Source of the DNA: Dehalococcoidia bacterium
GTDB taxonomy: Bacteria > Chloroflexota > Dehalococcoidia > Lucifugimonadales > Australimonadaceae
Assembly (NCBI GenBank): GCA_965116305.1
Contig: OZ220673.1
Coordinates: 845,705 to 909,704 of the forward strand
Reading direction: 5' to 3'
DNA length: 64,000 bases
This document shows, one piece after another, positions 1-64,000 of the stretch. Each line of letters opens with the position of its first letter. Positions within the stretch are counted from its first letter, which is position 1. Made by a program: the position numbers and the translations under genes. Below the pieces are notes generated by a model that made no database searches, had not been told where the DNA came from, and worked only from the letters and a program-made list of their open reading frames with translations.

Positions 1-157
1 CGTAGCCCCACCTGCCGTCGCCGGACCTGATGCGGACGCCATCGCCCTCGTCCATGAACGTCACGCCGTTCTCGGCGAGTTCGCTCCAGTCCTGGGTCGG
101 CATCCAGAGGTGGTTGAGCGCTGCTTCCTGCAGTTCGTCGTGCGGGTTGGTGGTCAT
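1..157 (-). CDS. Class-III PLP aminotransferase, N-terminal part (runs off the window)
   Basis: ATG at 157 with TAAGGAG RBS; translates MTTNPHDELQEAALNHLWMPTQDW...MDEGDGVRIRSGDGR, typical of class-III aminotransferase N-termini. Confidence 0.65.
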   Translation of the reverse strand, partial: MTTNPHDELQEAALNHLWMPTQDWSELAENGVTFMDEGDGVRIRSGDGRWGY

Positions 158-167
158 CGTGTGCTCC

Positions 168-989
168 TTACGGCCCCTGTTCGCCAGCGGGCCTTCCGAG
201 CTGGGGCCACGCGGCGGGCGCCGCTGCGGCCTCCAGGCGCTGTTCGATGGGCAGGCTCTCGTCCCACTTCGAGGCGATGATGCGTCGCCCCGTGAGGCCG
301 TCGGCCTCGTCGGAGGCGAGCCAGACGATGGGCGCGCGCATCACGACGGGCTGGATGAGGGCGTCGCGGTCGCGTACATCGGCGTCCGAGATGAAGTTGG
401 TGTTCGTGGCCCCGCCCGGGATGAGGACGTTCGCGGTGACGCCGGAGCCGTCCAACTGCTTGGCGATGATGGCGATGAACGACTCGTGCGCGGACTTCGA
501 CGGGCCGTAGGGGAGGTTTCGGATCATGGTGTCGAGACTGGTCGTGACGCCGACGATGCGTCCCCAGCCTTGCTCCCGCAGGTGGCCGATGGCGGCGCGC
601 GCCATGAGGAAGGGTCCGTTCGTGTTGACGCTGAGCGCGTGCACCCACTCCTCCGGCGGCAACTCCCAGAACCCGCCAGGGCGGCGGCTGGGCACGCCCG
701 CGTTGTTGATGACGATGTGCAGCCCGCCGAGCCCCGCGATGGTCTCGCTCACGGCACGCTGGGCGTCGTCCCAGCTGTTGACGCTGCCGACGACGGGGAG
801 CGCGCAGCCGTCGCCGCCGATCTCGCGGGCGTCGTTCGCGTTGCGCTCCAACTGGTCGGCGTCGATGTCCATGAGGGCGACACGCGCTCCGGCTCCCGCG
901 AGCGCGAGCGCCATCTCGCGTCCCATGCCCATGGAACTGCCCGCGCCGGTTATGAGCGCGACCTTGCCTTCCAGCGGCTTGTCCGCCAT
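168..989 (-). CDS. SDR family oxidoreductase
   Basis: ITGAGSSMGMG Rossmann motif, NNAG, YGPSK catalytic motif; AGGAGG RBS. Confidence 0.9.
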   Translation of the reverse strand: MADKPLEGKVALITGAGSSMGMGREMALALAGAGARVALMDIDADQLERNANDAREIGGDGCALPVVGSVNSWDDAQRAVSETIAGLGGLHIVINNAGVPSRRPGGFWELPPEEWVHALSVNTNGPFLMARAAIGHLREQGWGRIVGVTTSLDTMIRNLPYGPSKSAHESFIAIIAKQLDGSGVTANVLIPGGATNTNFISDADVRDRDALIQPVVMRAPIVWLASDEADGLTGRRIIASKWDESLPIEQRLEAAAAPAAWPQLGRPAGEQGP

Positions 990-1051
990 GCACGTCCTCC
1001 TACGTCGGGGGTGTCACTCGCAAGCCTATCACGGCGAAGGCACGATGCGGG

Positions 1052-1615
1052 CTATGGCACGACACTGAAGCCCGGAGGCAGCGGCGTGCGTCCCGTCAGG
1101 GCGAAAGCCACCTCGACGGCTCTGTTCTCCCGCACGGCGTAGTCGGCGAGGACGTAGAGCGTGGCGCGGATGCACTCCCGCGGCGGCTCGGCGTCCATCC
1201 CCAACGCGTTGGCAAGATCGACGGTGTGTATCGTCAACTCGGCGATGCGGGTGGGGAGGTAACGCGAGAGCGGACGCACGCCGCCCGGTGTGTGCATGGG
1301 ATGGTCGTCCGGCAGACTCTCTACGAGCGCGAGCACGCGGTCGGTCAGCGTACGCAGCGCGCCTTTGGGGTCGTCGCCGAGGGCACGCCCCGCCTGCCGC
1401 CCGCGCTCCGCGATCTCATCGGGTGTGCCGATGCCGCTTCGTGTCGTTCCCTCGGTGGCGTACTCCTCCGCGAGCAGGATGGCGCGGCTCGTGTGGCCTA
1501 CGAGGTCGCGGACGTTCCAGACGCCGAGCGCCTCGTTCGTCCAGGCATCGTCGGGCACTCGGGACGCCACGTCGAGGAAGAACGCGACCGCTTCGCTGAA
1601 GGTCTCCTTGCTCAT
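1052..1615 (-). CDS. Maleylpyruvate isomerase N-terminal / DinB-like thiol-dependent enzyme
   Basis: WNVRDLVGH and ELTIHTVDLA metal-binding His motifs. Confidence 0.75.
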   Translation of the reverse strand: MSKETFSEAVAFFLDVASRVPDDAWTNEALGVWNVRDLVGHTSRAILLAEEYATEGTTRSGIGTPDEIAERGRQAGRALGDDPKGALRTLTDRVLALVESLPDDHPMHTPGGVRPLSRYLPTRIAELTIHTVDLANALGMDAEPPRECIRATLYVLADYAVRENRAVEVAFALTGRTPLPPGFSVVP

Positions 1616-1630
1616 GTGCTGCCTCCTCCG

Positions 1631-2854
1631 CTACTGGAACACGCCGTCGTCCGACAGGGCGCGGTACTCGTCCTCCGACATGCCGAGCAGTTCGTGCATG
1701 ACGTACTCCGTGTGCTCGCCGAGCAGGGGAGCGCGGCGGTACTCCGGCGCGGCGTCGGAGAGCAGGAAGCAGTTGGCGTCGGAGGCATAGCGCCCCATCT
1801 CCGGGTGGTCCATGAACACGAAGTGGCCGCGATGCGCCTCTTGCGGGTCGTCGAAGAGGTCGCGGCAGTCGCGCACCGCGCCCGCCGGGACGCCTACGGT
1901 CTGGCACGCCTGCATCACCTCGTCCGGCGAGCGGCTGATCGTCCACGCCTCGATGGCGGCGTCGAGTTCGGCCTCGCGCCGCTTGCGCCCGTCGAGGGTC
2001 GCGAGGTCGGGGTCGTCCGCAAGGTCGGGACGGCTTATCGTCTGTGCGATGGCGCGCCACTGGGCGTCGGTGGGGCAGGCGATGGCGCACCAGCGGTCGT
2101 TGCCGTCGCAGCGGTAGACGGCGTGCGGGGCCATGTCGGGGTCGTGGTTGCCGTTGCGCGTCTGGATGCGTCCGTTGGCGAGGTAGTCGAGCACAGGCGG
2201 CCCCGCGAAGTAGAGCGCTGCCTCCAGCTGCGAGAGGTCGAGGTACTGCCCCTGGCCGGTGCGGCGCTTGTGGTCCAGCGCGGCGCAGACGGCGGCGAAC
2301 GCGATGTGCGGGATGAGGAAGTCGGTGTACGCGCCGTAGGGGCTGACGGGAACGCGGTCCGGCCAGCCGGTGAAGTTGGTGTGTCCGGAGAGCGCGGTGA
2401 GCACGGGGCCGAAGCCCGGCTGGGAGTCGTACGGGCCGCCGCGCCCGAGCATGGAGGCGCTGAACATGACGAGGCCGGGGTTGTGCTGCCGGAGCGCGTC
2501 GTAGCCGAGTCCCCACTTCTCCATCGTTCCCGGCGTGAAATTCTCGGTGACGACGTCCGCCCATTCGGTCGCGAGCCGGAACGCGAGTTGACGTGCGCGT
2601 TCGTCGCCCATGTTGAGGCCGAGGCCGAGCTTGCCGCTGTTGTAGTTGGCCCAGTAGCCGCTGCGGTTCGTTCCCGGTCTGCCCTCGGCGAACGGCAGGC
2701 CGTGTCGGATGACGTCGGGGCGCAGGGACGACTCGACGCGCAACACCTCCGCGCCGAAGTCGCTGAAGTAGCGCGTCGTCATGGGGCCGATAACGACCCA
2801 GCAGAAGTCGAGGACGCGCAGCCCCTCGAACGGTCCGGCGGATGGTTGGGTCAT
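1631..2854 (-). CDS. Family III CoA-transferase (CaiB/BaiF), catalytic subunit
   Basis: GLRVLDF, ENFTPG, PYGAYTD with the catalytic Asp, APLLGEHT. Confidence 0.9.
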   Translation of the reverse strand: MTQPSAGPFEGLRVLDFCWVVIGPMTTRYFSDFGAEVLRVESSLRPDVIRHGLPFAEGRPGTNRSGYWANYNSGKLGLGLNMGDERARQLAFRLATEWADVVTENFTPGTMEKWGLGYDALRQHNPGLVMFSASMLGRGGPYDSQPGFGPVLTALSGHTNFTGWPDRVPVSPYGAYTDFLIPHIAFAAVCAALDHKRRTGQGQYLDLSQLEAALYFAGPPVLDYLANGRIQTRNGNHDPDMAPHAVYRCDGNDRWCAIACPTDAQWRAIAQTISRPDLADDPDLATLDGRKRREAELDAAIEAWTISRSPDEVMQACQTVGVPAGAVRDCRDLFDDPQEAHRGHFVFMDHPEMGRYASDANCFLLSDAAPEYRRAPLLGEHTEYVMHELLGMSEDEYRALSDDGVFQ

Positions 2855-4080
2855 CGCACTGCCCCCGATGCGCGCAGGTCTGCTATCTCATCTGGCGAGA
2901 GGCCAACGCTCGTCAACACTTCCTCCGTGTGCTCGCCGAGCCTCGGCGCGCGGCGGAGCTGCAGCGGGCGCTCGCTCGACTTTACCCACGGGCCGAGGGT
3001 CGTCATCGTGCCGCCGTCGGGCGCCTCGGTTTCCCGGAAGAAGCCGCGCGCCGCGAGTTGCGGATAGGAGCAGACGTCGGCGGGGTCGTTCACGGGGAAG
3101 AGGAGGACGCGCCGCTTGATCGCTTCCTCGGAGAGGTAGCGCTTCGTGCGGGAGCGGAAGAACGACTCCAGTGTCTCGCTCATCGCGTCGAGCACGTCGT
3201 CGGGCAGTTGGCCGAAGCCGTACGCGCCGAAGTCGGTCTCGTTGAGGAGCGGGTGGCCCTCGCCGTGCTCGTCCATCCACGCGCAGAGGGCGGCCATGCC
3301 GCGCCCGCCGGTCGCGCCGCCGGGCTGGATGTAGTTGACGTAGCCGTCGGCGCACTCGAAGTTCACGCGCAGGTTGCGCCCGTCGCCGATGGGGCGGAAG
3401 GGGCCGGAGCGCTTGAGGATGATCTCGTTCATGTCCCAGAACTGCGGGGCGTGCGAGAGCGTGCGGGTGAGCGCCTGCTGGCACGAGACGTCGACGCGCT
3501 GGCCGCGTCCGGTGCGGAGGCGGTGTGCGTGCGCCGTCATCGCGCCCGCCGCCCCCGCCGCGCCGCCCAGCGTCCAGAACTGCGGCACGCTCACGCGCAG
3601 CGGCGGACGGTCCGGGTCGCCAGTGAGGTAGGCGAACCCGCTGAGGGCCGAGCCGGTGAGGTCGGTCGCGGCGAAGTCGCGGTACGGGCCGTCCTGCCCG
3701 AACGGCGTTATCGAGACGTAGATGAGCGCGGGGTTGAGCGCGCGGACGTCGTCGTAGCCGAGACCGAGCGCGTCGAGGTAGCCGGGGCGGAACGACTCGA
3801 CGAGGAAGTCGGCGGAGGCGATGAGGCGTCGCAGGGCGTCGCGCGCGGCGGCATCCGCTTCGATGTCGATCGCGGCGCTCTTCTTGTTCGCGGCGTAGAG
3901 CTGCCAGAAGAGGCTGTTCTCGACGCCGGGCTCGTCGCGGTAGAAGGGGCCGATGCGCCGTGCAGGGTCGCCGGCGGGAGGCTCGACCTTGATCACCTCC
4001 GCGCCAAGGTCTGCGAGGACGCGCCCGCAGAAGATGCCCCGGTCGTCGGCGAGGTCTATGACGCGGTACGGGGAGAGCAT
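2851..4080 (-). CDS. Family III CoA-transferase, second subunit (probably non-catalytic)
   Basis: Start trimmed to MLSPYRVIDL (ATG 4080); LADLGAEVIKVEPP, APRLGEHT; 4-nt overlap with the downstream paralog. Confidence 0.85.
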   Translation of the reverse strand: MLSPYRVIDLADDRGIFCGRVLADLGAEVIKVEPPAGDPARRIGPFYRDEPGVENSLFWQLYAANKKSAAIDIEADAAARDALRRLIASADFLVESFRPGYLDALGLGYDDVRALNPALIYVSITPFGQDGPYRDFAATDLTGSALSGFAYLTGDPDRPPLRVSVPQFWTLGGAAGAAGAMTAHAHRLRTGRGQRVDVSCQQALTRTLSHAPQFWDMNEIILKRSGPFRPIGDGRNLRVNFECADGYVNYIQPGGATGGRGMAALCAWMDEHGEGHPLLNETDFGAYGFGQLPDDVLDAMSETLESFFRSRTKRYLSEEAIKRRVLLFPVNDPADVCSYPQLAARGFFRETEAPDGGTMTTLGPWVKSSERPLQLRRAPRLGEHTEEVLTSVGLSPDEIADLRASGAVR

Positions 4081-4097
4081 CGGCAGGGCAGGCCCGG

Positions 4098-5210
4098 CTA
4101 GAGGCCGAGCGCCCCGGCGAGCCTGCGGCGGTGGTAGCGGGGGCTGCCGAGGTGGTGGTAGAGGGTGCGGGACATGCGGGTGTGCAGGGTGAGGCCGTAC
4201 TCGCGGACGATGCCGACGCCCGCGTGTACGTCGTGCGCGGCGTTGCAGGCGAGGTAGTAGCCCTCGCTCGCGAGCGCGGCGGCCATGTGCACGCCGCTTT
4301 CTGCCGGACGCCCGGTGTCGAGCTTCCACAGCGCTTCGCAGGTCGTCCAGCGGGCGGCGTCGAGGTGGTTCACGATGTCGATGATGTGGTCCTGCACGCG
4401 CTGGAATCGTCCGATGGGCTGCTGGAACTGGCGGCGCGTCCGGCTGTACTCCAGGCACATCTGGAAGACGCTCTCCAGTCCGCCGACCTGGTACGCGGAG
4501 AGGACGGCGGTCGCCTTGAGCATCGCGCGCTCGAACGCGTCCCAGCCGTCCGGCGCGCCGCCGAGCAGCGCATCCTCGCCGACGGCGACACCGTTCAGCC
4601 TGACCTCGCCGAGGCCGGTCGAGAGTCCGCTGAGCGTCCTGCACGCGACGCCAGGCGCATCCGCCGGGATGATGAAGAGCGCGACGTTCTCGCCGCCGGT
4701 GCGCGCCGCGACGAGCAGGTGGGTCGCCTGCACGGCGTCCGGGACGTGGAGCTTCACGCCGCTGAGCGTGTAGCCGTTCGACGTTCGCTCGGCGGTCATC
4801 TGCACGTCGCCGCGCTCCCAGCCGTACTCGGGCTCGGTGACGGCGACGGCGAACACCTGGTCGCCTGCTGCGATGGCGGGCAGGTGCGCGCCCTGCTGTT
4901 CGTCGCTGCCGCACTCCTGCAGGACGAGCGCCGCGAAGACGCCGGACGAGAAGTGCGCGCCGGGCACGGGGCCTCTGCCGAGCTCCTCGAACAGGACACT
5001 CGCGTCGCCGAACGAGCCGCCAACGCCGCCGTGCTCCTCCGGCACGAGGCTGCCGAGCAGGCCCGTGGAGGCGAGGGCGGACCATCCCTGCGCCACGTCA
5101 ACTGTTCCGGCGTCGATGGAGACGAGCGTTTCCTTGGTGAAGTCGCGGCGCAGCAGGTCCTGGATGGTGGACTGCAGCATGCGCTGCTGTTCGTTCAGGA
5201 GCAGGTCCAT
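4098..5210 (-). CDS. Acyl-CoA dehydrogenase, short subunit of a heteromeric pair
   Basis: Start trimmed to MDLLLNEQQ (ATG 5210); RRQFQQPIGRFQ, HAGVGI. Confidence 0.85.
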   Translation of the reverse strand: MDLLLNEQQRMLQSTIQDLLRRDFTKETLVSIDAGTVDVAQGWSALASTGLLGSLVPEEHGGVGGSFGDASVLFEELGRGPVPGAHFSSGVFAALVLQECGSDEQQGAHLPAIAAGDQVFAVAVTEPEYGWERGDVQMTAERTSNGYTLSGVKLHVPDAVQATHLLVAARTGGENVALFIIPADAPGVACRTLSGLSTGLGEVRLNGVAVGEDALLGGAPDGWDAFERAMLKATAVLSAYQVGGLESVFQMCLEYSRTRRQFQQPIGRFQRVQDHIIDIVNHLDAARWTTCEALWKLDTGRPAESGVHMAAALASEGYYLACNAAHDVHAGVGIVREYGLTLHTRMSRTLYHHLGSPRYHRRRLAGALGL

Positions 5211-5212
5211 CG

Positions 5213-6448
5213 CTAGCGCAGCCTCCCCGGCTCCTCCCGCACGTCGCGCCCGATGCCGAGCCGCCGCGCGATGATGACGCGCTGTATCTCGGCGGTGCCG
5301 CCGGGGTGCTGGTCGACGATGGAACCGCGCTGGTGCACCTCGACGTGGCCGTCGGCGACGGCCCACTCGTCGGGCGCTTCGACGAGCGCCTGCGGGCCCA
5401 TCACGTCCAGCACGGCGCGCGCCTTGGAGAGCTGGCCGCGCTTCTGGTAGAGGTACGCCTGCGCGCCCTCGTAGGTGAGTTGCCTTCCCTGGCCGCGCCA
5501 GGCGTAGTTGCGGAAGTGCAGCAGGCGCGTCACCTCCGCGTCGATGTAGAAGTCGACGAGGCGGTCGCGTACGTCCTGGTCCTCCAGGAGCGGCCTGCCG
5601 CCGCGCTTCGCGTTGCGGGCGTAGTCGAACACGCGCTCGGTGAGCGGGTCGTCGCGGACGGCGCTGCGGAGCAGGCCGTGCTCGATCTCCAGGTGCGTTC
5701 CGGCGACCTTCCAGCCGTTGCCCTCGCCGCCGACGAGGTTGAACGCGGGTACGCGGACGTTGTCGAAGTAGACCGTGTTCTTGATGCCGCTCGCGGCCCC
5801 GCGCTCGCCGCCGACGAAGAGGAGGTCCATCTGCTCGACGGTGATGCCGGGCAGGTCCATCGGCATCATCAGCCAGCCGAGGTTCTCGTGGCGCGGGGCG
5901 TCCGGGTCGGTCACGACGATCATCCACGAGTACTCGGCGCCGTGACTGCTGCCGACGAATATCTTGGTGCCGTTGACGACGTACTCGTCGCCGTCGCGGA
6001 TGGCCGTCGTGCGGACGCTCGCGAGGTCGGAGCCGGACTCGGGCTCGGTGAGCAGCTGCCAGGTGCGTATCTCGCCGCGCAGGATCATGGGGAGGAAGTG
6101 GGCCTTCTGCTCCTCGGTGCCCCACACGAGGATAGCGACGCCGCCGAGCTTGCCGCCGGTGTCGTAGTAGGGCGGCAGGGGCATGTTGTAGCGGTCGAGC
6201 TCCTCCTCCAGCGCCATGGCGAGCTCCATGGAGAGCCCGCCGCCGCCGTACTCGGCGGGCATCGTGGGGTAGAGCCAGCCCTTTGCGCCCAGCCTGCGCC
6301 CGAACTCGCGCTGGAGCTCGTACTCCTCGCGGGTGAGGTTCGCCGGGTCGGGGTGGTCGGGGATGTCGGGGACGTTCGTTTCGATCCAGGCGCGCGCCTC
6401 CTTGCGGAACGCGTCCTGCTCAGGCGTCCATTCGAGTTCGAAGTCCAT
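5213..6448 (-). CDS. Acyl-CoA dehydrogenase
   Basis: LTEPESGSDLA, NGTKIF, GGTAEIQRVIIA. Confidence 0.9.
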   Translation of the reverse strand: MDFELEWTPEQDAFRKEARAWIETNVPDIPDHPDPANLTREEYELQREFGRRLGAKGWLYPTMPAEYGGGGLSMELAMALEEELDRYNMPLPPYYDTGGKLGGVAILVWGTEEQKAHFLPMILRGEIRTWQLLTEPESGSDLASVRTTAIRDGDEYVVNGTKIFVGSSHGAEYSWMIVVTDPDAPRHENLGWLMMPMDLPGITVEQMDLLFVGGERGAASGIKNTVYFDNVRVPAFNLVGGEGNGWKVAGTHLEIEHGLLRSAVRDDPLTERVFDYARNAKRGGRPLLEDQDVRDRLVDFYIDAEVTRLLHFRNYAWRGQGRQLTYEGAQAYLYQKRGQLSKARAVLDVMGPQALVEAPDEWAVADGHVEVHQRGSIVDQHPGGTAEIQRVIIARRLGIGRDVREEPGRLR

Positions 6449-6491
6449 GGCAGGCGGATGTTAGCAGATGGCAGGCGTGGGGAAGGGATGG

Positions 6492-6869
6492 CTAGGCAGC
6501 GAGCGGTTCGATGGTCACGGCGCCGCCGTCGACCACGTCCAGCGTGACGCGGCTGCCTGTAAGCAATCGCATCCCGATGAGGGGTTTGTCACCCATCTCG
6601 AACACTCGAATGATGTGCCGTTCGCCATGCCAGACCACTGAGGCAGTGTAGGCGTTCTGCATCTGTGTGGTACCGTCTGCCAGCGTTACTCTCCTTCTGC
6701 CTCGGTTAGTCAGCCCGAGTTGGCGGACGACGGCAGAAGGCAGCACTACGTACCCAGTGAACCCGGTGTCCAGCACGGACAGACATGGCTGCGTTGCGCC
6801 CGCACTGTCCTCGATGGACAGGGGCACGAACGCCTCCCATCCCCGCACCGTCCCACTAATCATGGTCAT
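6492..6869 (-). CDS. Clan AA (retropepsin-like) aspartic protease
   Basis: LDTGFTG catalytic motif and LIGMRLL C-terminal motif; start may be 6863. Confidence 0.8.
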   Translation of the reverse strand: MTMISGTVRGWEAFVPLSIEDSAGATQPCLSVLDTGFTGYVVLPSAVVRQLGLTNRGRRRVTLADGTTQMQNAYTASVVWHGERHIIRVFEMGDKPLIGMRLLTGSRVTLDVVDGGAVTIEPLAA

Positions 6870-7131
6870 CCGGAATCAGCCCTCCGCCGAAACCCTCTAC
6901 TCCCTTGTAGCCGATGCGCTCTCCCCAGGTGCGCGCGTTGGGGCGGCGGGCCAGGAGCTTGGTGGTCGCCTCAAGGTCTTCGTCGTCGACCTCGTAATCA
7001 CCGCTGTCGACGTCAATGACAACTACCTTGCCCTTCATCGCAGGGTAGACGAGCGGGCGTATCTTCTTTCGGTAGATCTCCTCACCGAGGGCGTCTACGC
7101 TTCTGTGCAGGAACGGCAGCCTGATGTTCAT
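6856..7131 (-). CDS. Small hypothetical protein upstream of the aspartic protease (DUF5678-like)
   Basis: ATG 7131 with GAGGAG RBS; GEEIY...GKVVVIDVDSGDYEVD...ERIGY pattern; overlaps the protease start. Confidence 0.65.
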   Translation of the reverse strand: MNIRLPFLHRSVDALGEEIYRKKIRPLVYPAMKGKVVVIDVDSGDYEVDDEDLEATTKLLARRPNARTWGERIGYKGVEGFGGGLIPDDHD

Positions 7132-7274
7132 GCGCTCCTCCGACAACAACCGTCACCACGAGTGTAGAGCGCGCTCAAATAAGGGGCAATGACCGCGTGT
7201 CACACATAAAGGGCTACCCCGCGCCGGGAACGCAGGCACGGGACAGTTCTTCGGCTGGCGTACTCGTATCGCCC

Positions 7275-10200
7275 CTACAGCGTGATCTTCTTGTACAGCT
7301 GCGGCAGGCGGCGGGGGAGTTCCATGATGTCCGGCAGCACCTCGTAGTTGAGGTCGCCGGTCATGGTGCGGAGGTAGTCGTGGCCGTTGCGGTCGACGGT
7401 GAGACAGAACGGCGTGATGTCGATGTTGCGCGCCTCCATGAGGGCCATGCGCGTGTCCTGCACGGCGTACTCCTTCTCGACGCCTTCGCGTGAGTAGCCG
7501 CGGTCCTGCGGGCGGCCGTCGCTGATGACGAACATGAACTTGGTCTTGGCGTCCACGTTGGCCAGTTTGGTGGTGGCGTGGCGTATCGCCGGGCCCATGC
7601 GCGTGGCGTGGAGCGGGGCGACCTTGTCCATCCGGCGCTTCACGCGGTCAGAGAAGAGCTCCTCGACCTCCTTGATGACGTAGAACTCGACGTTCTCACG
7701 CCCGAAGCCCGAGAAGCCGTAGACGCCGTAGCGGTCGCCGATAGTCTCCAGCGCATTCATCAGCAGCACCATCGACTCCTTCTCGACGTCGATGATGCGC
7801 TTGTAGGGACGGCGGGCGGTCTCGCCCCTGCGGGCGCGGAGCCACGCGGTGTAGGCGACCGGGTCGCCGGGGGCGTTCCAGTCGGACTCGCGTGAACTCT
7901 CCTCGACTGCCTCGGCGGTTGAGGCGCTCATGTCGAGCAGGAATACGACTGCGACGTCGCGCTCGTCCTTGTTGCGGCGCCAGTAGATGCGCTCGTCCGG
8001 CGTCATGTTGTTCCGCAGGTCGATGAGCGCCTCGATGCCTGCGTCGAGGTCGACGTCTTCGCCCTCCGGCAGGCGCTTCACCTTGCGGTACATCTCCGGT
8101 CGGACGGACTCGAACTGTCGCCTGATCTGCTCGATGAGCCCGGCGTAGGAGTGCATCGTCTCGTTGTAGAAGGCGGTCTCGCCGGAGACGGCGAGACGCT
8201 CCTGCACGATACACCAGCGCGGACGGTAGTCGTTGGCGCGGAAGTCCCACTCGTCGTAAGCGTACGAGCGAGGCTCGAGCGCTTCGAGCGGCCCGCCTTC
8301 CTCGTCTACGTGGGGTATCTGGTTGTAGCCGGAGCCTGCGGGGTTCTGCGGAGCGTCCGCGCCCATCTCCTTCATCATGTTGGCGGCGACGGTGGTCACC
8401 TCGGCGTCGTCGGCGAAGTCGATCTCCGTGGACTCGCGCAGCGCCTGCTCGAGTTCGGCCTGCGATATGCCCTGGGCGCTCTCGGAGCCGTCTTCTTCGC
8501 CGGGCTCGGCCTGCCCGCGCATCTGGGCGAGCAGCTGTACCATCTCCGGCTTGAAGTCGCCGCGGTAGTCGACGTCGTCCGGCGATTCGTACTCGTCGCC
8601 CGACGCCTCCTCCTGCGCCTCCTCAGCTTCGGCGCGCAGGCGCTCGACGATCTCTTCGAGCGTCGGTTCGTCGAACCCGGCGTTGGAGAGGTCGGCGTCC
8701 TCCCAGTCGTCCAGCGGCACGAATGCATTGGGCACCTGGGAGAGCGCGTAGTACATGCGAAGCGCGGCCTCGGCGGAGTCCTCAACCGTGGCGTCACGGT
8801 TGCGCACGCTGCGCAGCAGACCGGCGAGCTGCCGCGCCTGTGCGGCGTACATGGAGGGGATGCGGGTGTTGGTCTGCCCGAGGCTCTGCCGGATGAGCAT
8901 CTCCATGAGCGCCTGCTGGGCCGGCATCATCTCGATGGGGCCGCGCGACGCGAGGGCGTCGTTCTGCACGCGCTCGTAGCTCGGCGCGAGTCCGCGGTAC
9001 TGCTCCACGATGCGTTGGTCTATGCGGGCGCTCTCCGTGGTTGAGAAGAGATCGGCGGCCATCGCGCGGACCGGGAAGAGGTCGAAGAACGAGGCGACCT
9101 CGGTCGTGCCCGGAATCGCGCCGAGACCCTCTGCGACGCCCTCGCGGTAGTCGTTGAACCCTGCTGAGGGTGCGTGGAAGTCGAAGTCGAAGCTCTGGAA
9201 CTCAAGGTGTCCCACCTGGTGCGTGGTGACGACCTTGAGCCATGCGAAGTTCTCGCTCTTGGTATCGCGCAGATCGACCGTGGGCGGCAGGAAGACGCTC
9301 TTGCCATCGGTCGTGGCGAACTCGACCGACACCCAGCCGATGTTGCGGTGCGTGATGTCGGTCGATTCCTGCAGTTCGACCTCGGTGCCGGCGAGCGCGT
9401 TGGAGTACATGCGGAGGAGTCCGTGCACCTTCTCCAACTCGATGCTGGACGAGAGCTGGTCGAGCAGCGTCTCGGCGCGCGCGGACTCGAGCCGGAAGTA
9501 GGCGATGCCCGCGTCCGGGTTCTCCTTCAGGAACTCGAGGCCGCGCCCGAACCAGGTGTCCAGCTGCGCGGGGCTGATGCGGTCGAGCACACTGGGCGCG
9601 GTGCGCAGGAAGGCGCTGACGGCCTCGGCGGAGGTGTCGGCGAGGTCTTCCGCGCGCTCCAGCACCATCGTCTGCAACTCCTGGGGAAGCAGGCCGAGCG
9701 ACTGCGCGCTCTCGACCATGAAGGCGGAGACGTTGCCGAGCCCCTGGCGCGCGAGCCGCTCGCTGAGCGCGAAGTAGCGCGGGCGCAGGCGGCGGTCGAC
9801 GCTGTTGCCGACGCGGGTCGCGGCCTCGAACGAGCCGCGCACCTCGCGCCAGCTCGTTTCGGCGAGCACCTTGGCGAGCGAGATCAGCTCCTCGCGCTCG
9901 CTGACGGCGGGCAGAACGCGCTGGCCGAGCACGAGCGCCTCGGCGGCGAGGTCGTAGGAGCGGCTCGCAAGGGTCTGCACGAGTGAGACGAACAGCTGCA
10001 GCTCGTGGAAGTTGACCTGCTGCACGAGTTCGTCGCTGACGTCGAAGAAGCGCGCCGCGAGGCTGGACGATTTCCATGTGCCCTTGGAGAGCCCGCGTCC
10101 GAGCCCGGCCCATCCGGCGATGTGGCGCGGCGCGAGGGTGGGGAGGACGCGCGGGCTGGCACGGAAGAACGACGCCGCGATGACGGGCGCCTCAGCGGTG

Positions 10201-10466
10201 AGTTCGATGCCGCTCTCGGCCCACCGCTCGAACTGGGTGAAGCCGATGGTCTGCACGACCTGCGGGGACGCCTTGAAGTACTCCGTGGCCGCTTCCCATG
10301 CGCGGGGACCCTGCGACGCGATGCGGACGCCTTGCTGCGCCCAGCGCAGGGCAGGAGCAGGGCCCAGTGCGTCGGTCACCTCGTCGGCGACCGCTTCGTA
10401 GGCGGAGATGAGGGCGGACGGGTGCTTCTTCAGCTCCTCGATGACGCTGTCGTGCTCGTTCGTCAC
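7275..10466 (-). CDS. Large VWA-domain protein (NorD/CbbO-like) with N-terminal helical repeats
   Basis: GTG 10466 overlaps the Nudix stop (GTGA); YDEWDF, MIDAS DMSAS, TRMGPAIRHA, SDGRPQD. Confidence 0.85.
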   Translation of the reverse strand: MTNEHDSVIEELKKHPSALISAYEAVADEVTDALGPAPALRWAQQGVRIASQGPRAWEAATEYFKASPQVVQTIGFTQFERWAESGIELTAEAPVIAASFFRASPRVLPTLAPRHIAGWAGLGRGLSKGTWKSSSLAARFFDVSDELVQQVNFHELQLFVSLVQTLASRSYDLAAEALVLGQRVLPAVSEREELISLAKVLAETSWREVRGSFEAATRVGNSVDRRLRPRYFALSERLARQGLGNVSAFMVESAQSLGLLPQELQTMVLERAEDLADTSAEAVSAFLRTAPSVLDRISPAQLDTWFGRGLEFLKENPDAGIAYFRLESARAETLLDQLSSSIELEKVHGLLRMYSNALAGTEVELQESTDITHRNIGWVSVEFATTDGKSVFLPPTVDLRDTKSENFAWLKVVTTHQVGHLEFQSFDFDFHAPSAGFNDYREGVAEGLGAIPGTTEVASFFDLFPVRAMAADLFSTTESARIDQRIVEQYRGLAPSYERVQNDALASRGPIEMMPAQQALMEMLIRQSLGQTNTRIPSMYAAQARQLAGLLRSVRNRDATVEDSAEAALRMYYALSQVPNAFVPLDDWEDADLSNAGFDEPTLEEIVERLRAEAEEAQEEASGDEYESPDDVDYRGDFKPEMVQLLAQMRGQAEPGEEDGSESAQGISQAELEQALRESTEIDFADDAEVTTVAANMMKEMGADAPQNPAGSGYNQIPHVDEEGGPLEALEPRSYAYDEWDFRANDYRPRWCIVQERLAVSGETAFYNETMHSYAGLIEQIRRQFESVRPEMYRKVKRLPEGEDVDLDAGIEALIDLRNNMTPDERIYWRRNKDERDVAVVFLLDMSASTAEAVEESSRESDWNAPGDPVAYTAWLRARRGETARRPYKRIIDVEKESMVLLMNALETIGDRYGVYGFSGFGRENVEFYVIKEVEELFSDRVKRRMDKVAPLHATRMGPAIRHATTKLANVDAKTKFMFVISDGRPQDRGYSREGVEKEYAVQDTRMALMEARNIDITPFCLTVDRNGHDYLRTMTGDLNYEVLPDIMELPRRLPQLYKKITL

Positions 10467-11110
10467 GCCGTCTCCTTCTCCTGCCCCGCATCTTCGGGGC
10501 GCAGGTCCCGCAGCAGGTCGAGCAGTTGCGCGAGTATCCAGGCCGTCGCGCCGAACACGAGGTTGGGGCCGTGCACGTACGCCTTGCGCTGCAGCAGGCT
10601 GCCGTCCGGCTGGAGCCTCGCCTCGTGGCGCTCCGCGGCGTCGGTCAGCAGGTGGTCGAGCGGGATCTCGATGATCTCGGCGACCTCGTTCTCGTCGACC
10701 TCGAACCGGTACGGATGCGGGATGACCCCCACCGTGGACCAGACGAGGTAGTCCGTTCGAGTAAGGACAGGTTCCAGCGAGCCGATGACGTCCACGTCCC
10801 CGGGGGCGATGCCCATCTCCTCGTGCGCCTCGCGCAGGGCGCACGCGAGCATGTCCGGGTCGGTCAGTTCGTACTTGCCACCGGGGAAGGCGATCTCGCC
10901 TTGGTGCATGCCTACGAACTGCGAGCGCACGTTGAGGATGACGTGCCACTCGCCGTCGTGGAAGTGCAGCGGGATGAGGACGGCGGCAGGCCGCGCTCCG
11001 TCCGTGTCAGACGGCGCGAACGGCTTGCGCGAGGCAAGCGCCACGCGCAGCGCCTCGATGCGGGAGGCTGCTTCCGCCGGTATCGGCGTTGTCTGCAAGG
11101 TGGCCGCCAT
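10463..11110 (-). CDS. Nudix hydrolase, CoA pyrophosphatase type
   Basis: AAVLIPL, HQGEIAFPGG (NuCoA-like), ALREAHEEMG Nudix box, VFGATA; TAATG coupling to the upstream ATPase. Confidence 0.85.
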   Translation of the reverse strand: MAATLQTTPIPAEAASRIEALRVALASRKPFAPSDTDGARPAAVLIPLHFHDGEWHVILNVRSQFVGMHQGEIAFPGGKYELTDPDMLACALREAHEEMGIAPGDVDVIGSLEPVLTRTDYLVWSTVGVIPHPYRFEVDENEVAEIIEIPLDHLLTDAAERHEARLQPDGSLLQRKAYVHGPNLVFGATAWILAQLLDLLRDLRPEDAGQEKETA

Positions 11111-11976
11111 TACGGGAAGATGGAGGTCACGATCTCCATCACGCTCGCCTGCGTCTCGTGGTCGTCGGTGAGACCCCACACGACAGCGACCTCGCACGCC
11201 CTGCGCGGCGCGATGCCGTGCTCGATGAGCTTGCCGGCGTAGATGAGCAGGCGCGTGCTGACGCCTTCCTGCAGGCCCTGGCCGATGAGGTTGCGTATCT
11301 TCTCTCCGAGCAGCGCGAGCTGCTGGGCCGTGGTGCGGTCGACGCCGCTCTCGTGCTCGATGATCGGCCCTTCCAGGTCGCGCGGCGGGAAGTCGAACTC
11401 GATGGCGATGAAGCGCTGGCGCGTCGAGTGCTTCAGGTCCTTCAACGCGCTCTGGTAGCCGGGGTTGTAGGAGATGACGAGCAGGAAATTGGGGTGCGAC
11501 TCCAGCACCTCGCCGATCTTCTCGATGTGCAGCAGGCGGCGGTGGTCGGAGAGCGGGTGGATGAGCACAGTGGTGTCCTTCCGCGCCTCGACGACCTCGT
11601 CCAGGTAGCAGATGCCGCCGTGCTTGACGGCTCGGGTGAGCGGGCCGTCTATCCAGCGCGTCCCTTCCGGTTCGAGCAGGTAGCGCCCGACCAGGTCGCT
11701 CGCAGTGAGGTCCTCGTGGCAGGCGACGGTGACGAGGGGCGACATCTGTTCGGCGCGCCCGTCACGCTTGCGGGCCTGGTTGAGGCGCCACGACATGTAC
11801 TCGACGAAACGCGTCTTGCCGGAGCCGGTCGGTCCCTTGAGCAGGATGGGCACGCGTTGCGCGTAGGCCGCCTCGAAGATATCGATCTCGTCAGCGACCT
11901 CCAGGTAGAAGGGCTCCTTGTCGATGAAGTACTCTTCGATGTTGTGCTGCTGATAGAGCTGGGTCTGGTTCGCCAT
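11110..11976 (-). CDS. CbbQ/NirQ/NorQ family AAA+ ATPase (MoxR group)
   Basis: [10 protein letters not shown] Walker [10 protein letters not shown] Walker [23 protein letters not shown]. Confidence 0.92.
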
Positions 11977-11984
11977 GTGTCGCA

Positions 11985-12584
11985 CTACCTTACGGACAGG
12001 ATTCTCTCTTCCCACAGTCCCTGAACGCGCACCCGCAGGTCTTCCGGCGAGCCCGAGTTCTCGATGATAGCGTCTGCTCTGTTCAGCGCGGCCTCGGCCC
12101 CGCTCTGCGCCTCGGCGCGCCGATGCACGTCTTCCGGAGTCAGCCCGCGCTTCTGCAGGCGTTCCAGCACCGTTGCGGGGGGTGCCGAGACGACCCACAC
12201 CTCGTCTGCGAGGTCGTCCCACTTCGCTTGGTAGAGGAGCGCTGCGTCGATGACGACGGCGTGCTCGCCGTTCTGCCGGTGTTGCTCGATCGCCCGCGCC
12301 ACCTGCTGACGGATGAGCGGGTGGATCGCGGCGTTCAGCCAGGCGAGTGCCTGCGGGTTGGCGAAAACGAGCTCCCCGAGCCGGGCGCGGTCTATCTCCT
12401 GGTCGTCGTTCAGTATGCCGCTGCTGAATATCTCGACGAGACGCCTCCAGCCGATGGTCCCTTTCGCGTAGGCGCGGTGTCCCTCTGCGTCGGCGTCGAT
12501 AACCACTGCGCCGAGGCTCGCAAGGATGCTCGCGGCCTCACTCTTGCCAGTGCCGATCCCGCCCGTCAGCCCGATGACCCGCAC
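11985..12584 (-). CDS. coaE: Dephospho-CoA kinase
   Basis: GTG start [35 protein letters not shown]. Confidence 0.92.
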
Positions 12585-12706
12585 GTTGCCCCGGAGCCTC
12601 CGTTTCCGCGCCGCGTCCTCCCAGACGATGGCGCAATGGTTGAGTTTAGCATGCGAAAAAGCGTGCGTACACGTTAACAACCGGCCCCCTGTAGAATCCG
12701 GGGAAG

Positions 12707-15112
12707 ATGACGAACCTGCCGGACGTGCGGCCCGCCTCCGCGACGGGGCCTGAACTGCGCGAGCGGACGCTGGAACTGCTGGAGTTCCCCCGTATCCGCG
12801 AGGCGCTGGCGAGCCATACCCGCACGCCGATGTCCCGCGAACGCGCGCTGGCGCTCACACCCGTCTACGACGCCGGGGTTGTCGCCGAACTGCAGCAGGA
12901 GACCGCCGAGGCCGCGCTGCTCCTCGACGAGTCCCCGTCGCTCTCGCTCTCCAACGACCCGCGCCCGCTGGTCCAGCGTGCCGCGATGGGCGGCATGCTC
13001 CTCGGCAGCGAACTCATCGCCGTCGCCGAAGGGCTCGACGCTGCCCGCTCGGCAAAGGCGCTCGGGGGCGCGGCCCGATCGCGGACGCCGCTCCTGCGGA
13101 GCCTCACGCGGAACATCACCGACCTGCGTCCGCTGGAGCGCGAGCTGCGCGCGAAGCTGACGCCCTCGGGCGAGTTGAAGGACGACGCGAGCCCCTTGCT
13201 GCGCCAGCTCCGCACCGAGAGCCGCGACGCCTACCACCAGGCCGCGGGCGGGCTGCAGGCGTACGTCGACTCCGACCTTGGCGTGGAGGTGCTGCAGGAC
13301 CGGCTCTACACGGTGCGCGGCGGCAGGCTCGTGCTGCCGGTGAAAGCCGACTTCAAGGGCAGGATGCCCGGCATCGTGCACGGCTCCTCCGACTCCGGTG
13401 CGACGCTCTTCATCGAACCGTTCTCGAACGTGCACCGCACCAACCGCTGGCGCGAGGCTGGCGACGCCGAGCAGGAGGAGGTGCGCCGCATCCTGCAACG
13501 CCTCACCGTGAGCGTGGCGCGCCGTGCGGCGGAGACGATGCACGCGCTGGAGATGGTCGCGCGGCTGGACGCCGCGCTCGCGAAGGCCCGCTACGCCCGG
13601 ACGTACCGAGGCGTGGCAGTGGGGGAGGGCGACGCCGTGCGGCTTATCGAGGCGCGCCACCCGCTGCTCGGGATGGCCGTGCCTGTCTCGCTCGCGCTCG
13701 GACCGCCGATGTCGGTGCTCGTCGTGACCGGCCCGAACACGGGCGGGAAGACCGTTGCACTCAAGACACTCGGCCTCATGGCGCTCATGCGGCAGAGCGG
13801 GCTGATGCTCCCATGCTCGCCGCAGACGTCGCTGCCGCTCTTCGACGGCGTGTACGCCGACATCGGCGATCAGCAGAGCATCGAACACGCGGTCTCCACG
13901 TTCAGCTCGCACGTCACGGCCATCGCCGGGATACTGGCGCACGCGACGCCGCGCTCGCTCGTTCTGTTCGACGAACTCGGCACGTCGACGGACCCGGAGG
14001 AGGGCGCGGCGCTCGGCTGCGCGGTTGCGGCGCATCTCGCGGAGCAGGGCGTGCCGTGCGTCGTCACGACGCACCACCGTCCGCTGGCGGCGCTCGCCGA
14101 GGAGCACGAGGCGTTGGAGAACGCCAGCGTGGAGCTCGACCCGCAGACGCTCCGCCCCACGTACAAGCTGACGATGGGCCTGCCTGGCAGGAGCTACGCG
14201 ATGGATATCGCGGCGCGGACGGGGCTGGACGCGCGCATCATCGAGGCCGCGCAGCAACGGCTCGGTCCCGTGCATCGCGAGACCGAGGGGCTGCTGACGG
14301 CGATCCGCTGGGAGCGCGCGCTGACGCGGGAGAAGTTGGACGAGGCGGAGGCGGAACGTGCCAGGGCGGCAGAACTCTCGGCGGAACTCGCTAAGCAGGT
14401 CGAGGCGCTGGAGTCGGCGCAGGCGTCGGTCGTGGAAGAGGTGCGGGCCGAGTTGCGCCAGGAGGCGAACCGCGTCCGTGCGAAACTGCGGCAGGCCGAG
14501 TCCGCGGCGGAGTGGCAGACGTTCCGCGGCGAGCCGCCGCCTCCGCGCGTGATGGAAGCGGCGACCGCCGACGTTGCCGACGTGCAGCGCGCGCTGCGTT
14601 CGCGGGTCTGGGGGAAACGCGCCGTGTCTGCTCCGACAGAGCGTAAGACGAAACTCGCGGTTGGCGAGACGGTGGAGGTGGGCGCGCTCGGCATCAAGGG
14701 CTCGGTGCTGACCGAGCCCGACAACTCGGGACGCGTGGAGGTGCTCGTGGGCTCGGCGCGGCTGCAGATGGACGTGTCGCGCCTGCGCCGTGCGGGAGAG
14801 CCGATCGAGGAGGAGCGCGGGCAGCGTTCCGCTCGTTCCGACGTTTCGATCCCGCTCTCCACTCCTGCGCCCGGCATCGAGCTGGACGTGCGAGGTGAGC
14901 GCGCCAACGAGGCCGTCGAGCGGCTCGACGCCTACATCGACAGCGCCCTTGCCTATGGTCTTACACACGTTCGTATCGTGCACGGGAAGGGGACGGGCGC
15001 GCTCCGGAATGCGGTCTGGCGGCGGCTCGCGGACAGTAGCACAGTGGCGTCGTACGCATTCGCTCCCCGCGAACGGGGCGGGGACGGCGCGACCGAAGTG
15101 GAGCTGCGGTAG
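12707..15112 (+). CDS. mutS2: Endonuclease MutS2
   Basis: TGPNTGGKT, DIGDQQSI, STFSSH, DELGTSTDP; C-terminal Smr domain HGKGTGALR...GGDGAT. Confidence 0.95.
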   Translation: MTNLPDVRPASATGPELRERTLELLEFPRIREALASHTRTPMSRERALALTPVYDAGVVAELQQETAEAALLLDESPSLSLSNDPRPLVQRAAMGGMLLGSELIAVAEGLDAARSAKALGGAARSRTPLLRSLTRNITDLRPLERELRAKLTPSGELKDDASPLLRQLRTESRDAYHQAAGGLQAYVDSDLGVEVLQDRLYTVRGGRLVLPVKADFKGRMPGIVHGSSDSGATLFIEPFSNVHRTNRWREAGDAEQEEVRRILQRLTVSVARRAAETMHALEMVARLDAALAKARYARTYRGVAVGEGDAVRLIEARHPLLGMAVPVSLALGPPMSVLVVTGPNTGGKTVALKTLGLMALMRQSGLMLPCSPQTSLPLFDGVYADIGDQQSIEHAVSTFSSHVTAIAGILAHATPRSLVLFDELGTSTDPEEGAALGCAVAAHLAEQGVPCVVTTHHRPLAALAEEHEALENASVELDPQTLRPTYKLTMGLPGRSYAMDIAARTGLDARIIEAAQQRLGPVHRETEGLLTAIRWERALTREKLDEAEAERARAAELSAELAKQVEALESAQASVVEEVRAELRQEANRVRAKLRQAESAAEWQTFRGEPPPPRVMEAATADVADVQRALRSRVWGKRAVSAPTERKTKLAVGETVEVGALGIKGSVLTEPDNSGRVEVLVGSARLQMDVSRLRRAGEPIEEERGQRSARSDVSIPLSTPAPGIELDVRGERANEAVERLDAYIDSALAYGLTHVRIVHGKGTGALRNAVWRRLADSSTVASYAFAPRERGGDGATEVELR

Positions 15113-15190
15113 ACCCACGCAGCCTCACGGTTGCACAGCCGCACTGCTACACTTTGGAGCAGGCCGCGTGCCCGGTGGGAGGTGAACGAG

Positions 15191-15415
15191 ATGCAAACGG
15201 TGGGGTTGGGGCTGCTGCTGGTGGGGCTGGTTGGGTTGCTCGGCGTCGGGGTCTACTACGCGCTGGCGGAGCTGTTCGCTGCCGACGAGGTCCCGTTCCT
15301 GATAAGGCTCTCCATCGCCGCCGTCATCGTCGGGTTCGTGGTGCTGATGGCCTCGGTCGTCCGCGACCGGATACGTGAGAGCAAGACGGAGCGATTCGAG
15401 GAGGTTGACCGATGA
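15191..15415 (+). CDS. Small two-TM membrane protein
   Basis: ATG 15191 after GGAGG; two hydrophobic segments; ATGA overlap with the next gene. Confidence 0.7.
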   Translation: MQTVGLGLLLVGLVGLLGVGVYYALAELFAADEVPFLIRLSIAAVIVGFVVLMASVVRDRIRESKTERFEEVDR

Positions 15416-15735
15416 TCCTTGCCACGTCCGACTCAGTCCCGGGGAAGCGCATCACCGAAGTGAAAGGCCTCGTGCAGGGCAACACGATCCGCGCGCGCAA
15501 CATCGGACGCGACATCGTCGCCGGCCTGCGCAACATCGTGGGCGGCGAGGTCACGGAGTACACGCGGCTCATGGCGGAGTCGCGTGAGCAGGCCATCGCA
15601 CGGATGGTGGAGCAGGCGGAGTCCATGGGCGCGAACGCCATCGTGGGCATGCGGTTCGTCACGTCGATGGTGATGCAGGGCGCGTCGGAACTGCTGGCGT
15701 ACGGGACCGCGGTCGTCGTGGAGGACGAAGGGTAG
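15412..15735 (+). CDS. YbjQ/UPF0145 family protein
   Basis: GRDIVAGLRNIVGGEVTEY...GANAIVGMRF...AYGTAV. Confidence 0.9.
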   Translation: MILATSDSVPGKRITEVKGLVQGNTIRARNIGRDIVAGLRNIVGGEVTEYTRLMAESREQAIARMVEQAESMGANAIVGMRFVTSMVMQGASELLAYGTAVVVEDEG

Positions 15736-15738
15736 GGG

Positions 15739-16200
15739 TCAGCCCGCCTGCGCCTTGCGGTAGTCGGCGATGGCGTCCTGGAGCGTCGTCCAGCCGAGGA
15801 GGGCGCACTTGATGCGGATGGGGAACTCTCGCACGCCCTGCAGCGCAACGATGTCGCCGAGCGCGTCCTCCTGCTCCTCTGTCAGCTCGTCGCCCTGCAT
15901 GACGCCCTTGAACGTCTGTACGAGCGCCTCCGCCTCCTCGATCGTCTGACCACCGAGGTGCGTCGTGAGCATCGAGGCCGACGCCTGGCTGATCGAGCAG
16001 CCCTCCCCCTCGAACCGGGTCTCGCTGATACGCCCGTCGCCGCCGAGGCTGATGGTCAGCACCACCTGGTCGCCGCAGAACGGGTTGAAACCCGTCGACT
16101 GCAGGTCCGGCTCGGGGATCAGGCCCTGATTCCGGGGGCGGCGGTAGTGGTCCAGGATGATGTCCTTGTAGAGGTCATCGAGCCTGTCGGGCATCTGCAT
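15739..16200 (-). CDS. sufU: SufU/NifU-like Fe-S assembly sulfur-transfer protein
   Basis: ILDHY, NPFCGD, GCSISQAS, RIKCA. Confidence 0.92.
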   Translation of the reverse strand: MQMPDRLDDLYKDIILDHYRRPRNQGLIPEPDLQSTGFNPFCGDQVVLTISLGGDGRISETRFEGEGCSISQASASMLTTHLGGQTIEEAEALVQTFKGVMQGDELTEEQEDALGDIVALQGVREFPIRIKCALLGWTTLQDAIADYRKAQAG

Positions 16201-17428
16201 CGCCGAAATACTCCATCGTCTGCCTGAGCGCGGAGATGAGCACGTCCACCTCCTGCTCCGTATTGTAGAGGTAGAAGCTCGCCCGCGCGGTCGCCGGGAC
16301 GTGCAGCTTGCTGCGCACGAGCGGCATCGCGCAGTGGTGCCCCGCCCGTATCGCGACGCCGAAGCTGTCCAGCACCTGGCTGATGTCGTGCGGGTGGATG
16401 CCGCTCATGTAGAACGAGACGACGCCGCCGCGCACCGAGAGGTCAGTCGGGCCGTACGTCTCCACGTCCTCGAGTTCGCGGAAGCGTTCGAGCGCGTAGC
16501 CGGTGAGCGCTATCTCGTGCTCGCGGACTTGCTCCATGCCGAGACCGCTCAGGTAGTCGACCGCCGCGCCGAGCGCGATGGCGTCCGCGATGTTCGGCGT
16601 GCCGGCCTCGAACTTCATCGGCGGGCGGTTCCAGGTCGCGCTCTCGTACGTCACCTCGAGCACCATCTCGCCGCCGCGCAGGAACGGCTCGACCTCGTCG
16701 ATGACGTCGGGCGAGATGTACAGCCCGCCGATACCGGTGGGGCCCGCCATCTTGTGTCCGGAGAACGCCATGAAGTCGCAGCCCATCTCCTGCACGTCCA
16801 CGGGCATGTGCGGAACGCTCTGCGCGGCGTCGACGAGCACGCGTGCCCCCACGCGGTGCGCCGCCTCCGTGATCTCCTTCACCGGCGTGATGGTCCCGAG
16901 CACGTTGGACATGTGGGTGAGCGCCACGAGCCCCGTGTTGGGGCTCAGCAGCTCGTCGAGGTCGGAGAGGTCGAGCGTGTAGTCCGCGCCGACGGCCATC
17001 AGGCGCAGCTCGGCGTCGTTCGTGTGCGCGACGTGCTGCCACGGCACGAGGTTGGAGTGGTGCTCCATCTCCGTGGTGACGATGCGGTCGCCCGCGCCGA
17101 CGCGCTCCGCCGCCCAGGTGTACGCGACGAGGTTGATCGCCTCGGTCGTGTTGCGCACGAAGACGATGTTCTCCGGCGACGGCGCGTTGATGAACGCGGC
17201 GACCTTCTCGCGCGCCTCCTCGTAGGCCACGGTCGCTTCCATCGCGAGCGTGTGCGCCCCGCGGTGGACGTTCGCGTTGTACTGCTCGTAGTAGTCCACG
17301 AGCGCGGCGATGACGGAAGCGGGTTTCTGCGACGTGGCCGCGTTGTCCAGGTAGACCAGCGGCACGTTGTTGACCATGCGGTTGAGGATGGGGAAGTCCT
17401 TCCGCACCTGCTGGATGTCGTACATCAC
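16175..17428 (-). CDS. sufS: SufS cysteine desulfurase
   Basis: YLDNAATSQKP, FSGHKM, FEAGTP, RAGHHCA. Confidence 0.95.
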   Translation of the reverse strand: MMYDIQQVRKDFPILNRMVNNVPLVYLDNAATSQKPASVIAALVDYYEQYNANVHRGAHTLAMEATVAYEEAREKVAAFINAPSPENIVFVRNTTEAINLVAYTWAAERVGAGDRIVTTEMEHHSNLVPWQHVAHTNDAELRLMAVGADYTLDLSDLDELLSPNTGLVALTHMSNVLGTITPVKEITEAAHRVGARVLVDAAQSVPHMPVDVQEMGCDFMAFSGHKMAGPTGIGGLYISPDVIDEVEPFLRGGEMVLEVTYESATWNRPPMKFEAGTPNIADAIALGAAVDYLSGLGMEQVREHEIALTGYALERFRELEDVETYGPTDLSVRGGVVSFYMSGIHPHDISQVLDSFGVAIRAGHHCAMPLVRSKLHVPATARASFYLYNTEQEVDVLISALRQTMEYFGDADARQAR

Positions 17429-18789
17429 CGGCTCCCGCCCAGGCAGTCGGCGACGGCCTGCTCGACGTGTTGCCGCACCGCGCCGTCCTCTATCGCGTCC
17501 AGCACCTCGCTCACGAACCCGTGCACCAGCAGGCTGCGCGCCACGTCCTCGCCGATGCCCCGGCTCTTCAGGTAGAAGAGGGCGTCGGCGTCGAGTTGCC
17601 CCACTGCCGCGCCGTGCGTACAGGTGACGTCGTCGGCGTATATCTCCAGCTTCGGCTGCGTGTCCACCTCCGCGTCGGAGGAGAGCAGCAGGTTCTTGTT
17701 CACCTGGTGCGCCACGGTCTGCTGCGAGTCCGGCCTGACGAGCACGCCACCGGCGAACACGCCGTGCGATGAGTCACCGAGGATGCCCTTGTAGACCTCG
17801 TTGGACGACGCTCCGGGCGCGGCGTGGTCGATGAACGTCTGGTTGTCCACGTGACGCTCGCCCGCGCCGTAGTACAGCCCATTGAGATTGACGCTCGCAC
17901 CGGACGCGACGAGCAGCGTCGCGGTCTCGCGGCGTACGAGCCGCCCGCCGAGATCGACGGCGACGGAGGCGATGCGGCTGTCGCGCGCCTGCTCCATGCG
18001 TGTTGTCGCGATGTGGAAGGCGTCGTTGCTCTCGCACTGGAGCGTACAGAGGCGGAGGTTCGCGCCGGGGGCGGTGACGACCTCCGTGAGCGCGTTCGTG
18101 AGGTACGTGCCGCCGTCCAGGCTGTGGAAGCTCTGGAGGACGGTTGCGCTGGTGTCCGCGCCCGCGGCGATGAGCACGCGTGGGTGCGTGACGACGGCCT
18201 GTGCGCCGGTGGAGATGAACAGCAGGTAGATCGGCTCCGGCACGAACGTGCCGTCCGGTATCTGCACGAACGCGCCGTCGCGCAGGAACGCCGTGTTGAG
18301 CGCGGTGAACGCGTTCCCCGGCGCCGGAGCGAGCCGCCCCAGGTGCTCGCGCACGAGCGGGACGCGGTACTCGATGGCGTCGGCGAGCCGCCCCACGACG
18401 GGGCCGTCGCCGTGGCGTCCGAGGACGTCGCTGTGCAGCCCGGCCTCGCTGACCGGTTCGGTGGAGAGCCCCGGCTCGTAGTGGCCGTCCACGAACACGA
18501 GCTGGTGGACGCGCGGGCAGGGGAGTTCGTACGCATGGTAGTCGATGCCTGCGCCCGCTTCCGGCGCGTACTCCGCGAGAGTGAAGGTCGCGTCGGCTAT
18601 CGGGCGGACGTTGGTGTACTTCCACGGCTCGTTGCCCCTGCGGGCGGTCGGGAAGCCGAGGCGTTCGAAGTCGCCGAACGCGCTCCTGCGGACGTCGCGC
18701 AGCCACGCCGGGCTGATCTCCGCGCCGTTGTGCTCGAAGCGGCGGAACTGCTCGGACCAGGATCCGGTGACGGTCGCGTGCTGGGTCAT
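17425..18789 (-). CDS. sufD: Fe-S cluster assembly protein SufD
   Basis: Start MTQHAT (18789); EPWKYT, PKLEIYADDVTCTHGA, FYLKSRG. Confidence 0.92.
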   Translation of the reverse strand: MTQHATVTGSWSEQFRRFEHNGAEISPAWLRDVRRSAFGDFERLGFPTARRGNEPWKYTNVRPIADATFTLAEYAPEAGAGIDYHAYELPCPRVHQLVFVDGHYEPGLSTEPVSEAGLHSDVLGRHGDGPVVGRLADAIEYRVPLVREHLGRLAPAPGNAFTALNTAFLRDGAFVQIPDGTFVPEPIYLLFISTGAQAVVTHPRVLIAAGADTSATVLQSFHSLDGGTYLTNALTEVVTAPGANLRLCTLQCESNDAFHIATTRMEQARDSRIASVAVDLGGRLVRRETATLLVASGASVNLNGLYYGAGERHVDNQTFIDHAAPGASSNEVYKGILGDSSHGVFAGGVLVRPDSQQTVAHQVNKNLLLSSDAEVDTQPKLEIYADDVTCTHGAAVGQLDADALFYLKSRGIGEDVARSLLVHGFVSEVLDAIEDGAVRQHVEQAVADCLGGSR

Positions 18790-18796
18790 CGGAGCG

Positions 18797-19548
18797 TCAG
18801 ACGCCTGCTCCGGCCTCGATCCAGTCGTAGCCGCGCTCCTCGATCTCCTTCGCGAGCGCCCTGCCGCCGGAGCGCGCGATGCGGCCGTCGATGAGCACGT
18901 GGACGTGGTCCGGTTCGAGGTAGGAGAGGACGCGGTCGTAGTGGGTGACGAGGATGGTGGACGTGCCGGGAACGCTGAGGTCCGTGATGCCCCGCGCAAC
19001 CTCGCGGAGCGCGTCGATGTCCAGGCCGGAGTCGATCTCGTCCAGGATGCGCAGGCGCGGTTCCAGCACCGCCATCTGCAGCACCTCGTTCCGCTTCTTC
19101 TCGCCGCCGGAGAAGCCCTCGTTCACCGCGCGCTTGGTCATCGCCGGTTCCATCTCGACGGCCTTGGCCTTGCTGCGGATGAGCCGGTCGAACTTCAGCG
19201 GGTCCAACTGCTCCTCGCCTGCACTCTTGCGCAGTTCGTTGTAGCCCGCGCGCAGGAAGTGGTCCATCCGCACGCCTGGTATCTCTATCGGGTGCTGGAA
19301 CGAGAGGAACAGTCCCCTGCGGGCGCGCTCCTCGGCGGGAAGCGTCAGCAGGTCTTCGCCGTCGAACGTGACGTTGCCGGCGGTCACGTCGTAGCCCGGA
19401 CGCCCCGCGAGCACGTACGCGAGCGTGCTCTTGCCGGAGCCGTTCGGCCCCATGATGGCGTGTGTCTCGTCCACGCCGACGCTCAGGTCGATACCTTTCA
19501 GTATCTCGACGCCGTTCACTTCGGCGTGCAGCCCGCGTACTTCCAGCA

Positions 19549-19549
<1 letters not shown>
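18797..19549 (-). CDS. sufC: Fe-S cluster assembly ATPase SufC
   Basis: Start MLEVRG (19549); GPNGSGKS, FSGGEKKRNE, LDEIDSGLD. Confidence 0.95.
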
Positions 19550-21000
<1,451 letters not shown>

Positions 21001-21010
21001 TTCTTCTTTC

Positions 21011-21057
21011 CCCTCTCCTCTCCGGGAGAGGGCGCCGCCTCAGCGGCGGTGGGTGGG
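21011..21057 (+). repeat. Palindromic repeat module A in the sufB 5' leader
   Basis: ccctctcc-tctccg-ggagaggg hairpin, gccgc-ctca-gcggc hairpin and gggtggg tail. Confidence 0.65.
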
Positions 21058-21061
21058 AGTG

Positions 21062-21117
21062 CTATTGTCGACTATGGAAGTCAACAATAGGCTATGGTCG
21101 CGACCCTTTCCTGTCAA
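21062..21117 (-). promoter_or_regulatory. sigma70-type promoter of the suf operon with an overlapping palindromic operator
   Basis: TTGACA (21117-21112)-N17-TAGCCT (21094-21089); inverted repeat ctattgtcgact-N5-agtcaacaatag (11/12 match) at 21062-21090. Confidence 0.7.
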
Positions 21118-21128
21118 GGACGCCACGC

Positions 21129-22067
21129 TCACGCGCCCCGGTTGAGATAGGCTTCCAGCGCCTCGCGTGAGGTGTGCCTGCACATGAAGCGTGTCTCCGA
21201 GGTCAGCTTCTCCATGCTCACCGTCCACGGCCACCGGATGAAGCCCAGCCCGGACGATGGGGAGTCGTTCTGCAGATGGGCGCGCCACGCGAACTCCGTC
21301 AGTGCGGAGGCGAGCGGGCCCGGGAGCCGGACCAATCGCTTCCCCGCAAGCGACACGGCTTCGCTCCACCGTACGCTGCCGGCCCCTCCCACGTTGAACA
21401 CGCCCGGGTGCGGCTCCGATGCGAATTTCACCAGCACCTCCGCGAGGTCGTCCTCGTGGATGAACTGCATCCGGGGGTCTTCGCCCCGGACTCCGATGAG
21501 CAGCGGCTTGTCCAACGCGACGGTGATGAAGTTCGCCGCGTTCGGCCCCATCACGACGCAGCTGCGCAGGATGGAGACGCACGCCTCCGGATGCTCGCCG
21601 GCGAACACTTGGAAGAGCGCCTCGCACGCGGCCTTGTCCTCCGCGTAGGCGAACCTCCTTGGAGGGCGGACCGGCGCATCCTCGGTCAGCGCGACGGGGT
21701 TGTCGCGGCGCGGTCCGTAGACGGTCGCGCTCGACATGAGAACGACGCGACGCACGCCCGCGTTCCCGCAGGCGCGCAGCACGTTCCCGGCGCCGCCGAC
21801 ATTGATCCGCCTGCCTTCCGCGCGCTTGCGGAGCTGCCGCAGCACGAATGCCAGGTGTACGACCGCCTCCGCCCCGGCGAACGCGTCGTCCAGCGGCTCG
21901 GTCATATCCTGCTGGACGTGGGTGTAGCGCTCGTCCTCTACCGTCGAAGGAAGTAGGTCCACGCCTACGATACGCTCGATCTCCCGCGTTTCGAGCAGGC
22001 GCCGCACGAGGCGCGTGCCGATGTAGCCTGACGCGCCGGTGACAGCCACGGCGCGCGGCGTGCTCAC
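21129..22067 (-). CDS. NAD-dependent epimerase/dehydratase (extended SDR)
   Basis: TGASGYIG, SSATVYG, YAEDK, QFIHEDD. Confidence 0.88.
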   Translation of the reverse strand: MSTPRAVAVTGASGYIGTRLVRRLLETREIERIVGVDLLPSTVEDERYTHVQQDMTEPLDDAFAGAEAVVHLAFVLRQLRKRAEGRRINVGGAGNVLRACGNAGVRRVVLMSSATVYGPRRDNPVALTEDAPVRPPRRFAYAEDKAACEALFQVFAGEHPEACVSILRSCVVMGPNAANFITVALDKPLLIGVRGEDPRMQFIHEDDLAEVLVKFASEPHPGVFNVGGAGSVRWSEAVSLAGKRLVRLPGPLASALTEFAWRAHLQNDSPSSGLGFIRWPWTVSMEKLTSETRFMCRHTSREALEAYLNRGA

Positions 22068-22447
22068 CCCGCACCGCGCTCCGTCGCGGCAGCCTCGTCG
22101 GAGAAGTCGAAACCCAGCTCCCCGAGCCCCGCGACCTCGAACCCCAGACCTACCTTGTGCGGCCCCGGCGCGACTGCCCCGCCGCGGTAGGAGATGGTCG
22201 TCGTCTTGTTCATCGCGAGTGTGAACGGCACGCTCTCGGACACCGCGTCGAAGGCGGTCTCCTCGCCGTCGATCTCGAACGTGGACGCCGCGAGGTCGAG
22301 CGGTTCGCCGTCCAGCGTCAGCGGCAGCATGCGCTTTGCGTAGCCGGAACCCAGCTTGTTCTGCAACTGGAACGTGAAGCCATCAGCCGTCGCGGTGAGG
22401 CTGCCCTTCACGTACAGCCTGCGGAGCAGGAACGGGGGGATTTTCAT
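22064..22447 (-). CDS. Hypothetical beta-rich protein with an LYVKGSL motif
   Basis: Clean ORF with 4-nt overlaps to both neighbours. Confidence 0.75.
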   Translation of the reverse strand: MKIPPFLLRRLYVKGSLTATADGFTFQLQNKLGSGYAKRMLPLTLDGEPLDLAASTFEIDGEETAFDAVSESVPFTLAMNKTTTISYRGGAVAPGPHKVGLGFEVAGLGELGFDFSDEAAATERGAG

Positions 22448-23112
22448 GCGCTCTCCACTTTCCGGCTCATCCGAAAGAGCGCCGTTTCAGTAACGATAGC
22501 TTCGTCCGGCAAGGGCCTGGGCGTGCCGACGGTCTTCGCCGCCGCGTAGATATGCGCGATGTGCTCTGCCAGCTGGCAGACGTGCAGCGCCTCCGAGAGG
22601 CTGCTCCCGACACCGACGAGCCCGTGGTTTCGGATCAGGGCCGCGTTCCGTTCACCGAGCGCCGCGACGACCGCGTCGCCCAGCTCCTCCGTGGCCGGGA
22701 ACGCGTAGTCGGACACCTGGATGCTGTCGCCCAGCACGATGACCATCTCGTCGATCAGGGGCGGAAGCGGCTCTCCGGCCACTGCAAGGGCGCTCGCGTA
22801 GACCGAGTGCGTGTGCATCACCGCGCGCACGTCCGGGCGGGCGCGGTAGATGGCGACGTGCATCAGCATCTCGGTCGACGGCAGCCCGTCGCCCTCGACG
22901 GCGTCGCCCTCGAAGTCGGTGACAACCACCTCGTCGAGGCCCATCGTCTCGTAGTCTTTGCCCGCCGTCGTGATGGCCAGCAGCTCCTCGCCGCGTACGC
23001 GCGCGCTCACGTTGCCGGACGACCCCACGACGAGGCCGCTGCGGTGCATCGCCCGCGCGCTCTCGACCACCTCGAGACGCAACTGCTCGTATGTCGTTCC
23101 GTTGGAGGCCAT
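22444..23112 (-). CDS. Class II aldolase/adducin (FucA-like)
   Basis: GSSGNVSAR, PSTEMLMH, HTH, NHG. Confidence 0.9.
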   Translation of the reverse strand: MASNGTTYEQLRLEVVESARAMHRSGLVVGSSGNVSARVRGEELLAITTAGKDYETMGLDEVVVTDFEGDAVEGDGLPSTEMLMHVAIYRARPDVRAVMHTHSVYASALAVAGEPLPPLIDEMVIVLGDSIQVSDYAFPATEELGDAVVAALGERNAALIRNHGLVGVGSSLSEALHVCQLAEHIAHIYAAAKTVGTPRPLPDEAIVTETALFRMSRKVESA

Positions 23113-23160
23113 CCTAGATTAAGCATAGCAGCGCACAGCGCAGGTATGGGAGCGTTAGGT

Positions 23161-23312
23161 CCCCTCTCCCTTGAGGGGAGAGGGTTAGGGTGAGGGTGAA
23201 CCGGCGGGGTGTGCGGGCGGGATGTCCGGTGTAGGGGCGTCCCTTGTGGGCGCCCTCTGGCCCACCTCTCCCTCGGGGAGAGGTCGACGCGCTTGCGCGG
23301 CGGGTGAGGGTG
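23161..23312 (+). repeat. Mosaic palindromic repeat cluster (A', GTAG REP-like, A)
   Basis: cccctctccc..ggggagagggttagggtgaggg; tgtaggggcgtcccttgtgggcgccct; cacctctccctcggggagaggtcg..gcgggtgaggg. Confidence 0.9.
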
Positions 23313-23332
23313 TCCGGGGGCGTCTGGCGTTC

Positions 23333-24814
23333 CTACAGCTCCTCCGTCAGCGCGTCGAGTCGCTCCCGCAGCCCCAGCCAGCGCTCGTACGACTCGCCGC
23401 ACTCCCGCGAGCGCGGACCCGGCTCGACGCTCGCGCCGTTCGCCGCCAGGTCGGCACAGCGGCCCGCGAGTTCCTGTGCGGGCGTCGTTGCCAGCGACGC
23501 TGCGCCGGTGGCGGTCGCGTTCCTGTGCACGCGCACCGGCTCGCCCAGCACGTCGGCCAGCAGCTGCGGGAAGACGGCGCTCTCCGCCATCCCACCGCTG
23601 AGTGCGAACGTCCCCGGCTCCGTCCCTGCGACCATCCGCGCCAGCGCGAGACTTTCCCGTACTGCGAACGCGGCATTCTCGAACGCGGCGCGGGCGATGT
23701 CGGCTGCGTCCAGCCCTCCGTGCGTGATCGGGGCGGGCATGAGCACGCCGCCCATGGTGATGCCGGGGTTGGAGAGGTCGATGGCGCGCGGGCCGAGGAA
23801 TGCGGTCACAGGGCGCCCGCTCTCGAAGGCCGACTGCGCCAGCGCGTCGAACCGCTCGAGCGATGCACGGGGCGTGAGCAGGCGCCGCACCGCGTCGAGC
23901 GTGCGCCCGGTATCGCCGGGGGTCGCTTCCACGGTCCATCTGCCGCCGACTCCGTGCAGCGACGTCCACGTCCGCGCCTGTGGATCGAACGCTGGCGACG
24001 TGGTCGTCACGTGCACCGGCGCGCTCCATCCCGCAGCGCAGGCAGCCGCACCGTCCGTTGCCGCGCCGCAACCGACCGCGGCGGCGTGCGAGTCCGGCCC
24101 CGTGAGGTGGACCGGCGTCGTGCGCGGCAGCCCGGCCGCCTCGGCTGCCTCTGCAGTCAGTTGTCCCACTAGGGCGTCCGGAGGCAGCACGTCAGGGAGC
24201 AGTCCGACCGGCACGCCGAGCCGTTCCAGCATCGTCTCCGCCGGCGCGCCCGAGGCCACGTCCAACAACCCGGACTCCGAGAGGCCCAGCCTCGTCTCGG
24301 CGAGCGTTCCGGTCAGTTGCAGCGCGGCCCAGGCGTCGAGCCCTGCTGTCTTCGCGATGCGTCGCGCCGTGTGGGGCCGGCTCTCACGCCACCACGCGTA
24401 CTTGGCCGGCGCGAACAGCATGGAGGGCAGATGGCCCGTCGTGCGGTGGATGAGCGCGCCATGGGCGTCGTCCATCGCGCCGCCCTGGAAGACGGCGCGG
24501 GTGTCGTTGTTCGCGCCCGCACTGAGCGTTGTGAGGTCCGCGTCGAAGAAGCACGTCGCGAGCCGCTGCGCCGTCACGGCGATGGCGGCCACGTTGTCCG
24601 GCCCCGCGGTTTGCGCTCCCTGCGCTAGCACGCGCAGCAGCCGCACCCGGAGCAGTCGTTGGTTGTAGGCGTGCTCCAGCGCTCCGGCGCGATCGTTCGT
24701 GACCGGGTAGGGCGCGTGCGCTACTTCGACGGGTTCACCGCCGCCTTCGAGCGGCACGACCGCGCACCGCAGACGGCTGCCGCCCAGGTCCAGCACGAGT
24801 ATCACGCGCGCCAT
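23333..24814 (-). CDS. FGGY family carbohydrate kinase
   Basis: Start MARVILVLDLGGS (24814); NNDTRA, GPDSHAA, LSGGMAES..QLLADVLG. Confidence 0.82.
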   Translation of the reverse strand: MARVILVLDLGGSRLRCAVVPLEGGGEPVEVAHAPYPVTNDRAGALEHAYNQRLLRVRLLRVLAQGAQTAGPDNVAAIAVTAQRLATCFFDADLTTLSAGANNDTRAVFQGGAMDDAHGALIHRTTGHLPSMLFAPAKYAWWRESRPHTARRIAKTAGLDAWAALQLTGTLAETRLGLSESGLLDVASGAPAETMLERLGVPVGLLPDVLPPDALVGQLTAEAAEAAGLPRTTPVHLTGPDSHAAAVGCGAATDGAAACAAGWSAPVHVTTTSPAFDPQARTWTSLHGVGGRWTVEATPGDTGRTLDAVRRLLTPRASLERFDALAQSAFESGRPVTAFLGPRAIDLSNPGITMGGVLMPAPITHGGLDAADIARAAFENAAFAVRESLALARMVAGTEPGTFALSGGMAESAVFPQLLADVLGEPVRVHRNATATGAASLATTPAQELAGRCADLAANGASVEPGPRSRECGESYERWLGLRERLDALTEEL

Positions 24815-24888
24815 AACGCGCGGAAGCCTACCATCCGCTAGCCGCTGCCGCATTGACCGCCGTACGCTGGTTCCGGTAGAAAGACGCC

Positions 24889-26025
24889 ATGAAGAACGGG
24901 TTCAAGGTCCTCGACAGCGACATCCACGTCATCGAACCGGCGAGCCTCTTCGAGGACTACCTCGAAGCGCCGTTCCGCTCGCGTATGCCGGTCATGCAGC
25001 GCAGCGACGTCACCGGCGTCGATACGTGGGTCATCGACGGCAAGCCGTTCCCGCTCTGGAACGAGTGGCCGGAGTTCGCCAAGGCCAATGCCCTGCTGAA
25101 GACGAAGAAGGAGCGGACGCCGTTCCAGGTGAAGGCGTTCGAGCATGGCTTCGACGCCGCGACCACCCTCGAGGCGATGGACATCGAGGGCGTCGACGTG
25201 GCCGCGCTCTTCCGCACCAACGGCGGTACGTGGATCGTCGGGCTGGACGACCTCGAACCGGACTATGCCGCCGCCCTCTGCCGCGCGTACAACAACTGGA
25301 TGCGCGACTACTGCGCGACCGACCCCGAGCGGCTGAAGGGGATCGCGCTGTTGCCGCTGCAGGCGCTCGACCTCGCCATCGAGGAGGCGCGCCGCGCCGT
25401 GACCGAACTGGGCTTCGTCGGCGTTACCGTCCACACGGAGCCGGTCAACGGCCGCCTGCTCTACGACGAAGAGGTGGAACCGCTCTGGACCGAGGTCGAG
25501 CGCCTGGGAGCGGCGGTCTGCCTGCACGGCACCTCCACCGCGCCGGGCCGCGAGGACATCAGCCGCAAGTTCCTGCGCCACCCGTCGCCGCGCACCATGA
25601 CGCACGCGCTGAGCTTCCCCACGCAGATCATGGGCGCGATGGCCGGGCTCACGATGACGGGCGTGCTGGAGCGCCATCCCGCGCTCCGCGTCGCGTTCCT
25701 GGAGGCCAACTGCGGGTGGCTCCCCTGGCTCCTCTACCGCCTCGACGACCAGCACGCGAAGTACGTGGAGACCGACCTGCCCCTGCAGCCGAGCGAATAC
25801 TTCCTGCGCCAGTGCGTTCTCTCCATGGAGGCTGACGAGGAGCTCGCGGCGGACGTGATGGAGCGCTACGGCAACGACATCATGGTCATCTCCACCGACT
25901 ACCCCCACCCGGACAGCGCCTTCCCCCACGCCATGGACGAGTTCTTCGAGCTCGACATCCCGGACGAGTCCCGCCGCAAGGTGCTCTGGGACAACTGCGC
26001 CCGACTCTACGCGCTGGAGCTCTAA
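24889..26025 (+). CDS. Amidohydrolase_2 family protein
   Basis: DSDIHVIEP, AYNNW, AFLEANCGW, STDYPHPD. Confidence 0.9.
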   Translation: MKNGFKVLDSDIHVIEPASLFEDYLEAPFRSRMPVMQRSDVTGVDTWVIDGKPFPLWNEWPEFAKANALLKTKKERTPFQVKAFEHGFDAATTLEAMDIEGVDVAALFRTNGGTWIVGLDDLEPDYAAALCRAYNNWMRDYCATDPERLKGIALLPLQALDLAIEEARRAVTELGFVGVTVHTEPVNGRLLYDEEVEPLWTEVERLGAAVCLHGTSTAPGREDISRKFLRHPSPRTMTHALSFPTQIMGAMAGLTMTGVLERHPALRVAFLEANCGWLPWLLYRLDDQHAKYVETDLPLQPSEYFLRQCVLSMEADEELAADVMERYGNDIMVISTDYPHPDSAFPHAMDEFFELDIPDESRRKVLWDNCARLYALEL

Positions 26026-27008
26026 CCCCGCAGTCGCCCCCACACGTCCGGGTTGACCAGCCGCAACGGCTGCTCGCCGCGTGCGAAGCGCTCGAAGTCC
26101 TCGGCCACCATCGCCGAGTGGCGCTCTATCGTCTCCTGCGTCGCGCCGCCGATGTGTGGCGTCAGCAGCACGTTCGGCAGGCCGATGAACGGCGAGTCCG
26201 GCGGGATGGGGTGCGCCTCGTGCACATCGAGCGCCGCCCCGGCGAGCCTGCCCTCGGCGAGCGCCGCCGCCAGCGCCGCCCGGTCCGCCACTGACGAGTT
26301 GGTGACGTTCACAAGGTACGCGCCGGGCTTCATCGCCGCGATGCGGGCCTCGTCCAGCATACCCATCGTCTCGGGCGTGTCCGGCACATGCATCGATACG
26401 AAGTCCGACGCGGCAAGCAGGGCTTCGAGGTCGGTCATCTCTACGCCCTCGGCATCGTTTACGTAGGGGTCGTAGGCGAGGACGCGCATCCCGAACCCGG
26501 CCGCGATACGCGCGACCGCGCGCCCTATCGCGCCGAAGCCCACGATGCCCAGCGTCGCTCCGGCGAGTTCGCGTCCCCGGAAGCGGACGTACGGGTCGGT
26601 GGGGTCCTCCCACTGCCGCTCACGTACGTACCGCTCGCCCGCACTCGTGTGACGGGCGAGAGCGAGCATCTGAGCGACCGCGAACTCGGCGACGGCCTGA
26701 GCGTTCCGTGCGGGCGTGCGCACCACGGCGATGCCGCGCTCGGTCGCGGCTTCGAGGTCGGCGTGGTGGAGGTCGCCCCGGCAGATGGCGGCGATGCGCA
26801 GTCCGGTCGCGGCGTCGAACAGCTCTTCGAACAGGAAGTCGGCCTCGACCGCGAGCGCGTCGAACCCCTCGTTCGTCAGCCGCGCGCCGAGCTCCTCCGG
26901 GTCCCAGAGCGTGCGCGTCTCCGTCCACGGCTCGTGTACGACGCCGCCCAGCGCGGCGAGGCGGGCGAGCCCGTCGTTCGAGAACGGCGCAAGCACGAGC
27001 GTGTTCAT
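26022..27008 (-). CDS. D-isomer-specific 2-hydroxyacid dehydrogenase
   Basis: Start MNTLVLAP (27008; ATGA overlap with hpnE); GIVGFGAIG, AALDV, TPHIGG. Confidence 0.88.
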   Translation of the reverse strand: MNTLVLAPFSNDGLARLAALGGVVHEPWTETRTLWDPEELGARLTNEGFDALAVEADFLFEELFDAATGLRIAAICRGDLHHADLEAATERGIAVVRTPARNAQAVAEFAVAQMLALARHTSAGERYVRERQWEDPTDPYVRFRGRELAGATLGIVGFGAIGRAVARIAAGFGMRVLAYDPYVNDAEGVEMTDLEALLAASDFVSMHVPDTPETMGMLDEARIAAMKPGAYLVNVTNSSVADRAALAAALAEGRLAGAALDVHEAHPIPPDSPFIGLPNVLLTPHIGGATQETIERHSAMVAEDFERFARGEQPLRLVNPDVWGRLRG

Positions 27009-28396
27009 CGCGCGCCTTGTCCCCTCCTCACGGCCTCCGCGGCGATATTGCCGCTGCGCACAGCGCTCTCCATCGTTGCAGGCCAGCCGGTATCCGTCCA
27101 GTCGCCCGCGAGGAAGAGGTTGGGCAGGGGCGTGGCGGACGGCAGGCGGTTGTCCGGCGCGTCCGGGAGCGAGCGGAACGTCGCCCGCTGCTCCTTCACG
27201 ATGACGAACCGCGTGATCTCGGCGTCCTTCGCGGCGGGGAAGAGCCGCGCCAGCTCCGGGATGAACGTCTCGCGGAGCGCCTCCTTGCTCATCGGCCAGA
27301 ACTCCCACGCCCCCGACAGCGACACGGTGATGTACTGTCCCGGTCCCTCGAGGCCCGCGATCTCGGTGCGGTTGAACACCCACTGGACGGGGCTGTCCAC
27401 GAACGCGAGGAACTCGAAGTCCGCGATCTGCCGGTCGTACCAGACGTGCAGGTTGACGATGGGCGACCACGTGTGCGTCGCGGCGGGAGCGAGGGCGGCG
27501 TGCTCACGCACCTCCTCCGGCAGCAGGCGCAGCAGGCCGTCCGGCGGCAGCGCGCTCACGCACGCGTCGACGGGCAGGGTTTCGCCGTCCGTGAACCGGA
27601 CGCCGGTGACGCGCCCGTCCTCCACGACGAGCGCGTCCGCCGTCCTGTCGAGCAGCACCTCGGCGCCCGCGTCCATGAGCCGCTCCCGCACGGCGTCGCC
27701 CATGATTGCGGAGAGCCCCGCCCTGGCGAAGCCGATGTTGCCCCCGTTCCGGTCGCGCAGCAGCGCCTCCTGGAAGAGCATGAACCCTGCGCTCGCGGAG
27801 ACGTCCTCCGCCGAGTCGTTCAGCGCCGGGACGATGAGCAGGTCCCAGAACGCGTGGATGGCCCGCTCCGACTGCCAGTGCGACCGCAGCCAGCGGTGGA
27901 ACGATTGCCGCCGTAGCGCCGGGCGATCGCGGTTGCGCTCCAGCCACATCAGGACGAGCGCGGGTATCGCGCGGAGCCGCTCGCCGATGCTGACGTGCGG
28001 GTAGCGCAGCAGCGACGGCAACAGGTGGAACGGCGCGGGCAGGGGAAGCCCCGAGAGGACGCCGCTCTTGCCGTTGGGAGAGCGCACCTCGACGTGCAGC
28101 CGCTTCTGGCGGCTCGTCAATTCGAGAGAGCCGATCTCCCCAAGGAAGCGTTGGTAGACGTCGCAGCAGCCGAGGAAGACGTGCTGCCCGTTGTCAATCT
28201 CCTGCCCGGTCTCGCGGTCGACGAACGAGTAAGCCCTGCCGCCGAGGTACGGTCTGCGCTCCACGAGCGTCACGCGGTAGCCCGCGTTGACGAGCCGCCA
28301 CGCCGCGGCCATGCCCGCCAGCCCGCCCCCGAGCACTGCGACGGAGGTCAGCGCTTCAGGACGCTGCGGAGCCGGGCCGTTGTCCAGAGTCTGCAT
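27005..28396 (-). CDS. hpnE: Hydroxysqualene dehydroxylase HpnE
   Basis: GGGLAG FAD motif, GGRAYSF, IDNGQHVFLG, LAGDWTDTGWPATMESAVRSG; exact start uncertain (49-nt overlap with hpnD). Confidence 0.88.
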   Translation of the reverse strand: MQTLDNGPAPQRPEALTSVAVLGGGLAGMAAAWRLVNAGYRVTLVERRPYLGGRAYSFVDRETGQEIDNGQHVFLGCCDVYQRFLGEIGSLELTSRQKRLHVEVRSPNGKSGVLSGLPLPAPFHLLPSLLRYPHVSIGERLRAIPALVLMWLERNRDRPALRRQSFHRWLRSHWQSERAIHAFWDLLIVPALNDSAEDVSASAGFMLFQEALLRDRNGGNIGFARAGLSAIMGDAVRERLMDAGAEVLLDRTADALVVEDGRVTGVRFTDGETLPVDACVSALPPDGLLRLLPEEVREHAALAPAATHTWSPIVNLHVWYDRQIADFEFLAFVDSPVQWVFNRTEIAGLEGPGQYITVSLSGAWEFWPMSKEALRETFIPELARLFPAAKDAEITRFVIVKEQRATFRSLPDAPDNRLPSATPLPNLFLAGDWTDTGWPATMESAVRSGNIAAEAVRRGQGAR

Positions 28397-29238
28397 GTCA
28401 GTTGGAGTTTCTCCCAGGACGAGAGGCTCACGCGCTTCGAGAAGACGTCCCAGCCGCGCGAGCCCATCCGGTTCAGGAGGCGATTGTAGAGGTGGTGCAG
28501 CCCTTCCGCACAGCCGCGCGACTCCGGCTCCAGGAGCGGCATCAGCCGCGACGCCGAGTCGAAGTAGCGTTGGGCGCGGTTAGCCTGGAACCGCATCATC
28601 GCCCGGAACCGCTCGTGGACGATGCCCTCGCGCAGGTCGTCCTCCGTGTAACCGAAGCGCGCCATCTCGTTGAGCGGCAGGTAGACGCGGTCGCGCTCGA
28701 TGTCCTCCCGCAGGTCCCGCAGGATGTTCGTCAGTTGCATCGCCAGGCCGAAGTCCACCGCGGTCTCCTGCGCGAGCGGCACGTCCCGGTAACCGAAGAT
28801 GCGGATGGAGACGAGCCCCACGACCGAGGCGACGTGGTAGCAGTAGTGCCGCAGTTCGTCGAAGTCCGCGAACCGCCGGGGCTCCAGGTCCATCTCCACG
28901 CCCGTGATGATGTCCTGGAAGAGCGACTCCGGGATGTCATACGTGGCGGCGGCGTCAACCAGCGCGGTGAGGATGGCCCCCTCTGCTTGGCCGTCGTAGG
29001 CGTCCCGCAGGCGTTGGCGCAGCGCGGCGAGTTCGGCGCGCTTCTGCTCCGGGTTGCCCTCGCCATCGGCTATGTCGTCGGCGAGACGGCTGAAGGCATA
29101 GGCGGCGTAGATGGCGCGCCTGCGCGGATGGGGCAGGGTGAGGAAGGCGTAGTAGAAGTTGCGCGCCTCGCGCTTTGTGACGGCCTGACACTCCTCGTAC
29201 GCGGCGTCGAGCGCGGCGTTATCCGTCGAGGTCGTCAT
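28348..29238 (-). CDS. hpnD: Presqualene diphosphate synthase HpnD (phytoene/squalene synthase family)
   Basis: NFYYAF, DDIAD, YCYHVASVVG, QLTNILRD; ATG 29238 overlaps the hpnC stop. Confidence 0.85.
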   Translation of the reverse strand: MTTSTDNAALDAAYEECQAVTKREARNFYYAFLTLPHPRRRAIYAAYAFSRLADDIADGEGNPEQKRAELAALRQRLRDAYDGQAEGAILTALVDAAATYDIPESLFQDIITGVEMDLEPRRFADFDELRHYCYHVASVVGLVSIRIFGYRDVPLAQETAVDFGLAMQLTNILRDLREDIERDRVYLPLNEMARFGYTEDDLREGIVHERFRAMMRFQANRAQRYFDSASRLMPLLEPESRGCAEGLHHLYNRLLNRMGSRGWDVFSKRVSLSSWEKLQLTCRLWTTARLRSVLKR

Positions 29239-30179
29239 GGTCGGCGCAGCACGGTCAGGCGGGCGGCCGTGGCAAGAATCAGCCACAGTTTCCGGGAGCG
29301 CGTGACGACCGGACGCTCGCTCAGTACGTCGTAGTCCTGCTTGCGGATGGCGTCCAGCACGCGCATCCCGCCTTTACTGAAAAGCGCGATGGCCAACCGG
29401 GCCCGTCCGCTGAGCCGTGTCGCCAGCGGCAGCCCCTCCTCGAACAGCGCCTGCGCGCGGTCGACCTCGGACCGCATCAGGTCGCGGAACGCCTTGTCCG
29501 CGACGCCATTGGCGACCTGCTCCTCGGTGCAGCCGAACGCCCGCATGTCCTCGAGCGGGATGTAGATACGGCCCATCGCGTAGTCGCGCGCTACGTCCTG
29601 CCAGAAGTTGGCGAGTTGGAGCGCGGTGCACGTCGCGTCGGAGAGCCGCACGTTCTCCTCGGTCGCTTCACCGAGAACATGGAGCACCATGCGCCCGACC
29701 GGGTTGGCGGAGTGGTCGCAGTAGTGGAGGACGTCGGCGTACGTCTCGAAGCGCCCGGACCCCTGGTCCATCCTGTTCGCCTCGATCAGTTTGCGGAACG
29801 GCTCCTCCGGTATCTGCGCGCGCCGGATGGTGTCCTGCAGCGCCACCATGATGGGGTGCGTGGGCCCTTCCTGCTCCCTCTCCCCCTGGGAGAGGGTTGG
29901 AGCCTGCCCCGCACTTGATGCGGGGGTGAGGGCATACGCCAGGGTAAGCTCTGCGTCCCACTCGTCGAGCAGCGCGAGCCGGTCACCCTCCGCCTCGTCG
30001 CCGAGGTCGTCGGTGTGGCGGCAGAAGGCGTAGACCGCTTCGAGCGCGGGCCGGTGCTGCCGGGGGGTGAACCGGGAGATGACGGTGAAGTTCTCGTAGT
30101 GCGAGCGCGCAAGGTCGGCGCAGTAGGCGTAGGACTCTACGAGGGAAGGGGGCTTGGCTGAGGCATGGGACAGCGCCAT
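29235..30179 (-). CDS. hpnC: Hydroxysqualene synthase HpnC, carrying an in-frame repeat insertion
   Basis: HYENF, DDLGDE, YCDHSANPVGR, LQLANFWQD, GRIYIP. Confidence 0.9.
   Translation of the reverse strand: MALSHASAKPPSLVESYAYCADLARSHYENFTVISRFTPRQHRPALEAVYAFCRHTDDLGDEAEGDRLALLDEWDAELTLAYALTPASSAGQAPTLSQGEREQEGPTHPIMVALQDTIRRAQIPEEPFRKLIEANRMDQGSGRFETYADVLHYCDHSANPVGRMVLHVLGEATEENVRLSDATCTALQLANFWQDVARDYAMGRIYIPLEDMRAFGCTEEQVANGVADKAFRDLMRSEVDRAQALFEEGLPLATRLSGRARLAIALFSKGGMRVLDAIRKQDYDVLSERPVVTRSRKLWLILATAARLTVLRRP
29876..29932 (+). repeat. Palindromic repeat A' with a nested hairpin, in frame within hpnC
   Basis: ccctctccccctgggagagggttgg-agcctgccccgcacttgatgcgggg-gtgaggg; 57 bp. Confidence 0.85.
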
Positions 30180-30187
30180 GCGAGGCC

Positions 30188-30634
30188 TCAGCTGCCGTAG
30201 ACGCTGATGATTACCTCTCGCGTCCGGGGATGGTCGAGCTCGACCATGAACACGCTCTGCCAGGTGCCGAGCGCAAGTTCGCCGTCGATGATGGGGATGG
30301 TCTCGCTGGATGGCAGCAGCAGGTGGGCGCAGTGCGAGTGACCGTTGGGCACCTCGTCCGGCGTCATGTTGACGGTGCGGATGGCGAAGTCGTTGTGGGC
30401 GTAGTAGGCGTCTTCCGGCGCGATGTTGCGCAGGAACCGCTTCATGTCATCGATCAGCAGAGGCTCGTGCTCGTTGATGACGATGGCCGCCGTGGTGTGG
30501 GCGCAGTAGACGCACAGCAACCCGTCGCGCACGCGGGAGTCGGCAAGCGCCCACCGGACGTTCTCGGTGATGTCGTAGAACTCGGGCGCGTTGTTCGTCT
30601 CTATGCGCAAGCGGGTTACGATGGTGCTCGTCAT
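30188..30634 (-). CDS. yjbQ: YjbQ/UPF0047 family protein
   Basis: HTTAAIVINE, HND, NGHSH, LGTWQSVF..ELD; start MTSTIV (30634). Confidence 0.88.
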   Translation of the reverse strand: MTSTIVTRLRIETNNAPEFYDITENVRWALADSRVRDGLLCVYCAHTTAAIVINEHEPLLIDDMKRFLRNIAPEDAYYAHNDFAIRTVNMTPDEVPNGHSHCAHLLLPSSETIPIIDGELALGTWQSVFMVELDHPRTREVIISVYGS

Positions 30635-30698
30635 GCCCTCATCCTCTGGGGTACGGCCATTCTGCAACTGAGACGGCCGGAGTTGATACGACTCTAGC

Positions 30699-30805
30699 AA
30701 CGTAGCATCGAGGGTGTTTCCGAGTCAATGCCTTAGCGGCCCCGTGAGGGATATTGAGACAACAGCGCGGGCAACCCCCTGTTTATTGAGACAAAGTATT
30801 GGGAA
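30699..30805 (-). promoter_or_regulatory. AT-rich promoter region of yjbQ-hpnCDE with direct repeats TATTGAGACAA
   Basis: tattgagacaa at 30752 and 30784 (32-bp spacing); possible TTGACT (30728-30723)-N18-TACGTT. Confidence 0.45.
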
Positions 30806-30826
30806 CGCTGACCCTTGGATGGAGGT

Positions 30827-31243
30827 CTATTGCCAGGCGCCGAGTATCGCGCCAACCACCAGCATCTGCAGCACGGCGTAGCCTGCGTCTATCACGTACA
30901 GTTTGAAACCCCGGTGCTCGAACGCGTAGTTCGCGACCTGCCCTACGGCGGTCACGGCGACACCAACGATGAGGCCGGTCAGCAGCCCCTCTACCACGTC
31001 TGCCGCGCCCACCGCCTGCATGATGATGGCCAGCATGATTGCGCCGACCAGTGAGCCCAGTCCGGCAGTGCTGTAGGCGCGCCGCACCGCGCTCTTGCGC
31101 TCCTCCAGCATCTCAGCGGTCAGCTTCGCTGCGGCCATCCACGGCTTCGCCAGGACGGTGAAGTAGACAGCGCCCAGTGCGTACCCCGCGAACGCCGCCA
31201 CGATGACGGCAAGCCAGTTCAGTGCTCCGAGGTCGATGTTCAT
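30827..31243 (-). CDS. DUF1761-like four-TM membrane protein
   Basis: Start MNIDLGALNWLAVIVAA; W..A motif and IDAGY...GAILGAW ending. Confidence 0.8.
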   Translation of the reverse strand: MNIDLGALNWLAVIVAAFAGYALGAVYFTVLAKPWMAAAKLTAEMLEERKSAVRRAYSTAGLGSLVGAIMLAIIMQAVGAADVVEGLLTGLIVGVAVTAVGQVANYAFEHRGFKLYVIDAGYAVLQMLVVGAILGAWQ

Positions 31244-31259
31244 GCGTTCTCCTCTCTGA

Positions 31260-32297
31260 CTACATATCCCGTGTGGCGAAGAACTCCGCAACCGCACGGA
31301 GCAGCTGCTTCGACTCCTCCGGTATGTTGAGCGCATCCACAGCGGCGACTGCCTGCCGGGCCTGCTCCTCCGCGATGCGTTGCACGTATGCATCGCCGCC
31401 GAGGCGGTCCAGCATCGCCATCACGCCGTCGAGCCGTTCGCCCTCGATCTCCTCGGCCCGGTATGTTTCCTCCAGCCACGGGCGCTCCTCGTCCGAAGCG
31501 TTGTCGAACAGGTAGACCGCCGGGAGCGACTTCTTCTTCCTGCGGATGTCCGCGCCTACCGCCTTGCCGGTGAAGGCCGGATCGCCCCAGACGCCGAGCC
31601 AGTCGTCCCGCACCTGGAAGGCGAGGCCGAGCCGCATACCGCATTCGCCGAACCCCCGCGCCGTGGCATGGTCGCCGGTTGCGACGAGCGCGCCCATGTG
31701 CATCGCGCTCTCCAACAGCGCGCCGGTCTTGCGTCCGATCATGTCCAGGTAGTCGGCGACGGAGACGCGCTCGGCGGCCTCGAAGGAGAGGTCGAGGTAC
31801 TGTCCCTCGATCATCTCCAGGTACCGCTTCGTCAGCTCGGCGATGGTGCCTTGTGCGACATCCGGCGTTGTGCCCCCCGCGGTGAGCGCCCCTGCGGTGT
31901 GGTCTGCGATGACGCGCATGGCGTTGCCGGCGGTGAGCGCCGTCGGCACCCCCCAGAGGTGCCACAGGGTAGGCGCCCCGCGCCGGGTCTCGTCGCCGTC
32001 CTGGATGTCGTCGTGGACGAGCGAGAAGTTGTGGATGAGCTCCAGCCCCGCGGCAGCGGGAAGCGCGTCGCGCCAGTCACCTCCCGACATCTCGCACGCC
32101 GCGAGGCAGAGGATGGGGCGCAGCGCCTTGCCGCCTCCCCGCGTGGGCGTCCCCTCGAGGTTCTCCCAGCCCATGTGGTAGCGCAGCATGGGGGCGAGCT
32201 CGCCACCCGCCTCCACCGCCTCGCGGAGGCTGCGCTCCACGTCCGGCAGGAAGCGCCTGGCCAGCTCGGCTATCTGCTGCTCGGCGTTCGCCTCCAT
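31260..32297 (-). CDS. Polyprenyl diphosphate synthase (FPP/GGPP synthase)
   Basis: GGKALRP, HNFSLVHDDIQD..RRG, GQYLD, KTGAL, FQVRDD. Confidence 0.92.
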   Translation of the reverse strand: MEANAEQQIAELARRFLPDVERSLREAVEAGGELAPMLRYHMGWENLEGTPTRGGGKALRPILCLAACEMSGGDWRDALPAAAGLELIHNFSLVHDDIQDGDETRRGAPTLWHLWGVPTALTAGNAMRVIADHTAGALTAGGTTPDVAQGTIAELTKRYLEMIEGQYLDLSFEAAERVSVADYLDMIGRKTGALLESAMHMGALVATGDHATARGFGECGMRLGLAFQVRDDWLGVWGDPAFTGKAVGADIRRKKKSLPAVYLFDNASDEERPWLEETYRAEEIEGERLDGVMAMLDRLGGDAYVQRIAEEQARQAVAAVDALNIPEESKQLLRAVAEFFATRDM

Positions 32298-32308
32298 GAG
32301 CTTGAGCG

Positions 32309-33661
32309 TTACGCGCCGAGTTCCGTGATGAGCTCCGCGGTGTGGAGCACGCCCAGTCGGAAGTAGTCGAGCCGGATGTTCTCGTTGGGCGCGTGGATGC
32401 GGTTGCCGGGATAGTCGATGCCGCACGACGCCACCGGGACGCCGAGGATGTGCTGGACGGGATGTTGCGGCCCCGTGCCGGTCATGCTGGGCACGATGTA
32501 CGGTTCGCTCTCGTAGACGCGGCGCGCCGAGTCCGCCACCTGCCGCACGAACGGGTCCTCTATCGACGTGCGCGCCGGGTGTTCCGACGTGAGGCTCGAT
32601 ATGGTGACGTCGCTGAACCCGTTGCGGTCAAGGTGCTCCCGCAGGTTCTGCAGGATCTCCTGCGGGTCCTGGTTCGGGACGAGGCGGAAGTCGAGCTTGG
32701 CGCGCGCGACCGCGGGCAGGATGGTCTTGGCGCCCTGGCCGGTGTAGCCCGCGCCGAACCCGGCGATGTTCGCCGTCGGCTCCATGATGAGGCGGCGGCG
32801 GAACTCGTAACCGGACGCTTCGCCCACGGCCATCTCGACGCCGAGGTCGTGCAGGAACTCGCGCGATGTGTCGGGCAGGGCGGCTATCGCCTTCGTCTCG
32901 TTCTCCAGCGCCGGCCGTATGCGGTCGTAGAAGCCGGGGATGGCGATGCGCTCGCTCTCGTCCTTGAGCGTGTTGAGCGCCCAGATGAGCCGCCAGGCGG
33001 GGTTCGGCACAACGGGGGCATAGGAGGAGTGGGAGTCCGTCTTGGCGGAACGGCACTCCAGTTCGACGTAGAGCAGGCCCTTCACGCCCAGCATGACCAT
33101 GGGACGCCCATCCCAGTTCACACCGCCCCCCTCCCAGATGCAGACGTCCGACCTGATGCGCTCCGCGTTCTGCTCCACGAACTCGTGGAAGCCGGGGCTG
33201 CCGATCTCCTCAGCGCCTTCCAAGCACCAGCGGATCGTGATGGGCAGCTCGCCCATCGTGTCGCGCACTGCCTTGATGGCGGCGAGGCGGGCGGCGATCG
33301 GCCCCTTGTCGTCGGAGATGCCGCGCCCGTACAGGTAGCCGTCGCGCTCGGTCGGCTCGAAGGGAGGCGTCTCCCACTCGTCGAGCGGGTCGGGAGGCTG
33401 CACGTCGTAGTGGTTGTAGAAGAGCAGCGACCTGTCGGACGCGCCCTTCAGTTCCGCGATGATGCCCGGATAGCCGGGGTCGGCGGTGGGGACGAGGCCC
33501 GCGTCGAAACCGGCGTCGCGCAGCATCTCCACCACCATCTCGCCGCACTCCAGGACGCCGAGCCGCTGCGCGCTGATGCTCGGCTGCCGCGTGAGCCGCT
33601 TCAACCCCTCGATGGTCTCGTCGAGGTGGCTGTCTACGTGGTCGGTGATCGCCTGCTGCAT
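32309..33661 (-). CDS. M20/M25/M40 family metallo-hydrolase
   Basis: YNHYDVQP, GRGISDDKG, EGAEEIGS, HAPNE. Confidence 0.92.
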   Translation of the reverse strand: MQQAITDHVDSHLDETIEGLKRLTRQPSISAQRLGVLECGEMVVEMLRDAGFDAGLVPTADPGYPGIIAELKGASDRSLLFYNHYDVQPPDPLDEWETPPFEPTERDGYLYGRGISDDKGPIAARLAAIKAVRDTMGELPITIRWCLEGAEEIGSPGFHEFVEQNAERIRSDVCIWEGGGVNWDGRPMVMLGVKGLLYVELECRSAKTDSHSSYAPVVPNPAWRLIWALNTLKDESERIAIPGFYDRIRPALENETKAIAALPDTSREFLHDLGVEMAVGEASGYEFRRRLIMEPTANIAGFGAGYTGQGAKTILPAVARAKLDFRLVPNQDPQEILQNLREHLDRNGFSDVTISSLTSEHPARTSIEDPFVRQVADSARRVYESEPYIVPSMTGTGPQHPVQHILGVPVASCGIDYPGNRIHAPNENIRLDYFRLGVLHTAELITELGA

Positions 33662-33680
33662 CTAGGTTCCTTCCTGTTCC

Positions 33681-33822
33681 GTTATTCCTGCGCAGGCCCG
33701 CGCTTCAGCGCGCAACCTCGCATCCCACCTCTCCCTTGAGGGGGAGAGGTCGCGCTGAAAGCGCGGGTAAGGGTGATTGGTCCCTTCCCCCTCGATGGGG
33801 GAAGGCTAGGATGGGGGTGAAC
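33681..33822 (+). repeat. Mosaic palindromic repeat cluster
   Basis: gttattcctgcgcaggc-ccgcgcttcagcgcgc-aacctcg; A module; cccttccccctcgatgggggaaggctaggatggggg. Confidence 0.9.
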
Positions 33823-33853
33823 CGGAATTGCATCGTCATGCCTTTGCGTAAGG

Positions 33854-34363
33854 TCAGGCCTTCGTCCGCTGCTGGCGCCGTCGCTCGGCGCGGGTCTCGT
33901 GGATGATGGGCCAGACGGACTCCGCCTCGCACTCCTCACCCTCGCCGACTTCGCGGAGGTCGGTCAGGTAGACCTCTCGGGCGGGCTCGCCGGTGGACTT
34001 CACGTCGTTGACGTGCATCCACGTATGGACGGCGCGGTGCGCGTCGGCGATCTGCTCGTGTGGGCCCTTGTACTGGGCGATGGCGAACTTCCCGCCGGGG
34101 AGCGAGTTCGGCTGCACACGCCCGTTGCCCTCCACCTCGACGCCTACCGGATAACCCACCTCGACGTCCACGAGGAACGCGCCGACCTCGTAGTAGACGC
34201 CGAAGCCGGGGCCGGTGGGCCGCACGCCGACCGACTCCAGATAGTCCGCCGTCTCCTGGAGCAACTGGACGACCTTGGGCGTCACCTTGTTGATGGTGGT
34301 CTTCGCCCGTACCGCCGCTATCTTCTGCGGTTTGATCTCCCGTATCTGGATGCCGAAGTCCAC
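33854..34363 (-). CDS. GyrI-like small-molecule-binding domain protein
   Basis: VEVGYPV, LPGG..A...KGP, REVYLTD; AGGAGG RBS before GTG. Confidence 0.8.
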   Translation of the reverse strand: MDFGIQIREIKPQKIAAVRAKTTINKVTPKVVQLLQETADYLESVGVRPTGPGFGVYYEVGAFLVDVEVGYPVGVEVEGNGRVQPNSLPGGKFAIAQYKGPHEQIADAHRAVHTWMHVNDVKSTGEPAREVYLTDLREVGEGEECEAESVWPIIHETRAERRRQQRTKA

Positions 34364-34380
34364 GTCGACCTCCTGTTCAT

Positions 34381-34484
34381 CCTCGTCGTTCCTGTCTCAT
34401 CCCGTCGTTCCCGCGCGGGCGGGAATCCAGTCCTGACCTCTCCCTGGGGGAGAGGTCGCTGCGCGTCAGCGCGGCGGGTGAGGG
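34381..34484 (+). repeat. Mosaic palindromic repeat cluster
   Basis: gtcgttcccgcgcgggcgggaatccag followed by an A module ending gcgggtgaggg. Confidence 0.88.
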
Positions 34485-34490
34485 CGGATC

Positions 34491-35903
34491 TTAACCCCCT
34501 CCGCCCGACGCGCCCTCCACGATGCCGGGGGCCGTCATGCGCGCGGGGTCCAGCAGCTCTTCGAGTTGCTCGTCGGTGAGTCCGGCCTCTGTCTTCGCCA
34601 GCTCCCGTATTGTGGTCCCTTGTGCAGCCGCGGTCTTGGCGATGGCTGTTGCCTTGTCGTAGCCGATGGCGGGCGTCAGGCCGGTGGCCATCATCAGCCC
34701 CTGTTCCACCATGTCAGGCCCCTTGCTCGTGGCCTTGATGCCGCGCAGGCACTGCTCCTCGAAGTTCGCCGTCGCGGAGGCGAGGAGCGTGATGGACTGG
34801 TGCAGGTTATACGCGGCGACTGGCCAGTACGTGTTCAGCTCGAGGTAGCCGCCCTGCGCCGCGGCCGCCACCGCCGCGTCGTTGCCGATCACCTGGCAGA
34901 CCACCTGTACGACGGACTCCGGAATGACCGGGTTCACCTTGCCCGGCATGATCGAGGAGCCGGGTTGCACGGTGGGTAACTCCAGCTCGGCCAGTCCCGC
35001 GCGCGGCCCCGACGACAGCCAGCGGAGGTCGTTCGCTATCTTCTGCAGCGACACCGCGGCGCTCCGCACCGCCCCGCTGGCCGCGAGCATCGTGTCCTGC
35101 GTGCCCTGCGCCTGGAAGTGGTGCGCGGTCTCCCGGACCGGCAGGCCCAGCTCCTCGCCGAGCGATGCGCACGTGCGCGCGGCGAACTCCTCGTGCGCGT
35201 TGATGCCGGTGCCGACCGCGGTGCCGCCCAGCGCAACCTCGCACAGCGCCTCGACGTGGGGACGCAGGCGCGCGATGCTCAGCTCCAGCTGGCTGGCGTA
35301 ACCCGCGAACTCCTGTCCGAGCCGGATGGGCGTGGCGTCCTGCAGGTGCGTCCTGCCGGTCTTGATGATCTCCCAGAACTCCCCGGACTTCGCCGCGAGC
35401 GCCGCCTGCGCCTGTTCGAGCGCGGGGATGAGCTCGCCGTTGAGCGCCTCGGCGGCGGTGAGATGGCTCGCCGTCGGGATGACGTCGTTGGACGACTGCG
35501 CCATATTGACGTGGTCGTTGGGGTGGACGTTCACACCGGGCGTCAGCTCGCGGGCGCGACGGGCGATGACCTCGTTCGCGTTCGTGTTGGTCGACGTGCC
35601 CGAACCCGTCTGGAAGAGGTCAACGACGAAATGCTTGTCCCAATCGCCGTCGACCACCTCGTTGGCTGCCGCCTCGATGCTGTCGGCGACGGCCTGGTCG
35701 AGCAGGCCAAGGGCGGTGTTGGTCCGTGCCGCGGCGCGCTTGATGCGGCCGAGCATGTGGATGAACGCGGGAGGGTAGCGCAGGGTGCTGATGGGGAAGT
35801 TGAGCACGGCGCGCTGCGTGGACGCGCCCCAGTAAGCGTCCGCCGGCACCTCCATCTCCCCCATGGTGTCTTTCTCGATCCGGGACGCTTTCGCTTCGGT
35901 CAT
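34491..35903 (-). CDS. fumC: Class II fumarate hydratase
   Basis: FQTGSGTSTN, HPNDHVN, KTGRTHLQDATP, GSSIMPGKVNP; start MTEAK (35903). Confidence 0.93.
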   Translation of the reverse strand: MTEAKASRIEKDTMGEMEVPADAYWGASTQRAVLNFPISTLRYPPAFIHMLGRIKRAAARTNTALGLLDQAVADSIEAAANEVVDGDWDKHFVVDLFQTGSGTSTNTNANEVIARRARELTPGVNVHPNDHVNMAQSSNDVIPTASHLTAAEALNGELIPALEQAQAALAAKSGEFWEIIKTGRTHLQDATPIRLGQEFAGYASQLELSIARLRPHVEALCEVALGGTAVGTGINAHEEFAARTCASLGEELGLPVRETAHHFQAQGTQDTMLAASGAVRSAAVSLQKIANDLRWLSSGPRAGLAELELPTVQPGSSIMPGKVNPVIPESVVQVVCQVIGNDAAVAAAAQGGYLELNTYWPVAAYNLHQSITLLASATANFEEQCLRGIKATSKGPDMVEQGLMMATGLTPAIGYDKATAIAKTAAAQGTTIRELAKTEAGLTDEQLEELLDPARMTAPGIVEGASGGGG

Positions 35904-36006
35904 CTTGACGATCGGCTCCTTCGTTTGGCGGGCGTTGCCCCCGCTTCTCACGATGCCCCATCTTATCGCCGCCGCCGTCGCGCTGCCAGACCGGAAGGGC
36001 TGGACT

Positions 36007-36226
36007 CCCTCTCCTGGGAAGAGGTAGCGCGCTTCAGCGCGCGTGGGGCCCTGTGGTGTGGGGTGGCGTTGTCATGCTGCGCGAAGCGGAGCGGAGTCGA
36101 AGCATCTCTCAATGGGAGTCCGCTTGTTCAGGGCTTCCCTGGGTACCTGACTGGGAGTGCAGAGGGGACCCCTCTGCCGGGGGCGTGGGGGTGTCCCCCA
36201 CAGCGCACCGGGTGGGTGGGTGGGAA
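36007..36226 (+). repeat. Mosaic palindromic repeat cluster
   Basis: Degenerate A module; cgcgcttcagcgcg; gtcatgctgcgcgaagcggagcggagtcgaagcatct; gcagaggggacccctctgc and tgggggtgtccccca hairpins. Confidence 0.8.
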
Positions 36227-36349
36227 GAACTACGCTTGCCCGAGCAGTTCCCAATAGCCCCAAACAGGGAAGGCTGACGCCTTCTCGCTGTCGTACGGGG
36301 AGAGTAAAGTAGAGTCTCTGAGAATACCTCGCGGCAACGGCCGCTCAGT

Positions 36350-37309
36350 GTGAACATGACCGAAAAGTCTCCTGCTCGACAGGCAACCTCCGTAATCCTG
36401 GCCTCGATAATCCTGTGGGTATTGCTGCTCCTGGCGATGTGGTTCGCAGAAGGTACGGACCGTACCCTGGGGCACGGCCCGCTCCCGAGTGCGCTCAGCG
36501 GTCTGGCCGCGTACCTGCGGACGATACTCGTTGGAGTCATCGGGATCGTCGTGGGCGGTGCGATGATCGTGGGCGTTCGAGGCAGTGCGCAGTTCGGCGC
36601 GCGGTACTCGTGGCTCATATACGTTTTCGTCGTAGTGCCGCTGGTGCTTATGCTCTTCATCCCGCTGGAGCGCTTCAACTCCGGCACCTTCCTCGGCCTG
36701 CCGGCCTTCCTGGTCGGCATCCCCGGACGGATGGTTATCGCGACGTCGCTGGGCGCTCTGCTGCTCGGGACGCTGGGCCTGCGGGTGCTGCTCAAGGCTC
36801 CGCCGGACGAGGGCGCTGCCGCGGCGCTGACGCAACGCTCGAGTGGCGGCGGAGCGGCACGGGACGCCGCTCCCGGCAGGTTCACGGGCCTCGCGTGGCG
36901 CGCGCTCTCCTTCATGCAGGAGGAGGCGAAGCGTTTCGAGCAGTCGAACATGGGCACCGAGCATCTGCTCCTCGGCGTGCTGAGCGACTCGCGCTCACAG
37001 GCATCGCGCATAGTGTTGGAGCTCGGGGCCGACCCCGCTTCCATCAGGCGCGAGATCGAGAACATCATCAGCAGGCGTGGGCCGCTCTTCGGCGGGACCG
37101 CGAGCATGACCCAGCGCTGCCAGCGCGTCATCGAGCGGGCGGTGCGCATATCCCGTAACGGCGGTCTTCGCACCGTCGGCACCGGCCACCTGCTGCTCGC
37201 CCTCGTGGAGAACCCCGAGGACGTGGCCGGGCAGCTGCTGGACAGCTCCGGCGTCACCTCCGACCGTGTGGCCTCCGTCATGCGCGGGATGCCCCCGGAA
37301 GCCGACTAA
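36350..37309 (+). CDS. Membrane protein with a C-terminal Clp N-terminal (ClpR) double repeat
   Basis: About four to five hydrophobic segments, then FT..A...EEA..GTEHLLLGVL and VGTGHLLLALV repeats; no AAA domain. Confidence 0.8.
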   Translation: MNMTEKSPARQATSVILASIILWVLLLLAMWFAEGTDRTLGHGPLPSALSGLAAYLRTILVGVIGIVVGGAMIVGVRGSAQFGARYSWLIYVFVVVPLVLMLFIPLERFNSGTFLGLPAFLVGIPGRMVIATSLGALLLGTLGLRVLLKAPPDEGAAAALTQRSSGGGAARDAAPGRFTGLAWRALSFMQEEAKRFEQSNMGTEHLLLGVLSDSRSQASRIVLELGADPASIRREIENIISRRGPLFGGTASMTQRCQRVIERAVRISRNGGLRTVGTGHLLLALVENPEDVAGQLLDSSGVTSDRVASVMRGMPPEAD

Positions 37310-37317
37310 GCGTCCGG

Positions 37318-37423
37318 CTCGTCGTTCCTGCGCAGGCCCGCGCTTTAGCGCGCAACCTCGCCCCTTACCTCTCCTGAGGGAGAGAGCCTGCCCTGAGCTT
37401 GTCGAATGGGTCGCCGCGCAGCG
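37318..37423 (+). repeat. Mosaic palindromic repeat cluster directly upstream of the tRNA
   Basis: B module with ccgcgctttagcgcgc insert; A module with nested gcctgccctgagcttgtcgaatgg. Confidence 0.85.
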
Positions 37424-37440
37424 CATATACTTAGTGCCTG

Positions 37441-37517
37441 GGGCCGGTAGCTCAGTTGGTCAGAGCGGACGACTCATAATCGTCTGGTCGCGGGTTCAAG
37501 TCCTGCCCGGCCCACCA
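37441..37517 (+). tRNA. tRNA with CAT anticodon, probably tRNA-Ile2 (lysidine) rather than Met
   Basis: Acceptor stem GGGCCGG/CCGGCCC, discriminator A and encoded CCA; D-arm AGCTCAGTTGGTCAGAGC; anticodon arm GACGA-CTCATAA-TCGTC; T-loop TTCAAGT; recalled resemblance to E. coli ileX. Confidence 0.93.
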
Positions 37518-37559
37518 CTCTTCGCGAGACTCCAGGACTGCCTCGCCTCCACGCACGAC

Positions 37560-37592
37560 AGAAGGGCCAGCATGCGCTGGCCCTTCTTCTCT
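37560..37592. terminator. Hairpin terminator between the tRNA and the convergent gene
   Basis: agaagggccagc-atgc-gctggcccttct 12-bp stem with a pyrimidine-rich tail. Confidence 0.7.
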
Positions 37593-37608
37593 CATGTGTA
37601 GGCGCGGA

Positions 37609-38196
37609 CTAGCCTGCCTCTGGACGCTCCGGGTACTCGAAGAATCCGGCGCAGTACGTGCTCGGGCGGGGGTCGTCCGGGTTCGCCGCGTAGTCGGGGG
37701 CGCCGCGCGGGTACACCAGGACTCGCGACCTGCCTTGCGGGTCGCACATGGCTACGGGGGTCGACGCCAGCACGTTGAAGTCGGCGTCAGTCACGGTGAT
37801 GCCCGCGATCCCTTCCGACATCACGCGCTCGAACCGGCCCATGTCGAAGCGTGCGGCGAAGTTCCCCGACTCGTCGACCGCCTCGATCGGCGGATGCACG
37901 TTCTCGGTGATCTCGTTGGTGACGGTGCCTGCGAAGCCTCGCCCGACGCTCGTCTGGACGAGCACGTGGATCTTCTGCCCCGGCTGGAAGCCGGTGCCCA
38001 TGATCGCGAAGCTGCTGCTGCTGTGCAGCTCTCCGACCCCCGGCCAGACAGCGACGCTTGGTGCGGAATCGCCGTCCTGCCCTCGGGCCTCGGAGCCGAA
38101 CGGCGTCACTCCCGATAGCAGAGCGACGAGTAACGCCAGTCCCAGCGCCACGATGATGGCTGCGGTTGTGGTCTGTCGAACGATTGTGCGGCGCAT
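37609..38196 (-). CDS. Hypothetical secreted protein
   Basis: Signal-peptide-like N-terminus (MRR...hydrophobic...SEARG), GGAGG RBS, two Cys near the C-terminus. Confidence 0.7.
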   Translation of the reverse strand: MRRTIVRQTTTAAIIVALGLALLVALLSGVTPFGSEARGQDGDSAPSVAVWPGVGELHSSSSFAIMGTGFQPGQKIHVLVQTSVGRGFAGTVTNEITENVHPPIEAVDESGNFAARFDMGRFERVMSEGIAGITVTDADFNVLASTPVAMCDPQGRSRVLVYPRGAPDYAANPDDPRPSTYCAGFFEYPERPEAG

Positions 38197-38226
38197 GGGT
38201 GCCTCCTTTGCCGGTCGCGGTGCGGT

Positions 38227-40311
38227 TTACCGCCCGAGAAGCCAATCGAGTATAACGCGGTCAGGCCAGATGACGTGCATGATTGCGTCCAGGACTCCGA
38301 ACACGACTGCGGCCACGAGCACGCCGGGCACCAGCGCCCACAGCCGCTTGCGGCCTCGCCACTGCAGCGTCGCGAACCCGAAGAGGACCGCGAACGCAAC
38401 GGTGGCGTACTGGAGCCCGACGATGGCGCCGCCGATGACCATGGCGGCGAGCCACGCCGAGATTCCAAGGAACGCGCGGAACGCGACCCGGTCTGTGCCG
38501 GTGCGCATCCCCAGGTCCATGATGTCTACCTGGTCTGAGCGGTACACGTTCATCCGGAACGTCTCGTAGAGGATGAGCGGGATGAGGGCGGCGCTCAGGT
38601 ACAGGGGCAGGAACTTCGCGGCGCCGGTGTTCAGTGCGCTGACGTCCACGAGGAATGCGATGACCACGGCAAGCATCGCGAAAGGGAAGAGCGAGTCCCA
38701 CGTCCACCGGGGACGCGGTTGGCCTAGGAGCCTCCTGCCCCATCCGGAGGCGACAGCTGCCGGGGGGCCGTCTCCCGAGCCGCCCTGCACCGGTGGGACT
38801 CCTCCCTGCTGCGAGGCGGCCGTAGCGATCTGCGCGACCGCGGTCCCCCTCGACATCGCCTTCGTCAGATAGATGACGCTGACGATCGCGAAGATGAGCA
38901 GGATGATCGAGATGGGCCGCGTGAGCATCCCCAACGGGCCGAACACGCCCACCGCCGTCCACAGGTTCTTCTCGATGATCGGCCCCAGGATGAAGCCGAG
39001 GATGAACGGAGGACGCGGCCAGCCAAGCCACTTCATCGCGAGGCCGAGCATCCCCGCGCCGATGAGGACGAGGATGTCGCCCCACGCCGTCGTCGACTGG
39101 AACGCCGCGATGAACACCAGCGGGAACAGCGCGGCCGCCAGCAGCGGGTAGGGCACCAGCGTCACCTTGGCGATCTGGCCCGTCGCCACCGTCCCCAGCA
39201 TCGTGATGAGCAGGTTGCCCAGCGCCAGCGTCACCACGATCGCCACCATCACGTCCAGGTGCTGGTCGAGCATCCCCAGGCCGGGCGCGATGCCGTAGAA
39301 GAGGAGCCCGACGAGCACGATGGCCCACGACGAGCCGCCGGGGATGCCGAACGCCAGCGTGGGGATCGCCTGCCCGCCCTCCTTCGAGTTCTGCGCCGAC
39401 TCGGCGAACAGGACGCCGTCCAGCGACCCCCTGCCGAACCCCGTCTTGTCCTTCGACAGCGCGATGCCGAACGCGTACGAGAGCCAGTCGATGACGGCGC
39501 TCCCGATCCCCGGTATCGCCCCCATGAACACGCCGAACAGGCTCTGGCGGATGGCCACCCGCCACTTGCTCGCGCCGTATCGTGCGCCCGACAGCACTTC
39601 CCTGGTATTGACGGTGCCCGGCTGGGAGACCGGACGCCCCGTCATGGTCAGGTCGATCAGCTCAGGCAGCGCGAAGAAGCCGATGAGCGTCGGGATGAGC
39701 GGGAGCCCGTCCAGCAGGTAGATCTGTTCGAAGGTGAGCCGTGGCAGGCCCTGGATGCCGTCGGTGCCGATCGTGCTGACCAGAACGCCGAGCAGTCCGG
39801 AGATGAGGCCCTTGATCATCGCGCCCCGGCTCAGGACGGACACCATCAGCACGCCGAACATCGCCATCGCCGCGATCTCGGGGAACGAGAACCGGACGAG
39901 TATGGGGCGCATGAACGGGATCATCGCGAGCAGCGCTATCGCGCCTACCACGCCTCCGATGGCGGACACTGCGTAGATGGCGCCCAGCGTATGGGCGGCC
40001 CGTCCCCGCATCGCGAGCTGGTGCCCTTCGAGGAACGTGACCTGCGTCGCGGCGCCCGGGTAGCCCAGCAGGACGGCGGGCACCGAGTCCAGCGTGTTGT
40101 TCAGTCCGCCGAGGGCCGCGAGGAAGATGATGCCGGCGGTGGGGTTGTCGCCGAAGTTGAACAGCAGGAACGGGATGGCGATGGCGGCGATGGTCGTGCT
40201 GCCGAGGCCGGGGATGAGGCCGATCGTTCCCAGCAGCACGACGGCCAGCACCAGCATCGTCCAGTAGAGCGGGTCTCCGAGGAACCCCAGGGCGGCAATG
40301 TACTCGGCCAC
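38227..40311 (-). CDS. tctA: Tripartite tricarboxylate transporter permease TctA with a C-terminal TctB-like extension
   Basis: GLIPGLG, PAVLLGYPG, ESAQNSKEGGQAIPTLAFGIPG, PFILGFILGP; about 150 extra hydrophobic residues at the C-terminus. Confidence 0.88.
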   Translation of the reverse strand: MAEYIAALGFLGDPLYWTMLVLAVVLLGTIGLIPGLGSTTIAAIAIPFLLFNFGDNPTAGIIFLAALGGLNNTLDSVPAVLLGYPGAATQVTFLEGHQLAMRGRAAHTLGAIYAVSAIGGVVGAIALLAMIPFMRPILVRFSFPEIAAMAMFGVLMVSVLSRGAMIKGLISGLLGVLVSTIGTDGIQGLPRLTFEQIYLLDGLPLIPTLIGFFALPELIDLTMTGRPVSQPGTVNTREVLSGARYGASKWRVAIRQSLFGVFMGAIPGIGSAVIDWLSYAFGIALSKDKTGFGRGSLDGVLFAESAQNSKEGGQAIPTLAFGIPGGSSWAIVLVGLLFYGIAPGLGMLDQHLDVMVAIVVTLALGNLLITMLGTVATGQIAKVTLVPYPLLAAALFPLVFIAAFQSTTAWGDILVLIGAGMLGLAMKWLGWPRPPFILGFILGPIIEKNLWTAVGVFGPLGMLTRPISIILLIFAIVSVIYLTKAMSRGTAVAQIATAASQQGGVPPVQGGSGDGPPAAVASGWGRRLLGQPRPRWTWDSLFPFAMLAVVIAFLVDVSALNTGAAKFLPLYLSAALIPLILYETFRMNVYRSDQVDIMDLGMRTGTDRVAFRAFLGISAWLAAMVIGGAIVGLQYATVAFAVLFGFATLQWRGRKRLWALVPGVLVAAVVFGVLDAIMHVIWPDRVILDWLLGR

Positions 40312-40349
40312 GCTGCCTGACTCCTTAGGCGCTGAGTGTTAATGCCAGC

Positions 40350-40382
40350 GATGAGCAGCTGCGCTTGCCACAGCTGCTCATC
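40350..40382. other. Intercistronic 12-bp hairpin between the binding-protein and permease genes
   Basis: gatgagcagctg-N9-cagctgctcatc perfect stem. Confidence 0.65.
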
Positions 40383-40393
40383 AACTCGCACGT

Positions 40394-41599
40394 CTACTGC
40401 GGAAGGAACTGCGTGTACACCGCCTTGATCTCGTCAGCGTTCGCAGCCCAGTTCTCCAGTTCCGCGTCCACGACCTCAGGCGCAAGCCTGCCGCCCTGGT
40501 CGACCGGCAGACCGACGAGGCTCTCGTAGATCTCCTGGTACTCGGGGTCGTTGAACATGTCGTCGAACGCCTTGCGCAGCACTGCCAGCACCTCTGGCTC
40601 GATCGTCTTCGGCGTGAAGAGGCCGCGGTAGAACGCCGTGTCCTCCAGGTTCATGCCGGACCAGATCGCTATCTGCTCGTCCGTCAGCAGCTCGCTGATG
40701 TGTGGGAGGTCGTCCGGAACGTCTATCTCGCCGTTGTTGGCGAAGACGTCCTTCGAACCCAGCATGGCGAACGGCTCCACGACGCCGTCGGCGAACCAGC
40801 CCGGACGCGAGCCGGGTGTCCGGTACCACGCGCTGCCGGAGATGTAGCTGTCGGCGTCGCCGCGGTCGAACGTCGTCAGGAAGGCCGCGAACCCGGAGCC
40901 GATCCCGTACAGCGGCCGCATCGGCAGGTCGAGCCATTGGGCCAGCGCCAGCGCCTTCGCCGTGCCTGTTTCGGACTCGGTGTTCAGGCCAACGGTGAAC
41001 TCTTCCGTGCCGCCCGATGCCTCCTGGATGCGGCTGTACGGAGCGTCGCCGGAGACGATCCACATCGTCGTCCGCTGCATGATGCCGCCGACCGACGTGT
41101 AGTCGCGGAAGTCGTAGCGCACGCCCGGACGCAGGATCTGCGAGATGGGGTTCGCGCCGGTGTTGGCCAACAGCCAGAGGCCGTCGCCCTGGGCGTTCTC
41201 GTGCCACCAGTTCCCGCCGACCGTGCCGGCTGCGCCGTCCTTGTTGACGACGATGGACTTCGGGTTGCCGGGGATGTACCGCGGCAGCACCCGCGAGACT
41301 GCCCGCGCGTGCGCGTCGATGCTGTTGCCGGGGTCCCATGCCACCACGATCCGCACCGTCTTGCCGGAGAAGTAGGCCTCCGCGTCGAACGACGGCGCAG
41401 GGACCGGTGTGGGTGTCGCCGGTGCGCTCGGCTCAGCCGTCCCTGACGGTGCGGCAGGCGCCGGCGTTGGCGTCGCGGTCGGCGGCACCGGTGTGGGCGT
41501 CGCGGTCGGGTCGCTGCCGCAAGCGGCGAGCGCCGTCACCAGACCGGCGGCGAGAGCCAGCCCTGTAAGGAGTCGCCACATCCTGTTTCGCTTTCTCAT
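40394..41599 (-). CDS. TctC/Bug-like substrate-binding lipoprotein
   Basis: Start MRKRN (41599); lipobox LAAC; Pro/Thr linker; YFSGKTVRIVV, IPGNP, NKDGAAG. Confidence 0.82.
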   Translation of the reverse strand: MRKRNRMWRLLTGLALAAGLVTALAACGSDPTATPTPVPPTATPTPAPAAPSGTAEPSAPATPTPVPAPSFDAEAYFSGKTVRIVVAWDPGNSIDAHARAVSRVLPRYIPGNPKSIVVNKDGAAGTVGGNWWHENAQGDGLWLLANTGANPISQILRPGVRYDFRDYTSVGGIMQRTTMWIVSGDAPYSRIQEASGGTEEFTVGLNTESETGTAKALALAQWLDLPMRPLYGIGSGFAAFLTTFDRGDADSYISGSAWYRTPGSRPGWFADGVVEPFAMLGSKDVFANNGEIDVPDDLPHISELLTDEQIAIWSGMNLEDTAFYRGLFTPKTIEPEVLAVLRKAFDDMFNDPEYQEIYESLVGLPVDQGGRLAPEVVDAELENWAANADEIKAVYTQFLPQ

Positions 41600-41699
41600 G
41601 AGGCCCTCCTGTCCTGATTTCGTCACCGAGTCCGGCGCTGGGCGCATGATGAACACCGCACTCCCGCGTGTCAAGACGAACACACCGGTTTCGAGGGGA

Positions 41700-42776
41700 C
41701 TAGTCCCGCTCATCTTCCAGGAACCATTCGGTCGGGAGTTCGCGTCCCAGTCCGGCCTCTTTCGCCAGCTCGTACGTCCGGTAGGCAACCGCGGCGAACT
41801 GCAGCCCGGAGCCCGGCACGTTGTAGTAGCAGGTCAACTGGTCGTCGCTCGTGCGTCCCGGGGCCTTCCCCGACACGAGATCGGCAAGCGTCGGAGAGTC
41901 GCTGCGGTCTACGCCCCGGTAGGAGCTGTCGAAGTGCCCGGCCGGCAACCCCGAGTACTCTTCGTCTCCGCCGACGAAGAAGCCCTCGGCGCCGCCGTTG
42001 TTGTGGCGCACCACGACGTCGAACTTCTCGACCGTCGCGGGCGGCAGCTCCTTCGGCACGACGGGAGTCACGTGCATCCCGGCCCTGACGTACTGCGGGT
42101 GGATGATGGGCTGCGCCGAGTCGGTGCACCCCGCAACGATGTCCGTTCCCTCGGTGACCTGGTCCGGGCTGTCCACCGCGATGACGTTGATGTCCAGCTT
42201 GTCGCTCATCTCGGCTGCGTACTTCTCCCGGTTCGCGCGCGTGGGGCTGTAGACCTTGCAGTAGTCGATCTTGCGCACCTTGGCGAACGCTTCAAGGTAC
42301 GTCCGCGCCATCCCGCCCGAGCCGAACATGCCGACCGACGTGGCGTTCTCTCGCGCCATGTAGTTCGCCGCGACGCCCGCCGTCGCGCCGACGCGCATGT
42401 GCTGGATGTGGCCGTCGTTCAGGATGGCCAGCGGCTCGCCGTTCCACACGCTGAACAGCATGATGATGCCGCAGTACTTGCCCGGCTCGACGCAGTACTT
42501 GTCGAGCGTCTGGCCGTCGGCCTCCCACGGGTAGTGCATGATGTCCGACTTGAACCGCATCGCGAACACGCCCAGGCGGCGGCTCGCGCCCTGCAGCGTG
42601 CCGAACACATAGTACTTCTCGTCGCCGACGGGCACCCACACGTCCCAGCGGCCTCCCGGAGGAGCGGTCACCGCTTCCTTGTTCGCGAGGTCCTTGTACG
42701 CGGTGTCCAAATACTCCAGGCAGTCGTCCATCGTCAGGACGCGCCGCGCTTCTTCCGTGTTGATGAGCAGAGTCAC
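41700..42776 (-). CDS. Ornithine cyclodeaminase / mu-crystallin family protein
   Basis: GEPLAIL, MRVGAT, GMFGSGGMA, GSGLQFAA. Confidence 0.85.
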   Translation of the reverse strand: MTLLINTEEARRVLTMDDCLEYLDTAYKDLANKEAVTAPPGGRWDVWVPVGDEKYYVFGTLQGASRRLGVFAMRFKSDIMHYPWEADGQTLDKYCVEPGKYCGIIMLFSVWNGEPLAILNDGHIQHMRVGATAGVAANYMARENATSVGMFGSGGMARTYLEAFAKVRKIDYCKVYSPTRANREKYAAEMSDKLDINVIAVDSPDQVTEGTDIVAGCTDSAQPIIHPQYVRAGMHVTPVVPKELPPATVEKFDVVVRHNNGGAEGFFVGGDEEYSGLPAGHFDSSYRGVDRSDSPTLADLVSGKAPGRTSDDQLTCYYNVPGSGLQFAAVAYRTYELAKEAGLGRELPTEWFLEDERD

Positions 42777-42918
42777 GAGTCACCTCCTCCAGCGGCTTCG
42801 CGTATGCCTCCTGTTACCGGCGGCGTCATCATGCGCCTGCCTCGGACGATGCGCAAGGCCGCGATGAGCGGGGCAGGGGCGCCGGTGCGCGCGCTGCCGC
42901 ATGACGTAGAATCCGCCC

Positions 42919-43935
42919 ATGATCATCGACGTCCACGGCCACTACACGACCGCTCCGCGCCAGTTGCGCGAATGGCGCGCCCGCCAGATCGAGAGCGCCG
43001 GACGCCCCTTCACCGAGCCGCTGTCGATCAGCGACGACGAGATACGCGAGACCATCGAGAACGGCCAGCTCAGGCTCCAGCGCAATCGCGGAACGGACGT
43101 GGCGCTCTTCTCGCCGACCGCGGGCGGGATGGGGCATCACTTCGGCGACGCCCGCACGAGCATCCAGTGGAGCCGCACCGTGAACGACCTCGTCCATCGC
43201 GTCTGCACGATGTTTCCGGACAACTTCATCGGCGTCTGCCAGCTCCCGCAGTCGCCGGGCGTCTCGCCGACGGAGTGCATCGCGGAGCTCGACCGCTGCG
43301 TCAACGAGTTGGGGTTCGTCGGCTGCAATCTCAACCCCGACCCGACCGACGGCTACTGGACCGACCCGCCGCTGACCGACCGTTGGTGGTACGGGCTCTA
43401 CGAGCGCATGGTTGAGCTGGAAGTCCCCGCGATGGTCCACGTCAGCATGTCCTGCAACCCGAACTTCCACGGGACGGGCGCGCACTACCTGAACGGCGAC
43501 ACGACGGCCTTCATGCAGTTCCTCCTGTCGGACCTGTTCAGGGACTTCCCGACGCTCAGGTTCGTGCTTCCCCACGGCGGCGGGGCCGTCCCGTTCCACT
43601 GGGGCCGCTACCGGGGCATCGCGCAGGACATGGGCAGGCCGCCCCTCGACGAGCTGCTGCTCCCCAATCTCTACTTCGACACCTGCGTCTACCACCAGGA
43701 GGGCATCGACTTCCTCGTCAAGGTGATGGGCGCGCCCAACGTCATCTTCGCCTCCGAGATGATCGGCGCCGTGCGCGGCGTCGACCAGCGGACAGGCCGC
43801 TACTTCGACGACACCAAGCCGTACGTCGATGCCGTCCCCGGCATCACCGAGGCCGAGAAGCGCCGGATATTCCAGGACAACGCGCTGGAGGCCTACCCCC
43901 GCCTGCAGAGCAGGCTGGGCGTCACTCCTGTTTGA
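42919..43935 (+). CDS. ligJ: 4-oxalomesaconate hydratase (LigJ-like amidohydrolase)
   Basis: MIIDVHGHYTTAP, CQLPQSPG, NLNPDP, HGGGAVP.HWGRYRG, FASEMIGAVRG, YFDDTK. Confidence 0.88.
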   Translation: MIIDVHGHYTTAPRQLREWRARQIESAGRPFTEPLSISDDEIRETIENGQLRLQRNRGTDVALFSPTAGGMGHHFGDARTSIQWSRTVNDLVHRVCTMFPDNFIGVCQLPQSPGVSPTECIAELDRCVNELGFVGCNLNPDPTDGYWTDPPLTDRWWYGLYERMVELEVPAMVHVSMSCNPNFHGTGAHYLNGDTTAFMQFLLSDLFRDFPTLRFVLPHGGGAVPFHWGRYRGIAQDMGRPPLDELLLPNLYFDTCVYHQEGIDFLVKVMGAPNVIFASEMIGAVRGVDQRTGRYFDDTKPYVDAVPGITEAEKRRIFQDNALEAYPRLQSRLGVTPV

Positions 43936-43936
43936 T

Positions 43937-44128
43937 CCCCTCTCCCTCAAGGGGAGAGGGTTAGGGTGAGGGTGCTGTGGGGGTAGGACGGAGCGGAGTG
44001 CCTGCCCACCTCTCCCCAAGGGAGAGGTCGCCGCCTCTGGCGGCGGGTGAGGGTTGCGTACGCGACAGCGGAGCCCGCGCTTTAGCGCGTCCCTTCCCCC
44101 TCGACGGGGGAAGGTTAGGATGGGGGTG
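43937..44128 (+). repeat. Mosaic palindromic repeat cluster
   Basis: A' (ggggagagggttagggtgaggg), A, cgcgctttagcgcg and cccttccccctcgacgggggaagg modules. Confidence 0.9.
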
Positions 44129-44159
44129 TACGCGAGAGGTTGCAAAGAGGAGGGAACCG

Positions 44160-45062
44160 ATGGGCACGCTCAGAGTCCTGTGGCGCGACGCCGACCGCCT
44201 GCCGTACCTCTACACCGTGCGGCACGCCGCCGCGGCCTACGGCACGGAGGTCGTCCTGGAGCGGCCCGAAGGCCGCGAGTACGCCGAGTTGCTGTTCGAC
44301 GGCAGGGGAGAGGTGCTCGCCGAGAACTACTGGAACCAGCAGCTCAACCGCGCGAAGGGCATGCCGCTCGTATCGATCGCGGCGGCCGTCACCACCATCA
44401 ACGAGCGGCTCTATGTGCGCCCCGGAGTCGCGAGTCTTGACGAACTGCGCGGCAAACGCATCGCCATTCGCGACGCCCGCCCTACCAACCTCATCGACCC
44501 GCTCTGGCTCCGGCGCGCCGGGCTGACCGATTTCGAGCTCGCCCTCGTGCCGGACTCGGAGGGTCGGTGGATGCCCTGGCAGCGTGTCGTGGCCGGAGAC
44601 TGCGAAGCGGCCGTCGTCACCAACCTCTTCTCGGACGCGGCGGTCGAAGCGGGACTCGTGCCGCTCGACATCGGCTCATTCGGCTTCCTGGGCGGGGTCG
44701 TCTACACCACGTCGGAGGAGCTGCTCGAGAGCCGTGCCGGGGACATGGAGAACCTCGTTCGCGCCGCGTTCGATGCCGCGAGGCTGTTCAAGGAGGACAA
44801 GCAGGCGGTGCTCGACGTGATGACCTCCATCCCGGACGGGCTGATGACGGGGCGGGGCGCCACGATAGACACCCCCGAGGAGCGCGAGACCGTCTACGGC
44901 CACCTCGCCGGAGAATTGGCAGACCCGCCGGTGCCGATGCCGCACGCCATCGCCAACTTCTACGACATGGCTGTCGACGAGTTCCCGGAGCTGGCCGGCT
45001 TCAACCCGCTGCAGATGTGGGACCTCCGCATCGCCGTCCGCGTCATGGAAGAACGCCGTTGA
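44160..45062 (+). CDS. Type II periplasmic-binding-fold protein (NMT1/SsuA-like) without a signal peptide
   Basis: ATG 44160 after GAGGAGG; SLDELRGKRIAI motif; no hydrophobic N-terminus. Confidence 0.7.
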   Translation: MGTLRVLWRDADRLPYLYTVRHAAAAYGTEVVLERPEGREYAELLFDGRGEVLAENYWNQQLNRAKGMPLVSIAAAVTTINERLYVRPGVASLDELRGKRIAIRDARPTNLIDPLWLRRAGLTDFELALVPDSEGRWMPWQRVVAGDCEAAVVTNLFSDAAVEAGLVPLDIGSFGFLGGVVYTTSEELLESRAGDMENLVRAAFDAARLFKEDKQAVLDVMTSIPDGLMTGRGATIDTPEERETVYGHLAGELADPPVPMPHAIANFYDMAVDEFPELAGFNPLQMWDLRIAVRVMEERR

Positions 45063-45086
45063 CACGCATCCTGCCGGGGCTATAGT
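45059..45086 (+). promoter_or_regulatory. sigma70-type promoter of the Rieske oxygenase gene
   Basis: TTGACA-N16-TATAGT, 50 nt before ATG 45137. Confidence 0.55.
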
Positions 45087-45136
45087 GGCAGCCGTCATGT
45101 ACTGCCGGGAGAAGTGAACGCCAGCGGAGGTGCGCC

Positions 45137-46381
45137 ATGTCTATCGCCGAGGACAACGAGATCCTGACCCGCGTGGGACGCGGTACGCCGATGGGCGAGC
45201 TGTTCCGCCGCTACTGGATACCGGCGCTGCTCTCCGAGGAGTTGCCGGAGCCGGACTGCGCTCCGGTGCGCGTCAAACTGCTCAACGAGAACCTCGTCGC
45301 CTTCCGCGACAGCAACGGCAGGGTGGGGCTGCTGGGCGAGTACTGCTCGCACCGCAGGGCGTCGCTCTTCTACGGACGAGTGGAGGATTGCAGCATCACG
45401 TGCGTCTACCATGGCTGGAAGTACGACGCGGACGGCACGGTGCTGGACATCCCCGCCGAGCCGGAGACCAGCAGGCTGAAGGACACCATCCAGCACAAGT
45501 CGTATCCGTGCGAGGAGCGCAACGGCGTTGTGCTCACCTACATGGGGCCGAAGGACAAGATGCCGCTGGTGCCCAACCTGCCGTGGTTCACCCTGCCTCG
45601 CGACCACGTCGTCGTCGGCAGCAAGCTCTTCCTCGAGTGCAACTGGCTCCAGGCGCTGGAGGGTGACAACGACAGCATCCACTCGGCGTACCTCCACCGG
45701 CGCATCTCCGGCGAGGGAGACCCCATGAACCAGGCGCGCAGGCGTCCGGCGCGCGTCGCCATCGACAGGCTGCCGTGGGGCGTCCGCGCCGCGACTATCT
45801 ACCCGTACGACGACTCCCGGGAGATGGTGCGCACCAACACCTTCCTCATGCCGTGCATCGGCAACACGCCGCGCGGCGACTCGCCCAACGGCTACAACGA
45901 GGCCGTGCACACCATCTACCAGGTGCCTGCGGACGACTACACCAACTGGCGCTACGACTTCGAGGTCTGGTGGGACAAGAGCGTCGACGACTCGTACGCC
46001 CGGAGTGACCGCGCCGAGGTGGGGCCCGACTTCATGAGCTACTACACCCGCGCTAACAACTACCGGTTGAGCCGCGAGGAGCAGAAGTCGGGCGACTACT
46101 GGTCCGGGGTCGCCGCCCGCAACCACACGCAGGACAAGATGGTGACCGAGAGCATGGGCGCCATCAGCGACAGGAGCCAGGAGAACCTCGGCGCCAGCGA
46201 CATGCACATCATCGCGATGCGCCGCTTCATGCTCGAGGCCGTGCGCACGATGGCGGAGGGCGGCGACCCGCCGGGCCTCGCCTGGACGCCCGAGGAGAAC
46301 CAGCCCCACGACTACCCCTACATGATCACCTCGGTCCTCCCCACCGGCGCCGACTGGAAAGAGTGCCTCCCCAAGGTCTAG
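45137..46381 (+). CDS. Rieske non-heme iron oxygenase alpha subunit (phthalate 4,5-dioxygenase/LigXa-like)
   Basis: GTPMGELFRRYW, CSHR and CVYHGWKY Rieske ligands, CNWLQALEG..D..H...LH, LGASD. Confidence 0.9.
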   Translation: MSIAEDNEILTRVGRGTPMGELFRRYWIPALLSEELPEPDCAPVRVKLLNENLVAFRDSNGRVGLLGEYCSHRRASLFYGRVEDCSITCVYHGWKYDADGTVLDIPAEPETSRLKDTIQHKSYPCEERNGVVLTYMGPKDKMPLVPNLPWFTLPRDHVVVGSKLFLECNWLQALEGDNDSIHSAYLHRRISGEGDPMNQARRRPARVAIDRLPWGVRAATIYPYDDSREMVRTNTFLMPCIGNTPRGDSPNGYNEAVHTIYQVPADDYTNWRYDFEVWWDKSVDDSYARSDRAEVGPDFMSYYTRANNYRLSREEQKSGDYWSGVAARNHTQDKMVTESMGAISDRSQENLGASDMHIIAMRRFMLEAVRTMAEGGDPPGLAWTPEENQPHDYPYMITSVLPTGADWKECLPKV

Positions 46382-46417
46382 CAGACTCCCTCCTCTGACG
46401 GAGAGACCCCTCTCTCC

Positions 46418-46757
46418 GTCATTCCTGCGAAGGCAGGAATCTCGCCTGGTGTAGGGGTACCCCTTGTGGGCGCCCTTCGCTCACCTCTCCCCGGGGGAGA
46501 GGTCGCCGCGCGACAGCGGCGGGTGAGGGTGGACCGACGCGGGGCGCAGCCCCCGTCATTCCCGCGCAGGCGGGAATCCAGTGTGACCATCAGGTCACGA
46601 GGAGGTGTGGTGCGTGGAGGGGGTTCGTCATTCCTGCGAAGGCCCGCGCTTTAGCGCGCAATCTCGCCTGGTGTAGGGGCACCCCTTGTGGGCGCCCTGT
46701 TCCGGCCCCTCTCCTGAGGGAGAGGTCGTCGTGCGGCAGCGCGGCGGGTGAGGGCCC
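46418..46757 (+). repeat. Mosaic palindromic repeat cluster with an internal tandem duplication
   Basis: Two B-GTAG-A units (46418-46529, 46627-46754) separated by attcccgcgcaggcgggaat. Confidence 0.92.
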
Positions 46758-46771
46758 TGCGGCGCTACGCC

Positions 46772-47131
46772 TTACTCCCGGCTGGGCCCGACGCGCACGT
46801 CCCGGAGGTTCGGGTCGCTGGCGGCGACGTGCAGCAGTTGCAGCGGCTCCGTCCCCGAACTCTCGAACCAGTACTTGAAGCCGTGGGGCATGACGACCCC
46901 TTCCTGCGGCCCCAGCTCGGCCAGCACGACGTCGCCCTCGCCGTAGAACCTCGCGGCGCCCTGGATGACCATGAAGAACCCGTCGCTCACCGTGTGGCTG
47001 TGGAGCTTGTTCTCGCCGCCCTCTTTCACGAGCTGCATGTCCGCCCACAGCCTGTCAGTGTGGCAGAGGGGCGTCAGGTTCTTCGCGCGGTCGTTGTCCG
47101 GACGCTCGTAGCTGAATCGTTGTATCTCCAT
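46772..47131 (-). CDS. Cupin domain protein
   Basis: Start MEIQRF (47131); GGENKLHSH...G.ARFY...PHGFKYWF. Confidence 0.8.
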   Translation of the reverse strand: MEIQRFSYERPDNDRAKNLTPLCHTDRLWADMQLVKEGGENKLHSHTVSDGFFMVIQGAARFYGEGDVVLAELGPQEGVVMPHGFKYWFESSGTEPLQLLHVAASDPNLRDVRVGPSRE

Positions 47132-47175
47132 GCGCTGCAACCTCCCTCGTTCGCTGATCGGGAGTGGCGGAGACC

Positions 47176-48804
47176 CTACAACCCCGTGATGTTGCCTTTG
47201 CTGTCCACGTCCAGCGCGCGCGGGGTGCCGGGCAGGCCGGGCATCGTGACGATGTTGCCCGCGATGGGGTAGACGAACCCCGCGCCCGTCGATGCCCGCA
47301 CGTCCGATATCTCGAAAGTGTAGTTCGTGGGCCGGTTCTTCAGCGCCGGGTCGTGCGAGATGGAGAGCGGCGTCTTCGCCATGCAGATGGGCATGCCGCC
47401 GAGCCCCTGCTCCTCGAACCGGTCGAGCTGCCGCGACGCCTGCGCGCTCCAGCGCACGTCCGACGCCCCGTAGACCGTCTCCGCGAGCACACGCACCTTC
47501 TCGCGCAGCGGAGCGTCGAGCGGGTAGAGCCACCGTGCCCGGGGCGGCCCTGGCTCGGAGGTGCGCACGACCGCCTCCGCCAGCTCGACCGCGCCTTCGC
47601 CGCCGTCCTCGAAGCCGCTGCAGACGACCGCTGCCGCCGCTCCCGCCTCGATCGCCGCGTCCTGCATCACCACCGTCTCCTCCGGTGTGTCGGACGGGAA
47701 GTGGTTGATGGCCACGACGACCGGCAGGCCCAGCTTGCGCACGACGCCGACGAGGTGTTGGAGGTTCGCGCAGCCGATGCGTACGGACAGCGGGTCGGGG
47801 TAGTCCAGGTCCTTGATCCCGACGCCGCCGTGGTGCTTCATTGCCCGCACGGTGCCGACGAGCACCGCCGCGCTCGGGCGCAGCCCGCTGGTGCGGCACT
47901 TGATGTGCATGAACTTCTCGAAGCCGAGGTCCGCGCCGAACCCCGCCTCGGTGACGACGTAGTCCGCGTAGCCGAGCGCGAGCCGGTCCGCGACGACTGA
48001 GCTGCAGCCGTGTGCGATGTTGCCGAACGGCCCGGTGTGAACGAACGAGGGCTGTCCCTCCGTGGTCTGCACCATGTTCGGGAGGATGGCGTGCCGGAGC
48101 AGCGCCATGAGCGAGCCGACCGCCCCCACGTCCTCAGCCGTCACGCGCGCTCCGCCGCTGCCCGTGGCGACCGTGATCCTGCCGAGGCGGACGCGCAGGT
48201 CGTCCAGCCCGGACGAGAGCGCGAGCACGGCCATGATCTCGGATGCCGTGACGATGTCGAACCCGGTCTCGCGCAACGGAGCGTTCGCCGAGCCGCCGAG
48301 GCCGGAGACGATGCTGCGCAGCGCGCGGTCCTCGATGTCCACGACGCGCCGCCAGGTGATGTCGGACGGCTTCGCGCCGGCGATGCGCCCGCGGTAGATG
48401 ACGTTCTCCGCGAGCGCGCCGAGCAGGTTGTGCGCCGAGGAGACGGCGTGGGCGTCACCGGTGAAGTGGACGTTGATCTCGTCCTCCGGTATGACGCGCG
48501 CCATGCCGCCGCCCGTGCCGCCGCCCTTGATGCCGAATATCGGGCCGAGCGACGGCTCGCGGAGCGTCGTCACGACGCTCTTGCCGATCTTCCCCAGCCC
48601 CTGTGTGAGCCCGACGCTCGTGGTCGTCTTGCCCTCGCCCGCGGGCGTGGGGTTAACCCCTGTCACGACGATGAGCTTGCCCTTCTGCTCCGGGCGCATC
48701 GCCTCCAGCGACACCTTCGCCTTCGTGTCGCCGAACGGAATGAGGTGCTTCGGAGCGATGCCAAGGCCCCGCGCCACCTCTCCTATGGGTCGTAGCTCAT
48801 CCAT
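47176..48804 (-). CDS. fhs: Formate--tetrahydrofolate ligase
   Basis: PTPAGEGKTT, REPSLGP.FGIKGG, HFTGD, GPFGNIAHG, TEAGFGADLG.EKF, TMPGLP. Confidence 0.95.
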   Translation of the reverse strand: MDELRPIGEVARGLGIAPKHLIPFGDTKAKVSLEAMRPEQKGKLIVVTGVNPTPAGEGKTTTSVGLTQGLGKIGKSVVTTLREPSLGPIFGIKGGGTGGGMARVIPEDEINVHFTGDAHAVSSAHNLLGALAENVIYRGRIAGAKPSDITWRRVVDIEDRALRSIVSGLGGSANAPLRETGFDIVTASEIMAVLALSSGLDDLRVRLGRITVATGSGGARVTAEDVGAVGSLMALLRHAILPNMVQTTEGQPSFVHTGPFGNIAHGCSSVVADRLALGYADYVVTEAGFGADLGFEKFMHIKCRTSGLRPSAAVLVGTVRAMKHHGGVGIKDLDYPDPLSVRIGCANLQHLVGVVRKLGLPVVVAINHFPSDTPEETVVMQDAAIEAGAAAAVVCSGFEDGGEGAVELAEAVVRTSEPGPPRARWLYPLDAPLREKVRVLAETVYGASDVRWSAQASRQLDRFEEQGLGGMPICMAKTPLSISHDPALKNRPTNYTFEISDVRASTGAGFVYPIAGNIVTMPGLPGTPRALDVDSKGNITGL

Positions 48805-48812
48805 GTATCCCT

Positions 48813-49132
48813 TCCGTCGTTCCCGCCCTTCCTCGTCATTCCCGCGAAGGCGGGAATCCAGCGCGCGGAGCGCCCATGTGCAACCTCTCCCCTCCAGGGA
48901 GAGGTTGCCGCGCGGTAGCGGGGCGGGTGAGGGTGAACGTCATTCCCGCGTAGGCGGGAATCCAGTGCGCGGCCAGTGAGCCGCGCGTGGTGTAGGGCAG
49001 GGTGGCTTGTCATTCCGAGCGCAGCGCAGCGGAGCCTCGCGCTTTGGCGCGCGGAATCCTCTCGGGCGTGTATCCTCACCTCTCCCTTGGGGAGAGGTCG
49101 CCGCGCGGTAGCGGGGCGGGTGAGGGTGAGGC
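48813..49132 (+). repeat. Mosaic palindromic repeat cluster
   Basis: Two ATTCCC-N8-GGGAAT units, two A modules, and gtcattccgagcgcagc...ggaatc. Confidence 0.92.
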
Positions 49133-49137
49133 CCTGC

Positions 49138-51366
49138 CTACGCATTCTGCAACGCCTCGTAGACCTTCTCCGCCGTCGCTGGCAGGTCGCGTACGCGCAC
49201 CCCGCAGGCGTCCGCGATGGCGTTCGCGATAGCCGCCGCCGTCGGCGCGTTGGGGCTCTCGCCGATCGCCTTGATGTTGTACGGCCCGACGCCTTTGCCC
49301 GGCGTGTCGAGAACGACCGTCGTCAGTTCGGGGATATCGGCGATGTTCGGTATCTTGTAGTCCGCGAACGACAGCGTGGAGATGAAGCCGTTCTCGCGCA
49401 CCAGCTCCTCCTGCAGACCGAAGCCGATGCCCATCATGGCGCCGCCGTTGATCTGACCCTGGTGGCCGAGCGGGTTGATGATCGTGCCCGTGTCGTGCAC
49501 GGTCGTCAGCTTCGTCAAGCGTATCTGGCCGGTCTCTGCGTCGACCTCGACCTCGGCTATCTGCGCGCAGTAGCCGGTGACCGGGTTCTCGTAGCCGCCC
49601 GAGGCGACGCCGCGCCCGACGACGGGCGTGCCCACGCGCGCGATGAGGTTGCTCCACGGCTGCGACTCGCCGGTGTCCGTCCGCACGAGCATCTGCCCCT
49701 GCACGACGAGCTTCTCCTCCGGCCAGTTCTGCAACTCCGCCGCGAGCTTGAACAGCTCTTCCTGCGCCTGCCCGACGGCGTCGTGCGTGGCGACCGTGCC
49801 GAGGTTCGTGACGCGGCTGCCGCCCACGCCCTGGTCCATGTCGAACAGGCCCGTGTCGGCGACGACCATCCGCACGGCGTCGGCGGGGAGGCCGAGGTCC
49901 TCGGCCACGACCTGCTGGAGCACCGTGTACGCGCCCGCGCCCTGCTCGAAGAGGGGAGTGGTGATGAGGACGGAGCCGTCCGCCTCCATCGACACCTGCG
50001 AGTTGATGCGTCCGCCGCCCGGCGGGCGTTCGCCGACCGAGACGCCACGGCCAACGCCTGCCGCCTTCGGCGCGTTGTAGCCCGACGCCTCTACCGCCGA
50101 CTGCAGCGCCTCCGCTGCCCGGTTCTCGACGAACACGTCGCCGAGCGCGGTCGGCTCGCCGTCCTCGACGAGGTTCATCAGGCGGAACTGCACGGGGTCC
50201 ATGTCGAGCGCCTTCGCGACCTCGTCGATGTGCGATTCGAGAGCGAAGACGGCCTGCGGCTCGCCCGGCCCGCGCATGTGCCCGCACGGCGTGTTGTGCG
50301 TGTAGACCATGTCCTCCACCACGCGCGCGTTTTCCGTTCGGTAAGGTCCGCCCGCCGCCTTCGCGCCGCCGAGGTGCCCCGCGGGCTTGAACCCTGCGTA
50401 AGCGCCGCTGTCGAACACGATGGCCACGTCGTGTGCGGTGATGGAGCCGTCCTTCTTGACGCCGGTGCGCATCCGCAGCTTGGAGTAGTGGCGCGGGTTC
50501 GCGGCCAGGAACTCCTCGGCGTAGTCGAACACCATCCGCACCGGCCTCCCGCCGACAGCCTTCGAGAGCACGTACCCCAGCGCGACGTTCATCGGCGAGC
50601 CTTTGCCGCCGAAGTCGCCGCCGATGGTCACCGGGTGGAAGACGATGCTCTCCGGCTCGACCCCCAGCGGCCCCGAGATCTGCGAGCGCACCGCGTACGG
50701 CGCCTTGCCGGGCGTCCACACCTCGGCCGTGCCGTCCGGGTTCACGCGCACCGTGGCGTTGTGCGCTTCCATGTACGTCTGGTGCTGCGACGGCGTCGTG
50801 TACGTGTTCTCGACGACGAGGTCGGCTTCCTTGAGGCCGGCCTCCACGTCGCCCTTGGCCCACTCGAAGTGCACCACGACGTTGGTAGGCTCGTTCACCT
50901 CGTACAGCAGGCCCTTGAACCCGTGCATGTCCGGGTTCACGAGGATCTCGTTCTTCATCGCCTCCTCGGGGTCGGTGACCGCGGGCAACTCCTCGTAGTC
51001 GACCTCGATCAGCTCGAGCGCACGCTGCGCGATCTCCTCGTCGTCCGCGACCACCGCCGCCACCTGCTCGCCGACGAACCGCACCTCGCCCTGCGCGAGC
51101 ACGGGCACGTCGACGATGCGGCGTCCCCAGCGCATGTTGTCGGGGATGTCGTCGCCGGTGAGCACCGCGTGGACGCCCGGCAGCGCCTTCGCGGCGGACG
51201 TGTCGATGCCGCGTATGCGCGCGTGCGGGAAGGGGCTGCGGAGGGTCTTCGCCCACAGCGTGCCCGGGATCTCGAAGTCGGCGCCGTAGTTGGCTGAGCC
51301 GGTTACCTTGTCGCGTCCGTCGATGCGGGGTACGGGCGCGCCAACGACGCGTGGTGCGGTGGTCAT
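49138..51366 (-). CDS. Xanthine dehydrogenase family molybdopterin-binding subunit
   Basis: Start MTTAPRVVG (51366); KVTGSA, GGDFGGK, MRGPG, GQINGG, KAIGE. Confidence 0.9.
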   Translation of the reverse strand: MTTAPRVVGAPVPRIDGRDKVTGSANYGADFEIPGTLWAKTLRSPFPHARIRGIDTSAAKALPGVHAVLTGDDIPDNMRWGRRIVDVPVLAQGEVRFVGEQVAAVVADDEEIAQRALELIEVDYEELPAVTDPEEAMKNEILVNPDMHGFKGLLYEVNEPTNVVVHFEWAKGDVEAGLKEADLVVENTYTTPSQHQTYMEAHNATVRVNPDGTAEVWTPGKAPYAVRSQISGPLGVEPESIVFHPVTIGGDFGGKGSPMNVALGYVLSKAVGGRPVRMVFDYAEEFLAANPRHYSKLRMRTGVKKDGSITAHDVAIVFDSGAYAGFKPAGHLGGAKAAGGPYRTENARVVEDMVYTHNTPCGHMRGPGEPQAVFALESHIDEVAKALDMDPVQFRLMNLVEDGEPTALGDVFVENRAAEALQSAVEASGYNAPKAAGVGRGVSVGERPPGGGRINSQVSMEADGSVLITTPLFEQGAGAYTVLQQVVAEDLGLPADAVRMVVADTGLFDMDQGVGGSRVTNLGTVATHDAVGQAQEELFKLAAELQNWPEEKLVVQGQMLVRTDTGESQPWSNLIARVGTPVVGRGVASGGYENPVTGYCAQIAEVEVDAETGQIRLTKLTTVHDTGTIINPLGHQGQINGGAMMGIGFGLQEELVRENGFISTLSFADYKIPNIADIPELTTVVLDTPGKGVGPYNIKAIGESPNAPTAAAIANAIADACGVRVRDLPATAEKVYEALQNA

Positions 51367-51448
51367 GTGTTCTCTCTCCTGCCGTTGTGGTGTATGGCGG
51401 CGCGTAGCATAGCAAACCACGCGCAAGCGGGCAGGCGGGGCGCATGGT

Positions 51449-51730
51449 CCCCTCTCCCTACAAGGGGAGAGGGCTAGGGTGAGGGTACTGCGGGCGAGGC
51501 GCGGAGCCTCGTCGTTCCCGCGCTTTAGCGCGCAACCTCGCCTCCCCACCTCTCCTGAGGGAGAGGTCGACGCGCTCGCGCGGCGGGTGAGGGCCCTGTG
51601 TGGCGGTGTGGTGCTGGGAGTCTTGTCATGCAGAGCGGAGCGCAGCGGAGTCGAAGCATCTCTCGGGTTATGCTTGTCCCCACCTCTCCTGAGGGAGAGG
51701 TCGACGCGCTTGCGCGGCGGGTGAGGGCCC
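51449..51730 (+). repeat. Mosaic palindromic repeat cluster
   Basis: A' and B-with-insert modules; two near-identical A copies of about 52 bp (51545, 51678) flanking gtcatgcagagcggagcgcagcggagtcgaagcatct. Confidence 0.92.
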
Positions 51731-51807
51731 CTGCGGTGGCCGGGACGTGAGGAGCGCCTGCCGTAGTACACTCCCCGCCGCACCCCCTGCACAGGAAGGA
51801 GCCATGA

Positions 51808-52251
51808 ATGAGGATCGAGCTGACCAGCATCCACGTGAACGACCAGGACAAGGCGCTGGCGTTCTACACCGGGGTGCTGGGCTTCGTGAAGAAGGAAGAA
51901 TTCCCCGTGGGGCAGTTCAAGTGGCTGACGGTCGTCTCGCCCGAGGCGCCGGACGCTGCCGAGTTGCTCCTGGAACCGAACGACAACGCCGCCGCGCAGG
52001 CGTACCAGCAGGCGATCTACGAGCAAGGCATCCCGCACGCGGCGTTCGCGGTCGACGACATCCAGGCGGAGTACGAACGACTCGCCGGGCTGGGCGTCGT
52101 GTTCTCGATCAAACCGATCGAAGCCGCAGGCGGTGCGCAGGCCATCTTCGACGACACGTGCGGCAACCGCATAATGATCTACGAGGTGCCGCTGGGGCGG
52201 GTAGGGCGAAGAAACCCTGAGGTGAGTCGCGATTCGCTACGAACCGGATGA
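51808..52251 (+). CDS. VOC/glyoxalase family protein
   Basis: DQDKALAFYTGVLGF, WLTVVSP, FDDTCGN. Confidence 0.88.
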   Translation: MRIELTSIHVNDQDKALAFYTGVLGFVKKEEFPVGQFKWLTVVSPEAPDAAELLLEPNDNAAAQAYQQAIYEQGIPHAAFAVDDIQAEYERLAGLGVVFSIKPIEAAGGAQAIFDDTCGNRIMIYEVPLGRVGRRNPEVSRDSLRTG

Positions 52252-52267
52252 GAAGTGTCCGCCATCG

Positions 52268-53938
52268 GTGGCGGTAACTTCGGCGGCGCAGATATTCGTA
52301 CCCAACACCATCGCCCTCGTCATGTTGGCGGTGCTGGTGATACGGGCAGCCGGCGAGTCCGATGCCTACCTGGAGTGGGCGGTATTTGCCGCCCTCGTGG
52401 CCTCCGGGGCAGGTATGGTCCTGCACGCCTTCCGGTTCCGGTATCTGGGTTCCGGCCGCCTGATCGTCACGAACTTCAACGTTCCGTTCCTGACGGTCTG
52501 CGCCCTGGCTCTCCACGCTGGCGGGCCTCGTCTGCTGGCGAGCCTGCTGGTGGCTTCCACGCTGCTCCAACTCGTTCTGACCCTCCGGCTTGCCTCCCTC
52601 CGCCGGGTCTTTACGCAGACGGTGAGCGGGGTGGTGATCATGCTGGTGGCGGCTTCGGCCATGCCCTTTGTGATAAGCACCGCCGTCGTCCCGCCGGAAG
52701 GCGCATCGACCATGCTCTTCATGGCGCCGGGGGCGGTTGCCCTGGCCGTCGGTGTCTTCATCTCCCTGCAGGGGACCCCGGCATGGCGCATGTGGATACT
52801 GCCGGCCACCGTGGCCGCCGGGCTGGTGGTGGCCGTACCCCTCGGCTACTACGACGCGGCTATCATCGTCGACGCTCCGTGGGTGAGCCTGCCCGACTTC
52901 GGATGGCCGGGGCTGGACCTCACCTTCGACACAGACTTCTGGACCCTGCTTCCGGCCTTCGTATTCGTGAACCTCACCGCCTTCATGAAAGCGGTGGGGG
53001 ACCTGTCGGTGATCTATCGCGCCTCCTACCGGAACGATTCGGCCATCGACTTCCGCTCGGTGCAGGGAGGTTTGGGCGTGTACGGCCTGGGCACCCTCCT
53101 GTCGGGCTTCGTGGGGACATTGCCCGTCGCCGCGCCATGGGCAGCCACCGTGGTCTACATCGGCTTTACCGGCGTCGCCGCGAAGAGCGTCGGGATATAC
53201 CTGGGGCTGTTGACCGTCCTGGTGGCCCCCTTCTCCAAGCTGCTTGCCGTACTGGTCGCCATTCCCAGCCCCGTGGTCAGTGCGGTGTACGTCATCATCT
53301 TCGGTATGCTCTTCGTCGAAGGCGCGAAGACGGTCTTCACGGGCCGGGTTGACCAGAAGAAGGCCACCATCGCCGGCGTTTCCATGGTGTTGGGCCTCTC
53401 CGCCGGGGCTTTCAGCGGGTTCGTCGAAGGGATCACCAGTCAGCTGGTGGGTAATACGCTCTTCTTCGGCGGCATGACGGCCATAGCCATGACCGTATTC
53501 TCCGAACTGTCGGGCTCCCGCCCCGGGAAACTGCGGATCGACCTGGCCCAGTCCTCTCTCCCTGCCGTTGACGATTTCCTCGGCCGGTTCGCCGACAGGC
53601 ACTCCTGGACGGAGGAGGGGAAGGACCGGCTGCGCCTGGTGGGAGAAGAGGTGATGCTGAGCCTCCTGGAGGGAGAGAACGGCGGCACGGACGGTCGGAC
53701 GCGCAGGCTGGTCGCGACGATCCGCCCCGAAGGCGCTGCCGCCGAGCTCGAGATCGTCGTCGCTTCGGACGACGTCATCCAAGGGAATATCGAGGACCGG
53801 ATGGCCTATCTGGACGAGAGCCAGGCGCTGGAAGACGAGCAGGAGCTCTCCATCCGCATCCTGCGCCACTACGCGTCGTCGGTGCACCACCGCAAGTATT
53901 ACGGCATAGACGTCGTCAGCTGCCGCGTGGACAGGTAG
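52268..53938 (+). CDS. NCS2 (xanthine/uracil/vitamin C) permease-like protein with a C-terminal cytoplasmic domain
   Basis: Many TM segments; VSGVVIMLV, FTGVAAK, IPSPV; about 140-aa soluble C-terminal domain; start uncertain. Confidence 0.78.
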   Translation: MAVTSAAQIFVPNTIALVMLAVLVIRAAGESDAYLEWAVFAALVASGAGMVLHAFRFRYLGSGRLIVTNFNVPFLTVCALALHAGGPRLLASLLVASTLLQLVLTLRLASLRRVFTQTVSGVVIMLVAASAMPFVISTAVVPPEGASTMLFMAPGAVALAVGVFISLQGTPAWRMWILPATVAAGLVVAVPLGYYDAAIIVDAPWVSLPDFGWPGLDLTFDTDFWTLLPAFVFVNLTAFMKAVGDLSVIYRASYRNDSAIDFRSVQGGLGVYGLGTLLSGFVGTLPVAAPWAATVVYIGFTGVAAKSVGIYLGLLTVLVAPFSKLLAVLVAIPSPVVSAVYVIIFGMLFVEGAKTVFTGRVDQKKATIAGVSMVLGLSAGAFSGFVEGITSQLVGNTLFFGGMTAIAMTVFSELSGSRPGKLRIDLAQSSLPAVDDFLGRFADRHSWTEEGKDRLRLVGEEVMLSLLEGENGGTDGRTRRLVATIRPEGAAAELEIVVASDDVIQGNIEDRMAYLDESQALEDEQELSIRILRHYASSVHHRKYYGIDVVSCRVDR

Positions 53939-54014
53939 CCCGCAGGGCTCCGGCTTCGCTCCTTGAGAGACCTCTGCAATAACCGGTGGGATAGATGCGG
54001 CGCGGGGTGCTTGG

Positions 54015-54180
54015 CCCCTTCCCCCTCGATGGGGGTGAACCGCCTGCGTGAGGGTAGTGTCTGACCCCCTCGCCCTCTGGGAGAGGGCAACGCGCCTTAG
54101 CGCGTGGGTGAGGGTTGGTGGCGGCGTGGGGGTGTCTGGCCCCTTCCCCCTCGATGGGGGAAGGCTGGGATGGGGGTGAA
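54015..54180 (+). repeat. Mosaic palindromic repeat cluster
   Basis: Two cccttccccctcgatggggg modules flanking an A-type module. Confidence 0.85.
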
Positions 54181-54205
54181 CAGGAGCAGGGGGAGAGAGT
54201 ACCGA

Positions 54206-54234
54206 AAGCGCGCGCCCGGACGGGGCGCGCGCTT
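54206..54234 (-). terminator. GC-rich hairpin downstream of the Cache gene
   Basis: aagcgcgcgccc-ggacg-gggcgcgcgctt 12-bp stem. Confidence 0.55.
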
Positions 54235-54259
54235 CTGACTGCGGTTGGCGTGGAACTCC

Positions 54260-55993
54260 CTAAGGTGCGGGGTCGCCCGGCTGGTCGTCGTAGTAGCGCG
54301 ACGTAAAGAGCAGCCCGTCGTGGCGCACGGCCCACGTGTGCGCGTATAGCGTCTCCGATGACCTGGTGTTCGGGAAAACGAAGCTGACCCAGGTGCCGTG
54401 TTCCGTGGCCGCCGTCATCTCTTCGCCGACGTTCCGGACCCTGCCCGCGCCGACTTCCTTCAAGTCGACGCCTACGAGGTGTTGGGCAAGGGGAGAGGTC
54501 AGGAGGATGTCGTTCTCATCGGCCAGCGTCAGGTTCCACTGGCCGTCGAAGCTGCCCTCGCTGCTGTAGTGGTCGACCGTGGCTTCCAGCCCGTTGGCCT
54601 GGTAGTAGTCGATGGCCTCCTGCACGTAGTCGACGGTCCGGCCCGCGGGGTCTTCGGCGCGCACGTAGTAGCCGGAGGCGAACAGCATCCCGTCCCGCCG
54701 TACTGCGTACCCCACCTTGGGGACTTCCTTGAGCGTTACCGGGTGGGGCCACAGGTACTCCACCCAGACTCCCTCGTCGGTGGCCTTGGCCAGCTCCTTG
54801 CCCAGTTCGTAGCCGTCGGAGCCGACCACATCCTTGATGTCCGTCCCTATGAGCTGCGGCAGCAGCGGGTGGACGTGGTAGATGTCGGCGGCGTCGGTCG
54901 CGAAGAGGTACCACTCGCCCTCGAAGCTGGCGACGCTGTTGTAGTAGTTGAGCATGGCTTCGAGGCCGTCCTGCTCGTAACGCTCCACGGCCCGCTCCAC
55001 GTACTCGACCGTGTACTCCATCGGGTCCGCGTCCCGCCAGGCCGGGTCGCCTGTTTCGGGCTCGCCTGCGTAGTAGCCGGAGGCGAATATCAGCCCGTCG
55101 TGCCGGACGGCCCAGGTCACCTTCTGCTGTTCCCTGCGGGAAACGGGGTGCGGCCACAGGTACTCGACCCATGCGCCTTCCTCAGTGGCCTGGGCTATCT
55201 CCTTACCCAGCTCTTGCCCGTCGGAGCCGACCACGTCCTTGATGTCGGTGCCGATGAGGTGAGGGAAGATGGGATGGGCCAGGTAGAGGTCGTCCTCGCC
55301 GATGAGGAACAGGTAGAACTGTCCGTCGAGGCTGCCCTGGCTGTTGTAGTGAGCGATGAGGGAATCGAGACCCTCGTTGTTGTATCTGTCTATCGCCTTG
55401 TTCACGTACTCCTGGGTAGAAGCCGCGATGTCTTCCACCAGGGCCGAGTGGCTGGAGGAGAAAACGAGTCCGTCGTGGAGGACGGCGAGGACCCGCCGTG
55501 GCTCTTCCTGCTTGGTAACCGGGTTGATGCCCCGGGTCGTGGCCCAGTCGCCTTCTCCGGTGGCCAGGTCTATCAGTCCCCCGAAGGCGCTGAATCGCGA
55601 CCCGGCGCCGACGTATTGACCCGACAGGGAGGCTATGGGCTGGTACGCCAGCAGCACGCTTTCGGCCTCGTCTATGAGGATCAGTGTTCTGCCGTTTTCG
55701 ATGCTCGCCTCGGACTTGTAGAACTCGACGGTGGCCTCACGTCCGTTCTTTCCGTAGTAGTCGATGGCCTTCGTCACATAGGCGTGGGTCAGGTCCTCGT
55801 CGGACGGAGCGGGTTCCGGCGTCGGGGTGGCCGTCGGCGCCGGGACTGGAGTGGCCGTGGGAGTCGGCATCGCAGTGGGGTCGGCGCTGCAGGCGATCGC
55901 AAGGACTGCCAGGCAGAACAGGGCTGGCAGGATGAGAATGATGCCCAGCCTGTCCGATGCTCTCCGGTACGCTGGTCCTGTCTGATTCGTCAT
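54260..55993 (-). CDS. Lipoprotein with four tandem single-Cache domains
   Basis: Lipobox LAIAC, Pro/Thr linker; four repeats of YV..AI..Y...G.......W..Y..P.......HDGL.F.S.Y. Confidence 0.82.
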   Translation of the reverse strand: MTNQTGPAYRRASDRLGIILILPALFCLAVLAIACSADPTAMPTPTATPVPAPTATPTPEPAPSDEDLTHAYVTKAIDYYGKNGREATVEFYKSEASIENGRTLILIDEAESVLLAYQPIASLSGQYVGAGSRFSAFGGLIDLATGEGDWATTRGINPVTKQEEPRRVLAVLHDGLVFSSSHSALVEDIAASTQEYVNKAIDRYNNEGLDSLIAHYNSQGSLDGQFYLFLIGEDDLYLAHPIFPHLIGTDIKDVVGSDGQELGKEIAQATEEGAWVEYLWPHPVSRREQQKVTWAVRHDGLIFASGYYAGEPETGDPAWRDADPMEYTVEYVERAVERYEQDGLEAMLNYYNSVASFEGEWYLFATDAADIYHVHPLLPQLIGTDIKDVVGSDGYELGKELAKATDEGVWVEYLWPHPVTLKEVPKVGYAVRRDGMLFASGYYVRAEDPAGRTVDYVQEAIDYYQANGLEATVDHYSSEGSFDGQWNLTLADENDILLTSPLAQHLVGVDLKEVGAGRVRNVGEEMTAATEHGTWVSFVFPNTRSSETLYAHTWAVRHDGLLFTSRYYDDQPGDPAP

Positions 55994-56178
55994 TGGTTCG
56001 TTTCGGGCGGTTAGCGATGGCACGGGATACCTCCATTTTCAACCCTACGATATTAGCCGATGGTGGTTCCTTGCTAAGTCTCAATAGAAGTATCAATACG
56101 CTCTGTCTTGCTTGCACTTACTCCCCACTCCGCTACACTCCCGCGGTGTGGCGCACGCAACACGATAGGAGGTGCGAC

Positions 56179-56991
56179 ATGTCGGTCGAGGGCAAGGTGG
56201 TCGTCGTCACGGGCGGAGCGAAGGGCATCGGCCGGTGGGTGGCGAAGACGTTCGCGAAGGAGGGCGCGCAGCTCGCGATCGCCGACGTCGCGCCCATGGA
56301 CACGGTGATGGGCGAGGTGCAGGCCCTCGGCGGCGAGGCCATCGCCGTCCGCACCAACGTCTGCGTCGAGGACGAGGTGCGCTCGCTCATGGACCAGGTC
56401 TACCGGCGCTACGGGCGCATCGACGTCCTCATCAACGACGCCGCCATCGTGACGCATTTCCACGAGGGCGCGCCCCGCTGGCCACGCATCCGCGACATGG
56501 ACGAGGCGTTCTTCGACAAGGTGATGCGCACCAACCTCGGCGGCACGTTCCTCTGCACCAAGCACGTGCTCCCGTACATGGAATCGCTCAACGCCGGGCA
56601 CGTCATCCACTTCGGGCAGGGCACGCTTAAGGTGCGCCTTGGCGCCGCACCCAACATCGGCACCTGCGTCTACGCCGTCTCCAAGCTCTCGATCCGGGCG
56701 TTCGCCAAGTTCGTCGCCGAGGAGGAGCGCGAGTTCAATATCTGCGTGTTGAGCATGGGGCCGGGCAGCGGTGGCGGGGACGAGCGAGCGCGCGAGACTG
56801 GCGCGGGCATCCCCGGCGGTGGCGGCGGCATCGTCACCGAGGACAGCCCGCAGTGGGCCCGCGAGAGCCCGCGACCGGCGCAGGTCGAGTCCGTCGGCGA
56901 CCGCTACGTGCTCGCGGCGCAGGCGGGCATGGAGTTCTCCGGCTGTCAGGTCACCGTCCGCGACGGCGCCCTCGCCATCGTCGAGGACTAG
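56179..56991 (+). CDS. SDR family oxidoreductase
   Basis: ATG 56179 after AGGAGG; TGGAKGIG, INDAA, YAVSK. Confidence 0.88.
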   Translation: MSVEGKVVVVTGGAKGIGRWVAKTFAKEGAQLAIADVAPMDTVMGEVQALGGEAIAVRTNVCVEDEVRSLMDQVYRRYGRIDVLINDAAIVTHFHEGAPRWPRIRDMDEAFFDKVMRTNLGGTFLCTKHVLPYMESLNAGHVIHFGQGTLKVRLGAAPNIGTCVYAVSKLSIRAFAKFVAEEEREFNICVLSMGPGSGGGDERARETGAGIPGGGGGIVTEDSPQWARESPRPAQVESVGDRYVLAAQAGMEFSGCQVTVRDGALAIVED

Positions 56992-56998
56992 CGCGCGT

Positions 56999-57223
56999 GT
57001 CATTCCGAGCGAAGCCCGCGCTTTAGCGCGCGGAATCCTCTCTGATTGCTTGGTGTAGGGGCGTCCCTTGTGGGCGCCCTTCGTCGTTCCCGCGGAGGCA
57101 GGAAACCCGGCCTGGTGTAGGGGCATCCCTCGTGGGTGCCCTGCCTGATCCCTCCTTCACTCCGGGAGAGGGCCTGCCCTGGGCTTGTCGAATGGGTCGA
57201 TGCGCTTCCGCGGCGGGTGAGGG
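56999..57223 (+). repeat. Mosaic palindromic repeat cluster
   Basis: gtcattccgagcgaagc with insert, two GTAG REP-like units, B module, A module with nested gcctgccctgggcttgtcgaatgg. Confidence 0.92.
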
Positions 57224-57229
57224 CGGGAC

Positions 57230-58411
57230 CTACGAACGCTCCAGCACCACCCCCGCCTCCTCCTCCGGCACCCCGAACTGCCGCAGCACGCTCTCCGTGT
57301 GCTGGCCGAGAGTGGGGGCGGGCATGCGCACCTGGCCCGGCGTCGCCGACATCTTGACCGGGATGCCGAGGTTGTTGACGACCCCGGCCACGGGGTGCTC
57401 GAGCGGCGCCACCATCCCGCGCGCCATGACGTGCTCGTTCGCGAACACCTCGTCCATGCCGTAGATCGGCCCCGCCGGGACGCCCGCCTGTTCGAACACG
57501 GCCAGCCACTCAGCGGACGTGCGCGTGCGCGTGGTGCGTTGTATCTCCTCGGCTAGCGCCTCGTAGTTGCGGACGCGGTCCGGGTTCGCCGTGAAGCGGG
57601 AGTCGGTCAGCAGGTCAGGACGCTCGAGCGCGGCGCAGAGGCGCTCGTAGTTTGCCTGGTTCGCCACGCCGATGTTGAAGTAGCCGTCGGCGCTCTGCAT
57701 CGCCTGGTAGGGGGCGACGAGACGGTGCGCCGACCCCTTCGGGCCGGGCACGGCGCCGGAGCCCCAGTACTCCGCGGCCTCCCAGACGGTGAGAGCGACC
57801 GCGGCTTCCAGCAGCGACGTGTCGATGACCTGCCCCTCACCGGTCTTGAGCCGGTGGACGTAAGCGGCGAGGACGCCGTTGGCAGCGAACAGTCCGGCGC
57901 TCAGGTCGGCGAGCGGGATGCTCACTTTCACCGGCGGCGAGGCCGGGTAACCTGTCACGCTCATCATGCCGGACATGCCCTGCGCCAGCAGATCGTAGCC
58001 CGGACGGGTGGCGTAGGGGCCGGTCTGCCCGAAGCCGGAGATGGACACCCAGATCAGTTCCGGGTGCTCCTCTCGCAGTTTCACAGGGCCGAGGCCGAGC
58101 CGCTCCATCGTGCCGGGGCGGAAGTTCTCGGCAATGACGTCGGCCTGCGCGGCGATGCGCCGGAAGACCGAGCGGTCGACCTCGTTCCGCAGGTCGAGGA
58201 CGATGCTCTTCTTGTTGCGGTTGATGCCGAGGAACGCCGCGGACTCGCCGTGGATAAACGGCGGCCCCATGCGCCGGGAGTCGTCGCCGCCCGGCTTCTC
58301 CACCTTGATGACGTCCGCGCCCATATCGGCGAGGAGCATCGTGCAGAACGGCCCCGCCATCACCTGCGTGCAGTCGAGAACGGTGACGCCCTCCAGTGGC
58401 ATCGGAGGCAT
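57230..58411 (-). CDS. Family III CoA-transferase
   Basis: MAGPFC..LLADMGADVIKVE, ENFRPG, PLADL, APTLGQHT. Confidence 0.92.
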   Translation of the reverse strand: MPPMPLEGVTVLDCTQVMAGPFCTMLLADMGADVIKVEKPGGDDSRRMGPPFIHGESAAFLGINRNKKSIVLDLRNEVDRSVFRRIAAQADVIAENFRPGTMERLGLGPVKLREEHPELIWVSISGFGQTGPYATRPGYDLLAQGMSGMMSVTGYPASPPVKVSIPLADLSAGLFAANGVLAAYVHRLKTGEGQVIDTSLLEAAVALTVWEAAEYWGSGAVPGPKGSAHRLVAPYQAMQSADGYFNIGVANQANYERLCAALERPDLLTDSRFTANPDRVRNYEALAEEIQRTTRTRTSAEWLAVFEQAGVPAGPIYGMDEVFANEHVMARGMVAPLEHPVAGVVNNLGIPVKMSATPGQVRMPAPTLGQHTESVLRQFGVPEEEAGVVLERS

Positions 58412-58414
58412 GTT

Positions 58415-59203
58415 CTACCTCCCCTGGAAGCGCGGCGGGCGCTTCTCCATGAACGCCCGGTAGCCCTCCTGTCCGTCCTCCGTATCGAAGATGGAGAGGG
58501 GCAGCCAGCGCTCCTCATCGGTGAGGGCTGTGAGACTGGGTTTGGCCAGGACCGTCCGGATGATGCGTTTGTGCGCGGACTGTGAAAGTGGGGCGTAGGT
58601 CGTCATCTCTCTTGCCAGGCCATACGTGTGCTCGACCAGTCGATCGGCCTCGACAACCTCGGTCAGCAGGCCGATGCGCAGCGCTTCCTGCTCGTCGATG
58701 CGGCGCGCGGTCAGCAGCAGGTTGGCGGCGTGTCCGGGTCCTACGAGGTGTAAGAGTCGCCGCATCTCGTTGTAGCCGACGAGCACGCCGATCTTTGCGA
58801 CCGGCACCCCGAACGTGCTGCCGGTCGACGCGATGCGGAGGTCGGCGGCCATTGACAGCTCGCAGCCTCCGCCGACGCATATCCCGCGGATCATGCAGAT
58901 GACAGGTTTCGGCATCTGCTCGACGGCGTCGAGCGCGCCCTCGAAGGCGTCGGCGTATTCTCGGGCGAGCTCGCTGTTGCTCCGGTGCGCGGGAAAGTCC
59001 TTGATGTCGGCGCCCGCCGAGAACGCCTTCTCCCCGGCGCCCGTGAGCACGACCACGCGCACGCTCTCGTCCGCCCCGAGCCGCAGCGCCGCGTCGCGCA
59101 GCAACCCCCACATCTCGAAGTCGATGGCGTTGTGCTGGCCGGGCCGGTTCAACGTGATCGTCCCGACCCCGTCCTCCACTTCGACGAGTACCTTGTTGCT
59201 CAT
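58415..59203 (-). CDS. Enoyl-CoA hydratase/isomerase
   Basis: Start MSNKVLVE (59203); AFSAGADI, GGGCEL, AFMEKRPPRF. Confidence 0.9.
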   Translation of the reverse strand: MSNKVLVEVEDGVGTITLNRPGQHNAIDFEMWGLLRDAALRLGADESVRVVVLTGAGEKAFSAGADIKDFPAHRSNSELAREYADAFEGALDAVEQMPKPVICMIRGICVGGGCELSMAADLRIASTGSTFGVPVAKIGVLVGYNEMRRLLHLVGPGHAANLLLTARRIDEQEALRIGLLTEVVEADRLVEHTYGLAREMTTYAPLSQSAHKRIIRTVLAKPSLTALTDEERWLPLSIFDTEDGQEGYRAFMEKRPPRFQGR

Positions 59204-59212
59204 GGGGCAATC

Positions 59213-59429
59213 CTCGTCGTTCCTGCGGAGGCAGGAACCTCGCCCCTTGCAAACGAGGACCCAGCCCTCGTCATTCCCGCACCGGCGGGAATCCAGGGTG
59301 CGCGGGCAGCGCACGCGGTGGGGCTAGGAGGGCGGCGCTTGGTGTAGGGGCGCCCCTTGCGGGCGCCCTGCCTCGCATCCCACCTCTCCCTCGGGGAGAG
59401 GTCGACGCGCTTGTGCGGCGGGTGAGGGT
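59213..59429 (+). repeat. Mosaic palindromic repeat cluster
   Basis: gtcgttcctgcggaggcaggaacc, attcccgcaccggcgggaat, tgtaggggcgccccttgcgggcgccct, A module. Confidence 0.92.
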
Positions 59430-59501
59430 TACTCGGGTGATGGGTGCGCAGCTCGCTCATGGGGAGCAAGTATATCGGGTTGGCCAGCGGTCGCCCGCCC
59501 C

Positions 59502-60278
59502 CTACAGGTCCTGGCTCACCAGCTCCGTGTAGTACTTCCAGACACCGCCGATGAGGACCGGCGGCATGTTGGCGAGCGGGCGCGAGAGGTGCGGCGCCTC
59601 GCGCATCGCGGCCTGGCCTGCGGCGAACTCGTCCATGCTCTCGTCCGGGATGCCCTTGTAGTCCGGCCCGAACGCCGCCAGCGCGACCCAGTTGAGGCGC
59701 GACTGCTCCTCCAGGTGCAGCATGTTCATCACCGACTGCTCCATGTTGCGACCCGTCGTCACCGCGCCGTGTCCGCGCAGCAGCAGGGCGGGGCTGTTGC
59801 CGATGGCCTCGACCACCTGCATCCCGTCCTCCTCTGTGATGATGAGCTTGGAGTGCGGGAAGACGGGGATATCGTTCCGCACGAGCTGGTGCCCCTCGTT
59901 CGACATCGGCTTGAGCTTCACGTCGTTGAGGCCGAGCACGTTGGTGTAGCGGGGGTGCGTGTGGACGACCGAGAGCACGTCCGGGCGCTCGCGGTAGATG
60001 CACGAGTGCATCTTGACCTCGTAGCACTGCGAGGTGCCCTTGGGGCCGTCGACGAAACTGCCGTCCATGTCGACGACGATCATCTCCTCCGGCCTCACGA
60101 CGGCGAGGGCGTCAGTCTCGTAGCCGCGCCCCTTCACGACGAAGAGGTCCGGTTGGTTGGGGACGCGCATGCTGACGTGTCCGAGCGAGGCGAGGATATG
60201 CGTGGCGAGGCCCATCTCCGCTAGGACGCGGTTGGCTATGGCGACTTCCCGTTTGACTTCGTCGATTTCGCGTGACAT
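59502..60278 (-). CDS. Class II aldolase/adducin family protein (possibly decarboxylase-like)
   Basis: Start MSREIDEV (60278) after GGAGG; GHVSMR, EVKMH, HTHP, RGHG. Confidence 0.85.
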   Translation of the reverse strand: MSREIDEVKREVAIANRVLAEMGLATHILASLGHVSMRVPNQPDLFVVKGRGYETDALAVVRPEEMIVVDMDGSFVDGPKGTSQCYEVKMHSCIYRERPDVLSVVHTHPRYTNVLGLNDVKLKPMSNEGHQLVRNDIPVFPHSKLIITEEDGMQVVEAIGNSPALLLRGHGAVTTGRNMEQSVMNMLHLEEQSRLNWVALAAFGPDYKGIPDESMDEFAAGQAAMREAPHLSRPLANMPPVLIGGVWKYYTELVSQDL

Positions 60279-60337
60279 GGGGCTTCCTCCGTGGTTATTG
60301 AGACTTCCCCGCTTGTTATCACCGGCCGCATGGCGCG

Positions 60338-61510
60338 TCAAACAGGCGCGTGGTACTCGAACACCTCGGCGGCAGCCGCGGCTTCTGCGACGAGCGCGGG
60401 GACGTCCAACCGCGCCTCGTGCTCCGCGATCTGCTCCGTTCTGACGGCGGTCGCGGGTGAACGCGGCACGAACAGCGTGCAGCAGTCCTCGTCTGGCAGG
60501 ATCGACGTCTCGTACGTACCGATCACCTGCGCCTGGTCGATGATCTCGCTCTTGTCGAGCCCCACCAGCGGGCGCAGTATCGGCATCGACGCCGCCTCGT
60601 CGACCGTTGCGATGTTGCGAAGCGTCTGCGAGCCGACCTGCCCGAGGCTCTCGCCCGTCACGAGCGCCTGCGCGCCCTCCCGCGCAGCGATCGCCTCCGC
60701 GATGCGCACCATGAAGCGCCGGTAGGCGATGACGCGCAGCGGCCCGGGGACCTCCAGTATCACGCGACGCTGCACGTCGGCGAATGGCACGAGGTGAAGG
60801 CGCGTGTCGTACTGCCAGCCGTTGAGCGACTCCGCGAGCTCCTTCGCCTTGTCGCGGGAGCGCCCCTCCACGAGCGGGAAGGCGTGGAAGTGCACCAGCA
60901 ACGCCTTGCAGCCGCGCCGCATCATGCGCCACGCCGCGACCGGCGAGTCGATGCCGCCCGACATCATCACCGCGACCTTGCCGCCGGTGCCAACGGGCAG
61001 GCCGCCTGCGCCGCGATAGTCGTCCGCGTACACGAAGGCGTCGTCGCGCCCCACCACCACGCGGAAGTCGGCCTCTGGGTGCGAGAGGTCGACGCGCGCG
61101 CCGGTGGCCTCGCGTATCTCGTCGCCGAGGCGAACGTTGAGGTCGTGGGAGGTGAGGGGAAACGTCTTGTCGGTGCGGTTGGCGGAGATGCGGAACGTCG
61201 AGAAGGAGCGTGCATCCGCCGTCTCGTGCAACAGGGCGGAGACCGCCCCGTAGTCGGGCTCGGCGCGGGCGGCAAGGCTGAACTTCACTGCGCCGAACAC
61301 CGTAGCTGTCCGCGCACGGACAGCTTCCCAGTCCGCTTCGGGCGCGAGGCGCATGCGCACCAGCATCCGCGTCGCCCACACGCGCTCGACGTCGAGCCCG
61401 GCGGTCGCCCGTTCGAGGTTCTCGACGAGGCGTCGCACGAACATCGGTTGGTTCTTGCCCTTCAGCCCGATCTCATGGAACCGGACGAGCACGTCGCGCG
61501 GCTGCTGCAC
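60338..61510 (-). CDS. thiI: tRNA 4-thiouridine synthase ThiI (no rhodanese domain)
   Basis: EIGLKGKN, THUMP domain, GGLPVG, SGGIDS, TGESLGQVGSQT, EDCC. Confidence 0.93.
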   Translation of the reverse strand: MQQPRDVLVRFHEIGLKGKNQPMFVRRLVENLERATAGLDVERVWATRMLVRMRLAPEADWEAVRARTATVFGAVKFSLAARAEPDYGAVSALLHETADARSFSTFRISANRTDKTFPLTSHDLNVRLGDEIREATGARVDLSHPEADFRVVVGRDDAFVYADDYRGAGGLPVGTGGKVAVMMSGGIDSPVAAWRMMRRGCKALLVHFHAFPLVEGRSRDKAKELAESLNGWQYDTRLHLVPFADVQRRVILEVPGPLRVIAYRRFMVRIAEAIAAREGAQALVTGESLGQVGSQTLRNIATVDEAASMPILRPLVGLDKSEIIDQAQVIGTYETSILPDEDCCTLFVPRSPATAVRTEQIAEHEARLDVPALVAEAAAAAEVFEYHAPV

Positions 61511-61624
61511 CCTGGTCACCCTCCTGCCAGGAGGTGATTGTACCGGGCAGGGATGCCGAATGCGCCGAAAACGTCCCGTATCACGCGTGGCGCGCAGCGG
61601 TGGGTGTGGGATAATCGAACTGCG

Positions 61625-62647
61625 ATGGCAGATGCGGAACTGCAGATCGACCTCCCGGATGCGCCGGCAGATTCGCTGACCACGGAAGACCTGCTGGACA
61701 TCTACGCCACCATGCTCCTCGTCCGCACGCTGGACGAGCGGGTGTGGGCGATGAACCGGCAGGGCAAGGCGGCCATCGTCGCCTCCAGCCAGGGCCACGA
61801 GGCCGCGCAGCTCGCCTCCGTCTGGGCTCTCCGAAAGAACGCGCCGGACTTCTTCTGCTTCACCTACTACCGCGATCTTGCAGTAACGACAGCTCTCGGC
61901 CTGACCGCGGAGGATTCGTTGCGCGGCTTCCTCGCACGGGACGGCGAACCGCTCTCCGGCGCCCGCCAGTTCCCCCAACACGGGGCTGCGCCGGAGTTGA
62001 AGTTCATCAACCACTCCAACGTCATCGGCACGCACGTTCCCCAGGCCGTCGGTTGGGCGCTCGGGGCGAAGATGCGCGGCGAGGACACCGTCGTGGCGTG
62101 CTTCTTCGGCGACGGCACCACGAGCCAGGGCGAGGTGCACGAGGCGATGAACTTCGCCTCCATCCACAAGCTGCCCATCGTCTTCTTCGTCGAGAACAAC
62201 AAGTACGCCATCTCCGTCCCCATGTCGCGCCAGATGGCTATCGAGCGGTACGCGCTGCGGGCCGAGGGGTACGCGATGCCGGGGACGACGGTCGACGGCA
62301 CCGACGTGCGCGCCTCGTACCAGGCGGCTTCGACCGCGGTGCAGCTCGCGGCGATGGGCGGCGGGCCGAGCATCGTCGAGTTCGACGTCGAGCGTTACCT
62401 GCCGCACACGAGCGATGACGACGATACCGTCTACCGTGACCCCGCCGAGATCGAGGAGGCCCGGAAGCGCGACCCGCTGGAGAAGCTGCACGCGCTGCTC
62501 TCCGGCACGGGGATGCTCTCCGAGGAGCGCGACGCAGCGATGAAGAAGCGGGCGCGCGACGAGGTGAACGTGGCGACCGACGCCGCAGAGGCCGCGCCGT
62601 TCCCCAGCGACGAGGACGTGTTCCGCCACGTAACGAGCGAGACGTAG
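61625..62647 (+). CDS. 2-oxoacid dehydrogenase E1 alpha (branched-chain type)
   Basis: QGHEAAQ, YYRD, GDGTTSQG ThDP motif...NN, HTSDDD. Confidence 0.9.
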   Translation: MADAELQIDLPDAPADSLTTEDLLDIYATMLLVRTLDERVWAMNRQGKAAIVASSQGHEAAQLASVWALRKNAPDFFCFTYYRDLAVTTALGLTAEDSLRGFLARDGEPLSGARQFPQHGAAPELKFINHSNVIGTHVPQAVGWALGAKMRGEDTVVACFFGDGTTSQGEVHEAMNFASIHKLPIVFFVENNKYAISVPMSRQMAIERYALRAEGYAMPGTTVDGTDVRASYQAASTAVQLAAMGGGPSIVEFDVERYLPHTSDDDDTVYRDPAEIEEARKRDPLEKLHALLSGTGMLSEERDAAMKKRARDEVNVATDAAEAAPFPSDEDVFRHVTSET

Positions 62648-62649
62648 CG

Positions 62650-63633
62650 ATGCCAGTCGTCACCGTCATAGAAGCGATACGCGACGCGATGCGCGAGGAG
62701 ATGGAGCGCGACTCGTCCGTGTTCGTCATGGGCGAGGACGTGGGCCGCAGGGGCGGCGTCTTCCTCGCCACGAAGGACTTCCTGGACGAGTTCGGCGAGG
62801 AGCGCGTCGTCGACACGCCGCTCGCCGAGGCGTCGATAGCCGGCATCGCGGTCGGCGCGGCGCTCTCCGGCCTGCGCCCCATCGCAGAGGTGCAGTTCGC
62901 GGACTTCATCTGGCCGACGGTGAACCAGATGATCGGCGAGGCCGCGCGCATCCGCTACGGCTCCAACGGGAAGCTGAACGTGCCGATGGTGCTGCGCTCT
63001 CCCTACGGCGGACACGTGCGCGGCGGGCTCTACCACTCCCAGAGCGTCGAGTCGTACTTCGCGCACACGCCCGGGCTGAAGGTGGTCGCTCCCGCGACGC
63101 CGTACGATGCGAAGGGCCTGCTGAAGGCCGCCATCCGCGACGACGACCCCGTCATCGTGCTGGAGCATAAGCGGACGTACCGCTCGGTGCGCGGCGAGAC
63201 ACCGGACGAGGACTACGTCGTGCCCATCGGCTCCGCGGAAGTGAAGCGTGAGGGGACCGACGTGTCGGTCATCACGTACGGCCTCACGCTGCACTACTCC
63301 ATGCAGGCGGCGGCTGAGCTGGAGAACGAGGGCGTGAGCGTCGAGGTTGTCGACCTCCGCACGCTGCGTCCGCTCGATACGGAAACGGTGCTGGAGTCGG
63401 TGCGCAGGACGAGCAAAGCGCTCGTGGTGCACGAGGACAACGCCGCCGTGTCGGTCGGCTCCGAGGTGAGCGCGCTCATCGCGGAGCACGCCTTCGAGTA
63501 CCTGGACGCGCCGGTGATGCGCTGCGCGGGGCCGGAGATACCGGCGATGCCGTTCGCGCCCACGCTGGAGGCGGCGTACATGCCCACGGCGGAGAAGATA
63601 GCGGCCAAACTCAGAGAACTGGTGGCGTACTGA
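62650..63633 (+). CDS. 2-oxoacid dehydrogenase E1 beta (branched-chain type)
   Basis: GEDVG..GGVF, DTPLAE, EVQFADF, YHSQS, DLRTLRPLD. Confidence 0.93.
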   Translation: MPVVTVIEAIRDAMREEMERDSSVFVMGEDVGRRGGVFLATKDFLDEFGEERVVDTPLAEASIAGIAVGAALSGLRPIAEVQFADFIWPTVNQMIGEAARIRYGSNGKLNVPMVLRSPYGGHVRGGLYHSQSVESYFAHTPGLKVVAPATPYDAKGLLKAAIRDDDPVIVLEHKRTYRSVRGETPDEDYVVPIGSAEVKREGTDVSVITYGLTLHYSMQAAAELENEGVSVEVVDLRTLRPLDTETVLESVRRTSKALVVHEDNAAVSVGSEVSALIAEHAFEYLDAPVMRCAGPEIPAMPFAPTLEAAYMPTAEKIAAKLRELVAY

Positions 63634-63635
63634 GC

Positions 63636-64000
63636 ATGATCAGGATCATCGAACTGCCGCAGGTGGGCGAATCGGTGACGGAGGGCGTCATCGGCAAGTG
63701 GCTCGTGGAGCCGGGACAGCACGTCGAGAGATACGACCCCCTCGTCGAGGTCGTCACCGACAAGGTGAGCATGGAGGCGCCGTCGCCGTACACGGGCGTG
63801 TTCGTCCGTGCCCTCGCCGAAGAGGGCGAGACGGTGCCGATGGGCCAGCCGATCTGCGAGATGGAGGTCGAAGGCGAGGACGGGAGCCCTGTCATTCCGA
63901 GCGCAGCCGAGGAATCTCTCGGGGCGGAACGCAGTTCCGTCGTTCCTGCGGAGGCAGGGACCTCCCAGCCCGACTCCGCTGAACACCTCTCCCTTGAGGG
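63636..64000 (+). CDS. Dihydrolipoamide acyltransferase E2: lipoyl domain and linker (runs off the window; absent from the ORF track)
   Basis: ATG 63636: MIRIIELPQVGESVTEG..W...EVVTDKVSMEAPSP lipoyl motif; frame open to the window end. Confidence 0.9.
   Translation, partial: MIRIIELPQVGESVTEGVIGKWLVEPGQHVERYDPLVEVVTDKVSMEAPSPYTGVFVRALAEEGETVPMGQPICEMEVEGEDGSPVIPSAAEESLGAERSSVVPAEAGTSQPDSAEHLSLE
63891..64000 (+). repeat. Mosaic palindromic repeat cluster in frame within the E2 linker
   Basis: gtcattccgagcgcagccgaggaatct, gtcgttcctgcggaggcagggacc, cacctctcccttgaggg. Confidence 0.85.

Follow-up and report, generated by a model that had tools for sequence, protein, structure and literature searches.

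Co-oriented mosaics of BoxC/PIT-like and REP-type repeats in a Dehalococcoidia genome and the local G/C skew of adjacent genes

Described repeat families and the modules of the arrays

In Escherichia coli, the BoxC/PIT/TM element was described by Holder (2015; PMC4666352) with 23 copies, 13 on the + strand and 10 on the − strand, without strand bias and with five inverted pairs. Genome G000 belongs to an uncultured SAR202-type member of the Dehalococcoidia whose relatives are associated with sponges, and its repeat arrays are BIME/NIME-like mosaics in which four previously known types of short structured repeat are combined. By sequence, modules A′ and F are BoxC/PIT motifs of the intrastrand-triplex type, in which a G-rich third strand follows a pyrimidine stem and a purine stem, and module A is a motif of the same type with a CGCGC hairpin added in loop 2, a variant with a predicted triplex that differs in this hairpin from the E. 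coli element. This assignment had been missed by an earlier sequence-only reading of the same DNA. The A′ consensus was found to be essentially the E. coli type A sequence of Table 1 in Holder (2015), with the same plan and nearly the same letters, and F was found to follow the same plan, every base of its third strand fitting a purine-motif triplet on inspection by eye. As in the E. coli system of that account, the elements lie between genes at loci that vary among closely related genomes, and no mobile-element gene accompanies them. Unlike the E. coli copies, the approximately 370 A/A′/F copies stand in mixed arrays and are co-oriented in domains.

Modules B and D1 are CGTC-tagged REPs of the dRS3 type. 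The consensus and fold of B were found to contain a CGTC tag, a stem of 8 bp that begins with AT, a loop of 4 nt and a CCA tail, features that match the definition of CGTC-1, which is Neisseria dRS3, given by Di Nocera (2013; PMC3733652). As described there for CGTC-1 and the NIMEs, no transposase is associated and the units are arrayed with other repeats. The families published in that paper are mainly head-to-head dimers with negligible head-to-tail arrangement, whereas head-to-tail is the rule here, and its list of CGTC repeats covers five phyla, Chloroflexi not being among them.

Module C is a GTAG-tagged REP with the tag 5′ of a bulged hairpin, as in the GTAG REPs/REPINs, and the arrays resemble E. 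coli BIMEs in being mosaics of REPs and linkers. The REP-like character that the sequence-only reading had given to the modules was thus borne out by B and C. The known GTAG REPs/REPINs occur with RAYT, whereas this genome is without it. The units of REPINs and BIMEs were described as alternating or inverted (Nunvar 2010), whereas only D2, a TGTC-tagged unit, was found here to occur also as inverted doublets. On single-stranded DNA folding, A′, F, B and C formed hairpins of 8–9 bp, with unpaired G-rich 3′ tails beside the hairpin in A′ and F, and D2 alone gave no good fold.

The IS200/IS605 elements have an orientation bias via the lagging-strand template (Ton-Hoang 2010, cited in Gomez 2014, PMC3971601). 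The modules share with the elements described there hairpin-ended sequences of single-strand type and a strongly non-random orientation pattern, but differ in an orientation independent of the present replichores and in the absence of a Y1 enzyme. The E. coli RRS, as described in PMC10592627, resembles the arrays in being GC-rich, in forming structures and in having an effect on one side that reaches up to about 2 kb and trails off; it sets a precedent for single-strand gaps of kb length on one side of such an element. The skew around the arrays has the same length scale and sidedness. However, RRS is present in two copies per genome and is active only with its G4 strand as the lagging-strand template, whereas the effect here is equal in both fork orientations and is known as base composition only, not as measured gaps.

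Arrays in the window and candidate mobilisers

The window is the whole 64-kb stretch of DNA analysed. From about 21 kb onward, the described modules were found in intergenic strings by repeat search and direct reading, and nhmmer profiles built from genome-wide copies gave 38 matches in 12 arrays, all 38 on the + strand (Table 1). No module match was found with these profiles at positions 1–23159. Three or four weaker remnants below the threshold (21011–21060, ~54005–54060, 63938–64000 and 37355–37420) bring the 12 arrays into agreement with the 'about 15 clusters' counted before. The sequence GGGTGAGGG was found in 16 copies, all on the + strand, with 0.74 expected from shuffles, and ATTCCC-N8-GGGAAT was found in exactly four copies, with 0 expected. 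The sequence-only reading had claimed one common polarity for several module families regardless of gene context, four exact dRS3-type copies, no modules in 1–21 kb and no mobiliser gene in the window, and all of these were confirmed.

Table 1. Repeat strings of the window, with module order, gene context and evidence
Position	Strand	Modules	Context	Evidence
21011..21060	+	Degenerate A-type remnant CCTCTCC..GGGAGAGG..GGTGGGTGGGAG	First such string in window	Direct reading; sub-threshold
23160..23311	+	A′ C A (GTAG REP between two putative triplex motifs, the second bearing an additional CGCGC hairpin)	Between two minus-strand genes	nhmmer, sequence; A′ hairpin fold
33680..33821	+	D1 (+ A-like) F	Between two minus-strand genes	nhmmer, sequence; F hairpin with G-rich tail
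34402..34485 (genome 880106–880189)	+	B A		nhmmer; alignment, site empty in G005
36069..36111	+	One D2 unit	Between divergent genes	nhmmer
37320..37420	+	D1 + degenerate A-like remnant	Just upstream of tRNA gene 37441–37514	nhmmer, sequence; tRNA gene call
43935..44129	+	A′ A F	Flanking genes both on plus strand	nhmmer, sequence
46415..46755	+	B C A B D1 C A (largest in window)	Between convergent genes	nhmmer, sequence
48833..49127	+	B A B (D-like) A	Upstream of formate-tetrahydrofolate ligase gene	nhmmer, sequence
51448..51728	+	A′ D1 A D2 A (with a pair of A copies of 98% identity at a distance of 134 bp)	Between divergent genes	nhmmer, sequence
54005..54180	+	Truncated F remnant, then A, F	Between convergent genes	nhmmer, sequence; alignment (genome 899770–899884), site empty in G005
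56998..57226	+	D1 C B C + degenerate A-like tail		nhmmer, sequence; C hairpin fold
59214..59429	+	B B C A	Between two minus-strand genes	nhmmer, sequence
63938..64000	+	D1-like unit + start of A unit	Cut by window end	Repeat search, sequence

The flanking gene pairs of the 12 arrays were −/− in five cases, −/+ in two, +/− in four and +/+ in one, so that array orientation in the window is independent of the flanking genes. All window arrays were found to be intergenic under gene calls from our own codon-usage caller, which is crude, and the earlier placement of modules inside coding sequences on either strand was not upheld. The frame 49138–52038 and other long ORFs over arrays were rejected as over-extended reading frames rather than genes spanning arrays. 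The whole genome contained 734 module copies in 352 arrays, 40 of the 734 matches lying more than half inside predicted coding sequences.

No evident mobiliser of the kinds named by the earlier reading (RAYT, GIY-YIG and DUF559) turned up. The genome gave no match to Y1_Tnp/RAYT, TnpB or DUF559, and it contained three GIY-YIG matches, one of them within a 705-aa frame that is taken to be UvrC. Across the order, Y1_Tnp was matched at E 0.001 or better in 11 of 61 genomes and strongly (E ≤ 2.5e-9) in only four.

Polarity domains and the skew of neighbouring genes

Co-orientation extends from the units of a single array to the arrays of whole domains, which span ~5–120 kb. Mixed orientation was found in only 20 of 178 multi-unit arrays, and the 337 oriented arrays of G000 formed 65 runs against 169.4 expected (z −11.4), which is about 65 flips in 2.9 Mb. 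The comparison genome G005, 93% identical to G000 and close kin rather than an independent case, contained 70 runs against 184 expected (z −11.9). Array polarity follows the flanking gene direction weakly, arrays being co-oriented with the flanking genes in 115 vs 68 tandem contexts (63%) and lying equally in both orientations in convergent and divergent gaps. The earlier claim of an orientation far from random and not simply following transcription therefore holds genome-wide.

The present replication direction was mapped from the asymmetry of C↔T vs G↔A substitutions at third positions between the two genomes, and the map gave two clean replichores. On this map, 146 arrays faced one way and 160 the other, and the array/block coefficient of the transition asymmetry was small at −0.06 and opposite in sign to the replichore coefficient of +0.16 to +0.19. 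Array polarity is unrelated to the present replication direction, and the 146/160 split and the roughly 65 flips give no support to coupling with the replichores. The replichore coupling suggested before did not survive, many reverse-orientation copies being found within one replichore. Copies of either orientation were equally similar to other copies.

Polarity is inherited with the locus. Orientation was compared at the 185 sites occupied in G000 and G005 alike; it was the same at 172, opposite at four and undetermined at nine, so that 172 of 176 scorable sites kept it. The module string was kept at only 41 of 303 placed sites, and orthologous arrays had more modules in common than random pairs (0.57 vs 0.42). 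At the site orthologous to 46415..46755, six close relatives contained differing module strings, all in the same orientation. At the 48833..49127 site, an array was found in 15 of 17 close relatives (none was seen in L154 and L155), with a conserved gene-proximal B/A′ core, variable distal modules and the same orientation throughout except for D2 inverted pairs.

Array polarity coincides with a local G/C strand bias at the third codon positions of neighbouring genes. The top strand of the arrays, which carries the tags and G-rich tails and is itself G-rich, was found to be C-rich and G-poor at the neighbours' third positions. The effect was independent of gene strand, and its sign changed over no more than 5 kb at 19 walls between domains that were well supported. 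Inside domains it faded over ~5 kb from the arrays, from 0.114 at ≤150 bp to 0.026 at 5–20 kb, and this was repeated in G005; part of this decay may be due to sub-domains that go unseen where arrays are sparse. The effect was 0.073 for arrays of one unit, 0.115 for 2–3 units and 0.124 for ≥4 units. At 2.5–5 kb it was larger on the 5′ side than on the other side (0.052 vs 0.017 in G000; 0.058 vs 0.011 in G005). It had the same size whichever way the array faced the fork, and array-free stretches mostly contained the replichore-type skew sign. The third-position skew of the ligase gene was −0.25 in five distant relatives with the opposite array orientation and −0.04 in 20 relatives with the same orientation.

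The C↔G changes made up about one third of third-position differences and were commoner relative to transitions near arrays (0.054 vs 0.072 at ≤1 kb; 0.049 vs 0.090 at >5 kb). No array-linked current asymmetry was seen in the substitution classes testable with unpolarised two-genome data, G→C vs C→G lying outside these classes. Polymorphic single units were found in surroundings already skewed (0.068), so that the skew may precede the arrays.

Explanations of the domains

As the best available explanation it is tentatively proposed, with doubt still outweighing confidence, that the arrays renew in place by homology and that a strand-specific process around them both skews the neighbours and fixes the polarity. 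In its favour are the known module types, the polarity domains and their lack of relation to present replication, the inheritance of polarity, its coupling to skew, the relative excess of C↔G changes near arrays and the RRS precedent. Against it stand the lack of a current array-linked asymmetry in the classes covered, the equal effect in either fork orientation, the skewed surroundings of polymorphic single units, the possible share of sub-domains in the decay, and the reliance on crude gene calls and two closely related genomes.

A history of inversions, the main competing account, is considered possible, though rather unlikely. Arrays would originally have been inserted, or retained by selection, in a single replication-relative orientation that placed their top strand on the C-rich lagging strand, and would have been moved by many later inversions together with the skew, homology-driven turnover in place keeping their polarity and present replication having erased neither signal yet. 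Such a history fits the joint and sharp change of skew and orientation, the within-genus synteny scrambled at a few-kb scale, the 352-kb inversion and the translocations near the origin by which G000 and G005 differ, and the weaker skew of domains facing against the replichore than with it. Rearrangement ends were found ≤100 bp from arrays in 7 of 24 cases vs 10% of random gene ends (P 0.009), and the triplex motif was tied to rearranged loci in E. coli by Holder (2015; PMC4666352). However, the absence of any residual link to present replication means that randomisation by inversions would need to be complete, and a uniformly inverted block predicts no decay of skew with distance, no scaling with array size and no side difference. 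The sign kept in array-free stretches, the pure domains in spite of fast content turnover and the equally young look of 'wrong-way' copies also speak against it, and on reasoning only, recombination between inverted arrays cannot add domain walls.

Selection at the RNA level is improbable. Only the orientation suiting locally C-rich or G-rich transcripts would be kept, the local skew coming first and orienting the arrays; the arrays' C-rich strand could, for example, serve as a Rho-loading site or terminator in read-through or antisense transcripts that are otherwise G-rich. The modest co-orientation in tandem contexts, the opposite composition of array top strand and neighbouring third positions, and the skewed surroundings of polymorphic single units are consistent with this, as is the description of REPs as mostly downstream of genes and thought to be RNA elements (Di Nocera 2013, PMC3733652). 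The source of a local skew independent of gene strand is nevertheless unexplained by it, both orientations are equal in convergent and divergent gaps, and 60% of the coding DNA in the window lies on the strand opposite to all arrays.

Present-day insertion of single-stranded hairpins into the lagging-strand template by a RAYT- or IS200/IS605-like enzyme, with orientation following the replichore, is very improbable. The GTAG/CGTC tags and hairpins resemble the substrates of RAYT and IS200/IS605, IS200/IS605 elements have a replication-linked orientation bias (Gomez 2014, PMC3971601), and orientation changes near both extremes of cumulative GC skew, as expected by chance with one flip per 45 kb. 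Against it stand the lack of Y1 transposase and TnpB in the genome, the few Y1_Tnp matches across the order and the report of CGTC REPs without an associated transposase (Di Nocera 2013, PMC3733652), and in its simple form the model is refuted by the number of flips and the even array split across two clean replichores. An assembly artefact, the single-contig MAG being a patchwork of wrongly oriented pieces, would suit the different arrangement of G000 and G005 near the origin but is scarcely credible against two separate assemblies collinear over most of their length with common domains, two clean replichores from transition asymmetry across domains, and the collinearity of G001, G003 and G007 across the window's 21-kb transition.

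Under the proposed renewal by homology with a strand-specific process, the arrays would be long-lived 'nests' in which modules are added, removed or exchanged on the spot through slippage, unequal exchange or conversion from other arrays, and such homology-guided turnover would keep the orientation automatically. A process centred on the arrays, with a range of a few kb and reaching farther on the element's 5′ side, would skew G vs C in the neighbouring genes; structure-induced single-strand gaps or repair synthesis are candidates, and a simple lagging-strand gap model of the RRS type misfits as it stands because the effect is equal in either fork orientation. The surviving orientation of new modules may be set by the same asymmetry, or by selection against nearby inverted copies, and the polarity domains would thereby be self-reinforcing.

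Repeat modules and their arrays

In the window, 38 matches to the module profiles were found by nhmmer, all on the + strand and grouped into 12 arrays (an array being the string of modules in one gap), and these arrays were located between gene pairs of every orientation. The + strand held all 16 copies of the motif GGGTGAGGG, where 0.74 were expected, and ATTCCC-N8-GGGAAT was present in four copies against 0 expected. The strings built from a few modules that the sequence-only reading had described in the gaps were borne out by reading of the gaps and by the repeat search, and its estimate of about 15 clusters was reached by the 12 arrays together with a few degenerate remnants. Its first string at 21011 was found to be a sub-threshold remnant, no profile match being present before 23160. 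All window arrays were intergenic under the codon-usage gene calls, and its placing of modules inside coding sequences thus came from over-long ORFs.

Seven nhmmer profiles (A, A2, F, B, C, D1 and D2, where A2 is the A' of the sequence-only reading) were built from genome-wide pattern matches, and the classes A2 and F as well as B and D1 overlap. The source genome (G000) was a single contig of 2,917,805 bp with 66% G+C and 95% completeness, on which the window occupies 845705-909704. It was found to contain 772 raw and 734 non-overlapping matches in 352 arrays, near-equal between the strands, and 40 of the 734 lay mostly within coding sequences predicted by a home-made codon-usage caller.

The consensus of BoxC/PIT/TM motifs is CCCTCNCCC-N3-6-GGGNGAGGG-N3-GGGNGAGGG, with the class II order of pyrimidine stem, purine stem and 3' third strand (Holder 2015, PMC4666352). 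The A2 consensus, from 52 seed copies, was ATCCCCTCTCCCTCGAGGGGAGAGGGTTAGGGTGAGGGTGAA; this consensus and the window copies were found to match the intrastrand-triplex pattern (Holder 2015, Table 1), and by its sequence A2 is essentially the E. coli BoxC/PIT/TM motif of type A. By inspection, F contained the same triplex plan in other letters, and A contained the A2 plan with a CGCGC hairpin inserted, which enlarges loop 2. The motifs of this kind are intergenic and without a link to transposon, phage or plasmid genes; here, 694 of the 734 matches lay outside predicted coding sequences and no RAYT, TnpB or DUF559 match was present in the genome. Hairpins of 8-9 bp were predicted for A2, F, B and C as single-stranded DNA, and in this fold only the hairpin part of the triplex motif was predicted, the G-rich tails of A2 and F being unpaired.

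The B consensus, CCCGTCATTCCCGCGAAGGCGGGAATCCAGC, contained a CGTC tag, an 8-bp stem starting with AT, a 4-nt loop and a short CCA tail, and on sequence it fits the CGTC-1 REP family, which includes the Neisseria dRS3 (as defined in Di Nocera 2013, PMC3733652). The C consensus, TGGTGTAGGGGCGTCCCTTGTGGGCGCCCTGT, carried the GTAG tag at the 5' end of its predicted hairpin and is a GTAG REP in the terms of the same paper. D1 was found to contain half of B joined to the CGCGC hairpin, and D2 contained TGTC-tagged units, frequently as inverted doublets. The B pattern was present in 14 of 61 genomes sampled across the order.

No Y1_Tnp/RAYT match (PF01797) was found in G000, so that the RAYT of a REPIN-RAYT system was lacking there, and neither the TnpB zinc-ribbon domain nor DUF559 was matched in this genome. 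Three GIY-YIG matches were found, one within a 705-aa frame that is a putative UvrC. Across the order, Y1_Tnp was matched at E 0.001 or better in 11 of 61 genomes and strongly (E 2.5e-9 or better) in only 4. No high-copy insertion sequence was found in the genome self-comparison, which gave paralogous terminase-large-subunit-like, AAA_25 and large serine-recombinase genes in pairs 90-95% identical. These are probably small integrated elements, and several of them were located at domain walls (flips of polarity), adjoining D2 inverted doublets.

The window genes were those of ordinary metabolism (Suf, MutS2, CoA-transferases, a squalene-synthase cluster and others). The squalene-synthase run contained five ORFs, namely a flavin amine-oxidase-like ORF, two squalene/phytoene synthases and a polyprenyl synthetase, with a small UPF0047 ORF between, and presumably resembles an HpnCDE-type squalene synthesis cluster. 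Two genes away from a CbbQ/NorQ-type AAA gene, beyond a NUDIX gene, a 1062-aa ORF without a Pfam match was found, which may code for the large protein that partners such ATPases. Within a Cache-domain gene, a direct repeat of 300 bp (72% identity) coincided with two Pfam sCache_2 stretches, which indicates an internal domain duplication. Rfam gave one tRNA over the window and nothing else, with a D1 unit and a degenerate A remnant lying just upstream of its gene.

Coordinates of individual features (window coordinates run 1-64000)
Sequence	Feature	Coordinates	Strand
Window	1062-aa ORF	7275-10463	-
Window	CbbQ/NorQ-type AAA gene	11110-11973	-
Window	squalene-synthase run of five ORFs	27005-32294	-
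Window	D1 unit and degenerate A remnant	37320-37420	
Window	tRNA gene	37441-37514	
Window	array upstream of ligase gene	48833-49127	+
Window	Cache-domain gene	54260-55777	
Window	300-bp direct repeat	54664-54963 and 55069-55368	
G000	terminase-like/AAA_25/serine-recombinase paralogues	918882-920402 and 2428985-2430484; 514125-515666 and 2592292-2593830; 2047241-2048944	
G016 (genome of the same order)	tandem B-type units (examples)	3026419-3026912; 1104500-1105003	

Public runs X1-X4 were read over window 42001-62000 as Logan contigs, which carry no information on strand or RNA ends and in which uncovered parts are uninformative. When array bins were compared with array-free bins, the ratio of summed contig depth was several-fold to more than 100-fold in the sponge metagenomes X1, X3 and X4, one of which is probably the source sample; in X2, an RNA-library run, it went up to about 90-fold. 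This excess means that the units are highly multi-copy in those sponge communities, and nothing more.

Head-to-tail arrays and inherited polarity domains

Mixed orientation was found in 20 of the 178 multi-unit arrays of G000, and the regularly spaced, alternating REPs of BIMEs were therefore not observed. Among B pairs within 2 kb, 96% of 54 were co-oriented, which is not the head-to-head dimer habit of CGTC-1 (a habit of organisation and not a sequence criterion), and 95% of 20 C pairs were co-oriented, which is not the inverted doublet of REPINs. D2 was the sole module forming inverted pairs, with 43% of 14 pairs co-oriented. Elsewhere head-to-head arrangement is the rule for CGTC REPs and head-to-tail negligible, and no transposase is reported for these repeats, in Di Nocera 2013 (PMC3733652), whereas the arrays here were head-to-tail. 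In G016, B-type units were found co-oriented at regular tandem spacings of about 112 and about 160 bp, so that head-to-tail arrays occur in another family of the order too.

The 337 oriented arrays of G000 formed 65 runs against 169.4 expected (z -11.4). The share of co-oriented pairs was about 90% for distances below 10 kb, about 55% between 10 and 50 kb and 37-44% between 50 and 200 kb. Holder 2015 (PMC4666352) reports no strand bias for the triplex motif of E. coli, in contrast to the polarity domains (runs of arrays of the same polarity) found here. The known kinds of the modules, the unusual head-to-tail arrays and the polarity domains are firm descriptive conclusions. In the open-access literature searched, neither domain-wise REP polarity nor REP-linked local GC skew was found to be reported.

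Local copying between neighbouring arrays was mostly rejected; the partner most similar to a copy lay within 50 kb for 25 of 178 A, 8 of 141 B and 1 of 66 F copies, and copy similarity was higher only for pairs within 2 kb. Setting of the orientation by flanking genes was found to be weak at most, since in tandem contexts 115 arrays shared the direction of the genes and 68 opposed it, and since convergent as well as divergent gaps held arrays of either orientation.

The closest complete relative, G005 (2,869,799 bp), was largely collinear with G000, with 92.7% identity over 2.36 Mb, both being metagenome-assembled and close kin. It contained 798 matches, and its 370 arrays formed 70 runs where 184 were expected. 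By both flanks, 303 of the 352 G000 arrays were placed in G005, the remainder being 30 without a flank match, 16 with flanks on different strands and 3 with flanks far apart. At the placed sites the module string was the same in 41, different in 144 (a class inflated by the overlap of A2 with F and of B with D1) and empty in 118. At the 185 sites filled in both, the two genomes agreed in orientation at 172 and disagreed at 4, with 9 undetermined. Of the arrays present in one genome only, 71 matched every shared neighbour in orientation, 8 matched one of two and 17 disagreed, and 15 were without a shared neighbour within 20 kb. Module sharing was 0.57 between orthologous arrays against 0.42 +- 0.03 between random pairs.

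Upstream of the formate-tetrahydrofolate ligase gene, an array in the same orientation was found in 15 of 17 close relatives, and none was seen in L154 and L155, the other two. The relatives carrying this gene were metagenome-assembled Dehalococcoidia or SAR202-cluster Chloroflexota, many of them sponge-derived. The gene-proximal B/A2 core was kept in these arrays and the distal modules varied, and D2 inverted pairs were the sole exceptions of orientation among close relatives. The polarity is firmly heritable.

Replication direction and local G/C skew

In G000, dnaA was located at 2.63 Mb and the cumulative GC skew was irregular. A fork map was made from third-position differences between G000 and G005 (C<->T per pyrimidine against A<->G per purine, gene-strand averaged); such unpolarised two-genome contrasts assume near-equilibrium, and under it the log ratio was +0.11 to +0.20 in every 150-kb window of 0-1.05 Mb, near 0 at 1.05-1.2 Mb and -0.10 to -0.26 at 1.2-1.95 Mb. 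G000 (1.95-2.92 Mb) and G005 (0.6-1.47 Mb) were found to differ by an inversion of 352 kb that includes dnaA, as well as by several translocations; in this rearranged origin-proximal part the map follows the G005 arrangement, so that the arrangement of G000 is recent or misassembled.

The coupling of orientation to the replichore, proposed in the sequence-only reading, failed against this map, on which the arrays were split 146 to 160; orientation thus did not follow the replichore as in IS200/IS605-type elements, whose active strand is that on the lagging-strand template. Within the two unambiguous replichores the copies were split 230 to 186, and either class was equally similar to other copies. 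In regressions of the transition asymmetry the replichore coefficient was +0.16 to +0.19 and the array or block coefficient was -0.03 to -0.07, which means that forks do not reverse at domain walls. Multiple origins or locally reversed forks were rejected as the cause of the domains, the transition asymmetry being uniform across them. The polarity is firmly independent of present replication.

In G000, repeat-masked GC skew within 10 kb on either side had a negative sign around 113 of the 165 + arrays and a positive sign around 137 of the 172 - arrays, and in G005 the same was found at 127 of 183 and 152 of 183, respectively. With genes split by strand, the third-position skew contained an effect independent of the gene strand beside a sense-strand effect of about -0.11, and regression of the third-position skew gave a block term of +0.085, a replichore term of +0.031 and a gene-strand term of -0.111. 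As a rule, neighbouring genes are rich in C and poor in G on the strand that bears the tags and the G-rich tails.

Inside the domains of G000 the strand effect fell with distance from the array, with values of 0.114 (up to 150 bp), 0.111 (0.15-1 kb), 0.076 (1-2.5 kb), 0.047 (2.5-5 kb) and 0.026 (5-20 kb), and the decay was repeated in G005 (0.081, 0.067, 0.036, 0.009). It was found to rise with array size (0.073, 0.115, 0.124) and to extend farther on the 5' side of the element in both genomes. At 19 well-supported walls it shifted from between +0.07 and +0.10 to about -0.04 in the first 5-kb bin. The sign was the same on both sides of the arrays, so that mere position before or after a gene is excluded as its source, and array-free stretches mostly contained the replichore-type sign. 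In a small, non-independent sample, the mean third-position skew of the ligase gene was -0.25 in 5 distant relatives with opposite arrays and -0.04 in 20 relatives with the array orientation of the window. The coupling of polarity to local G/C skew is firm.

In the unpolarised comparison of G000 with G005, C<->G accounted for about one third of third-position differences and was commoner near arrays relative to transitions. Genome-wide, it was found at about 0.05 per third position, about twice A<->C plus G<->T and 54-75% of the transition count.

Possible causes and meaning

Two steps would act together in the explanation that we favour, while giving it somewhat less than an even chance: arrays would be renewed in place by homology-guided events, and a strand-specific process would be centred on the arrays. 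Such a combination would account for the decay with distance, the dose effect and the side difference, and also for normal array-free DNA and for the purity of domains despite turnover. In E. coli, the structured GC-rich RRS elements can leave one-sided gaps of up to about 2 kb (PMC10592627), whereas the effect here was as large for arrays facing with the fork as for those facing against it, and the exact RRS model thus does not fit.

The main rival, possible though rather unlikely, holds that old inversions carried arrays and skew together after both had been set by replication. It agrees with the scrambled synteny within the genus, with the rearrangement of G000 against G005 near the origin and with the enrichment of rearrangement ends at arrays (7 of 24 ends, compared with 10%; P 0.009), but it does not predict the decay, dose and side effects and requires complete randomisation of orientation. 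Selection at the RNA level ranks lower, as does the replication-coupled insertion of the sequence-only reading.

A wider reading is put forward tentatively, as one that is less likely than not: structured arrays may produce a G/C mutational asymmetry that is strand-specific, of kb scale and dependent on neither replication direction nor gene orientation, or may sense and strengthen such an asymmetry. If true, bacteria would have a third origin of compositional skew between strands, and the chromosome would be organised by it into self-maintaining polarity domains of 5-120 kb that survive complete repeat turnover.

To our knowledge, decades after REPs, dRS3 and BoxC motifs were first described there is no agreement on what they do or how they spread, and the CGTC REPs and BoxC motifs are not known to have an enzyme. 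Here, one polarity rule was found for all module kinds, which is heritable, domain-wide, tied to composition and uncoupled from the direction of replication and of genes. Should the arrays be the cause of the skew, the strand composition of bacteria would be shaped locally by non-B DNA elements, and GC-skew anomalies, which are routinely taken as inversions, would have to be reconsidered; should the skew orient the arrays, a strand mark would exist that is sensed by the elements.
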